The translations under genes were made by a program, and so were the position numbers. Below, one piece after another: positions 1 to 64,000 of a stretch of 64,000 nucleotides of DNA (the first letter of the stretch is position 1; the number at the start of each line of letters is the position of its first letter). The DNA is from Ranitomeya imitator. Its lineage: Eukaryota. Below the pieces are notes generated by a model. The model made no database searches. It was not told where the DNA came from and was given only the letters and a program-made list of their open reading frames with translations. The DNA is taken from NCBI RefSeq assembly GCF_032444005.1, contig NC_091288.1:198648001-198712000 (forward strand), given 5' to 3'.

Positions 1-91
1 TGGGGTGAAGGTGCCGCATCTGTGGATACTCTGGTAAAGAAAAGATCAGCTGGAAAACGGCACGTAAGGAGTTAAACGGGAGAGGAAAGAC

Positions 92-568
92 GGGCAACAA
101 AATTAATAAAGGGGATGGGAGAACTACAATACCCAGATAGATTAGCGAAATTAGGATTATTTAGTCTAGAAAAAAGACGACTGAGGGGCGATCTAATAAC
201 CATGTATAAGTATATAAGGGGACAATACAAATATCTCGCTGAGGATCTGTTTATACCAAGGAAGGTGACGGGCACAAGGGGGCATTCGTTGCGTCTGGAG
301 GAGAGAAGGTTTTTCCACCAACATAGAAGAGGATTCTTTACTGTTAGGGCAGTGAGAATCTGGAATTGCTTGCCTGAGGAGGTGGTGATGGCGAACTCAG
401 TCGAGGGGTTCAAGAGAGGCCTGGATGTCTTCCTGGAGCAGAACAATATTGTATCATACAATTAGGTTCTGTAGAGGGACGTAGATCTGGGGATTTGTTG
501 TGATGGAGTGTGGGCTGAACTGGATGGACAGATGTCTTTTTTCGGCCTTACTAACTATGTTACTATGT
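92..568 (+). mobile_element. CR1 LINE 3' fragment (5'-truncated)
   Basis: ORF 115-465 equals the C-terminus of the CR1 ORF2 at 62337-63986; ends in (CTATGTTA)n-type tail TTACTAACTATGTTACTATGT. Confidence 0.93.
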
Positions 569-961
569 ACATCACTGAAGGCTGAGCGTTACCAAGGTTT
601 CTCGCTCATTGTCTGATCACAGAATCCGTTGGGGAATTTGAATTCCCCGCTCATAATCTCCGGAGGATTGTTACAGGTCACTGATAGCGACAACCATCCC
701 CCACCCCCTTACTGCGGGACCTGCTAACTACATGTAGACCTCACCGCGGAGTATCAGACACTAAGGAGGGGACATTTCCTGCGAGCTTGGCAGACGACAC
801 TCCACCTGAGGGTCTGAGACTTCATGTGGGATTGACCCATTCATCTCCTGTTATTCTGTGGATATGTGCACCAACAATGGCGGCAATGGTGTATGAACTA
901 TCAGCCTCATGCGAGGACCCCCGAGATAGGCGGCGCCGGCTCTTGTGGTGACGGTGTGGGT

Positions 962-977
962 GGCTCTTAGAAGAGCC
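962..977 (-). terminator. Histone 3' stem-loop of H2A (GGCTCTTCTAAGAGCC), HDE-like CAAGAGCC ~17 nt downstream
   Basis: Canonical 6-bp stem/4-nt loop flanked by CCAAA and ACCCA, 30 nt after the stop codon. Confidence 0.95.
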
Positions 978-1006
978 TTTGGTTTTGTAGAGATTGGCGG
1001 CAGCGC

Positions 1007-1399
1007 TCACTTGCTCTTGCTCGCCTTGCTGCTCTCGGTCTTCTTGGGCAGCAGCACGGCCTGGATGTTGGGCAGGACGCCCCCCTGGGCAATGGTCACC
1101 CCACCCAGCAGCCTGTTCAGCTCCTCGTCATTGCGCACCGCCAGCTGCAGGTGACGGGGGATGATGCGGGTCTTCTTGTTGTCCCGGGCAGCATTGCCGG
1201 CCAATTCCAGGATCTCAGCGGTCAGATACTCCAGCACAGCGGCCAGATAGACCGGAGCGCCGGCGCCGACTCTCTCAGCGTAGTTGCCCTTGCGGAGAAG
1301 CCTGTGCACACGACCGACTGGGAACTGCAGTCCTGCCCGGGATGAGCGGGTCTTGGCCTTAGCACGGACCTTTCCTCCTTGTTTGCCGCGTCCAGACAT
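1007..1399 (-). CDS. H2A: Replication-dependent histone H2A, 130 aa
   Basis: [52 protein letters not shown]...; intronless, stem-loop 3' end. Confidence 0.99.
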
Positions 1400-1455
1400 G
1401 ATGCCGATAACTAATGACGGAAAATCGTGTAGAGAAGAGTCTGTGCTGTGTCGCC

Positions 1456-1600
1456 TTATATAGTCCGTTGCTCCGCCCTCCTCTCCTGTCGTTGGACGGA
1501 TCTGAAGATGAAAATGGAGAAGAGTATTGGAGATCCACCAATGAGCTACAGAGGGCGGAGCTTATTATTGCTCCTTGCTCAAATGAGTTTCTCACCCAAT
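1456..1600 (-). promoter_or_regulatory. H2A promoter: TATATAA and CCAAT boxes
   Basis: TTATATA 1456-1462 (TATATAA on minus); ATTGG 1526-1530; CCAAT 1538-1542 and 1596-1600. Confidence 0.75.
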
Positions 1601-2268
1601 AGAAAACGTTCGCTTTGGACAGAATAGATAAGGGGTGAAAACAGATATCTGTCCTGGAGCAGAAGGAAATGCAGAAATATTCTGTTGACTTGTTGTTTGC
1701 ACTTGTTGGACTTGTGTCTTCTATCAGCCATATATTGCACTGACAGTCTGGCGGGTGAGGGGTTAATTCCTGTCAGGAGGAGGCTCCTCACTCACCCGCT
1801 TATTATCCTGTGCAGATCCCCTGTGGTGTCCGCGCTTATACTATCACAGCCTGACTGAGACAAGTCTCCTATGTTCTGCCCGGAGCCTGATGTGACGCTG
1901 CCGGGTCTCGGGTGGGGGAAGTCGCCGCTTCTGTAAAGCGAGTGTGTAGTGGGGGGTCAGCACACACGGACACTGAGGAGTTAAATGGAGGCGGATATTC
2001 CTGTATCTGGGATTGGTCGGCGCCTGCGGATGTCTCTCGCTCATTGGCTGATTACAGATCCGTTGCTGGTTTTGAATTCCCCGCTCAGTTTCTGCTCTTT
2101 GTCCGTCGGGTTTATTACCGGCCCCTCTGCTGGAGCGGCGATCGCTGATAATACCGGGTCCTGTCATCCCAGCTGTCTGCCCCCAAACACCTCCGTGTCC
2201 TTGACCTGAGTGCACACCATTATCCTTGTTCATGTGATTTTTTGCTTGGTGTAGCACCGGTTTACCAG

Positions 2269-2724
2269 ATGACGTCTGACATCTTCGCATACGACGACGC
2301 AACCAGTTCCAGCATCTTATCGCAAGTTTCAAACTCAAGTGAATTCTTGAAAACCCCTCCCCATGAGTTGAGGACGAGGGACTACGAGAAGGAGCGACGA
2401 AAATTAATCTCATATGATTTACACTGCATAACTTTGGCAGAACATCATAAACAGGGCAAGATCCCGAGAGGTCTTAGGTGCAACCTGCGCCCAACACTTT
2501 TTTCTGAAGATCCCGATTACTGTGACAAATACAAGAGAATACTAAATAAATGTTCTTTAGACATCATTATTCTGACCATTGAATTTCTACAAAAGGCTAT
2601 TACGGAAACAAAGGACAGTATTAGAGCAATTGAAACACAACTATCTTCTACATTGGCATCCACAGACTCTTACTTTTCGCTGCTCCGGACAGTATTCCCT
2701 TCATCGCCTCTGGTTGCCTTGTAA
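2269..2724 (+). pseudogene. Truncated N-terminal region of a Penelope-like element ORF
   Basis: ...LHCITLAEHHKQGKIPRGLRCNLRPTLF...YKRILNKCSLDIIILTIEFL resembles, from memory, the N-terminal domain of vertebrate PLE polyproteins; no RT or GIY-YIG domain follows. Confidence 0.6.
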
Positions 2725-2855
2725 ATATTGTACATATTATATTTTATATTTTGGTGTATGTTTATTATTTTGTCTTTTTTGTTCTTATTCGTTTTCTATT
2801 ACATATAATGTTATGTCACATACAGTTACTTATACTGTTTATTTGCTTTCCTAGT

Positions 2856-2897
2856 AACCCCATGAATAAGACCCGGGAGGGTCGAAACGTCGGGTTT
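2856..2897 (+). ncRNA. Minimal type I hammerhead ribozyme-like motif with A3-U8 core variant
   Basis: CCC-AUGAAUA-A-GACCC(GGGA)GGGUC-GAA-ACGU-C-GGG: stem I CCC/GGG, perfect stem II with GNRA loop, palindromic stem III ACGU, predicted GUC cleavage after 2891. Confidence 0.7.
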
Positions 2898-3521
2898 CTA
2901 TCTACGAATTATCACAGTGGCAATTGTTGACTTGTTTTCGTGAATAAATCTGGCATATACCTTTTGCATCATACCAGTTTCGAGTGTGCGGTATTTTTTC
3001 TTCTACTATTAACTTGACCACACGGTCTGTTTTACCAGCACCTCCGTGTCCTTGACCTGAGTGCACACCATTATCCTTGTTCATGCCCCCAAACACGGGC
3101 GGGGATCGGTCGCCATTATTACTCTGGGGAGGTTATAATAACCTTCATAGGCGCCATCCATCCGAAACATTAGTGTCCGGGACGTGGTCATCACATAGGA
3201 GTCTCCGTACCCGGTACACAGGGCGTCCATCTATCCAGCTGCCTCAGACAGCCACATTCCCTGTGAATATTCGCTGCCCTATTCACCCCACACGGATCTG
3301 ATCAGGAGAATATTACTGTACAGCCCATTTCCCTGTAAATCCGTGTTCTATTTATTTTATATATCAATAAGAAGAAACCGCATTTGTGCTGTGATGGGAG
3401 TCACCAGTACTTGGGGCATCTTACAGTCAGACTTGTGATCGGATCTCTCTGCACTGCAGTGGTTTTATCTCACGTCATATTAACCCTATGAGATCTATGG
3501 CATTCGTTTTACATTATTACA

Positions 3522-4531
3522 TCTAGTGCTAGAGGATCCTATCCTGCAATTGTATTGGGATATTTCTCCCATGATTCGTTGTTCCCCTCCACATTCTCGG
3601 AACTTCTACATGTGGGCAAAACAGAATTCATTGTCTTTCCCACATCACACGCAACCCCCCAACGAACCTATCCATTACAGGAAACGGCTGCCCACTCTCC
3701 TCAGTCCAAGTTCGCTGCCTCGGGGTAATCCTTGACACTCATCTCTCCTTCAAACCTCATATCCAAGCCCTTTCCACTTCCTGCCGCCTTCAACTCAAAA
3801 TATTTCAAGGATCTGTAGATTTCTAAACCAAGAATCTGCAAAAACCCTAGTCTATGCCCTCATCATCTCCCGCCTGGACTACTGTAACCTCCTGCTCTGT
3901 GGCCTCCCCTCTAACACTCTCGCACCCCTCCTATCTATTCTAAACTCTCCTGCCCGACTAACCAACCTGTCCCCCGCTATTCCCCGGCCTCTCCCCTCTG
4001 TCAATCCCTTCACTGGCTCCCCATTACCCAGAGACTCCAGTACAAAAGCCTAACCATGACATACAAAGCCATCCACAAAATGTCTCCTTTATACATCTGT
4101 GACCTCCTCTCCCGGTACTTTCCTGCAACCTCCGATCCTCACAAGATCTCCTTCTCTACTCCCCTCTTATCTCCTCTTCCCACAATCGCATACAAGATTT
4201 CTCTTGCGCATCACCCCTACTCTGGAACCCTCTACCACAACACATCAGACTCTCACCTACCATGGAAACCTTCAAAAAGAGCCTAAAGACCCACCTCTTC
4301 CGACAAGCCTACAACCTGCAGTAACCACCACTGATCGACCAGCTCTACCTTCACCTACTGTATCCTCATCCATCCATTGTAGATTGCGAGCCCTCGTGGG
4401 CAGGGTCCTCTCTCCTCCTGTACCAGTTATGACTTGTATTGTTCAAGATCATTGTACCTGTTATTATGTATACCCCTCCTCACATGTAAAGCGCCATGGA
4501 ATAAATGGCGCTATAATAATAAATAATAATA
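3522..4531 (+). mobile_element. Degenerate L2-clade LINE 3' fragment
   Basis: From 3841 translates KTLVYALIISRLDYCNLLLCGLP (L2 ORF2 C-terminal motif); ends GTAAAGCGCC...GGCGCTATAATAATAAATAATAAT. The 5' boundary is approximate. Confidence 0.8.
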
Positions 4532-5161
4532 TTGCCCGAGAGCCGCCAGTCCTGACACTAGATGAAGCGGGGGAAGAAAAGTGATAGAACAGAAGGACGA
4601 TCAGTAACTGAGCAGGGATCCTGTGAGGAGGATGTGACGGCCGATAATGTAACTGCCTGACCTGTGAGATCCTGACACCACAGGGTAATGTTCTGAGCAG
4701 GGACACTCCGCAATCTTCTACACATGATCCTACATTTCCCATCACAGACCTCCTGCCTGCAGCCGTAGGACTGATCTGTAATGGGGAGACATGGTGGGAT
4801 CTGCTGGGAAGGGCAGAATTGGTCTTCCCTGAAATGTCTCTTGTAGGATATGTCCCTGACCAGTATATCGTCTCCACAATACGGATTGTGACGGGAAAGG
4901 GACGATCTGATCGTCTCCAGGTCAGACACACGGGAACATCACAGCATGTGGAGAACACGAATCATTCTCTATATCCATGAGAGGAAACCGGAGCGGATAC
5001 AGCGCCGCTAACCTGGAAATCTGCAGATTCCTGTGTGGGATGTAAGAGACCAATGATCGCTCAACACAAGCAGATTTCCCGATATCGGTCCTGGGACCAC
5101 GTGTTATATGAAGACAAAAGACGGAAAAAAGCGGGAACCGTAAACGTGTTACCATTGGAAA

Positions 5162-5226
5162 CATTAGCTCCTCCCTCTGCTGATTGGCTGAACACAGGAC
5201 GGTTGGGGGTTTGAATTTCCCGCCGC
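5162..5226 (-). promoter_or_regulatory. Orphan H4-type promoter cassette (GGAGGAGCT / CCAAT / TTTGAA / TTTCCCGC)
   Basis: Homologous to the H4 promoter at 39222-39290 but with no adjacent histone CDS. Confidence 0.6.
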
Positions 5227-5527
5227 TTCTAAATGTAATGACGTCACTTACACTGTAAAAAGAATCCAGATTAGGCTCTAGATCAACTCCACCACAAATG
5301 GCTCCTGTTACCTGAGAAACGAGAGTAATGAACTAATAAACGAGACCCCAGAATGCCGAGATCTGTGCAGCAAGGAGTTAAATAAGAAGTCCCTGAATAC
5401 ACATCAACTCGCTGAGCAATGCCCAGATTATTCCTGAGATTTCCTCACCATCTCCCTCGTCACCAGGCGCAGAGCCCCGGGCGGAGCGAGCAGACACCTC
5501 GGGGAGACGGGAGAGGACACCGGAGCA

Positions 5528-5591
5528 GTGTGGGTGGCTCTTATAGTGAGGGTGTAGGTGGCTCTTATAGGGAGGGTGTGGGTGGCTCTTA
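5528..5591 (-). repeat. 24-bp tandem triplication of the H2B stem-loop 3' arm plus spacer
   Basis: GTGT(G/A)GGTGGCTCTTA at 5528, 5552 and 5576 (period 24). Confidence 0.9.
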
Positions 5592-5599
5592 GAAGAGCC
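5584..5599 (-). terminator. Histone 3' stem-loop of H2B
   Basis: GGCTCTTCTAAGAGCC on minus strand, flanked by CCAAA and ACCCA. Confidence 0.95.
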
Positions 5600-5629
5600 T
5601 TTGGGGTGAGGAGCGGAGCACGGANNNNN

Positions 5630-6028
<399 letters not shown>

Positions 6029-6077
6029 TCAGCACAAGTGAGAAGAATAATGATCCTGCGCCTCCAAGAGCGGCGGA

Positions 6078-6190
6078 ATTTATAGCCCGGCCATGCAGAT
6101 GAGCACTGCTGTCAGACCGCCGTTCTATTGGGTGATGAAGTCATGTGACCAACGAGAACGTTAGACGCTCCGCCCACTGCAGCTGATTGG
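6078..6190 (-). promoter_or_regulatory. H2B promoter: TATAAAT, octamer-like ATCTGCAT, CCAAT boxes
   Basis: ATTTATA 6078-6084; ATGCAGAT 6093-6100 (one mismatch to ATGCAAAT, at the usual H2B octamer position); ATTGG at ~6127 and ~6186. Confidence 0.75.
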
Positions 6191-6820
6191 TGGTTTCCCA
6201 AATCATTGCTTCATCTTTGCAGCGGGGATGCTGTATAGCGATGTAAAACCCTGTATAATGCTCTATACATCTAAATAGTGCTGTGAAGCTCCATATACCG
6301 CAGTGCACCCTCATATAGCGCTGTATGTGTTCATGTTCTATTTACCCTTCATAGTGCTGTTATTCATCTGAATAGTGCAGAGTACCCCCATATACTGCAA
6401 CCTACTGACAAATGACTGTGCCACATTATGCAGGCAGTTACAGTACACCGCCCGACATGTTACACTCCGTATAGTGCAGTAATATCTCCAGATGGTGCTG
6501 GAAACCCCAGCTAGTCAGCTGTGCCAGGACTGCAAACCCTGTGAATTCAGTGAGATGTTTCGGTAGTAGCCGCACCCAGTTTTCTAGGAAGAGCCGGCTT
6601 CCCTCAGGAGCTGTGTCCCCTGTATAAACTGCACTTATCCCTCCTGTGTGTGATCTCAGTAACATGAAGCCGGATCAGTCACTTCAGCCACGAATCTCTG
6701 CTCTGTGGTGACCGCAGTACAGTGGAGCACGGATCGTGTATAGTGACCTCTATATACCGCCTGGTGCAGTGTGAACCATCAGTGTGATCAGCGGTGCGGC
6801 TCTTAGGAGGAGGATGTGGG

Positions 6821-6836
6821 GGCTCTTAGAAGAGCC
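6821..6836 (-). terminator. Orphan histone stem-loop with HDE-like element and no upstream CDS
   Basis: AAAGGCTCTTCTAAGAGCC, then CTAAGAGCC ~15 nt downstream; the upstream CTCCGCTCCTC matches the H2B 3' UTR. Confidence 0.85.
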
Positions 6837-7026
6837 TTTGAGTGTGTGGACAGATGTGGAGGAGCGGAGTTTACAGTCCTGGCACAGCAGACTAGCCGCT
6901 TCCTGGATCTACGAGGAAACGGCCATTATCTGTCCCAATCACTGCACAAAGTCCTCCTTCAATAAGGGCTAATTTCCAGCTATCTGCAGATTATTCCGAG
7001 GCTGAGTTCTGCGAGCGACACTCAAT

Positions 7027-7728
7027 TTGCACTGACAGTCTGGCGGGTGAGGGGTTAATCCCTGTCAGTGTTTCTCCTCCGCTCCATCTGCACAGGAGGC
7101 GGCTCCTCACTCACCCGCGTATTATCCTGTGCAGATCCCCTGTGGTGTCCGCGCTGATCCTATCACAGCCTGACTGAGACAAGTCTCCTATGTTCTGCCC
7201 GGAGCCTGATGTGACGCTGCCGGGTCTCGGGTGGGGGAAGTCGCCGCTTCTATAAAGCGAGTGAGTAGTGGGGGTCAGCACACACGGACACTAAGGAGTT
7301 AATGGGGGCGGATGTTCCTGTATCTGGGATTGGTCGGCGCCTGTGGATGCCTCTCGCTCATTGGCTGATTACAGATCCGTTGCTGGTTTTGAATTTCCCG
7401 CTCAATCGCTTTTCTTTGTCCGTCGGATTATTACCGGCCCCTCTGCTGGAGCGGCGATCGCTGTGTATACCGGTGGGAGCAGCTCTACCCCGCTGATAAT
7501 ACCGGGTCCTGTCCTCCCAACTGTCTGCCCCCAAACACGGGGATCAGTCGCCATTATTATTCTGAGGAGGTTATAATAGTCTTCAGAGGCGACATCCATC
7601 CGACACATTAGTGTCCAGGACTTGGTCATCACACAGGAGCCTCCGTACCCGGTACACAGGGCGTCCATCTATCCAGCTGCCTCTTACAGCCACATTCCCT
7701 GTACACGGATCTGATCAGGAAATTATCA
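7027..7728. repeat. Dispersed spacer module, copy B (uninterrupted)
   Basis: Homologous to 1735-2190 plus 3085-3320; its distal part is also present inverted at ~40060-40270. Confidence 0.85.
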
Positions 7729-8386
7729 CTGCGGCCCAGTGCGGATATATATCCCCCATGAATCCATGTTATCTTTGTAGGTCAATGAGAAGAAACCGCA
7801 TCACCCGAAGTCCGCGGTGAAAGACGGGGGAGCAGACACGGCCCCAGTATGTCAGGACCCGGGAGCATACAACTAGCACGTCCCAGGCTGAGGCCGGTAC
7901 TACAGGCAGCCGCACAGGGGATATTTTGCCCTGCAGAGACGCTGAGCCGGATACTAATCAATCAGCGCCCAATAAGAACAGGATCTTAAATGTCTAGACA
8001 GAATATTAACCTACATTTGGAAACCGCCCGGAACACCCCCTGATTAGAGCTGTAGAGAGATCTGCTTCCAATAAGCCTTTCCACGTCAGGATATCCTTCG
8101 GAAACTGAATGTGTGGGAATATGGTTAAAGAGACCCTACTCCCAGATCATACACACACGGAATCCGTCGGGTACAAAACAGGATTTGCAAATAGGTCTCA
8201 CAACCAAAAGCAGCGACAGAACCATCCGCCCAAAAACGGCATCAGAGGACGTTACCGAACTGCGGATCAGGGTCAGAATTACCATTCCCCACAATTATTT
8301 GGCCGATGGTAGTTTTCGACTATTCAGTATTCGGAGCGTAAATTCGGCACCGATGAGTGTTCTACTAACATTGTGTTCTACTACTA

Positions 8387-8930
8387 TCCGGGGCGGGGCT
8401 TACAGAATCATTAGCTCCTCCCTTCCTCTGCTGATTGGCTGAACACAGAACTGTTGGGAAGTTTGAATTTCCCGCCCATTGTACAGATCTGCAATTATTT
8501 TTCCAGCTTCTTTATTATATACAATTTCCTTCCCTGTAGCGGCAGGTATCCCGACTATTGTCATGACCATGCCAGATCAGAGTGGATCATACTCTCCACA
8601 ATGTATGATGCCCCCACAGTTAATCCCAATACACGGTTGAAAGCAGCAAGTGAAATTAGGAGAGATTTTTCATCATATCAACATCAGGTGATTGAATGTT
8701 AATTTATGCCATTACCTCATGTACCAATCACAACCCAGAAAGACACATTTTTATGCATTGTTTATATAAAATGTTATGCTTTAATTCAAAATTACAGGAA
8801 TGTGCCGTGTTTTTTTTTTGTTTGTTTTCTTTAATTGTTCTGATTTAATGTGAAAACTGTACTGGAAGCAAACCAAAATAGAAAAATAATCCCTACTACA
8901 TCACCCTCTATAGTGCCAAAGGCATTTGCT
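8387..8930 (-). pseudogene. Ghost H4 locus: H4 promoter and upstream flank retained, CDS deleted
   Basis: 8387-8540 aligns to 49365-49515 (H4 promoter); 8635-8930 aligns to ~50395-50710; the left flank up to 8372 equals the H4 3' flank. Confidence 0.78.
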
Positions 8931-9113
8931 TTCTTATAACCAGGACGTGCTTCTTCGAAATTGGGGCCTGAGTAGCTGTCGGATGGCCAGGAGGGCTTCT
9001 GGGTCCCAGTAGGACACTGTAGGAAAAAAACAGGTTGGATCCACTACAAATCACAGCACAAAAGGCATTTCCGCAATGAGATCTGCAGCAGAAAAGTCCC
9101 TTAAACTTCCGCA

Positions 9114-10113
9114 TCAGTAGCAATCTGCATCGTGCATTTCTTCCCCCCATAAGGTGGCTTTGACGTCCTGCAGCAGTGACCGGGGAGTCTCGTGTACATA
9201 ATCGCTGTATTTCGGCAGGGAACATTTTATGTTATCCAAATCCATCTTCTTTATGACCCCAGTGGCCCATTCTGGTGGGCGACCCTGCCGGTCCCCAGCA
9301 CCGTCCCCGCCTGCCATTTGCTTCTCTTTTATCGTGTGCTCCTGGCTGGTCTCTTCCATACTCTTCGGAGGGATCAGTGTCCCCATTGCACAGTTTGGGC
9401 TTCACAGCGAGAAGGATTTCACACGCCTTTGATGCCACTGACCGGTCACAGTCACACAGACAAGTCAATAAGGCCGGAAAAAGCCCGACTCATTCACATG
9501 TAACCAGAGCGTCGGAGATGGAACCTGAGCTTCTGCTAGATGGCAGCCCTATAGTGTAAGGGCACGTTAGGGACGGTCCCATCTCCAATGTTTGGGACAT
9601 ATAGGAATGTGCCAGATCCAATGCGTTCACCTTCACCTCCCAATCCAAGTCACTGCACGTCATCTCCAAAATCTGGGACAGCACGGTGCCCGAGTCTTGG
9701 AGTTTTTGCATGCGACCATTCCTTAGCAAGTTAGCAAGTTTACCACCGCCCTCCTGGGGAAACCTTTCATTACATGGGGCACCAGAGCCTGTAGGAAGGA
9801 CACAATTATTGATTATTAACCTTCCATAGCATATCATCCCGCACCACAGCGGAGACACTTGAGGGCACATAGAGGCGGGTTATCATCACTTGTGCCTTCT
9901 CCTTAGCTATAGCTCGAAGTATCGGCAATGCTGATGAGAATACTGGGCCCAGCGATCACTTGGCTGGATATGGAAACGTGGAGAGGAAAAACGAGGATGA
10001 TGACAGGGATTACAGCAGCACCGCACGTACAGATGGCGGTGCCTGGAAAATCTAGTACATCTGCCTCATTTTGGAGAGGTGCACTGCTGACATGAAGGAT
10101 TGATCATCTCTCC
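9114..10113 (-). pseudogene. BRAT1: BRAT1 terminal-exon fragment, copy A (frameshifted)
   Basis: Pieces SDLDWEVKVNALDLA...CPYTIGLP, LCDCDRSVASKACEILL, PRSLLQDVKATLWGEEMHDADCY* match the recalled BRAT1 C-terminus (DLDWEVR...CPY...DCDRPVA...SLLQD...ADCY); preceded by a pyrimidine tract and CAG acceptor. Confidence 0.82.
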
Positions 10114-10118
10114 CTGGA

Positions 10119-10440
10119 AGAGAGAAGGAGAGAGAGAGATAAAGACAAAGAGAGAGAGAGTGAACGAGAGAGAATGAGAAAGAAGGAGAGAGAGAGAGAG
10201 AGAAAGCAAAGGAGAAAGAAAGAGAGATAAAGACAAAGAGAAAGAAAGAGGGAGATAAGTAGAGAGAGAAGAAATAGAGATGAAGAAAGAGACAAGGAGA
10301 GAGAAAGATAGAGATAAAGTGAGAAAAAAGAGAAAGAGAAAGCAAGAGAAAGAGAGGGTGAGAGAGAAATAGAAAGGGGAAAAGGGTAAGAGTGAGAGAA
10401 AGATTTAGAGAAAGAAAAGAGAAAGAAAGAGAGGAGATAA
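10119..10440. repeat. GA-rich low-complexity tract (CT-rich intron side of BRAT1 fragment A)
   Basis: Almost exclusively A/G. Confidence 0.95.
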
Positions 10441-10615
10441 ATCTTTCTTAGAAATTGGCGCCTGAGTAGCAGTTGGATGGCCAGGAGGGCTTCTGGGTCC
10501 CAGTAGGGCACTGTAGTAAAAAAAGAAAAACACAGGTTGGATCCACTACAAATTACAGCACAAAAGGCATTTCCGCAGTGAAATCTGCAGCAGAAAAGTA
10601 CCATAAACTTCCGCA

Positions 10616-11617
10616 TCAGTAGCAATCTGCATCGTGCATTTCTTCCCCCCATAAGGTTGCTTTGACGTCCTGCAGCAGTGACCGGGGAGTTTCGTGTACA
10701 TGATCGCTGTTTTTCGGAAGGGGACATTTTATGTTATCCAAATCCATCTTCTGTATGACACCAGTGGCCCAATCTGGTGGGCGACCCTGCCGGCCCCAGC
10801 ACCGTCCCCGCCTGCCATTTGCTTCTCTTTTATCGTGTGCTCCAGCCAGTCTCTTCCATGCTGTTCGGAGGGATCAGTGTCCCCATTACACAGTTTGGGC
10901 TTCACAGCAAGAAGGATTTCACAAAACTTTAATGCCACTGGCCGGTCACAGTCACACAGACAAGTCAATAAGGCCGGAAAAAGCCCGACTCATTCACATG
11001 TAACCAGAGCGTCGGAGATGGAACCTGAGCTTCTGCTAGATGGCAGCCCTATAGTGTAAGGGCACGTTAGGGACGGTCCCATCTCCAATGTTTGGGACAT
11101 ATAGGAATGTGCCAGGTCCACTGCGTTCACCTTCACCTCCCAATCCAAGTCACTGCACGTCATCTCCAAAATCTGGGACAGCACGGTGTCCGAGTCTTGG
11201 AGTTTTTGCATGCGACCATTCCTTAGCAAGTCATTAAACATCTTTACCACCGCCCTCCTGGGGAAACCTTTCATTCCATGGGGCACCAGAGCCTGTAGGA
11301 AGGACACAATTATTGATTATTAACCTTCCATAGCATATCATCCCGCACCACAGCGGAGACACTTGAGGGCACATAGAGGCGGGTTATCATCACTTGTGCC
11401 TTCTCCTTTGCTACAGCTCGAAGTATCGGCAATGCTGATGAGAATACTGGGCCCAGCGATCACTTGGCTGGATATGGAAACGTGGAGAGGAAAAACGAGG
11501 ATGATGACAGGGATTACAGCAGCACCCCACGTGCAGATGGCGGTGCCTAGAAAATCTAGTACATCTGCCTCATTTTGGAGAGGTGCACTGCTGACATGAA
11601 GGATTGATAATCTCTCC
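10616..11617 (-). pseudogene. BRAT1: BRAT1 terminal-exon fragment, copy B
   Basis: KGFPRRAVVKMFNDLLRNG...SDLDWEVKVNAV, CDCDRPVALKFCEILL, ...HDADCY*; diverged tandem duplicate of copy A (~1.5-kb period). Confidence 0.82.
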
Positions 11618-11620
11618 CTG

Positions 11621-11998
11621 AGAGAGAGAAAGAGAGAGATAAAGTGAAAGAGAGAGAATGAGAAAGAAGGAGATAGAGAGAAAGAAAGGGAGAAAGAGAG
11701 AGAGAGAGACAAAGAGACATAAAGAGAGAGAGAGAGAAGTAGAGAGAAGAGAGATAAAGAAAGAGAGAAGGAGAGAGATAGATATAAAGTAAGAAAAAGA
11801 GAAAGCAAGGGAAAGAGAGGGAGAGAGAGAAATAGAAAGGAAGAAAGAGTAAGAGTGAGAGAAAGATTTAGAGAAAAAAGAAGAGAGAAAGAAAGAGAGG
11901 AGAGCGAAGAGAGAAAGGAGAGAAGGAAATAATGAAAGAGAGGAGAGAGAAATAGAGATTAAGAAAGAGGGAGAGAGAGAGAAAGAAGAAGAGAGGGG
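11621..11998. repeat. GA-rich low-complexity tract
   Basis: Almost exclusively A/G; paralogous to 10119-10440. Confidence 0.95.
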
Positions 11999-12000
11999 AG

Positions 12001-12208
12001 ACTGCTCTATATACTGTACACTCTGGTCTATAAATTGTACACACTGCTGTATATACTTTACACACTGCTCTATATACTGTACACACTGCTGTATGTACTG
12101 TACACACTGGCTCTATATACTGTGCACACTGCTGTATATACTGTGTACTCTGCTGTATATACTGTGTACTCTGCTGTATATACTGTACACTCTGCTGTAT
12201 ATACTGTA
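12001..12208. repeat. ~21-bp minisatellite (CTGCTGTATATACTGTACACA-like), about 10 units
   Basis: Recurrent TATATACTGT; gives the QQSxQYI periodicity in ORF 11868-12233. Confidence 0.85.
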
Positions 12209-13046
12209 CCCTCTCCTCTAGTATCAGTGACACTTATTACACTGCTGATCTGGGCTGTGCAGATGTGATGTTGTGCACTATATATACTATGTACAGCTGT
12301 GTTCTCTGTGTAGACGCTGGATTTTGTGTCTCCGCTTTTCTCCCAATATTCCCCTTTTACACAATAGTGGGGGTCACATAAATCCATTAATATTTCAGTT
12401 TTCTCCCCGGAGATGTTTATGTGTTTGGTTGGGGAGTCGCAGTGTGCAGCTGTCGCCTCATCAGAGCTCTTCGCACCATGACAGGCCGCAGCGGTCACAG
12501 CTTCACACTGGGTAAGACACGATATCAGGCAGGTGATTGCAATCAGCCACCGATGTGGATCATCTACTGGTGTGGAACACGTGTCCCCCCAATCCTCTGC
12601 ACATACGGGGTACAGTGACACCACAGGTCAGGGAGGTGGCAGTCAGCGGAGGCCGTCGCCTGTGTTACCCTTCTGGGTTGTCAGCAGCTCCAGCTCGTCC
12701 CCACATCGTACAATCAGCTTCCTGTGCGATAGACATAGGAGTAAAGATCCCTGTGATGGTGACAGGAGCCGGGAATAGGAGGAACGAGCTCCCGCAGCAG
12801 ATTTATCTCCCCGGATACACAGTGATGTGCAGATCGGGAGGACGGCGGCGATGATCCCGGGATTTCCTCTCCGCTCTTTCCCGGCATCTCTGCTAGTGAC
12901 GGCTACAAATGGCCGGTGGAGATGTTGGAGAAGGGGAGGCGACGGAGGAATCGCGCTCTGCTGTCCGGTGTTAGCCGGTAAAGGGCTTTTATCCCGGGCA
13001 GGGAAGCACAAGGGGAGAGCGGAGCTTCACTCGGACTCAGCTGGGA

Positions 13047-13138
13047 GGGGGCGGGGCCTGTGTCCAGTGTCAGCCAATAGAAGCTCAGGACGGTGCTGCT
13101 CAGCAGCCAATCAGTGCGCAGTAAGCCTGTACATATAA
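13047..13138 (+). promoter_or_regulatory. H1 promoter: GC box, two CCAAT boxes, CATATAA
   Basis: GGGGGCGGGG ~13047; CCAAT ~13074 and ~13107; ACATATAAC ~13131. Confidence 0.7.
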
Positions 13139-13215
13139 CAGGCGCCTCCAGCTCCGGCCTCAGTGCTTTCCTTCCTATCAGGAAATATTTTCATTTTGTA
13201 TTTCCGCAGCACATG

Positions 13216-13839
13216 ATGGCAGAGACCGCGCCAGCCGCCGCTCCCCCTCCCGCAGAACCGGCCGCCAAATCCAAGAAGCAGCCGAAGAAATCTGCTGCCA
13301 AGAAGAGCAATAAACCCTCCGGCCCCAGCGTCTCCGAGCTGATCGTGAAAGCCGTGTCCGCCTCCAAGGAGCGCAGCGGGGTGTCTCTGGCCGCCCTGAA
13401 GAAGGCTCTGTCTGCTGGAGGATACGATGTAGAGAAGAACAACAGCCGCCTGAAGCTGGCCGTCAGGTCTCTGGTCACCAAGGGCGCCCTCCTCCAGGTG
13501 AAGGGCAGCGGCGCCTCCGGGTCCTTTAAGCTGAACAAGAAGCAGGAGACGAAGGACAAAGTGGCCAAGACGAAGCCAGCAGCTGCGGCCAAACCTAAGA
13601 AACCCGCTGCTGCCAAGAAAGCCGCCAAATCTCCGAAGAAGCCCAAGAAGGCTCCGACTGCGGCCAAGAAGAGCCCGAAAAAGGCCAAGAAGCCCGCAGC
13701 GGCCAAGAGCCCCAAGAAGCCGAAAGCCGCTCCCAAGCCCAAGAAGGTGACGAAGAGTCCGGCGAAGAAGGCGGCCAAACCCGCCAAGAGTCCGGCTAAG
13801 AAGGCTGCGAAAGCCAAGAAGCCCGCGGCTAAGAAATAA
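13216..13839 (+). CDS. H1: Linker histone H1, 207 aa (alternative ATG at 13213)
   Basis: MAETAPAA...[30 protein letters not shown]...[13 protein letters not shown] plus a K/A/P-rich tail; the ATG at 13216 has the better Kozak context. Confidence 0.97.
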
Positions 13840-13867
13840 GCTGCAGCCCCTGTTCTGTTACCACAAA

Positions 13868-13883
13868 GGCTCTTATAAGAGCC
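13868..13883 (+). terminator. Histone 3' stem-loop of H1 (GGCTCT-TATA-AGAGCC); HDE AGAGCTGTA at 13900-13908
   Basis: Follows the stop codon by ~28 nt; flanked by CACAAA and ACCAC. Confidence 0.93.
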
Positions 13884-16800
13884 ACCACCTCCTCCCCGCA
13901 GAGCTGTATGATCAGTGCCACCACCTCCTCCCCGCAGAGCTGTATGATCATAGCCACCCTCTCCTCCCTGCAGAGCTGTATGATCAGAGAAATCACCTCC
14001 TCCCCGCAGAGCTGTATGATCAGAGCCACCATCTCCTCCCCGCAGAGCTGTATGATCAGTGCCACCACTTCCTCCCCGCAGAGCTGTATGATCAGAGCCA
14101 CCACCTCCTCCCCGCAGAGATGTATGATCAGAGCCACCACCTCCTCCCCGCAGAGATGTATGATCAGAGCCACCACCTCCTCCCTGCAGAGCTGTATGAT
14201 CAGAGAAATCACCTCCTCCCCGCAGAGCTGTATGATCAGTGCCACCACCTCCTCCCCGCAGAGCTGTATGATCAGTGCCACCTCCTCCTCCCCGCAGAGC
14301 TGTATGATCAGTGCCACCACCTCCTCCCCGCAGAGCTGTATGATCAGTGCCACCACCTCCTCCCCGCAGAGCTGTATGATCAGTGCCACCACCTCCTCCC
14401 CGCAGAGCTGTATGATCAGTGCCACCTCCTCCTCCCCGCAGAGCTGTATGATCAGAGCCACCACCTCTTCCCTGCAGAGCTGTATGATCAGAGAAATCAC
14501 CTCCTCCCCGCACAGCTGTATGATCAATACCACCACCTCCTCCCCGCAGAGCTGTATGATCAGAGCCACCACCTCCTCCCCGCAGGGCTGTATGATCAGT
14601 GCCACCACCTCCTCCCCGCACAGCTGTATGATCAGTGCCACCAACTCCTCCCCGCAGAGCTGCATGATCAGAGCCACCACCTCCTCCCCGCAGAGCTGTA
14701 TGATCAGAGCCACCACCTCCTCCCCGCAGAGCTGTATGATCAGTGCCACCACCTCCTCCCCGCAGAGCTGTATCATCAGTGCCACCACCTACTCCTCCCT
14801 GCAGAGCTGTATGATCAGAGAAATCACCTCCACCCCGCAGAGCTGTATGATCAGTGCCACCACCTCCTCCCCGCAGAGCTGTATCATCAGTGCCACCACC
14901 TACTCCTCCCTGCAGAGCTGTATGATCAGAGAAATCACCTCCACCCCGCAGAGCTGTATGATCAGTGCCACCACCTTCTCCCCCGCAGAGCTGTATGATC
15001 AGAGCCACCACTTCCTCCCCGCAGAGCTGTATAATCAGTGCCACCACCTCCACCCCGCAGAGCTGTATGATCAGAGAAATCACCTCCACCCCGCAGAGCT
15101 GTATGATCAGAGCCACCACCTCCTCCCCGCAGAGCTGTATGATCAGAGCCAACACCCTCTCCCCGCAGAGCTGTATAATCAGTGCCACCACCTCCTCCCC
15201 GCAGAGCTGTATGATCAGTGCCACCACCCTCTCCCCGCAGAGCTGTATAATCAGTGCCACCACCTCCTCCCCGCAGAGCTGTATGATCAGTATGATCAGA
15301 GCTGTATGATCAGAGAAATCACCTCCTCCCCGCACAGCTGTATGATCAGTACCACCACCTCCTCCCCGCAGAGCTGTATGATCAGAGCCACCACCTCCTC
15401 CCCGCAGAGCTGTATGATCAGAGCCACCACTTCCTCCCCGCAGAGCTGTATAATCAGTGCCACCACCTCCACCCCGCAGAGCTGTATGATCAGAGAAATC
15501 ACCTCCACCCCGCAGAGCTGTATGATCAGAGCCACCACCTCCTCCCCGCAGAGCTGTATGATCAGAGCCACCACCCTCTCCCCGCAGAGCTGTATAATCA
15601 GTGCCACTACCTCCTCCCCGCAGAGCTGTATGATCAGTGCCACCACCTCCTCACCGCAGAGCTGTATGATCAGTGCCACCACCTCCTCCCCGCAGAGCTG
15701 TATGATCAGTGCCACCTCCTCCTCCCCGCAGAGCTGTATGATCAGTGCCACCTCCTCCTCCCCGCAGAGCTGTATGATCAGAGCCACCACCTCCTCCCTG
15801 CAGAGCTGTATGATCAGAGAAATCACCTCCTCCCCGCACAGCTGTATGATCAGTACCACCACCTCCTCCCCGCAGAGCTGTATGATCAGAGCCACCACCT
15901 CCTCCCCGCAGAGCTGTATGATCAGAGCCACCACCTCCTCCCCGCAGAGCTGTATGATCAGAGCCACCTCCTCCTCCCCGCAGAGCTGTATGATCAGTGC
16001 CACCACCTCCTCCCCGCAGAGCTGTATGATCAGTGTCACCACCTCCTCCCCGCAGAGCTGTATGATCAGTGCCACCACCTCCTCCCCGCAGAGCTGTATG
16101 ATCAGTGCCACCTCCTCCTCCCCGCAGAGCTGTATGATCAGAGCCACCACCTCCTCCCCGCAGAGCTGTATGATCAGAGCCACCACCTCCTCCCTGCAGA
16201 GCTGTATGATCAGAGAAATCACCTCCTCCCCGCAGAGCTGTATGATCAGTGCCACCACCTCCTCCCCGCAGAGCTGTATCATCAGTGCCACCACCTACTC
16301 CTCCCTGCAGAGCTGTATGATCAGAGAAATCACCTCCACCCCGCAGAGCTGTATGATCAGTGCCACCACCTTCTCCCCCGCAGAGCTGTATGATCAGAGC
16401 CACCACTTCCTCCCCGCAGAGCTGTATAATCAGTGCCACCACCTCCACCCCGCAGAGCTGTATGATCAGAGAAATCACCTCCACCCCGCAGAGCTGTATG
16501 ATCAGAGCCACCACCTCCTCCCCGCAGAGCTGTATGATCAGAGCCACCACCCTCTCCCCGCAGAGCTGTATAATCAGTGCCACCACCTCCTCCCCGCAGA
16601 GCTGTATGATCAGTGCCACCACCCTCTCCCCGCAGAGCTGTATAATCAGTGCCACCACCTCCTCCCCGCAGAGCTGTATGATCAGTATGATCAGAGCTGT
16701 ATGATCAGAGAAATCACCTCCTCCCCGCACAGCTGTATGATCAGTACCACCACCTCCTCCCCGCAGAGCTGTATGATCAGAGCCACCACCTCCTCCCCGC

Positions 16801-19800
16801 AGAGCTGTATGATCAGAGCCACCACTTCCTCCCCGCAGAGCTGTATAATCAGTGCCACCACCTCCACCCCGCAGAGCTGTATGATCAGAGAAATCACCTC
16901 CACCCCGCAGAGCTGTATGATCAGAGCCACCACCTCCTCCCCGCAGAGCTGTATGATCAGAGCCACCACCCTCTCCCCGCAGAGCTGTATAATCAGTGCC
17001 ACCACCTCCTCCCCGCAGAGCTGTATGATCAGTGCCACCACTTCCTCACCGCAGAGCTGTATGATCAGTGCCACCACCTCCTCCCCGCAGAGCTGTATGA
17101 TCAGTGCCACCTCCTCCTCCCCGCAGAGCTGTATGATCAGTGCCACCTCCTCCTCCCCGCAGAGCTGTATGATCAGAGCCACCACCTCCTCCCTGCAGAG
17201 CTGTATGATCAGAGAAATCACCTCCTCCCCGCACAGCTGTATGATCAGTACCACCACCTCCTCCCCGCAGAGCTGTATGATCAGAGCCACCACCTCCTCC
17301 CCGCAGAGCTGTATGATCAGAGCCACCACCTCCTCCCCGCAGAGCTGTATGATCAGAGCCACCTCCTCCTCCCCGCAGAGCTGTATGATCAGTGCCACCA
17401 CCTCCTCCCCGCAGAGCTGTATGATCAGTGCCACCACCTCCTCCCCGCAGAGCTGTATGATCAGTGCCACCACCTCCTCCCCGCAGAGCTGTATGATCAG
17501 TGCCACCTCCTCCTCCCCGCAGAGCTGTATGATCAGAGCCACCACCTCCTCCCCGCAGAGCTGTATGATCAGAGCCACCACCTCCTCCCTGCAGAGCTGT
17601 ATGATCAGAGAAATCACCTCCTCCCCGCACAGCTGTATGATCAGTACCACCACCTCCTCCCCGCAGAGCTGTATGATCAGAGCCACCACCTCCTCCCCGC
17701 AGAGCTGTATGATCAGAGCCACCACCTCCTCCCTGCAGAGCTGTATGATCAGAGAAATCACCTCCTCCCCGCAGAGCTGTATGATCAGTGCCACCACCTC
17801 CTCCCCGCAGAGCTGTATGATCAGTGCCACCACCTCCTCCCCGCAGAGCTGTATGATCAGTGCCACCACCTCCTCCCCGCAGAGCTGTATGATCAGTGCC
17901 ACCACCTCCTCCCCGCAGAGCTGTATGATCAGTGCCACCTCCTCCTCCCCGCAGAGCTGCATGATCAGTGCCACCACCTCCTCCCCGCAGAGCTGTATGA
18001 TCAGTGCCACCACCTCCTCCCCGCAGAGCTGTATGATCAGTGCCATCACCTCCTCCCCGCAGAGCTGTATGATCAGTGCCACCTCAACCTCCCCGCAGAG
18101 CTGTATGATCAGAGCCACCACCTCCTCCCTGCAGAGCTGTATGATCAGAGAAATCACCTCCTCCCCGCACAGCTGTATGATCAGTGCCACCACCTCCTCC
18201 CCGCAGAGCTGCATGATCAGAGCCACCACCTCCTCTCCGCAGAGCTGTATGATCAGAGCCACCACCTCCTCCCTGCAGAGCTGTGTGATCAGAGAAATCA
18301 CCTCCTCCCCGGAGAGCCGTATGATCAGTGCCACCACCTTCTCCCCGCAGAGCTGTATGATCAGAGCCACCACATTCTCCTCGCAGAGCTGTAGGATTAG
18401 AGCCATCACCTCCTCCCCGCAGAGCTGTATGATCAGTGCCACCACCCTCTCCCCGCAGAGCTGTATGATCAGAGCCACCACCTACTCCCCTCAGACCTGT
18501 ATGATCAGAGCCATAACCTCCTCCTCCCTGCAGAGCTGTATGATCAGAGAAATCACCTCCTCCCCGGAGAGCTGTATGATCAGTGCCAACACCTTCTCCC
18601 CGCAGAGCTGTATGATCAGTGCCATCACCTCCTCCCTGCAGAGCTGTATGATCAGTGCCACCACCTCCTCCACGCAGAGCTGTACGATCAGTGCCACCAC
18701 CTCCTCCCCGCAGAGCTGTATGATCAGTGCCACCACTTCCTCCCCGCAGAGCTGTATGATCAGTGCCACCACCTCCTCCCCGCAGAGCTGTATGATCAGT
18801 GCCACCACCTCCTCCCCGCAGAGCTGTATGATCAGTGCCACCTCCTCCTCCCCGCAGAGCTGTATGATCAGTGCCACCACCTCCTCCCCGCAGAGCTGTA
18901 TCATCAGTGCCACCACCTACTCCTCCCTGCAGAGCTGTCTGATCAGAGAAATCACCTCCACCCCGCAGAGCTGTATGATCAGTGCCACCACCTTCTCCCC
19001 CGCAGAGCTGTATGATCAGTGCCACCACCTCCTCCCCGCAGAGCTGTATGATCAGAGCCACCACCTCCTCCCTGCAGAGCTGTATGATCAGAGAAATCAC
19101 CTCCTCCCCGCACAGCTGTATGATCAGTGCCACCACCTCCTCCCCGCAGAGCTGTATGATCAGTGCCACCACCTCCTCCCCGCACAGCTGTATGATCAGT
19201 GCCACCACCTCCTCCCCGCAGAGCTGCATGATCAGAGCCACCACCTCCTCCCCGCAGAGCTGTATGATCAGAGCCACCACCTCCTCCCTGCAGAGCTGTA
19301 TGATCAGAGAAATCACCTCCTCCCCGGAGAGCCGTATGATCAGTGCCACCACCTTCTCCCCGCAGAGCTGTATGATCAGTGCCACCACCTCCTCCCCGCA
19401 GAGCTGTATGATCAGTGCCACCACCTCCTCCCCGCAGAGCTGTATGATCAGTGCCACCACCTCCTCCCCGCAGAGCTGTATGATCAGTGCCACCTCCTCC
19501 TCCCCGCAGAGCTGTATGATCAGAGCCACCACCTCCTCCCTGCAGAGCTGTATGATCAGAGAAATCACCTCCTCCCCGCACAGCTGTATGATCAGTGCCA
19601 CCACCTCCTCCCCGCAGAGCTGTATGATCAGTGCCACCACCTCCTCCCCGCAGAGCTGTATGATCAGTGCCACCTCCTCCTCCCCGCAGAGCTGTATGAT
19701 CAGAGCCACCACCTCCTCCCCGCAGAGCTGTATGATCAGTGCCACCACCTCCTCCCCGCAGAGCTGTATCATCAGTGCCACCACCTACTCCTCCCTGCAG

Positions 19801-22800
19801 AGCTGTATGATCAGAGAAATCACCTCCACCCCGCAGAGCTGTATGATCAGTGCCACCACCTCCTCCCCGCAGAGCTGTATGATCAGAGAAATCACCTCCA
19901 CCCCGCAGAGCTGTATGATCAGTGCCACCACCTTCTCCCCCGCAGAGCTGTATGATCAGAGCCACCACTTCCTCCCCGCAGAGCTGTATGATCAGTGCCA
20001 CCTCCTCCTCCCCGCAGAGCTGTATGATCAGAGCCACCACCTCCTCCCTGCAGAGCTGTATGATCAGAGAAATCACCTCCTCCCCGCACAGCTGTATGAT
20101 CAGTGCCACCACCTCCTCCCCGCAGAGCTGTATGATCAGTGCCACCACCTCCTCCCCGCAGAGCTGTATGATCAGAGAAATCACCTCCACCCCGCAGAGC
20201 TGTATGATCAGTGCCACCACCTCCTCCCCGCAGAGCTGTATGATCAGAGAAATCACCTCCACCCCGCAGAGCTGTATGATCAGTGCCACCACCTTCTCCC
20301 CCGCAGAGCTGTATGATCAGAGCCACCACTTCCTCCCCGCAGAGCTGTATGATCAGTGCCACCTCCTCCTCCCCGCAGAGCTGTATGATCAGAGCCACCA
20401 CCTCCTCCCTGCAGAGCTGTATGATCAGAGAAATCACCTCCTCCCCGCACAGCTGTATGATCAGTGCCACCACCTCCTCCCCGCAGAGCTGTATGATCAG
20501 TGCCACCACCTCCTCCCCGCAGAGCTGTATGATCAGTGCCACCTCCTCCTCCCCGCAGAGCTGTATGATCAGAGCCACCACCTCCTCCCCGCAGAGCTGT
20601 ATGATCAGTGCCACCACCTCCTCCCCGCAGAGCTGTATGATCAGTGCCACCACCTCCTCCCCGCAGAGCTGTATGATCAGTGCCACCTCCTCCTCCCCGC
20701 AGAGCTGTATGATCAGAGCCACCACCTCCTCCCCGCAGAGCTGTATGATCAGAGCCACCACCTCCTCCCTGCAGAGCTGTATGATCAGAGAAATCACCTC
20801 CTCCCCGCACAGCTGTATGATCAGTACCACCACCTCCTCCCCGCAGAGCTGTATGATCAGAGCCACCACCTCCTCCCCGCAGAGCTGTATGATCAGAGCC
20901 ACCACCTCCTCCCTGCAGAGCTGTATGATCAGAGAAATCACCTCCTCCCCGCAGAGCTGTATGATCAGTGCCACCACCTCCTCCCCGCAGAGCTGTATGA
21001 TCAGTGCCACCACCTCCTCCCCGCAGAGCTGTATGATCAGTGCCACCACCTCCTCCCCGCAGAGCTGTATGATCAGTGCCACCACCTCCTCCCCGCAGAG
21101 CTGTATGATCAGTGCCACCTCCTCCTCCCCGCAGAGCTGCATGATCAGTGCCACCACCTCCTCCCCGCAGAGCTGTATGATCAGTGCCACCACCTCCTCC
21201 CCGCAGAGCTGTATGATCAGTGCCATCACCTCCTCCCCGCAGAGCTGTATGATCAGTGCCACCTCAACCTCCCCGCAGAGCTGTATGATCAGAGCCACCA
21301 CCTCCTCCCTGCAGAGCTGTATGATCAGAGAAATCACCTCCTCCCCGCACAGCTGTATGATCAGTGCCACCACCTCCTCCCCGCAGAGCTGCATGATCAG
21401 AGCCACCACCTCCTCTCCGCAGAGCTGTATGATCAGAGCCACCACCTCCTCCCTGCAGAGCTGTGTGATCAGAGAAATCACCTCCTCCCCGGAGAGCCGT
21501 ATGATCAGTGCCACCACCTTCTCCCCGCAGAGCTGTATGATCAGAGCCACCACATTCTCCTCGCAGAGCTGTAGGATTAGAGCCATCACCTCCTCCCCGC
21601 AGAGCTGTATGATCAGTGCCACCACCCTCTCCCCGCAGAGCTGTATGATCAGAGCCACCACCTACTCCCCTCAGACCTGTATGATCAGAGCCATAACCTC
21701 CTCCTCCCTGCAGAGCTGTATGATCAGAGAAATCACCTCCTCCCCGGAGAGCTGTATGATCAGTGCCAACACCTTCTCCCCGCAGAGCTGTATGATCAGT
21801 GCCATCACCTCCTCCCTGCAGAGCTGTATGATCAGTGCCACCACCTCCTCCACGCAGAGCTGTACGATCAGTGCCACCACCTCCTCCCCGCAGAGCTGTA
21901 TGATCAGTGCCACCACTTCCTCCCCGCAGAGCTGTATGATCAGTGCCACCACCTCCTCCCCGCAGAGCTGTATGATCAGTGCCACCACCTCCTCCCCGCA
22001 GAGCTGTATGATCAGTGCCACCTCCTCCTCCCCGCAGAGCTGTATGATCAGTGCCACCACCTCCTCCCCGCAGAGCTGTATCATCAGTGCCACCACCTAC
22101 TCCTCCCTGCAGAGCTGTCTGATCAGAGAAATCACCTCCACCCCGCAGAGCTGTATGATCAGTGCCACCACCTTCTCCCCCGCAGAGCTGTATGATCAGT
22201 GCCACCACCTCCTCCCCGCAGAGCTGTATGATCAGAGCCACCACCTCCTCCCTGCAGAGCTGTATGATCAGAGAAATCACCTCCTCCCCGCACAGCTGTA
22301 TGATCAGTGCCACCACCTCCTCCCCGCAGAGCTGTATGATCAGTGCCACCACCTCCTCCCCGCACAGCTGTATGATCAGTGCCACCACCTCCTCCCCGCA
22401 GAGCTGCATGATCAGAGCCACCACCTCCTCCCCGCAGAGCTGTATGATCAGAGCCACCACCTCCTCCCTGCAGAGCTGTATGATCAGAGAAATCACCTCC
22501 TCCCCGGAGAGCCGTATGATCAGTGCCACCACCTTCTCCCCGCAGAGCTGTATGATCAGTGCCACCACCTCCTCCCCGCAGAGCTGTATGATCAGTGCCA
22601 CCACCTCCTCCCCGCAGAGCTGTATGATCAGTGCCACCACCTCCTCCCCGCAGAGCTGTATGATCAGTGCCACCTCCTCCTCCCCGCAGAGCTGTATGAT
22701 CAGAGCCACCACCTCCTCCCTGCAGAGCTGTATGATCAGAGAAATCACCTCCTCCCCGCACAGCTGTATGATCAGTGCCACCACCTCCTCCCCGCAGAGC

Positions 22801-25800
22801 TGTATGATCAGTGCCACCACCTCCTCCCCGCAGAGCTGTATGATCAGTGCCACCTCCTCCTCCCCGCAGAGCTGTATGATCAGAGCCACCACCTCCTCCC
22901 CGCAGAGCTGTATGATCAGTGCCACCACCTCCTCCCCGCAGAGCTGTATCATCAGTGCCACCACCTACTCCTCCCTGCAGAGCTGTATGATCAGAGAAAT
23001 CACCTCCACCCCGCAGAGCTGTATGATCAGTGCCACCACCTCCTCCCCGCAGAGCTGTATGATCAGAGAAATCACCTCCACCCCGCAGAGCTGTATGATC
23101 AGTGCCACCACCTTCTCCCCCGCAGAGCTGTATGATCAGAGCCACCACTTCCTCCCCGCAGAGCTGTATAATCAGTGCCACCACCTCCACCCCGCAGAGC
23201 TGTATGATCAGAGAAATCACCTCCACCCCGCAGAGCTGTATGATCAGAGCCACCACCTCCTCCCCGCAGAGCTGTATGATCAGAGCCACCACCCTCTCCC
23301 CGCAGAGCTGTATAATCAGTGCCACCACCTCCTCCCCGCAGAGCTGTATGATCAGTGCCACCACCTCCTCCCCGCAGAGCTGTATGATCAGTGCCACCAC
23401 CTCCTCCCCGCAGAGCTGTATGATCAGTGCCACCTCCTTATCCCCGCAGAGCTGTATGATCAGAGAAATCACCTCCACCCCGCAGAGCTGTATGATCAGT
23501 GCCACCACCTCCTCCCCGCAGAGCTGTATCATCAGTGCCACCACCTACTCCTCCCCGCAGAGCTGTATGATCAGAGAAATCACCTCCACCCCGCAGAGCT
23601 GTATGATCAGTGCCACCACCTTCTCCCCCGCAGAGCTGTATGATCAGTGCCACCACCTCCTCCCCGCAGAGCTGTATGATCAGTGCCACCTCCTCCTCCC
23701 CGCAGAGCTGTATGATCAGAGCCACCTCCTCCTCCCCGCAGAGCTGTATGATCAGTGCCACCACCTCCTCCCCGCAGAGCTGTATGATCAGTGCCACCAC
23801 CTCCTCCCCGCAGAGCTGTACGATCAGTGCCACCACCTCCTCCCCGCAGAGCTGTATGATCAGTGCCACCTCCTCCTCCCCGCAGAGCTGTATGATCAGA
23901 GCCACCACCTCCTCCCCGCAGAGCTGTATGATCAGAGCCACCACCTCCTCCCTGCAGAGCTGTATGATCAGAGAAATCACCTCCTCCCCGCACAGCTGTA
24001 TGATCAGTACCACCACCTCCTCCCCGCAGAGCAGTATGATCAGAGCCACCACCTCCTCCCCGCAGAGCTGTATGATCAGTGCCACCACCTCCTCCCCGCA
24101 GAGCTGTATGATCAGTGCCACCTCCTCCTCCCCGCAGAGCTGTATGATCAGAGAAATCACCTCCACCCCGCAGAGCTGTATGATCAGTGCCACCACCTCC
24201 TCCCCGCAGAGCTGTATCATCAGTGCCACCACCTACTCCTCCCTGCAGAGCTGTATGATCAGAGAAATCACCTCCACCCCGCAGAGCTGTATGATCAGTG
24301 CCACCACCTTCTCCCCCGCAGAGCTGTATGATCAGAGCCACCACTTCCTCCCCGCAGAGCTGTATAATCAGTGCCACCACCTCCACCCCGCAGAGCTGTA
24401 TGATCAGAGAAATCACCTCCACCCCGCAGAGCTGTATGATCAGAGCCACCACCTCCTCCCCGCAGAGCTGTATGATCAGAGCCACCACCCTCTCCCCGCA
24501 GAGCTGTATAATCAGTGCCACCACCTCCTCCCCGCAGAGCTGTATGATCAGTGCCACCACCTCCTCCCCGCAGAGCTGTATGATCAGTGCCACCACCTCC
24601 TCCCCGCAGAGCTGTATGATCAGTGCCACCTCCTCCTCCCCGCAGAGCTGTATGATCAGAGCCACCTCCTCCTCCCCGCAGAGCTGTATGATCAGTGCCA
24701 CCACCTCCTCCCCGCAGAGCTGTATGATCAGTGCCACCACCTCCTCCCCGCAGAGCTGTATGATCAGTGCCACCACCTCCTCCCCGCAGAGCTGTATGAT
24801 CAGTGCCACCTCCTCCTCCCCGCAGAGCTGTATGATCAGTGCCACCACCTTCTCCCCCGCAGAGCTGTATGATCAGAGCCACCACTTCCTCCCCGCAGAG
24901 CTGTATAATCAGTGCCACCACCTCCACCCCGCAGAGCTGTATGATCAGAGAAATCACCTCCACCCCGCAGAGCTGTATGATCAGAGCCACCACCTCCTCC
25001 CCGCAGAGCTGTATGATCAGAGCCAACACCCTCTCCCCGCAGAGCTGTATAATCAGTGCCACCACCTCCTCCCCGCAGAGCTGTATGATCAGTGCCACCA
25101 CCCTCTCCCCGCAGAGCTGTATAATCAGTGCCACCACCTCCTCCCCGCAGAGCTGTATGATCAGTATGATCAGAGCTGTATGATCAGAGAAATCACCTCC
25201 TCCCCGCACAGCTGTATGATCAGTACCACCACCTCCTCCCCGCAGAGCTGTATGATCAGAGCCACCACCTCCTCCCCGCAGAGCTGTATGATCAGAGCCA
25301 CCACTTCCTCCCCGCAGAGCTGTATAATCAGTGCCACCACCTCCACCCCGCAGAGCTGTATGATCAGAGAAATCACCTCCACCCCGCAGAGCTGTATGAT
25401 CAGAGCCACCACCTCCTCCCCGCAGAGCTGTATGATCAGAGCCACCACCCTCTCCCCGCAGAGCTGTATAATCAGTGCCACTACCTCCTCCCCGCAGAGC
25501 TGTATGATCAGTGCCACCACCTCCTCACCGCAGAGCTGTATGATCAGTGCCACCACCTCCTCCCCGCAGAGCTGTATGATCAGTGCCACCTCCTCCTCCC
25601 CGCAGAGCTGTATGATCAGTGCCACCTCCTCCTCCCCGCAGAGCTGTATGATCAGAGCCACCACCTCCTCCCTGCAGAGCTGTATGATCAGAGAAATCAC
25701 CTCCTCCCCGCACAGCTGTATGATCAGTACCACCACCTCCTCCCCGCAGAGCTGTATGATCAGAGCCACCACCTCCTCCCCGCAGAGCTGTATGATCAGA

Positions 25801-28800
25801 GCCACCACCTCCTCCCCGCAGAGCTGTATGATCAGAGCCACCTCCTCCTCCCCGCAGAGCTGTATGATCAGTGCCACCACCTCCTCCCCGCAGAGCTGTA
25901 TGATCAGTGTCACCACCTCCTCCCCGCAGAGCTGTATGATCAGTGCCACCACCTCCTCCCCGCAGAGCTGTATGATCAGTGCCACCTCCTCCTCCCCGCA
26001 GAGCTGTATGATCAGAGCCACCACCTCCTCCCCGCAGAGCTGTATGATCAGAGCCACCACCTCCTCCCTGCAGAGCTGTATGATCAGAGAAATCACCTCC
26101 TCCCCGCAGAGCTGTATGATCAGTGCCACCACCTCCTCCCCGCAGAGCTGTATCATCAGTGCCACCACCTACTCCTCCCTGCAGAGCTGTATGATCAGAG
26201 AAATCACCTCCACCCCGCAGAGCTGTATGATCAGTGCCACCACCTTCTCCCCCGCAGAGCTGTATGATCAGAGCCACCACTTCCTCCCCGCAGAGCTGTA
26301 TAATCAGTGCCACCACCTCCACCCCGCAGAGCTGTATGATCAGAGAAATCACCTCCACCCCGCAGAGCTGTATGATCAGAGCCACCACCTCCTCCCCGCA
26401 GAGCTGTATGATCAGAGCCACCACCCTCTCCCCGCAGAGCTGTATAATCAGTGCCACCACCTCCTCCCCGCAGAGCTGTATGATCAGTGCCACCACCCTC
26501 TCCCCGCAGAGCTGTATAATCAGTGCCACCACCTCCTCCCCGCAGAGCTGTATGATCAGTATGATCAGAGCTGTATGATCAGAGAAATCACCTCCTCCCC
26601 GCACAGCTGTATGATCAGTACCACCACCTCCTCCCCGCAGAGCTGTATGATCAGAGCCACCACCTCCTCCCCGCAGAGCTGTATGATCAGAGCCACCACT
26701 TCCTCCCCGCAGAGCTGTATAATCAGTGCCACCACCTCCACCCCGCAGAGCTGTATGATCAGAGAAATCACCTCCACCCCGCAGAGCTGTATGATCAGAG
26801 CCACCACCTCCTCCCCGCAGAGCTGTATGATCAGAGCCACCACCCTCTCCCCGCAGAGCTGTATAATCAGTGCCACCACCTCCTCCCCGCAGAGCTGTAT
26901 GATCAGTGCCACCACTTCCTCACCGCAGAGCTGTATGATCAGTGCCACCACCTCCTCCCCGCAGAGCTGTATGATCAGTGCCACCTCCTCCTCCCCGCAG
27001 AGCTGTATGATCAGTGCCACCTCCTCCTCCCCGCAGAGCTGTATGATCAGAGCCACCACCTCCTCCCTGCAGAGCTGTATGATCAGAGAAATCACCTCCT
27101 CCCCGCACAGCTGTATGATCAGTACCACCACCTCCTCCCCGCAGAGCTGTATGATCAGAGCCACCACCTCCTCCCCGCAGAGCTGTATGATCAGAGCCAC
27201 CACCTCCTCCCCGCAGAGCTGTATGATCAGAGCCACCTCCTCCTCCCCGCAGAGCTGTATGATCAGTGCCACCACCTCCTCCCCGCAGAGCTGTATGATC
27301 AGTGCCACCACCTCCTCCCCGCAGAGCTGTATGATCAGTGCCACCACCTCCTCCCCGCAGAGCTGTATGATCAGTGCCACCTCCTCCTCCCCGCAGAGCT
27401 GTATGATCAGAGCCACCACCTCCTCCCCGCAGAGCTGTATGATCAGAGCCACCACCTCCTCCCTGCAGAGCTGTATGATCAGAGAAATCACCTCCTCCCC
27501 GCACAGCTGTATGATCAGTACCACCACCTCCTCCCCGCAGAGCTGTATGATCAGAGCCACCACCTCCTCCCCGCAGAGCTGTATGATCAGAGCCACCACC
27601 TCCTCCCTGCAGAGCTGTATGATCAGAGAAATCACCTCCTCCCCGCAGAGCTGTATGATCAGTGCCACCACCTCCTCCCCGCAGAGCTGTATGATCAGTG
27701 CCACCACCTCCTCCCCGCAGAGCTGTATGATCAGTGCCACCACCTCCTCCCCGCAGAGCTGTATGATCAGTGCCACCACCTCCTCCCCGCAGAGCTGTAT
27801 GATCAGTGCCACCTCCTCCTCCCCGCAGAGCTGCATGATCAGTGCCACCACCTCCTCCCCGCAGAGCTGTATGATCAGTGCCACCACCTCCTCCCCGCAG
27901 AGCTGTATGATCAGTGCCATCACCTCCTCCCCGCAGAGCTGTATGATCAGTGCCACCTCAACCTCCCCGCAGAGCTGTATGATCAGAGCCACCACCTCCT
28001 CCCTGCAGAGCTGTATGATCAGAGAAATCACCTCCTCCCCGCACAGCTGTATGATCAGTGCCACCACCTCCTCCCCGCAGAGCTGCATGATCAGAGCCAC
28101 CACCTCCTCTCCGCAGAGCTGTATGATCAGAGCCACCACCTCCTCCCTGCAGAGCTGTGTGATCAGAGAAATCACCTCCTCCCCGGAGAGCCGTATGATC
28201 AGTGCCACCACCTTCTCCCCGCAGAGCTGTATGATCAGAGCCACCACATTCTCCTCGCAGAGCTGTAGGATTAGAGCCATCACCTCCTCCCCGCAGAGCT
28301 GTATGATCAGTGCCACCACCCTCTCCCCGCAGAGCTGTATGATCAGAGCCACCACCTACTCCCCTCAGACCTGTATGATCAGAGCCATAACCTCCTCCTC
28401 CCTGCAGAGCTGTATGATCAGAGAAATCACCTCCTCCCCGGAGAGCTGTATGATCAGTGCCAACACCTTCTCCCCGCAGAGCTGTATGATCAGTGCCATC
28501 ACCTCCTCCCTGCAGAGCTGTATGATCAGTGCCACCACCTCCTCCACGCAGAGCTGTACGATCAGTGCCACCACCTCCTCCCCGCAGAGCTGTATGATCA
28601 GTGCCACCACTTCCTCCCCGCAGAGCTGTATGATCAGTGCCACCACCTCCTCCCCGCAGAGCTGTATGATCAGTGCCACCACCTCCTCCCCGCAGAGCTG
28701 TATGATCAGTGCCACCTCCTCCTCCCCGCAGAGCTGTATGATCAGTGCCACCACCTCCTCCCCGCAGAGCTGTATCATCAGTGCCACCACCTACTCCTCC

Positions 28801-31800
28801 CTGCAGAGCTGTCTGATCAGAGAAATCACCTCCACCCCGCAGAGCTGTATGATCAGTGCCACCACCTTCTCCCCCGCAGAGCTGTATGATCAGTGCCACC
28901 ACCTCCTCCCCGCAGAGCTGTATGATCAGAGCCACCACCTCCTCCCTGCAGAGCTGTATGATCAGAGAAATCACCTCCTCCCCGCACAGCTGTATGATCA
29001 GTGCCACCACCTCCTCCCCGCAGAGCTGTATGATCAGTGCCACCACCTCCTCCCCGCACAGCTGTATGATCAGTGCCACCACCTCCTCCCCGCAGAGCTG
29101 CATGATCAGAGCCACCACCTCCTCCCCGCAGAGCTGTATGATCAGAGCCACCACCTCCTCCCTGCAGAGCTGTATGATCAGAGAAATCACCTCCTCCCCG
29201 GAGAGCCGTATGATCAGTGCCACCACCTTCTCCCCGCAGAGCTGTATGATCAGTGCCACCACCTCCTCCCCGCAGAGCTGTATGATCAGTGCCACCACCT
29301 CCTCCCCGCAGAGCTGTATGATCAGTGCCACCACCTCCTCCCCGCAGAGCTGTATGATCAGTGCCACCTCCTCCTCCCCGCAGAGCTGTATGATCAGAGC
29401 CACCACCTCCTCCCTGCAGAGCTGTATGATCAGAGAAATCACCTCCTCCCCGCACAGCTGTATGATCAGTGCCACCACCTCCTCCCCGCAGAGCTGTATG
29501 ATCAGTGCCACCACCTCCTCCCCGCAGAGCTGTATGATCAGTGCCACCTCCTCCTCCCCGCAGAGCTGTATGATCAGAGCCACCACCTCCTCCCCGCAGA
29601 GCTGTATGATCAGTGCCACCACCTCCTCCCCGCAGAGCTGTATCATCAGTGCCACCACCTACTCCTCCCTGCAGAGCTGTATGATCAGAGAAATCACCTC
29701 CACCCCGCAGAGCTGTATGATCAGTGCCACCACCTCCTCCCCGCAGAGCTGTATGATCAGAGAAATCACCTCCACCCCGCAGAGCTGTATGATCAGTGCC
29801 ACCACCTTCTCCCCCGCAGAGCTGTATGATCAGAGCCACCACTTCCTCCCCGCAGAGCTGTATAATCAGTGCCACCACCTCCACCCCGCAGAGCTGTATG
29901 ATCAGAGAAATCACCTCCACCCCGCAGAGCTGTATGATCAGAGCCACCACCTCCTCCCCGCAGAGCTGTATGATCAGAGCCACCACCCTCTCCCCGCAGA
30001 GCTGTATAATCAGTGCCACCACCTCCTCCCCGCAGAGCTGTATGATCAGTGCCACCACCTCCTCCCCGCAGAGCTGTATGATCAGTGCCACCACCTCCTC
30101 CCCGCAGAGCTGTATGATCAGTGCCACCTCCTTATCCCCGCAGAGCTGTATGATCAGAGAAATCACCTCCACCCCGCAGAGCTGTATGATCAGTGCCACC
30201 ACCTCCTCCCCGCAGAGCTGTATCATCAGTGCCACCACCTACTCCTCCCCGCAGAGCTGTATGATCAGAGAAATCACCTCCACCCCGCAGAGCTGTATGA
30301 TCAGTGCCACCACCTTCTCCCCCGCAGAGCTGTATGATCAGTGCCACCTCCTCCTCCCCGCAGAGCTGTATGATCAGTGCCACCTCCTCCTCCCCGCAGA
30401 GCTGTATGATCAGAGCCACCACCTCCTCCCTGCAGAGCTGTATGATCAGAGAAATCACCTCCTCCCCGCACAGCTGTATGATCAGTACCACCACCTCCTC
30501 CCCGCAGAGCTGTATGATCAGAGCCACCACCTCCTCCCCGCAGAGCTGTATGATCAGAGCCACCACCTCCTCCCCGCAGAGCTGTATGATCAGAGCCACC
30601 TCCTCCTCCCCGCAGAGCTGTATGATCAGTGCCACCACCTCCTCCCCGCAGAGCTGTATGATCAGTGCCACCACCTCCTCCCCGCAGAGCTGTATGATCA
30701 GTGCCACCACCTCCTCCCCGCAGAGCTGTATGATCAGTGCCACCTCCTCCTCCCCGCAGAGCTGTATGATCAGAGCCACCACCTCCTCCCCGCAGAGCTG
30801 TATGATCAGAGCCACCACCTCCTCCCTGCAGAGCTGTATGATCAGAGAAATCACCTCCTCCCCGCACAGCTGTATGATCAGTACCACCACCTCCTCCCCG
30901 CAGAGCTGTATGATCAGAGCCACCACCTCCTCCCCGCAGAGCTGTATGATCAGAGCCACCACCTCCTCCCTGCAGAGCTGTATGATCAGAGAAATCACCT
31001 CCTCCCCGCAGAGCTGTATGATCAGTGCCACCACCTCCTCCCCGCAGAGCTGTATGATCAGTGCCACCACCTCCTCCCCGCAGAGCTGTATGATCAGTGC
31101 CACCACCTCCTCCCCGCAGAGCTGTATGATCAGTGCCACCACCTCCTCCCCGCAGAGCTGTATGATCAGTGCCACCTCCTCCTCCCCGCAGAGCTGCATG
31201 ATCAGTGCCACCACCTCCTCCCCGCAGAGCTGTATGATCAGTGCCACCACCTCCTCCCCGCAGAGCTGTATGATCAGTGCCATCACCTCCTCCCCGCAGA
31301 GCTGTATGATCAGTGCCACCTCAACCTCCCCGCAGAGCTGTATGATCAGAGCCACCACCTCCTCCCTGCAGAGCTGTATGATCAGAGAAATCACCTCCTC
31401 CCCGCACAGCTGTATGATCAGTGCCACCACCTCCTCCCCGCAGAGCTGCATGATCAGAGCCACCACCTCCTCTCCGCAGAGCTGTATGATCAGAGCCACC
31501 ACCTCCTCCCTGCAGAGCTGTGTGATCAGAGAAATCACCTCCTCCCCGGAGAGCCGTATGATCAGTGCCACCACCTTCTCCCCGCAGAGCTGTATGATCA
31601 GAGCCACCACATTCTCCTCGCAGAGCTGTAGGATTAGAGCCATCACCTCCTCCCCGCAGAGCTGTATGATCAGTGCCACCACCCTCTCCCCGCAGAGCTG
31701 TATGATCAGAGCCACCACCTACTCCCCTCAGACCTGTATGATCAGAGCCATAACCTCCTCCTCCCTGCAGAGCTGTATGATCAGAGAAATCACCTCCTCC

Positions 31801-34800
31801 CCGGAGAGCTGTATGATCAGTGCCAACACCTTCTCCCCGCAGAGCTGTATGATCAGTGCCATCACCTCCTCCCTGCAGAGCTGTATGATCAGTGCCACCA
31901 CCTCCTCCACGCAGAGCTGTACGATCAGTGCCACCACCTCCTCCCCGCAGAGCTGTATGATCAGTGCCACCACTTCCTCCCCGCAGAGCTGTATGATCAG
32001 TGCCACCACCTCCTCCCCGCAGAGCTGTATGATCAGTGCCACCACCTCCTCCCCGCAGAGCTGTATGATCAGTGCCACCTCCTCCTCCCCGCAGAGCTGT
32101 ATGATCAGTGCCACCACCTCCTCCCCGCAGAGCTGTATCATCAGTGCCACCACCTACTCCTCCCTGCAGAGCTGTCTGATCAGAGAAATCACCTCCACCC
32201 CGTAGAGCTGTATGATCAGTGCCACCACCTTCTCCCCCGCAGAGCTGTATGATCAGTGCCACCACCTCCTCCCCGCAGAGCTGTATGATCAGAGCCACCA
32301 CCTCCTCCCTGCAGAGCTGTATGATCAGAGAAATCACCTCCTCCCCGCACAGCTGTATGATCAGTGCCACCACCTCCTCCCCGCAGAGCTGTATGATCAG
32401 TGCCACCACCTCCTCCCCGCACAGCTGTATGATCAGTGCCACCACCTCCTCCCCGCAGAGCTGCATGATCAGAGCCACCACCTCCTCCCCGCAGAGCTGT
32501 ATGATCAGAGCCACCACCTCCTCCCTGCAGAGCTGTATGATCAGAGAAATCACCTCCTCCCCGGAGAGCCGTATGATCAGTGCCACCACCTTCTCCCCGC
32601 AGAGCTGTATGATCAGTGCCACCACCTCCTCCCCGCAGAGCTGTATGATCAGTGCCACCACCTCCTCCCCGCAGAGCTGTATGATCAGTGCCACCACCTC
32701 CTCCCCGCAGAGCTGTATGATCAGTGCCACCTCCTCCTCCCCGCAGAGCTGTATGATCAGAGCCACCACCTCCTCCCTGCAGAGCTGTATGATCAGAGAA
32801 ATCACCTCCTCCCCGCACAGCTGTATGATCAGTGCCACCACCTCCTCCCCGCAGAGCTGTATGATCAGTGCCACCACCTCCTCCCCGCAGAGCTGTATGA
32901 TCAGTGCCACCTCCTCCTCCCCGCAGAGCTGTATGATCAGAGCCACCACCTCCTCCCCGCAGAGCTGTATGATCAGTGCCACCACCTCCTCCCCGCAGAG
33001 CTGTATCATCAGTGCCACCACCTACTCCTCCCTGCAGAGCTGTATGATCAGAGAAATCACCTCCACCCCGCAGAGCTGTATGATCAGTGCCACCACCTCC
33101 TCCCCGCAGAGCTGTATGATCAGAGAAATCACCTCCACCCCGCAGAGCTGTATGATCAGTGCCACCACCTTCTCCCCCGCAGAGCTGTATGATCAGAGCC
33201 ACCACTTCCTCCCCGCAGAGCTGTATAATCAGTGCCACCACCTCCACCCCGCAGAGCTGTATGATCAGAGAAATCACCTCCACCCCGCAGAGCTGTATGA
33301 TCAGAGCCACCACCTCCTCCCCGCAGAGCTGTATGATCAGAGCCACCACCCTCTCCCCGCAGAGCTGTATAATCAGTGCCACCACCTCCTCCCCGCAGAG
33401 CTGTATGATCAGTGCCACCACCTCCTCCCCGCAGAGCTGTATGATCAGTGCCACCACCTCCTCCCCGCAGAGCTGTATGATCAGTGCCACCTCCTTATCC
33501 CCGCAGAGCTGTATGATCAGAGAAATCACCTCCACCCCGCAGAGCTGTATGATCAGTGCCACCACCTCCTCCCCGCAGAGCTGTATCATCAGTGCCACCA
33601 CCTACTCCTCCCCGCAGAGCTGTATGATCAGAGAAATCACCTCCACCCCGCAGAGCTGTATGATCAGTGCCACCACCTTCTCCCCCGCAGAGCTGTATGA
33701 TCAGTGCCACCACCTCCTCCCCGCAGAGCTGTATGATCAGTGCCACCTCCTCCTCCCCGCAGAGCTGTATGATCAGAGCCACCTCCTCCTCCCCGCAGAG
33801 CTGTATGATCAGTGCCACCACCTCCTCCCCGCAGAGCTGTATGATCAGTGCCACCACCTCCTCCCCGCAGAGCTGTACGATCAGTGCCACCACCTCCTCC
33901 CCGCAGAGCTGTATGATCAGTGCCACCTCCTCCTCCCCGCAGAGCTGTATGATCAGAGCCACCACCTCCTCCCCGCAGAGCTGTATGATCAGAGCCACCA
34001 CCTCCTCCCTGCAGAGCTGTATGATCAGAGAAATCACCTCCTCCCCGCACAGCTGTATGATCAGTACCACCACCTCCTCCCCGCAGAGCAGTATGATCAG
34101 AGCCACCACCTCCTCCCCGCAGAGCTGTATGATCAGTGCCACCACCTCCTCCCCGCAGAGCTGTATGATCAGTGCCACCTCCTCCTCCCCGCAGAGCTGT
34201 ATGATCAGAGAAATCACCTCCACCCCGCAGAGCTGTATGATCAGTGCCACCACCTCCTCCCCGCAGAGCTGTATCATCAGTGCCACCACCTACTCCTCCC
34301 TGCAGAGCTGTATGATCAGAGAAATCACCTCCACCCCGCAGAGCTGTATGATCAGTGCCACCACCTTCTCCCCCGCAGAGCTGTATGATCAGAGCCACCA
34401 CTTCCTCCCCGCAGAGCTGTATAATCAGTGCCACCACCTCCACCCCGCAGAGCTGTATGATCAGAGAAATCACCTCCACCCCGCAGAGCTGTATGATCAG
34501 AGCCACCACCTCCTCCCCGCAGAGCTGTATGATCAGAGCCACCACCCTCTCCCCGCAGAGCTGTATAATCAGTGCCACCACCTCCTCCCCGCAGAGCTGT
34601 ATGATCAGTGCCACCACCTCCTCCCCGCAGAGCTGTATGATCAGTGCCACCACCTCCTCCCCGCAGAGCTGTATGATCAGTGCCACCTCCTCCTCCCCGC
34701 AGAGCTGTATGATCAGAGCCACCTCCTCCTCCCCGCAGAGCTGTATGATCAGTGCCACCACCTCCTCCCCGCAGAGCTGTATGATCAGTGCCACCACCTC

Positions 34801-35944
34801 CTCCCCGCAGAGCTGTATGATCAGTGCCACCACCTCCTCCCCGCAGAGCTGTATGATCAGTGCCACCTCCTCCTCCCCGCAGAGCTGTATGATCAGAGCC
34901 ACCACCTCCTCCCCGCAGAGCTGTATGATCAGAGCCACCACCTCCTCCCTGCAGAGCTGTATGATCAGAGAAATCACCTCCTCCCCGCACAGCTGTATGA
35001 TCAGTACCACCACCTCCTCCCCGCAGAGCTGTATGATCAGAGCCACCACCTCCTCCCCGCAGAGCTGTATGATCAGAGCCACCACCTCCTCCCTGCAGAG
35101 CTGTATGATCAGAGAAATCACCTCCTCCCCGCAGAGCTCTATGATCAGTGCCACCACCTCCTCCCCGCAGAGCTGTATGATCAGTGCCACCACCTCCTCC
35201 CCGCAGAGCTGTATGATCAGTGCCACCACCTCCTCCCCGCAGAGCTGTATGATCAGTGCCACCACCTCCTCCCTGCAGAGCTGTATGATCAGAGAAATCA
35301 CCTCCTCCCCGCACAGCTGTATGATCAGTACCACCACCTCCTCCCTGCAGAGCTGTATGATCAGAGAAATCACCTCCTCCCCGCACAGCTGTATGATCAG
35401 TACCACCACCTCCTCCCCGCAGAGCTGTATGATCAGTGCCACCACCTCCTCCCCGCACAGCTGTATGATCAGTGCCACCACCTCCTCCCCGCAGAGCTGC
35501 ATGATCAGAGCCACCACCTCCTCTCCGCAGAGCTGTATGATCAGAGCCACCACCTCCTCCCTGCAGAGCTGTATGATCAGAGAAATCACCTCCTCCCCGG
35601 AGAGCCGTATGATCAGTGCCACCACCTTCTCCCCGCAGAGCTGTATGATCAGAGCCACCACATTCTCCCCGCAGAGCTGTAGGATCAGAGCCATCACCTC
35701 CTCCCCGCAGAGCTGTATGATCAGTGCCACCACCCTCTCCCCGCAGAGCTGTATGATCAGAGCCACCACCTACTCCCCTCAGACCTGTATGATCAGAGCC
35801 ATAACCTCATCCTCCCTGCAGAGCTGTATGATCAGAGAAATCACCTCCTCCCCGGAGAGCTGTATGATCAGTGCCAACACCTTCTCCCCGCAGAGCTGTA
35901 TCATCAGTGCCACCACCTCCTCCCCGCAGAGCTGTATGATCAGT
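13878..35944 (+). repeat. 36-bp satellite (~610 units) derived from the H1 3'-processing cassette: AG(A/T)GCCACCACCTCCTCCCCGCAGAGCTGTATGATC
   Basis: The first unit begins in the 3' arm of the H1 stem-loop; 22,067 bp / 36; variants include 37- and 39-bp units and AGAGAAATC units. Confidence 0.97.
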
Positions 35945-36112
35945 TTTCCTACTTGTAATGTTTTTAATATAACTGATGCTGGGCGCAGTCTCAGGATGGG
36001 GGGTTTGTGTGATCTGACGATAATGTGGGAGCTGCACTGTACAGCGCTATACACGGGGACATTTCAACGCAGATACATCAGCTGCTCCAGCAGCGGCAAA
36101 TGAGTGATCTGA

Positions 36113-36760
<648 letters not shown>

Positions 36761-36789
36761 ATCTGCCCCGGCTGCGACCACAACACAAA

Positions 36790-36805
36790 GGCTCTTTTCA
36801 GAGCC
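36790..36805 (+). terminator. Histone 3' stem-loop of H3
   Basis: GGCTCTTTTCAGAGCC. Confidence 0.97.
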
Positions 36806-37452
36806 ACCAAATCCTCCCACAAATGAGCCGAGTCCTGAACGGTCTCTCTTCTGCGCGTATTCTCCATATACGGAGCGCGGTCAGGAAAGGTAATAGCCGG
36901 CTGCTGTGTCCGATATTGTAGGTGATCAGCGATATTCCAGTTACCGCTCCGCGCATCCTTTATTCTCACCAAGTCCAAAAGTGCGACATCAATTACATGA
37001 CTGACGTTTTATAAGGACAGGGTAAAGTGTGCGCTGTGCACAGCCCGGGTCTTTGGTGGTGGAGGCGCGGTTTCTGTACAGCGCAGACGTAAATGGGGTC
37101 CTAGTGGCGCCTCTGCAGTCTTGCGGCTTTAGGTTGTAATTATCATATATTTGAGTTTTCTCATCTTATCTGTGGCTGGTGCCGCCGGGGGTCTGGTTAC
37201 ATACAGCTCCCTGCTCTGCAGTGACCGGTAATGGCCACCAGTCGGGCACCACGTGTAATGATGAGTGACTGCCGGGGATCAGATGAGTTATCTGTAGATC
37301 AGTGTCCTTAAAATGTATTTTTTATTCTAGTTTATAACAAGCTGGAAAATAACAACCGAAACTACAATGGAAGTAAAAATCAAAATAACCAACAGATCTA
37401 AGCGACGCTGAGATGAGAAGAATAGAGAAGCGGGAAAAGAAGAGCACAATAA

Positions 37453-37525
37453 GTGGAAAATTCAAAATCTCCAACCGTTCTGTGCTCAACCAATCAGACG
37501 AAAGGGAGGAGCTAGGAGCTAATTG
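37453..37525 (+). promoter_or_regulatory. Orphan H4-type promoter cassette
   Basis: GGAAAATTCAAA...CCAATCAG...AAAGGGAGGAGCTA, homologous to 39222-39290, with no CDS downstream. Confidence 0.6.
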
Positions 37526-38387
37526 CAAAATTTCTACTAGCAATCTCCCCCGGATACGCGTCGGAACAGGTGAATATGCATGGCTCACCCTCCCCCGTCA
37601 TACTCACCCTCCTGGCAGCGTCTCTGCAAGTCCCTGCTTCTCCGATGGTCTCTGGTGCCGGCAACTTGTTCCTGTGTTCGTCATGGTACCGCTCATTAAA
37701 GTAATGAATATGCGCTCCACGCCTGTGGGAGTGGAGCCACGTATGTATTCATTACTTTGTTTAGTGGTCACGTGGTACCACTCATTACAGGAAGAGATGC
37801 AGGCGCCAGAGACTATCTGAGAAGCAGAGACCGCGCCAGTATGAGGTGAGTATGATGTGCCAGCCGCCGACCCCCTGGTACAATGACTCCAGTATAAGAC
37901 GAGAGGGGCACTTTCAGCCTAAAAAAAATGGCTGCAAATCTCAGATTATACTCGAATGTATAAGGTAAATGCCTCTGGCACTATAGAGGGCGATGTAGTA
38001 AGGATTATTTTTCAGTTACACTGGTGTTTAACCCTTTTGCTGCCTGTACAGTTTTTACATTAAAGCAATGAATTAAAAAAAAACACCAACAAACTAATTT
38101 GTACTTTACAATTATGAGCAGGTTCCTGTAATTTTGCATTAAAGCATGATATTTTATATAAAAACAAATGCATAAAAATGTCTTTCTGGGTTGTAATTGG
38201 TACATGAGGTAACGGCATAAATGAAGTACCATCATCTGGTGATTAAATGATGGGAAATCTCTTCTAATTTCACTTGCTTCTTTCGTCCTTCCAAATCTCC
38301 ATTTATGGAAGTTCTTCATCAGAAAATGAACAAATGTCTATCATTGCATTACGCTGAGGTTGGGACGCTCTGGGGGTATCACATCCA

Positions 38388-38901
38388 CAGGAAGGATATA
38401 ATGGAACTAGAGAGAGTACAAAGGAGGCCAACAAAATTAATAAAGGGAATGGGAGAACTACAATACCCAGATAGATTAGCGAAATTAGGATTATTTAGTC
38501 TAGAAAAAAGACGGGGCGATCTAATAACCATGTATAAGTATATAAGGGGACAATACAAATATCTCGCTGAGGATTTGTTTATACCAAGGAAGGTGACGGG
38601 CACAAGGGGGCATTCTTTGCGTCTGGAAGAGAGAAGGTTTTTCCACCAACATAGAAGAGGATTCTTTACTGTTAGGGCAGTGAGAATCTGGAATTGCTTG
38701 CCTGAGGAGGTGGTGATGGCGAACTCAGTCGAGGGGTTCAAGAGAGGCCTGGATGTCTTCCTGGAGCAGAACAATATTGTATCATACAATTATTAGGTTC
38801 TGTAGAAGGACGTAGATCTGGGGATTTATTATGATGGAATATAGGCTGAACTGGAAGGACAAATGTATTTTTTCGGCCTTACTAACTATGTTACTATGTT
38901 A
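38388..38901 (+). mobile_element. CR1 LINE 3' fragment
   Basis: RKDIMELERVQRR...NNIVSYNY with a 6-bp internal deletion; (CTATGTTA)n tail. Confidence 0.93.
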
Positions 38902-39221
38902 CATTGTATAGGGGATAACTGTGGGTGCATCAAAGTGTGTGTGTGTGTGTGGGGGACTTAGGGCATCATACTGTTTGGGGAGTTACTGGGGGTATTGTAC
39001 CCCCACACAGTAACTGTGGGGACATCCTGCTGTGTGGGTATCTTACTGTGTAGGAGGCATCATACTGTGTGGAGGGTAACTGGGGGCATCATCTGTTGTG
39101 GAAGATATGATCCACCATGATCTGGAACAGTAATGACAATATTTAGGATACCCTCAATCATAAGGGAAGGAAATTACACATAATAGAAGCTGGAAAGATA
39201 ATTGCAGAAACTGAGCAATGA

Positions 39222-39364
39222 GCGGGAAAATCAAACTTCCCTACAGTTTAGTATTTAGCCAATCAGCAGAGAAAGGGAGGAGCTAATGTAGATTCTGTAA
39301 GCCCCGTCCCGGAAGTGCGTCATCTCTGCAGTTCTCTCTCTGGTCCATTCTCCCTCCATATAAA
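39222..39364 (+). promoter_or_regulatory. H4 promoter: GCGGGAAA, CCAAT, GGTCC element, TATAAA
   Basis: GCGGGAAA 39222-39229; CCAAT 39259-39263; GGTCC 39342-39346; TATAAA 39359-39364. Confidence 0.8.
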
Positions 39365-39406
39365 GGTGCAGTCCCTGAGTCTCAGGAATCAGTTTTTGCT
39401 CATTAA

Positions 39407-39727
<321 letters not shown>

Positions 39728-39757
39728 TTGTGTTCTCTTCTGTCCTCACAACCCAAA

Positions 39758-39773
39758 GGCTCTTTTCAGAGCC
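39758..39773 (+). terminator. Histone 3' stem-loop of H4
   Basis: GGCTCTTTTCAGAGCC. Confidence 0.97.
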
Positions 39774-39845
39774 ACCCACATCTTCTAAGTGAGGGCTGCA
39801 CCTGACTGCTAGGATCTGATTTCTCTGCTTTGGTGATGTCGCTGT

Positions 39846-40270
39846 AATGTTAGTAGAACACTCATCGGTGCCAACGTTACGCTCCGAATACTGACTAGTC
39901 CCAAGGATATCCTGACGTGGAAAGATTAAACGGCTTACCCGAAGCAGATCCCTCTACAGCTCTAATCAGGGGGGTGTTCAGGGCGGTTTCCAAATGTAGG
40001 TTAATATTCTGTCTAGACATTTAATATCCTGTTCTTATTGGGCGCTGATTAGTAGATTTATGGGGGATATATATCCGCACTGGGCCGCAGTGATAATTTC
40101 CTGATCAGATCCGTGTACAGGGAATGTGGCTGTAGGAGGCAGCTGGATAGATGGACGCCCTGTGTGTCATCACATAGGGTACGGCGACTCCTATGTGATG
40201 ACCACGTCCTGGACACTAATGTTTCGGGTGGATGGCGCCTCTGAAGACTATTATAACCTCCTCAGAATAA
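39846..40270 (-). repeat. H4 3'-flank sequence, inverted internally deleted paralog of ~7555-8372
   Basis: AATGTTAGTAGAACACTCATCGGTGCC is the reverse complement of 8346-8372; further blocks match ~7950-8100 and ~7555-7760. Confidence 0.8.
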
Positions 40271-40557
40271 TGATGGGCTGTTTGAGGTCTGATAGCCACG
40301 GCTGCGCGTTTTGAGGTCCTGTCATGTATTTATATATATCCGGTGTGTGCAGTGTATGGGGGGACACAGGTGTTGGTTCTGTTCCCTACAGCTCCTGTCC
40401 TGTATATGTATATACAAAGCGTATACATTGTGTGCAGTGTATGGGGGACACAGCGCTGCCGGGGCCTGGGGTGAAGGTGCCGCATCTGTGGATACTCTGG
40501 TAAAGAAAAGATCAGCTGGAAAACGGCACGTAAGGAGTTAAACGGGAGAGGAAAGAC

Positions 40558-41034
40558 GGGCAACAAAATTAATAAAGGGGATGGGAGAACTACAATACCC
40601 AGATAGATTAGCGAAATTAGGATTATTTAGTCTAGAAAAAAGACGACTGAGGGGCGATCTAATAACCATGTATAAGTATATAAGGGGACAATACAAATAT
40701 CTCGCTGAGGATCTGTTTATACCAAGGAAGGTGACGGGCACAAGGGGGCATTCTTTGCGTCTGGAGGAGAGAAGGTTTTTCCACCAACATAGAAGAGGAT
40801 TCTTTACTGTTAGGGCAGTGAGAATCTGGAATTGCTTGCCTGAGGAGGTGGTGATGGCGAACTCAGTCGAGGGGTTCAAGAGAGGCCTGGATGTCTTCCT
40901 GGAGCAGAACAATATTGTATCATACAATTAGGTTCTGTAGAGGGACGTAGATCTGGGGATTTGTTGTGATGGAGTGTGGGCTGAACTGGATGGACAGATG
41001 TCTTTTTTCGGCCTTACTAACTAAGTTACTATGT
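40558..41034 (+). mobile_element. CR1 3' fragment (duplicate of 92-568)
   Basis: Same ORF and same A-to-G cluster in the 3' UTR. Confidence 0.93.
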
Positions 41035-41427
41035 ACATCACTGAAGGCTGAGCGTTACCAAGGTTTCTCGCTCATTGTCTGATCACAGAATCCGTTGGGG
41101 AATTTGAATTCCCCGCTCATAATCTCCGGAGGATTGTTACAGGTCACTGATAGCGACAACCATCCCCCACCCCCTTACTGCGGGACCTGCTAACTACATG
41201 TAGACCTCACCGCGGAGTATCAGACACTAAGGAGGGGACATTTCCTGCGAGCTTGGCAGACGACACTCCACCTGAGGGTCTGAGACTTCATGTGGGATTG
41301 ACCCATTCATCTCCTGTTATTCTGTGGATATGTGCACCAACAATGGCGGCAATGGTGTATGAACTATCAGCCTCATGCGAGGACCCCCGAGATAGGCGGC
41401 GCCGGCTCTTGTGGTGACGGTGTGGGT

Positions 41428-41443
41428 GGCTCTTAGAAGAGCC
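41428..41443 (-). terminator. H2A stem-loop, copy 2
   Basis: GGCTCTTCTAAGAGCC on minus. Confidence 0.95.
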
Positions 41444-41472
41444 TTTGGTTTTGTAGAGATTGGCGGCAGCGC

Positions 41473-41865
41473 TCACTTGCTCTTGCTCGCCTTGCTGCTC
41501 TCGGTCTTCTTGGGCAGCAGCACGGCCTGGATGTTGGGCAAGACGCCCCCCTGGGCAATGGTCACCCCACCCAGCAGCCTGTTCAGCTCCTCGTCATTGC
41601 GCACCGCCAGCTGCAGGTGACGGGGGATGATGCGGGTCTTCTTGTTGTCCCGGGCAGCATTGCCGGCCAATTCCAGGATCTCAGCGGTCAGATACTCCAG
41701 CACAGCGGCCAGATAGACCGGAGCGCCGGCGCCGACTCTCTCAGCGTAGTTGCCCTTGCGGAGAAGCCTGTGCACACGACCGACTGGGAACTGCAGTCCT
41801 GCCCGGGATGAGCGGGTCTTGGCCTTAGCACGGACCTTTCCTCCTTGTTTGCCGCGTCCAGACAT
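41473..41865 (-). CDS. H2A: Histone H2A, copy 2
   Basis: Identical protein to 1007-1399; one synonymous CTG/TTG difference seen. Confidence 0.99.
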
Positions 41866-42656
41866 GATGCCGATAACTAATGACGGAAAATCGTGTAGAG
41901 AAGAGTCTGTGCTGTGTCGCCTTATATAGTCCGTTGCTCCGCCCTCCTCTCCTGTCGTTGGACGGATCTGAAGATGAAAATGGAGAAGAGTATTGGAGAT
42001 CCACCAATGAGCTACAGAGGGCGGAGCTTATTATTGCTCCTTGCTCAAATGAGTTTCTCACCCAATAGAAAACGTTCGCTTTGGACAGAATAGATAAGGG
42101 GTGAAAACAGATATCTGTCCTGGAGCAGAAGGAAATGCAGAAATATTCTGTTGACTTGTTGTTTGCACTTGTTGGACTTGTGTCTTCTATCAGCCATATA
42201 TTGCACTGACAGTCTGGCGGGTGAGGGGTTAATTCCTGTCAGGAGGAGGCTCCTCACTCACCCGCTTATTATCCTGTGCAGATTCCCTGTGGTGTCCGCG
42301 CTTATACTATCACAGCCTGACTGAGACAAGTCTCCTATGTTCTGCCCGGAGCCTGATGTGACGCTGCCGGGTCTCGGGTGGGGGAAGTCGCCGCTTCTGT
42401 AAAGCGAGTGTGTAGTGGGGGGTCAGCACACACGGACACTGAGGAGTTAAATGGAGGCGGATATTCCTGTATCTGGGATTGGTCGGCGCCTGCGGATGTC
42501 TCTCGCTCATTGGCTGATTACAGATCCGTTGCTGGTTTTGAATTCCCCGCTCAGTTTCTGCTCTTTGTCCGTCGGGTTTATTACCGGCCCCTCTGCTGGA
42601 GCGGCGATCGCTGATAATACCGGGTCCTGTCATCCCAGCTGTCTGCCCCCAAACAC

Positions 42657-43543
42657 CTCCGTGTCCTTGACCTGAGTGCACACCATTATCCTTGTTCATG
42701 TGATTTTTTGCTTGGTGTAGCACCGGTTTACCAGATGACGTCTGACATCTTCGCATACGACGACGCAACCAGTTCCAGCATCTTATCGCAAGTTTCAAAC
42801 TCAAGTGAATTCTTGAAAACCCCTCCCCATGAGTTGAGGACGAGGGACTACGAGAAGGAGCGACGAAAATTAATCTCATATGATTTACACTGCATAACTT
42901 TGGCAGAACATCATAAACAGGGCAAGATCCCGAGAGGTCTTAGGTGCAACCTGCGCCCAACACTTTTTTCTGAAGATCCCGATTACTGTGACAAATACAA
43001 GAGAATACTAAATAAATGTTCTTTAGACATCATTATTCTGACCATTGAATTTCTACAAAAGGCTATTACGGAAACAAAGGACAGTATTAGAGCAATTGAA
43101 ACACAACTATCTTCTACATTGGCATCCACAGACTCTTACTTTTCGCTGCTCCGGACAGTATTCCCTTCATCGCCTCTGGTTGCCTTGTAAATATTGTACA
43201 TATTATATTTTGGTGTATGTTTATTATTTTGTCTTTTTTGTTCTTATTCGTTTTCTATTACATATAATGTTATGTCACATACAGTTACTTATACTGTTTA
43301 TTTGCTTTCCTAGTAACCCCATGAATAAGACCCGGGAGGGTCGAAACGTCGGGTTTCTATCTACGAATTATCACAGTGGCAATTGTTGACTTGTTTTCGT
43401 GAATAAATCTGGCATATACCTTTTGCATCATACCAGTTTCGAGTGTGCGGTATTTTTTCTTCTACTATTAACTTGACCACACGGTCTGTTTTACCAGCAC
43501 CTCCGTGTCCTTGACCTGAGTGCACACCATTATCCTTGTTCAT
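42657..43543 (+). mobile_element. Penelope-like fragment, copy 2
   Basis: Duplicate of 2191-3084 with a 7-bp deletion. Confidence 0.72.
43315..43356 (+). ncRNA. Hammerhead-like motif, copy 2
   Basis: Identical to 2856-2897. Confidence 0.7.
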
Positions 43544-43980
43544 GCCCCCAAACACGGGCGGGGATCGGTCGCCATTATTACTCTGGGGAGGTTATAATAA
43601 CCTTCATAGGCGCCATCCATCCGAAACATTAGTGTCCGGGACGTGGTCATCACATAGGAGTCTCCGTACCCGGTACACAGGGCGTCCATCTATCCAGCTG
43701 CCTCAGACAGCCACATTCCCTGTGAATATTCGCTGCCCTATTCACCCCACACGGATCTGATCAGGAGAATATTACTGTACAGCCCATTTCCCTGTAAATC
43801 CGTGTTCTATTTATTTTATATATCAATAAGAAGAAACCGCATTTGTGCTGTGATGGGAGTCACCAGTACTTGGGGCATCTTACAGTCAGACTTGTGATCG
43901 GATCTCTCTGCACTGCAGTGGTTTTATCTCACGTCATATTAACCCTATGAGATCTATGGCATTCGTTTTACATTATTACA

Positions 43981-44990
43981 TCTAGTGCTAGAGGATCCTA
44001 TCCTGCAATTGTATTGGGATATTTCTCCCATGATTCGTTGTTCCCCTCCACATTCTCGGAACTTCTACATGTGGGCAAAACAGAATTCATTGTCTTTCCC
44101 ACATCACACGCAACCCCCCAACGAACCTATCCATTACAGGAAACGGCTGCCCACTCTCCTCAGTCCAAGTTCGCTGCCTCGGGGTAATCCTTGACACTCA
44201 TCTCTCCTTCAAACCTCATATCCAAGCCCTTTCCACTTCCTGCCGCCTTCAACTCAAAATATTTCAAGGATCTGTAGATTTCTAAACCAAGAATCTGCAA
44301 AAACCCTAGTCTATGCCCTCATCATCTCCCGCCTGGACTACTGTAACCTCCTGCTCTGTGGCCTCCCCTCTAACACTCTCGCACCCCTCCTATCTATTCT
44401 AAACTCTCCTGCCCGACTAACCAACCTGTCCCCCGCTATTCCCCGGCCTCTCCCCTCTGTCAATCCCTTCACTGGCTCCCCATTACCCAGAGACTCCAGT
44501 ACAAAAGCCTAACCATGACATACAAAGCCATCCACAAAATGTCTCCTTTATACATCTGTGACCTCCTCTCCCGGTACTTTCCTGCAACCTCCGATCCTCA
44601 CAAGATCTCCTTCTCTACTCCCCTCTTATCTCCTCTTCCCACAATCGCATACAAGATTTCTCTTGCGCATCACCCCTACTCTGGAACCCTCTACCACAAC
44701 ACATCAGACTCTCACCTACCATGGAAACCTTCAAAAAGAGCCTAAAGACCCACCTCTTCCGACAAGCCTACAACCTGCAGTAACCACCACTGATCGACCA
44801 GCTCTACCTTCACCTACTGTATCCTCATCCATCCATTGTAGATTGCGAGCCCTCGTGGGCAGGGTCCTCTCTCCTCCTGTACCAGTTATGACTTGTATTG
44901 TTCAAGATCATTGTACCTGTTATTATGTATACCCCTCCTCACATGTAAAGCGCCATGGAATAAATGGCGCTATAATAATAAATAATAATA
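43981..44990 (+). mobile_element. L2 fragment, copy 2
   Basis: Duplicate of 3522-4531. Confidence 0.8.
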
Positions 44991-46042
44991 TTGCCCGAGA
45001 GCCGCCAGTCCTGACACTAGATGAAGCGGGGGAGGAAAAGTGATAGAACAGAAGGACGATCAGTAACTGAGCAGGGATCCTGTGAGGAGGATGTGACGGC
45101 CGATAATGTAACTGCCTGACCTGTGAGATCCTGACACCACAGGGTAATGTTCTGAGCAGGGACACTCCGCAATCTTCTACACATGATCCTACATTTCCCA
45201 TCACAGACCTCCTGCCTGCAGCCGTAGGACTGATCTGTAATGGGGAGACATGGTGGGATCTGCTGGGAAGGGCAGAATTGGTCTTCCCTGAAATGTCTCT
45301 TGTAGGATATGTCCCTGACCAGTATATCGTCTCCATAATACGGATTGTGACGGGAAAGGGACGATCTGATCGTCTCCAGGTCAGACACACGGGAACATCA
45401 CAGCATGTGGAGAACACGAATCATTCTCTATATCCATGAGAGGAAACCGGAGCGGATACAGCGCCGCTAACCTGGAAATCTGCAGATTCCTGTGTGGGAT
45501 GTAAGAGACCAATGATCGCTCAACACAAGCAGATTTCCCGATATCGGTCCTGTGACCAGGTGTTATATGAAGACAAAAGACGGAAAAAAGCGGGAACCGT
45601 AAACGTGTTACCATTGGAAACATTAGCTCCTCCCTCTGCTGATTGGCTGAACACAGGACGGTTGGGGGTTTGAATTTCCCGCCGCTTCTAAATGTAATGA
45701 CGTCACTTACACTGTAAAAAGAATCCAGATTAGGCTCTAGATCAACTCCACCACAAATGGCTCCTGTTACCTGAGAAACGAGAGTAATGAACTAATAAAC
45801 GAGACCCCAGAATGCCGAGATCTGTGCAGCAAGGAGTTAAATAAGAAGTCCCTGAATACACATCAACTCGCTGAGCAATGCCCAGATTATTCCTGAGATT
45901 TCCTCACCATCTCCCTCGTCACCAGGCGCAGAGCCCCGGGCGGAGCGAGCAGACACCTCGGGGAGACGGGAGAGGACACCGGAGCAGTGTGGGTGGCTCT
46001 TATAGTGAGGGTGTAGGTGGCTCTTATAGGGAGGGTGTGGGT

Positions 46043-46058
46043 GGCTCTTAGAAGAGCC
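46043..46058 (-). terminator. H2B stem-loop, copy 2 (with the same 24-bp triplication at 45987-46050)
   Basis: Identical to 5528-5599. Confidence 0.95.
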
Positions 46059-46088
46059 TTTGGGGTGAGGAGCGGAGCACGGANNNNN

Positions 46089-46487
<399 letters not shown>

Positions 46488-47279
46488 TCAGCACAAGTGA
46501 GAAGAATAATGATCCTGCGCCTCCAAGAGCGGCGGAATTTATAGCCCGGCCATGCAGATGAGCACTGCTGTCAGACCGCCGTTCTATTGGGTGATGAAGT
46601 CATGTGACCAACGAGAACGTTAGACGCTCCGCCCACTGCAGCTGATTGGTGGTTTCCCAAATCATTGCTTCATCTTTGCAGCGGGGATGCTGTATAGCGA
46701 TGTAAAACCCTGTATAATGCTCTATACATCTAAATAGTGCTGTGAAGCTCCATATACCGCAGTGCACCCTCATATAGCGCTGTATGTGTTCATGTTCTAT
46801 TTACCCTTCATAGTGCTGTTATTCATCTGAATAGTGCAGAGTACCCCCATATACTGCAACCTACTGACAAATGACTGTGCCACATTATGCAGGCAGTTAC
46901 AGTACAGCGCCCGACATGTTACACTCCGTATAGTGCAGTAATATCTCCAGATGGTGCTGGAAACCCCAGCTAGTCAGCTGTGCCAGGACTGCAAACCCTG
47001 TGAATTCAGTGAGATGTTTCGGTAGTAGCCGCACCCAGTTTTCTAGGAAGAGCCGGCTTCCCTCAGGAGCTGTGTCCCCTGTATAAACTGCACTTATCCC
47101 TCCTGTGTGTGATCTCAGTAACATGAAGCCGGATCAGTCACTTCAGCCACGAATCTCTGCTCTGTGGTGACCGCAGTACAGTGGAGCACGGATCGTGTAT
47201 AGTGACCTCTATATACCGCCTGGTGCAGTGTGAACCATCAGTGTGATCAGCGGTGCGGCTCTTAGGAGGAGGATGTGGG

Positions 47280-47295
47280 GGCTCTTAGAAGAGCC
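47280..47295 (-). terminator. Orphan histone stem-loop, copy 2
   Basis: Duplicate of 6821-6836. Confidence 0.85.
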
Positions 47296-48904
47296 TTTGA
47301 GTGTGTGGACAGATGTGGAGGAGCGGAGTTTACAGTCCTGGCACAGCAGACTAGCCGCTTCCTGGATCTACGAGGAAACGGCCATTATCTGTCCCAATCA
47401 CTGCACAAAGTCCTCCTTCAATAAGGGCTAATTTCCAGCTATCTGCAGATTATTCCGAGGCTGAGTTCTGCGAGCGACACTCAATTTGCACTGACAGTCT
47501 GGCGGGTGAGGGGTTAATCCCTGTCAGTGTTTCTCCTCCGCTCCATCTGCACAGGAGGCGGCTCCTCACTCACCCGCGTATTATCCTGTGCAGATCCCCT
47601 GTGGTGTCCGCGCTGATCCTATCACAGCCTGACTGAGACAAGTCTCCTATGTTCTGCCCGGAGCCTGATGTGACGCTGCCGGGTCTCGGGTGGGGGAAGT
47701 CGCCGCTTCTATAAAGCGAGTGAGTAGTGGGGGTCAGCACACACGGACACTAAGGAGTTAATGGGGGCGGATGTTCCTGTATCTGGGATTGGTCGGCGCC
47801 TGTGGATGCCTCTCGCTCATTGGCTGATTACAGATCCGTTGCTGGTTTTGAATTTCCCGCTCAATCGCTTTTCTTTGTCCGTCGGATTATTACCGGCCCC
47901 TCTGCTGGAGCGGCGATCGCTGTGTATACCGGTGGGAGCAGCTCTACCCCGCTGATAATACCGGGTCCTGTCCTCCCAACTGTCTGCCCCCAAACACGGG
48001 GATCAGTCGCCATTATTATTCTGAGGAGGTTATAATAGTCTTCAGAGGCGACATCCATCCGACACATTAGTGTCCAGGACTTGGTCATCACACAGGAGCC
48101 TCCGTACCCGGTACACAGGGCGTCCATCTATCCAGCTGCCTCTTACAGCCACATTCCCTGTACACGGATCTGATCAGGAAATTATCACTGCGGCCCAGTG
48201 CGGATATATATCCCCCATGAATCCATGTTATCTTTGTAGGTCAATGAGAAGAAACCGCATCACCCGAAGTCCGCGGTGAAAGACGGGGGAGCAGACACGG
48301 CCCCAGTATGTCAGGACCCGGGAGCATACAACTAGCACGTCCCAGGCTGAGGCCGGTACTACAGGCAGCCGCACAGGGGATATTTTGCCCTGCAGAGACG
48401 CTGAGCCGGATACTAATCAATCAGCGCCCAATAAGAACAGGATCTTAAATGTCTAGACAGAATATTAACCTACATTTGGAAACCGCCCGGAACACCCCCT
48501 GATTAGAGCTGTAGAGAGATCTGCTTCCAATAAGCCTTTCCACGTCAGGATATCCTTCGGAAACTGAATGTGTGGGAATATGGTTAAAGAGACCCTACTC
48601 CCAGATCATACACACACGGAATCCGTCGGGTACAAAACAGGATTTGCAAATAGGTCTCACAACCAAAAGCAGCGACAGAACCATCCGCCCAAAAACGGCA
48701 TCAGAGGACGTTACCGAACTGCGGATCAGGGTCAGAATTACCATTCCCCACAATTATTTGGCCGATGGTAGTTTTCGACTATTCAGTATTCGGAGCGTAA
48801 ATTCGGCACCGATGAGTGTTCTACTAACATTACAGCGACATCACCACAGCAGAGAAATGAGATCCTAGCAGTCAGGTGCAGCCTCTCACTTAGAAGATGT
48901 GGGT

Positions 48905-48920
48905 GGCTCTGAAAAGAGCC
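48905..48920 (-). terminator. H4 stem-loop, copy 2
   Basis: GGCTCTTTTCAGAGCC on minus. Confidence 0.97.
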
Positions 48921-48950
48921 TTTGGGTTGTGAAGACAGAAGAGAACACAA

Positions 48951-49271
<321 letters not shown>

Positions 49272-49776
49272 TTAATGAGCAAAAACTGATTCCTGAGCCT
49301 CAGGGACTGCACCTTTATATGGAGGGAGAATGGACCAGAGAGAGAACTGCAGAGATGACGCACTTCCGGGACGGGGCTTACAGAATCTACATTAGCTCCT
49401 CCCTTTCTCTGCTGATTGGCTAAATACTAAACTGTAGGGAAGTTTGATTTTCCCGCTCATTGCTCAGTTTCTGCAATTATCTTTCCAGCTTCTATTATGT
49501 GTAATTTCCTTCCCTTATGATTGAGGGTATCCTAAATATTGTCATTACTGTTCCAGATCATGGTGGATCATATCTTCCACAACAGATGATGCCCCCAGTT
49601 ACCCTCCACACAGTATGATGCCTCCTACACAGTAAGATACCCACACAGCAGGATGTCCCCACAGTTACTGTGTGGGGGTACAATACCCCCAGTAACTCCC
49701 CAAACAGTATGATGCCCTAAGTCCCCCACACACACACACACACTTTGATGCACCCACAGTTATCCCCTATACAATG

Positions 49777-50290
49777 TAACATAGTAACATAGTTAGTAAG
49801 GCCGAAAAAATACATTTGTCCTTCCAGTTCAGCCTATATTCCATCATAATAAATCCCCAGATCTACGTCCTTCTACAGAACCTAATAATTGTATGATACA
49901 ATATTGTTCTGCTCCAGGAAGACATCCAGGCCTCTCTTGAACCCCTCGACTGAGTTCGCCATCACCACCTCCTCAGGCAAGCAATTCCAGATTCTCACTG
50001 CCCTAACAGTAAAGAATCCTCTTCTATGTTGGTGGAAAAACCTTCTCTCTTCCAGACGCAAAGAATGCCCCCTTGTGCCCGTCACCTTCCTTGGTATAAA
50101 CAGATCCTCAGCGAGATATTTGTATTGTCCCCTTATATACTTATACATGGTTATTAGATCGCCCCGTCTTTTTTCTAGACTAAATAATCCTAATTTCGCT
50201 AACCTATCTGGGTATTGTAGTTCTCCCATTCCCTTTATTAATTTTGTTGGCCTCCTTTGTACTCTCTCTAGTTCCATTATATCCTTCCTG
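49777..50290 (-). mobile_element. CR1 3' fragment (inverted duplicate of 38388-38901)
   Basis: Shares the 6-bp deletion. Confidence 0.93.
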
Positions 50291-51873
50291 TGGATGTGAT
50301 ACCCCCAGAGCGTCCCAACCTCAGCGTAATGCAATGATAGACATTTGTTCATTTTCTGATGAAGAACTTCCATAAATGGAGATTTGGAAGGACGAAAGAA
50401 GCAAGTGAAATTAGAAGAGATTTCCCATCATTTAATCACCAGATGATGGTACTTCATTTATGCCGTTACCTCATGTACCAATTACAACCCAGAAAGACAT
50501 TTTTATGCATTTGTTTTTATATAAAATATCATGCTTTAATGCAAAATTACAGGAACCTGCTCATAATTGTAAAGTACAAATTAGTTTGTTGGTGTTTTTT
50601 TTTAATTCATTGCTTTAATGTAAAAACTGTACAGGCAGCAAAAGGGTTAAACACCAGTGTAACTGAAAAATAATCCTTACTACATCGCCCTCTATAGTGC
50701 CAGAGGCATTTACCTTATACATTCGAGTATAATCTGAGATTTGCAGCCATTTTTTTTAGGCTGAAAGTGCCCCTCTCGTCTTATACTGGAGTCATTGTAC
50801 CAGGGGGTCGGCGGCTGGCACATCATACTCACCTCATACTGGCGCGGTCTCTGCTTCTCAGATAGTCTCTGGCGCCTGCATCTCTTCCTGTAATGAGTGG
50901 TACCACGTGACCACTAAACAAAGTAATGAATACATACGTGGCTCCACTCCCACAGGCGTGGAGCGCATATTCATTACTTTAATGAGCGGTACCATGACGA
51001 ACACAGGAACAAGTTGCCGGCACCAGAGACCATCGGAGAAGCAGGGACTTGCAGAGACGCTGCCAGGAGGGTGAGTATGACGGGGGAGGGTGAGCCATGC
51101 ATATTCACCTGTTCCGACGCGTATCCGGGGGAGATTGCTAGTAGAAATTTTGCAATTAGCTCCTAGCTCCTCCCTTTCGTCTGATTGGTTGAGCACAGAA
51201 CGGTTGGAGATTTTGAATTTTCCACTTTATTGTGCTCTTCTTTTCCCGCTTCTCTATTCTTCTCATCTCAGCGTCGCTTAGATCTGTTGGTTATTTTGAT
51301 TTTTACTTCCATTGTAGTTTCGGTTGTTATTTTACAGCTTGTTATAAAGTAGAATAAAAAATACATTTTAAGGACACTGATCTACAGATAACTCATCTGA
51401 TCCCCGGCAGTCACTCATCATTACACGTGGTGCCCGACTGGTGGCCATTACCGGTCACTGCAGAGCAGGGAGCTGTATGTAACCAGACCCCCGGCGGCAC
51501 CAGCCACAGATAAGATGAGAAAACTCAAATATATGATAATTACAACCTAAAGCCGCAAGACTGCAGAGGCGGCACTAGGACCCCATTTACGTCTGCGCTG
51601 TACAGAAACCGCGCCTCCACCACCAAAGACCCGGGCTGTGCACAGCGCACACTTTACCCTGTCCTTATAAAACGTCAGTCATGTAATTGATGTCGCACTT
51701 TTGGACTTGGTGAGAATAAAGGATGCGCGGAGCGGTAACTGGAATATCGCTGATCACCTACAATATCGGACACAGCAGCCGGCTATTACCTTTCCTGACC
51801 GCGCTCCGTATATGGAGAATACGCGCAGAAGAGAGACCGTTCAGGACTCGGCTCATTTGTGGGAGGATTTGGT

Positions 51874-51889
51874 GGCTCTGAAAAGAGCC
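51874..51889 (-). terminator. H3 stem-loop, copy 2
   Basis: GGCTCTTTTCAGAGCC on minus. Confidence 0.97.
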
Positions 51890-51918
51890 TTTGTGTTGTG
51901 GTCGCAGCCGGGGCAGAT

Positions 51919-52545
<627 letters not shown>

Positions 52546-52713
52546 TCAGATCACTCATTTGCCGCTGCTGGAGCAGCTGATGTATCTGCGTTGAAATGTC
52601 CCCGTGTATAGCGCTGTACAGTGCAGCTCCCACATTATCGTCAGATCACACAAACCCCCCATCCTGAGACTGCGCCCAGCATCAGTTATATTAAAAACAT
52701 TACAAGTAGGAAA

Positions 52714-55700
52714 ACTGATCATACAGCTCTGCGGGGAGGAGGTGGTGGCACTGATCATACAGCTCTGCGGGGGAGAAGGTGGTGGCACTGATCATACAGC
52801 TCTGCGGGGAGGAGGAGGTGGTGGCACTGATCATACAGCTCTGCGGGGAGGAGGTGGTGGCACTGATCATACAGCTCTGCGGGGAGGAGGTGGTGGCACT
52901 GATCATACAGCTCTGCGGGGAGGAGGTGGTGGCACTGATCCTACAGCTCTGCGGGGAGAATGTGGTGGCTCTGATCATACAGCTCTGCGGGGAGAAGGTG
53001 GTGGCACTGATCATACGGCTCTCCGGGGAGGAGGTGATTTCTCTGATCATACAGCTCTGCAGGGAGGATGAGGTTATGGCTCTGATCATACAGGTCTGAG
53101 GGGAGTAGGTGGTGGCTCTGATCATACAGCTCTGCGGGGAGAGGGTGGTGGCACTGATCATACAGCTCTGCGGGGAGGAGGTGATGGCACTGATCCTACA
53201 GCTCTGCGGGGAGAATGTGGTGGCTCTGATCATACAGCTCTGCGGGGAGAAGGTGGTGGCACTGATCATACGGCTCTCCGGGGAGGAGGTGATTTCTCTG
53301 ATCATACAGCTCTGCAGGGAGGAGGTGGTGGCTCTGATCATACAGCTCTGCGGGGAGGAGGTGGTGGCTCTGATCATACAGCTCTGCGGGGAGGAGGTGG
53401 TGGTACTGATCATACAGCTGTGCGGGGAGGAGGTGATTTCTCTGATCATACAGCTCTGCAGGGAGGAGGTGGTGGCTCTGATCATACAGCTCTGCGGGGA
53501 GGAGGTGGTGGCTCTGATCATACAGCTCTGCGGGGAGGAGGAGGTGGCACTGATCATACAGCTCTGCGGGGAGGAGGTGGTGGCACTGATCATACAGCTC
53601 TGCGGGGAGGAGGTGGTGGCACTGATCATACAGCTCTGCGGGGAGGAGGTGGTGGCACTGATCATACAGCTCTGCGGGGAGGAGGAGGTGGCTCTGATCA
53701 TACAGCTCTGCGGGGAGGAGGAGGTGGCACTGATCATACAGCTCTGCGGGGAGGAGGTGGTGGCACTGATCATACAGCTCTGCGGGGAGGAGGTGGTGGC
53801 ACTGATCATACAGCTCTGCGGGGAGGAGGTGGTGGCACTGATTATACAGCTCTGCGGGGAGAGGGTGGTGGCTCTGATCATACAGCTCTGCGGGGAGGAG
53901 GTGGTGGCTCTGATCATACAGCTCTGCGGGGTGGAGGTGATTTCTCTGATCATACAGCTCTGCGGGGTGGAGGTGGTGGCACTGATTATACAGCTCTGCG
54001 GGGAGGAAGTGGTGGCTCTGATCATACAGCTCTGCGGGGGAGAAGGTGGTGGCACTGATCATACAGCTCTGCGGGGTGGAGGTGATTTCTCTGATCATAC
54101 AGCTCTGCAGGGAGGAGTAGGTGGTGGCACTGATGATACAGCTCTGCGGGGAGGAGGTGGTGGCACTGATCATACAGCTCTGCGGGGTGGAGGTGATTTC
54201 TCTGATCATACAGCTCTGCGGGGAGGAGGAGGTGGCACTGATCATACAGCTCTGCGGGGAGGAGGTGGTGGCACTGATCATACAGCTCTGCGGGGAGGAG
54301 GTGGTGGCTCTGATCATACTGCTCTGCGGGGAGGAGGTGGTGGTACTGATCATACAGCTGTGCGGGGAGGAGGTGATTTCTCTGATCATACAGCTCTGCA
54401 GGGAGGAGGTGGTGGCTCTGATCATACAGCTCTGCGGGGAGGAGGTGGTGGCTCTGATCATACAGCTCTGCGGGGAGGAGGAGGTGGCACTGATCATACA
54501 GCTCTGCGGGGAGGAGGTGGTGGCACTGATCATACAGCTCTGCGGGGAGGAGGTGGTGGCACTGATCATACAGCTCTGCGGGGAGGAGGTGGTGGCACTG
54601 ATCATACAGCTCTGCGGGGAGGAGGAGGTGGCTCTGATCATACAGCTCTGCGGGGAGGAGGAGGTGGCACTGATCATACAGCTCTGCGGGGAGGAGGTGG
54701 TGGCACTGATCATACAGCTCTGCGGGGGAGAAGGTGGTGGCACTGATCATACAGCTCTGCGGGGTGGAGGTGATTTCTCTGATCATACAGCTCTGCAGGG
54801 AGGAGTAGTTGGTGGCACTGATGATACAGCTCTGCGGGGAGGAGGTGGTGGCACTGATCATACAGCTCTGCGGGGTGGAGGTGATTTCTCTGATCATACA
54901 GCTCTGCGGGGAGAAGGAGGTGGCACTGATCATACAGCTCTGCGGGGAGGAGGTGGTGGCACTGATCATACAGCTCTGCGGGGAGGAGGAGGTGGCTCTG
55001 ATCATACAGCTCTGCGGGGAGGAGGAGGTGGCACTGATCATACAGCTCTGCGGGGAGGAGGTGGTGGCACTGATCATACAGCTCTGCGGGGAGGAGGTGG
55101 TGGCACTGATCATACAGCTCTGCGGGGAGGAGGTGGTGGCACTGATTATACAGCTCTGCGGGGAGAGGGTGGTGGCTCTGATCATACAGCTCTGCGGGGA
55201 GGAGGTGGTGGCTCTGATCATACAGCTCTGCGGGGTGGAGGTGATTTCTCTGATCATACAGCTCTGCGGGGTGGAGGTGGTGGCACTGATTATACAGCTC
55301 TGCGGGGAGGAAGTGGTGGCTCTGATCATACAGCTCTGCGGGGGAGAAGGTGGTGGCACTGATCATACAGCTCTGCGGGGTGGAGGTGATTTCTCTGATC
55401 ATACAGCTCTGCAGGGAGGAGTAGGTGGTGGCACTGATGATACAGCTCTGCGGGGAGGAGGTGGTGGCACTGATCATACAGCTCTGCGGGGTGGAGGTGA
55501 TTTCTCTGATCATACAGCTCTGCGGGGAGGAGGAGGTGGCACTGATCATACAGCTCTGCGGGGAGGAGGTGGTGGCACTGATCATACAGCTCTGCGGGGA
55601 GGAGGTGGTGGCTCTGATCATACTGCTCTGCGGGGAGGAGGTGGTGGTACTGATCATACAGCTGTGCGGGGAGGAGGTGATTTCTCTGATCATACAGCTC

Positions 55701-58700
55701 TGCAGGGAGGAGGTGGTGGCTCTGATCATACAGCTCTGCGGGGAGGAGGTGGTGGCTCTGATCATACAGCTCTGCGGGGAGGAGGAGGTGGCACTGATCA
55801 TACAGCTCTGCGGGGAGGAGGTGGTGGCACTGATCATACAGCTCTGCGGGGAGGAGGTGGTGGCACTGATCATACAGCTCTGCGGGGAGGAGGAGGTGGC
55901 TCTGATCATACAGCTCTGCGGGGAGGAGGAGGTGGCACTGATCATACAGCTCTGCGGGGAGGAGGTGGTGGCACTGATCATACAGCTCTGCGGGGGAGAA
56001 GGTGGTGGCACTGATCATACAGCTCTGCGGGGTGGAGGTGATTTCTCTGATCATACAGCTCTGCAGGGAGGAGTAGGTGGTGGCACTGATGATACAGCTC
56101 TGCGGGGAGGAGGTGGTGGCACTGATCATACAGCTCTGCGGGGTGGAGGTGATTTCTCTGATCATACAGCTCTGCGGGGAGAAGGAGGTGGCACTGATCA
56201 TACAGCTCTGCGGGGAGGAGGTGGTGGCACTGATCATACAGCTCTGCGGGGAGGAGGTGGTGGCACTGATCATACAGCTCTGCGGGGAGGAGGTGGTGGC
56301 ACTGATTATACAGCTCTGCGGGGAGAGGGTGGTGGCTCTGATCATACAGCTCTGCGGGGAGGAGGTGGTGGCTCTGATCATACAGCTCTGCGGGGTGGAG
56401 GTGATTTCTCTGATCATACAGCTCTGCGGGGTGGAGGTGGTGGCACTGATTATACAGCTCTGCGGGGAGGAAGTGGTGGCTCTGATCATACAGCTCTGCG
56501 GGGGAGAAGGTGGTGGCACTGATCATACAGCTCTGCGGGGTGGAGGTGATTTCTTTGATCATACAGCTCTGCAGGGAGGAGTAGGTGGTGGCACTGATGA
56601 TACAGCTCTGCGGGGAGGAGGTGGTGGCACTGATCATACAGCTCTGCGGGGTGGAGGTGATTTCTCTGATCATACAGCTCTGCAGGGAGGAGTAGGTGGT
56701 GGCACTGATGATACAGCTCTGCGGGGAGGAGGTGGTGGCACTGATCATACAGCTCTGCGGGGAGGAGGTGGTGGCTCTGATCATACAGCTCTGCGGGGAG
56801 GAGGTGGTGGCTCTGATCATGCAGCTCTGCGGGGAGGAGGTGGTGGCACTGATCATACAGCTGTGCGGGGAGGAGGTGGTGGCACTGATCATACAGCTCT
56901 GCGGGGAGGAGGTGGTGGCTCTGATCATACAGCTCTGCGGGGAGGAGGTGGTGGTACTGATCATACAGCTGTGCGGGGAGGAGGTGATTTCTCTGATCAT
57001 ACAGCTCTGCAGGGAGGAGGTGGTGGCTCTGATCATACAGCTCTGCGGGGAGGAGGAGGTGGCACTGATCATACAGCTCTGCGGGGAGGAGGTGGTGGCA
57101 CTGATCATACAGCTCTGCGGGGAGGAGGTGGTGGCACTGATCATACAGCTCTGCGGGGAGGAGGTGGTGGCACTGATCATACAGCTCTGCGGGGAGGAGG
57201 AGGTGGCACTGATCATACAGCTCTGCAGGGAGGAGGTGGTGGCACTGATCATACAGCTCTGCGGGGAGAAGGTGTTGGCACTGATCATACAGCTCTCCGG
57301 GGAGGAGGTGATTTCTCTGATCATACAGCTCTGCAGGGAGGAGGAGGTTATGGCTCTGATCATACAGGTCTGAGGGGAGTAGGTGGTGGCTCTGATCATA
57401 CAGCTCTGCGGGGAGAGGGTGGTGGCACTGATCATACAGCTCTGCGGGGAGGAGGTGATGGCTCTGATCCTACAGCTCTGCGGGGAGAATGTGGTGGCTC
57501 TGATCATACAGCTCTGCGGGGAGAAGGTGGTGGCACTGATCATACGGCTCTCCGGGGAGGAGGTGATTTCTCTGATCATACAGCTCTGCAGGGAGGAGGT
57601 GGTGGCTCTGATCATACAGCTCTGTGGGGAGGAGGTGGTGGCTCTGATCATGCAGCTCTGCGGGGAGGAGGTGGTGTCACTGATCATACAGCTGTGCGGG
57701 GAGGAGGTGGTGGCACTGATCATACAGCTCTGCGGGGAGGAGGTGGTGGCACTGATCATACAGCTGTGCGGGGAGGAGGTGATTTCTCTGATCATACAGC
57801 TCTGCAGGGAGGAGGTGGTGGCTCTGATCATACAGCTCTGCGGGGAGGAGGTGGTGGCACTGATCATACAGCTCTGCGGGGTGGAGGTGATTTCTCTGAT
57901 CAGACAGCTCTGCAGGGAGGAGTAGGTGGTGGCACTGATGATACAGCTCTGCGGGGAGGAGGTGGTGGCACTGATCATACAGCTCTGCGGGGTGGAGGTG
58001 ATTTCTCTGATCAGACAGCTCTGCAGGGAGGAGTAGGTGGTGGCACTGATGATACAGCTCTGCGGGGAGGAGGTGGTGGCACTGATCATACAGCTCTGCG
58101 GGGAGGAGGAGGTGGCACTGATCATACAGCTCTGCGGGGAGGAGGTGGTGGCACTGATCATACAGCTCTGCGGGGAGGAGGTGGTGGCACTGATCATACA
58201 GCTCTGCGAGGAGGAAGTGGTGGCACTGATCATACAGCTCTGCGGGGAGGAGGTGGTGGCACTGATCGTACAGCTCTGCGTGGAGGAGGTGGTGGCAATG
58301 ATCATACAGCTCTGCAGGGAGGAGGTGATGGCACTGATCATACAGCTCTGCGGGGAGAAGGTGTTGGCACTGATCATACAGCTCTCCGGGGAGGAGGTGA
58401 TTTCTCTGATCATACAGCTCTGCAGGGAGGAGGAGGTTATGGCTCTGATCATACAGGTCTGAGGGGAGTAGGTGGTGGCTCTGATCATACAGCTCTGCGG
58501 GGAGAGGGTGGTGGCACTGATCATACAGCTCTGCGGGGAGGAGGTGATGGCTCTAATCCTACAGCTCTGCGAGGAGAATGTGGTGGCTCTGATCATACAG
58601 CTCTGCGGGGAGTAGGTGGTGGCACTGATCATACGCCTCTCCGGGGAGGAGGTGATTTCTCTGATCATACAGCTCTGCAGGGAGGATGTGGTGGCTCTGA

Positions 58701-61700
58701 TCATACAGCTCTGCGGAGAGGAGGTGGTGGCTCTGATCATGCAGCTCTGCGGGGAGGAGGTGGTGGCACTGATCATACAGCTGTGCGGGGAGGAGGTGGT
58801 GGCACTGATCATACAGCTCTGCGGGGAGGAGGTGGTGGTACTGATCATACAGCTGTGCGGGGAGGAGGTGATTTCTCTGATCATACAGCTCTGCAGGGAG
58901 GAGGTGGTGGCTCTGATCATACAGCTCTGCGGGGAGGAGGTGATGGCACTGATCATACAGCTCTGCGGGGAGGAGGTGGTGGCACTGATCATACAGCTCT
59001 GCAGGGAGGAGGTGGTGGCACTGATCATGCAGCTCTGCGGGGAGGAGGAGGTGGCACTGATCATACAGCTCTGCGGGGAGGAGGTGGTGGCACTGATCAT
59101 ACAGCTCTGCGGGGAGGAGGTGGTGGCACTGATCATACAGCTCTGCGGGGAGGAGGTGGTGGCACTGATCATACAGCTCTGCGGGGAGGAGGTGGTGGCA
59201 CTGATCATACAGCTCTGCGGGGAGGAGGTGATTTCTCTGATCATACAGCTCTGCAGGGAGGAGGTGGTGGCTCTGATCATACAGCTCTGCGGGGAGGAGG
59301 TGGTGGCTCTGATCATACAGCTCTGCGGGGAGGAGGTGGTGGTACTGATCATACAGCTGTGCGGGGAGGAGGTGATTTCTCTGATCATACAGCTCTGCAG
59401 GGAGGAGGTGGTGGCTCTGATCATACAGCTCTGCGGGGAGGAGGTGGTGGCTCTGATCATACAGCTCTGCGGGGAGGAGGAGGTGGCACTGATCATACAG
59501 CTCTGCGGGGAGGAGGTGGTGGCACTGATCATACAGCTCTGCGGGGAGGAGGTGGTGGCACTGATCATACAGCTCTGCGGGGAGGAGGTGGTGGCACTGA
59601 TCATACAGCTCTGCGGGGAGGAGGAGGTGGCTCTGATCATACAGCTCTGCGGGGAGGAGGTGGTGGCTCTGATCATACAGCTCTGCGGGGAGGAGGTGGT
59701 GGCTCTGATCATACAGCTCTGCGGGGAGGAGGTGGTGGTACTGATCATACAGCTGTGCGGGGAGGATGTGATTTCTCTGATCATACAGCTCTGCAGGGAG
59801 GAGGTGGTGGCTCTGATCATACAGCTCTGCGGGGAGGAGGAGGTGGCACTGATCATACAGCTCTGCGGGGAGGAGGTGGTGGCACTGATCATACAGCTCT
59901 GCGGGGAGGAGGTGGTGGCACTGATCATACAGCTCTGCGGGGAGGAGGTGGTGGCACTGATCATACAGCTCTGCGGGGAGGAGGAGGTGGCACTGATCAT
60001 ACAGCTCTGCGGGGAGGAGCTGGTGGCACTGATCATACAGCTCTGCGGGGAGGAGGTGGTGGCACTGATCATACAGCTCTGCAGGGAGGAGGTGGTGGCA
60101 CTGATCATACAGCTCTGCGGGGAGAAGGTGTTGGCACTGATCATACAGCTCTCCGGGGAGGAGGTGATTTCTCTGATCATACAGCTCTGCAGGGAGGAGG
60201 AGGTTATGGCTCTGATCATACAGGTCTGAGGGGAGTAGGTGGTGGCTCTGATCATACAGCTCTGCGGGGAGAGGGTGGTGGGACTGATCATACAGCTCTG
60301 CGGGGAGGAGCTGATGGCTCTGATCCTACAGCTCTGCGGGGAGAATGTGGTGGCTCTGATCATACAGCTCTGCGGGGAGAAGGTGGTGGCACTGATCATA
60401 CGGCTCTCCGGGGAGGAGGTGATTTCTCTGATCATACAGCTCTGCAAGGAGGAGGTGGTGGCTCTGATCATACAGCTCTGCGGGGAGGAGGTGGTGGCTC
60501 TGATCATGCAGCTCTGCGGGGAGGAGGTGGTGGCACTGATCATACAGCTGTGCGGGGAGGAGGTGGTGGCACTGATCATACAGCTCTGCGGGGAGGAGGT
60601 GGTGGTACTGATCATACAGCTGTGCGGGGAGGAGGTGATTTCTCTGATCATACAGCTCTGCAGGGAGGAGGTGGTGGCTCTGATCATACAGCTCTGCGGG
60701 GAGGAGGAGGTGGCACTGATCATATAGCTCTGCGGGGAGGAGGTGGTGGCACTGATCATACAGCTCTGCGGGGGAGAAGGTGGTGGCACTGATCATACAG
60801 CTCTTCGGGGTGGAGGTGATTTCTCTGATCATACAGCTCTGCAGGGAGGAGTAGGTGGTGGCACTGATGATACAGCTCTGCGGGGAGGAGGTGGTGGCAC
60901 TGATCATACAGCTCTGCGGGGAGGAGGTGGTGGCTCTGATCATACAGCTCTGCGGGGAGGAGGTGGTGGCTCTGATCATGCAGCTCTGCGGGGAGGAGGT
61001 GGTGGCACTGATCATACAGCTCTGCGGGGAGGAGGTGGTGGCTCTGATCATACAGCTCTGCGGGGAGGAGGTGGTGGTACTGATCATACAGCTGTGCGGG
61101 GAGGAGGTGATTTCTCTGATCATACAGCTCTGCAGGGAGGAGGTGGTGGCTCTGATCATACAGCTCTGCAGGGAGGAGGAGGTGGCACTGATCATACAGC
61201 TCTGCGGGGAGGAGGTGGTGGCACTGATCATACAGCTCTGCGGGGAGGAGGTGGTGTCACTGATCATACAGCTCTGCGGGGAGGAGGTGGTGGCACTGAT
61301 CATACAGCTCTGCGGGGAGGAGGAGGTGGCACTGATCATACAGCTCTGCGGGGAGGAGGTGGTGGCACTGTTCATACAGCTCTGCGGGGAGGAGGTGGTG
61401 GCACTGACCATACAGCTCTGCGGGGAGGAGGTGGTGGCACTGATCATACAGCTCTGCGGGGAGGAGGTGGTGGCACTGATCATACAGCTCTGCGGGGAGG
61501 AGGTGGTGGCACTGATCGTACAGCTCTGCGGGGAGGAGGTGGTGGCACTGATCCTACAGCTCTGCAGGGAGGAGGTGGTGGCACTGATCCTACAGCTCTG
61601 CGGGGAGAATGTGGTGGCTCTGATCATACAGCTCTGCGGGGAGAAGGTGGTGGCACTGATCATACGGCTCTCCGGAGAGGAGGTGATTTCTCTGATCATA

Positions 61701-62224
61701 CAGCTCTGCAGGGAGGAGGTGGTGGCTCTGATCATACAGCTCTGCGGGGAGGAGGTGGTGGCTCTGATCATGCAGCTCTGCGGGGAGGAGGTGGTGGCAC
61801 TGATCATACAGCTGTGCGGGGAGGAGGTGGTGGCACTGATCATACAGCTGTGCGGGGAGGAGGTGGTGGCACTGATCATACAGCTGTGCGGGGAGGAGGT
61901 GGTGGCACTGATCATACAGCTCTGCGGGGAGGAGGTGGTGGTGCTGAACATACAGCTGTGCGGGGAGGAGGTGATTTCTCTGATCATACAGCTCTGCAGG
62001 GAGGAGGTGGTGGTACTTATCATACAGCTGTGCGGGGAGGAGGTGATTTCTCTGATCATACAGCTCTGCAGGGAGGAGGTGGTGGCACTGATCATACAGC
62101 TCTGCGGGGAGGAGATGGTGGCACTGATCATACAGCTCTGCGGGGAGGAGGTGGTGGCACTGATCATACAGCTCTGCGGGGAGGAGGTGGTGGCACTGAT
62201 CATACAGCTCTGCGGGGAGGAGGT
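52714..62224 (-). repeat. 36-bp H1-HDE satellite, inverted array (~260 units), cut by a CR1
   Basis: Reverse-complement units (ACTGATCATACAGCTCTGCGGGGAGGAGGTGGTGGC); 9,511 bp / 36. Confidence 0.97.
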
Positions 62225-64000
62225 AACATAGTAACATAGTAACATAGTTAGTAAGGCCGAAAAAAGACATTTGTCCATCCAGTTCAGCCTATATTCCATC
62301 ATAATAAATACCCAGATCTACGTCCTTCTACAGAACCTAATAATTGTATGATACAATATTGTTCTGCTCCAGGAAGACATCCAGGCCTCTCTTGAACCCC
62401 TCGACTGAGTTCGCCATCACCACCTCCTCAGGCAAGCAATTCCAGATTCTCACTGCCCTAACAGTAAAGAATCCTCTTCTATGTTGGTGGAAAAACCTTC
62501 TCTCCTCCAGACGCAAAGAATGCCCCCTTGTGCCCGTCACCTTCCTTGGTATAAACAGATCCTCAGCGAGATATTTGTATTGTCCCCTTATATACTTATA
62601 CATGGTTATTAGATCGCCCCTCAGTCGTCTTTTTTCTAGACTAAATAATCCTAATTTCGCTAATCTATCTGGGTATTGTAGTTCTCCCATCCCCTTTATT
62701 AATTTTGTTGCCCTCCTTTGTACTCTCTCTAGTTCCATTATATCCTTCCTGAGCACCGGTGCCCAAAACTGGACACAGTACTCCATGTGCGGTCTAACTA
62801 GGGATTTGTACAGAGGCAGTATAATGCTCTCATCATGTGTATCCAGACCTCTTTTAATGCACCCCATGATCCTGTTTGCCTTGGCAGCTGCTGCCTGGCA
62901 CTGGCTGCTCCAGGTAAGTTTATCATTAACTAGGATCCCCAAGTCCTTCTCCCTGTCAGATTTACCCAGTGGTTTCCCGTTCAGTGTGTAATGGTGATAT
63001 TGATTCCCTCTTCCCATGTGTATAACCTTACATTTATCATTGTTAAACCTCATCTGCCACCTTTCAGCCCAAGTTTCCAACTTATCCAGATCCATCTGTA
63101 GCAGAATACTATCTTCTCTTGTATTAACTGCTTTACATAGTTTTGTATCATCTGCAAATATCGATATTTTACTGTGTAAACCTTCTACCAGATCATTAAT
63201 GAATATGTTGAAGAGAACAGGTCCCAATACTGACCCCTGCGGTACCCCACTGGTCACAGCGACCCAGTTAGAGACTATACCATTTATAACCACCCTCTGC
63301 TTTCTATCACTAAGCCAGTTACTAACCCATTTACACACATTTTCCCCCAGACCAAGCATTCTCATTTTGTGTACCAACCTCTTGTGCGGCACGGTATCAA
63401 ACGCTTTGGAAAAATCGAGATATACCACGTCCAATGACTCACCGTGGTCCAGTCTATAGCTTACCTCTTCATAAAAACTGATTAGATTGGTTTGACAGGA
63501 GCGATTTCTCATAAACCCATGCTGATATGGAGTTAAACAGTTATTCTCATTGAGATAATCCAGAATAACATCCCTCAGAAACCCTTCAAATATTTTACCA
63601 ACAATAGAGGTTAGACTTACTGGCCTATAATTTCCAGGTTCACTTTTAGAGCCCTTTTTGAATATTGGCACCACATTTGCTATGCGCCAGTCCTGCGGAA
63701 CAGACCCTGTCGCTATAGAGTCACTAAAAGTAAGAAATAATGGTTTATCTATTACATTACTTAGTTCTCTTAGTACTCGTGGGTGTATGCCATCCGGACC
63801 CGGAGATTTATCTATTTTAATCTTATTTAGCCGGTTTCGCACCTCTTCTTGGGTTAGATTGGTGACCCTTAATATAGGGTTTTCATTGTTTCTTGGGATT
63901 TCACCTAGCATTTCATTTTCCATCGTGAATACCGTGGAGAAGAAGGTGTTTAATATGTTAGCTTTTTCCTCGTCATCTACAACCATTCTTTCCTCACTAT
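62225..64000 (-). mobile_element. Young CR1 LINE extending beyond the window
   Basis: Tail (AACATAGT)x3 at 62225 on the + strand, 3' UTR, and uninterrupted ORF2. Confidence 0.96.
62337..64000 (-). CDS. CR1 ORF2 reverse transcriptase (partial; the frame stays open off the window edge)
   Basis: Motifs YRPVSLTS, QHGF, YLDFSKAFDTV, GVPQGSVLGP, FADD; no stop between 63986 and 64000. Confidence 0.95.
   Translation of the reverse strand, partial: SEERMVVDDEEKANILNTFFSTVFTMENEMLGEIPRNNENPILRVTNLTQEEVRNRLNKIKIDKSPGPDGIHPRVLRELSNVIDKPLFLTFSDSIATGSVPQDWRIANVVPIFKKGSKSEPGNYRPVSLTSIVGKIFEGFLRDVILDYLNENNCLTPYQHGFMRNRSCQTNLISFYEEVSYRLDHGESLDVVYLDFSKAFDTVPHKRLVHKMRMLGLGENVCKWVSNWLSDRKQRVVINGIVSNWVAVTSGVPQGSVLGPVLFNIFINDLVEGLHSKISIFADDTKLCKAVNTREDSILLQMDLDKLETWAERWQMRFNNDKCKVIHMGRGNQYHHYTLNGKPLGKSDREKDLGILVNDKLTWSSQCQAAAAKANRIMGCIKRGLDTHDESIILPLYKSLVRPHMEYCVQFWAPVLRKDIMELERVQRRATKLIKGMGELQYPDRLAKLGLFSLEKRRLRGDLITMYKYIRGQYKYLAEDLFIPRKVTGTRGHSLRLEERRFFHQHRRGFFTVRAVRIWNCLPEEVVMANSVEGFKRGLDVFLEQNNIVSYNY

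What the first reader, a model, noticed from the sequence alone, without database searches (positions are those of the whole stretch)
13878..35944. A 22-kb satellite built from the H1 mRNA 3'-processing cassette: about 610 tandem U7 snRNP-binding sites
Seen: the array starts inside the H1 stem-loop. Each 36-bp unit consists of the stem 3' arm (AGAGCC/AGTGCC), the ACCAC cleavage flank, a pyrimidine spacer and GCAGAGCTGTA, with only the first unit having the 5' arm. AGAGCTGTA is retained in the great majority of units, while variation is concentrated in the arm and spacer. The array pushes H1 and H3 from ~0.5 kb to ~22.5 kb apart. Established: the HDE pairs with U7 snRNA (5' region ...UUACAGCUCUUU...) to direct CPSF73 cleavage and degradation of the downstream product; U7 snRNP concentrates in histone locus bodies; newt histone clusters are interspersed with satellite DNA that is read through in lampbrush loops, but I do not know of a satellite made from the HDE itself. 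Inference: read-through RNA would be a multivalent U7 scaffold or sponge, or a fail-safe terminator array shielding the H3 promoter, possibly relevant to histone locus body nucleation in oocytes. Neutral expansion remains possible.
Basis: partly seen in the sequence, partly recalled or inferred. Interest (0 to 1): 0.9.

Follow-up and report, generated by a model that had tools for sequence, protein, structure and literature searches.

The report
Satellite grown from H1 mRNA-cutting signal
Behind a poison-frog histone H1 gene, the 36-letter signal that marks where the H1 message is cut has been copied head-to-tail about 612 times (22 kb); the array is real and is entered by transcription, but it behaves like a fast-changing repeat and nothing shows it is a purpose-built dock for the U7 cutting machinery.

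Summary
A 36-bp unit is repeated 612-613 times at 13878-35944. It starts at the 3' arm of the H1 stem-loop. Each unit carries the ACCAC cleavage flank, a pyrimidine spacer and AGAGCTGTA, which is exact in 87% of units.

A second, inverted array of at least 263 units lies at 52714-62224 and is cut by a CR1-like LINE. The genome is Ranitomeya imitator-like. This scan already noted the same satellite at ten or more other H1 loci of this genome, with 17 to about 890 units.

The evidence favours a young satellite that turns over quickly:
- Array 1 has only 62 unit types and is a mosaic of exact multi-kb copies, up to 5,046 bp.
- The two arrays are heavily rearranged although their flanks are 99% identical.
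- H1 copies without an array exist.
- The H3 behind array 2 has lost its ATG.
- The H2B 3' end carries a separate 24-bp triplication that also starts in its stem-loop.

The HDE is only weakly protected: 13 mutation events against 21-22 expected (p about 0.03-0.04). By unit frequency it is no better kept than the neighbouring TATGATCAG. Internal units lack the stem-loop and pair with U7 over only 9 bp.

RNA-library contigs run from the H1 coding sequence into the units, so read-through is likely. Neither U7 binding nor any function is shown.

The parts
13040..13165 (+). H1 promoter region, with two CCAAT motifs and a TATA-like tacatataac
   Evidence: Read from the sequence. RNA-library contigs begin at about 13182-13202 and there is no coverage at 13150-13178.
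13216..13839 (+). Histone H1 coding sequence (207 aa, H1.01-like)
   Evidence: ORF and translation. It is 94-98% identical to Ranitomeya variabilis and R. imitator H1. The exact protein is on record in GCA_032444005.1.
13868..13883 (+). H1 3' stem-loop, GGCTCT TATA AGAGCC. Its 3' arm (13878-13883) is the first six bases of unit 1.
   Evidence: Sequence. Rfam Histone3 scores 29.9 bits, E 1.5e-6, below the gathering score of 34. Another H1 copy seen in an RNA library has the canonical TTTC loop (13875 A>T, 13877 A>C).
13900..13908 (+). First HDE core, AGAGCTGTA, the only one preceded by a complete stem-loop
   Evidence: Sequence. It forms a 9-bp duplex of -14.0 kcal/mol with the mouse/human-type U7 5' end.
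13878..35944 (+). Array 1: 36-bp unit x 612-613. Each unit holds the stem 3' arm, ACCAC, a pyrimidine spacer, GCAGAGCTGTA and TGATC.
   Evidence: TRF, wrap-around alignment and per-position table, 62 unit types, unit map.
14944..19989 (+). Longest exact internal duplicate, 5,046 bp, identical to 24818-29863. Other exact copies are 3,081, 2,693 and 2,596 bp long.
   Evidence: Exact-run scan at all shifts and shift profile.
35945..36349 (+). Unique spacer between the array end and the H3 ATG, including the H3 promoter. The junction sequence is the same at the end of array 2.
   Evidence: Sequence and alignment of the two array ends, 99% identical.
36350..36760 (+). Histone H3 coding sequence downstream of array 1. 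Its stem-loop is at 36785-36830.
   Evidence: ORF and Rfam Histone3 at 35.1 bits.
52714..62224 (-). Array 2: the same 36-bp satellite in inverted orientation, at least 263 units, with 29 rare unit types
   Evidence: TRF, per-position table, unit map. Shared runs with array 1 are at most 34 units long.
62225..64000 (-). CR1-like LINE with a reverse-transcriptase ORF and an (ATGTTACT)n tail. It is inserted into a unit of array 2 and separates that array from whatever lies upstream.
   Evidence: Sequence of the minus strand. Its 3' fragments recur at 86-572, 38388-38904, 40552-41038 and 49774-50290.
51919..52341 (-). H3 copy behind array 2. A 21-bp deletion removes the ATG, and there is a T-to-P change. 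It is probably a pseudogene.
   Evidence: ORFs and alignment A1.
5528..5591 (-). H2B 3' end: a separate 24-bp repeat x 2.7 (TATA AGAGCC ACCCACAC CCTCCC) that starts in the loop of the H2B stem-loop. A twin lies at 45987-46050.
   Evidence: TRF and sequence.

Best explanation
This is a young, lineage-restricted satellite. It was born by tandem duplication of the 36 bp that run from the 3' arm of the H1 stem-loop to just past the U7-binding HDE.

It then grew and keeps changing by unequal exchange of single units and of multi-kb blocks. Because it lies directly in the path of H1 read-through, its first units at least are transcribed in the sense direction.

The units still look like U7 targets because they are recent copies that are continually homogenised, not because each is demonstrably selected. 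Only the first unit, which has the complete stem-loop, is the working H1 processing site. Internal units lack the SLBP site and offer only a 9-bp U7 duplex, so at most they are weak, redundant back-up cleavage sites.

Shown here: the origin, structure, turnover and variability of the array, and the presence of H1-to-unit junctions in RNA libraries. Inferred: the slippage or unequal-exchange mechanism, weak U7 binding, and the lack of a dedicated function.
For: Origin:
- The array starts at the stem's 3' arm, only unit 1 has the 5' arm, and the spacing from cleavage flank to HDE is kept.
- The H2B 3' end in the same cluster carries a separate 24-bp x 2.7 repeat. It also starts inside its stem-loop and has no AGAGCTGT-like HDE core in its unit. 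This points to a mutational hot spot at histone 3' hairpins.

Turnover:
- Array 1 has 62 unit types in 613 units.
- It contains exact duplicates of 5,046, 3,081, 2,693 and 2,596 bp.
- Rare unit types are seen near the array ends.
- Arrays 1 and 2 share runs of at most 34 units, although their flanks are 99.05% identical over 4 kb and end at the same junction.

Dispensability:
- A 919-nt RNA-library contig is an H1 paralog with one unit followed directly by sequence that matches the post-array flank.
- One R. imitator gene model joins H1 and H3 within 2 kb.
- In R. variabilis, H1-to-H3 spacing is 0.9-1.4 kb at one locus, while at another the H1 model spans 13.6 kb. In Phyllobates terribilis it is 1.04 kb.
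- Array 2 carries a LINE and precedes an H3 without its ATG.

Weak constraint:
- The HDE has 13 of 88 inferred events against 21-22 expected (p 0.026-0.04). The tree-free allele count gives p 0.08.
- 14.3% of units are changed in the HDE, against 14.2% in TATGATCAG.
- The HDE-breaking variant CACAGCTGTA was amplified to 39 + 19 copies.

Biochemistry from the literature: substrates need a 15-16 bp duplex to be processed without SLBP, and H2a WT/Ys, which carries the wild-type HDE context, needs SLBP for stable U7 binding (PMC7026596). The frog unit gives 9 bp at -14.0 kcal/mol, against -16.9 for mouse H2a wild type.

Transcription: a 244-nt contig in RNA run X26 spans 13712-13955 at the same depth as the H1 coding-sequence contigs.
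Against: - The HDE 9-mer has the lowest inferred event count of all 36 cyclic 9-nt windows. The deficit is nominally significant for a hypothesis stated in advance, so some constraint cannot be excluded.
- Unit words are 2-10 times deeper than the H1 coding sequence in RNA-library assemblies: 2,100-2,900 against at most 270 in a second species label. That would fit abundant array RNA.
- The sense RNA is predicted to be poorly structured (z +1.34), so the HDEs would be accessible. Hundreds of weak sites could bind U7 cooperatively.
- Arrays sit behind many H1 genes of this genome (earlier notes), so the arrangement has persisted through cluster duplications.
Confidence: 0.65

Rival explanations
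1. Fail-safe terminator or insulator. H1 read-through transcripts are cut by U7 snRNP/CPSF73 at one of hundreds of back-up sites. The 5'-3' exonuclease activity then dislodges Pol II before it reaches the H3 promoter on the same strand.
For: - H1 and H3 lie on the same strand, only about 0.44 kb apart without the array.
- Each unit keeps the cleavage flank and HDE at the normal spacing.
- Read-through past the H1 processing site is seen in RNA-library contigs, both into the array and, in an array-less paralog, for 182 nt beyond the part that fits the window, which ends just past the HDE.
- CPSF73 degrades the downstream product 5' to 3' (PMC7026596).
- The array holds no AATAAA or ATTAAA, so no alternative poly(A) route exists within it.
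Against: - A few units would do the job; 612 are not needed, and sizes range from 17 to about 890 between loci (earlier notes).
- H1 copies with short H1-H3 spacers exist in the same and a sister species.
- Array 2 precedes an H3 that has lost its ATG and is itself interrupted by a LINE.
- Stem-less units with a 9-bp duplex are expected to be poor substrates.
Confidence: 0.15
2. Multivalent U7 snRNP scaffold or sponge. Array RNA binds many U7 snRNPs and so concentrates them at the histone locus (histone locus body or oocyte sphere organelle), or buffers free U7.
For: - 87% of units keep the exact 9-nt complement to the U7 5' end.
- The sense RNA is predicted to be weakly structured.
- Unit words are deep in RNA libraries of at least two species labels.
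- The HDE shows a slight deficit of mutation events.
Against: - No binding data exist.
- The frog's own U7 was not examined.
- The conservation signal is weak and is shared by the adjacent stretch that does not pair with U7.
- There is no SLBP site in internal units.
- Copy number differs about 50-fold between loci and arrays are missing at some H1 genes, which is hard to reconcile with a dosage-sensitive scaffold.
- The deep unit words could partly come from DNA carried over into the RNA libraries. No silent control stretch could be laid (warns of this).
Confidence: 0.1
3. Assembly inflation. The satellite is real, but the 22-kb length and the exact multi-kb duplicates of array 1 are partly products of assembling near-identical repeats.
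For: - Exact copies of up to 5,046 bp lie at shifts of 9,874, 10,057, 6,694 and 3,180 bp.
- Array 1 has almost no private unit types (1 rare type against 29 in array 2), as expected if blocks were laid down more than once.
Against: - The same pattern is what recent unequal exchange produces.
- Arrays of 10-27 kb are reported at other loci of this genome (earlier notes).
- An R. variabilis H1 gene model spans 13.6 kb before H3.
- A separate R. imitator assembly shows H1, stem-loop, unit 1 and unit 2, followed by a 9-kb stretch without genes.
Confidence: 0.1

Closest known systems
Canonical replication-dependent histone 3'-processing signal (stem-loop, ACCCA-type flank, HDE that pairs with U7 snRNA)
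   Same: Unit 1 together with the upstream 5' arm is a normal signal. It has a 6-bp stem, a 4-nt loop (UAUA, which keeps U at loop positions 1 and 3), an ACCAC flank, and AGAGCUGUA 11-12 nt further on, complementary to UACAGCUCU of U7.
   Different: The other 600 or so units lack the 5' arm and therefore the SLBP site. The signal is iterated head-to-tail, which to my knowledge and in the library searched has not been described for any histone gene.
Transcribed satellites of newt histone and lampbrush loci (Notophthalmus satellites 1 and 2)
   Same: Both are tandem repeats close to structural genes that are transcribed by read-through from upstream promoters. The abstract of PMC2114352 says this for satellite 2. 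That satellite 1 separates histone clusters is recalled from memory.
   Different: The newt units are 222-330 bp and unrelated to the processing signal. Here the unit is the processing signal itself, 36 bp long. Lampbrush transcription has not been tested in this frog.
Gene-derived minisatellites and satellites with higher-order block structure (for example 5S-spacer or SINE-derived satellites)
   Same: Shared features are a seed taken from a functional element, growth by unequal exchange, few unit types, block duplications, rare unit types near the ends, and large copy-number differences between loci.
   Different: The seed is an RNA-processing signal lying in a transcribed read-through path, so the copies keep a potential trans-acting RNA-binding site.
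Multivalent architectural or sponge RNAs
   Same: Many identical short binding motifs would sit on one transcript.
   Different: Binding, abundance and localisation are all untested. This is an analogy only.

Membership tests
Histone 3'-processing signal | 16-nt stem-loop (6-bp stem, 4-nt loop) that binds SLBP | tested here: not met
   The stem-loop is present only once, at 13868-13883 (Rfam 29.9 bits). There is no GGCTCT and no stem-loop pattern within 13878-35944. Unit 1 qualifies; the internal units do not.
Histone 3'-processing signal | ACCCA-type cleavage flank immediately after the stem | tested here: met
   ACCAC follows the arm in 418 of 613 units of array 1 and 182 of 265 units of array 2.
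Histone 3'-processing signal | [quoted passage not shown] | tested here: met
   AGAGCTGTA is exact in 86.6% and 83.8% of units, 11-12 nt after the flank. It forms a 9-bp duplex of -14.0 kcal/mol with the mouse/human-type U7 5' end from PMC7026596. The frog's own U7 gene was not available.
Histone 3'-processing signal | U7-dependent cleavage actually occurs at the site | not testable with these tools
   Only assembled contigs of RNA libraries were available, which give no molecule ends and no strand.
Satellite or minisatellite DNA | Long head-to-tail array of a short unit | tested here: met
   36 bp x 612 (22 kb) and x 263 or more (9.5 kb).
Satellite or minisatellite DNA | Homogenisation and turnover by unequal exchange: few variants, block duplications, copy-number differences between loci | tested here: met
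   Array 1 has 62 unit types and exact blocks of up to 5,046 bp. The two arrays are rearranged relative to each other despite 99% identical flanks.
Read-through-transcribed histone-locus satellite (newt type) | Transcripts that continue from a histone gene into the satellite | tested here: inconclusive
   A 244-nt contig in RNA run X26 bridges the H1 coding sequence to unit 2, and unit words occur in RNA libraries of three or more species labels. There is no strand information and no silent-stretch control, so DNA carry-over is not excluded for the unit-only contigs.
Sponge or scaffold RNA for U7 snRNP | Demonstrated multivalent binding of U7 snRNP to the RNA | not testable with these tools
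   This needs pull-down, CLIP or RNA-FISH.
Sponge or scaffold RNA for U7 snRNP | The binding motif is selectively conserved relative to the rest of the unit | tested here: inconclusive
   The HDE has 13 of 88 events against 21-22 expected (p 0.026-0.04). The allele count gives p 0.08. By unit frequency the HDE (14.3% changed) equals TATGATCAG (14.2%).

The most novel reading that the evidence does not exclude
Sense transcripts of the H1-linked arrays act as natural multivalent U7 snRNP platforms. They would concentrate the histone-processing machinery at the histone loci of Ranitomeya oocytes and embryos, helping to nucleate or enlarge the histone locus body, or they would buffer free U7. In that case array length would be a tunable, fast-evolving regulator of histone mRNA 3'-end formation.
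Probability: 0.08. Interest if true: 0.85.

Novelty: new variant of a known kind. Interest (0 to 1): 0.5.

Why it matters
Satellites are common, and transcribed satellites near amphibian histone genes have been known since the newt lampbrush work. A satellite whose unit is itself an RNA-processing signal, with hundreds of correctly spaced U7-complementary sites in the read-through path of a histone gene, appears undescribed.

Even if it is neutral, it shows that histone 3' hairpins can seed tandem repeats; the H2B triplication in the same cluster is a second case. It also gives a natural allelic series for experiments: H1 genes with 0, 17, 50, 150, 260, 600 and about 900 extra sites in one genome. 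That series can be used to ask whether U7 snRNP binds or cuts stem-less HDEs in vivo, how histone read-through is terminated, and whether HDE-bearing RNA contributes to assembly of the histone locus body.

Tried and rejected
1. Coding reading. Four of the six frames of the unit are open and give long ORFs. This is what a 36-bp unit without stop codons produces by chance, and the ORFs run through the H1 3' UTR or antisense to H1, so I rejected it.

2. Structured RNA. The sense multimer folds worse than shuffled sequences (z +1.34) and the antisense only slightly better (z -1.85). Rfam finds nothing in the array apart from the H1 stem-loop.

3. Cross-species DNA. Only gene spacings could be used.

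4. A protein search with the translated array was considered and dropped. Short-read assemblies break the array into contigs of 42-99 nt, too short to give ORFs.

5. Literature. Six completed searches found no paper on a satellite derived from an HDE or stem-loop (only retrieved U7 sequences). Two searches failed on a term that was too short, and one review was not held.

6. Microhomology. AGAGC occurs in both the arm and the HDE, but these lie 22 nt apart and would give a 22-bp period, not 36. The 36-bp junction shares only AG with the downstream flank, so the exact founding event stays unresolved.

7. A silent-stretch control for DNA carry-over in the RNA libraries could not be run.
Full report
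**1. What is there**

The window holds parts of a histone gene cluster from a Ranitomeya-type poison frog. The window's H1 protein is on record in GCA_032444005.1, and the best named relatives are R. variabilis and R. imitator H1.

The gene order is as follows:
- H2A(-) 1007-1399
- H2B(-) near 5600, with its middle masked
- H1(+) 13216-13839
- array 1 (+) 13878-35944
- H3(+) 36350-36760
- H4(+) 39416-39727
- H2A(-) 41473-41865
- H2B(-) near 46100
- H4(-) 48951-49262
- H3(-) about 51919-52341
- array 2 (-) 52714-62224
- a CR1-like LINE (-) 62225-64000

Segment 1-8372 is a direct copy of 40467-48831 (99.7-99.96% identical). Segment 35903-39900 is an inverted copy of 48777-52755 (99.05% identical).

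**2. The observation**

TRF gives period 36, 612.0 copies, 89% matches and score 34620 for 13881-35944. Chance is not an issue at that score.

The H1 stem-loop is GGCTCT TATA AGAGCC at 13868-13883. The array begins with its 3' arm at 13878. Rfam's Histone3 model matches 13863-13909 at 29.9 bits.

A wrap-around alignment splits the array into 613 units. The counts are:
- No 5' arm or stem-loop pattern occurs inside the array.
- AGAGCTGTA is exact in 531 units (86.6%).
- ACCAC follows the arm in 418 units.
- There are 557 BclI sites.
- H1 and H3 are about 22.5 kb apart, about 0.44 kb of which is not array.

**3. Is the HDE specially conserved?**

By frequency, variation is concentrated at positions 3, 5, 6, 8, 10, 14, 16 and 20, in the arm and spacer. 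These frequencies are dominated by a few amplified unit types: array 1 has only 62 distinct units.

I therefore counted inferred mutation events on a minimum spanning tree of the 80 distinct 36-nt unit types from both arrays.
- The HDE takes 13 of 88 events against 22 expected if events were uniform (p 0.026). This is the lowest of all 36 cyclic 9-nt windows; the C-rich spacer is the highest at 31.
- With base-specific rates taken from outside the HDE, the expectation is 21.2 (one-sided Poisson p 0.04).
- The count is stable over 200 trees with random tie-breaking (12-14 events). A tree-free count of alternative alleles gives p 0.08.
- By share of units changed, the HDE (14.3%) cannot be told apart from the neighbouring TATGATCAG (14.2%). 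The low-variation block is the 18-nt GCAGAGCTGTATGATCAG, and only half of it pairs with U7.
- The variant CACAGCTGTA, which breaks the HDE, was amplified to 39 and 19 copies in the two arrays.

Verdict: a weak, inconclusive deficit. It is not the clear signature that a selected binding site would leave.

**4. Dynamics**

The unit map shows array 1 to be a mosaic of long blocks that recur three or four times. Exact copies reach 5,046 bp (14944-19989 = 24818-29863), then 3,081, 2,693 and 2,596 bp. Rare unit types are seen near the ends of the array.

Array 2 ends at the same junction as array 1 and has 99% identical flanks. Yet it shares runs of at most 34 units with array 1, and only 101 of its 265 units lie in shared runs of 8 or more. 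It has 29 rare unit types against 1 in array 1.

This is the behaviour of a satellite under rapid unequal exchange. Alternatively, for the exact blocks only, it could partly reflect assembly inflation, which I could not test.

**5. Dispensability**

- An RNA-library contig of 919 nt is an H1 paralog with a 12-nt insertion. It has a single unit that continues directly into sequence matching the window's post-array flank near 36018. So H1 copies without arrays exist.
- A gene model from a second R. imitator assembly fuses H1 and H3 within 2 kb. Another model from that assembly reads from H1 through the TATA-loop stem-loop into units 1 and 2 (P0004) and is followed by 9 kb without genes.
- In R. 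variabilis, one H1 model spans 13.6 kb before H3, whereas another locus has H1-H3 gaps of 0.9 and 1.4 kb. In Phyllobates terribilis the gap is 1.04 kb.
- Array 2 has accepted a LINE insertion. The H3 behind it lost its ATG through a 21-bp deletion.
- Earlier notes of this scan list the same satellite behind many other H1 genes of this genome, with about 17 to 890 units.

**6. Could the units work?**

Human and mouse U7 begin (C/A)AGUGUUACAGCUCUUUUAG (PMC7026596). The unit pairs with UACAGCUCU over 9 contiguous base pairs at -14.0 kcal/mol. This is the best contiguous duplex among the cluster's genes:

| Substrate | Duplex energy with U7 5' end (kcal/mol) |
|---|---|
| Frog H1 unit | -14.0 (9 contiguous bp) |
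| Frog H4 | -14.2 (irregular pairing) |
| Frog H2A | -11.8 |
| Frog H2B | -7.5 |
| Frog H3 | -7.4 |
| Mouse H2a wild type | -16.9 |

PMC7026596 reports three relevant points:
- Substrates with 15-16 bp duplexes are processed without SLBP.
- H2a WT/Ys, which carries the wild-type HDE context, needs SLBP for stable U7 binding.
- A substrate without the stem-loop is not cut by endogenous U7.

Internal units have no SLBP site, so each should be a weak site at best. The sense multimer is predicted to be poorly structured (z +1.34), so its sites would be accessible, and multivalency could partly compensate. The frog's own U7 was not available.

**7. Transcription**

Only assembled contigs of public runs could be laid, once.
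- In four runs labelled RNA (the label is a guess), H1 coverage begins at about 13182-13202, just downstream of the TATA-like element, as expected for transcripts.
- In X26, a 244-nt contig covers 13712-13955: H1 coding sequence, 3' UTR, a stem-loop with the canonical TTTC loop, unit 1 and unit 2. Its depth (5.5) equals that of the H1 coding-sequence contigs.
- Depth of unit words, per run:

| Run | Unit words | H1 coding sequence |
|---|---|---|
| X25 | 64-75 | 14.5 |
| X26 | 54-83 | 4-17 |
| X8 | 16-18 | 2-37 |
| X20 (another species label; H1 coding sequence about 95% identical) | 2,118-2,893 | at most 270 |

- Array words were also found in RNA runs of two further species labels.

The bridging contig is hard to explain by DNA carry-over, so H1 read-through into the array is likely. 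The unit-only depth could partly be DNA, because the satellite is high-copy. No strand information and no silent control were available.

**8. Mechanism of origin**

The H2B 3' end of the same cluster, in both copies, carries 2.7 copies of a 24-bp unit, TATA AGAGCC ACCCACAC CCTCCC. It starts in the loop of its stem-loop and contains no U7-complementary core.

So there are two separate repeats starting at the same structural point of two different histone genes. This suggests hairpin-associated slippage or template switching as the seeding event, followed by unequal exchange. The exact founding junction of the 36-bp unit shares only AG with the downstream flank and is not resolved.

**9. Comparison and novelty**

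The nearest known things are:
- the canonical histone processing signal, of which unit 1 is a member and the internal units are not;
- the read-through-transcribed satellites of newt lampbrush and histone loci (PMC2114352);
- gene-derived satellites in general.

No paper in the held library describes a satellite built from the HDE cassette.

I class it as a new variant of a known kind. It is a real and curious satellite, most likely a tolerated by-product (confidence 0.65). A fail-safe terminator role (0.15) and a U7 scaffold or sponge role (0.10) remain open and can be tested directly.

Noticed in passing
window 5528-5591 and 45987-46050 (minus strand): The H2B 3' end carries 2.7 copies of a 24-bp unit (TATA AGAGCC ACCCACAC CCTCCC) that begins in the loop of the H2B stem-loop. 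This is a second, separate tandem repeat seeded at a histone 3' hairpin, and its unit has no AGAGCTGT-like HDE core.
   Followed up: partly
window 52240-52370 (minus strand), H3 copy behind array 2: Relative to the H3 at 36350, a 21-bp deletion removes CACGTCAATACGGAGCCATGG, including the start codon. There is also a Thr-to-Pro change. This H3 is probably a pseudogene.
   Followed up: partly
window 62225-64000 (minus strand): A CR1-like LINE with a reverse-transcriptase ORF and an (ATGTTACT)3 tail is inserted inside a unit of array 2. Its 3' fragments of 480-520 bp, 94.7-97.5% identical, recur at 86-572, 38388-38904, 40552-41038 and 49774-50290.
   Followed up: partly
window 13874-13877: The H1 gene next to array 1 has a UAUA loop in its stem-loop. 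An H1 copy seen in an RNA-library contig has the canonical UUUC loop and is also followed by units (13875 A>T, 13877 A>C).
   Followed up: no
window 1-8372 vs 40467-48831; 35903-39900 vs 48777-52755: The window contains a direct duplication (99.7-99.96% identical) and an inverted duplication (99.05% identical) of cluster segments. The histone cluster is therefore being reshuffled on the same short time scale as the arrays.
   Followed up: partly
window 8951-10437 vs 10445-11903; 10119-10433; 11620-11995; 12001-12209: Upstream of H1 lie a tandem duplication of about 1.5 kb (91.5% identical), GA-rich low-complexity tracts, and a 21-bp repeat (ACTGCTGTATATACTGTACAC x 10).
   Followed up: no
every unit of array 1, e.g. 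13884-13903: The spacer plus the start of the HDE (CCACCTCCTCCCCGCAG|AG) looks like a polypyrimidine tract followed by a CAG 3' splice acceptor. The opposite strand (GGGGAGGAGGTGGTGG) has G-runs that could form two-tetrad quadruplexes. Either feature could affect read-through RNA or replication.
   Followed up: no
R. variabilis protein P0001, gene map: The annotated H1.01-like model splices from the end of H1 across about 13 kb to a short exon. The peptide of that exon (…SYQSRPHLLLEKLHL…) looks like a translated, degenerate unit. This suggests an array at that locus too, but no DNA was available.
   Followed up: no
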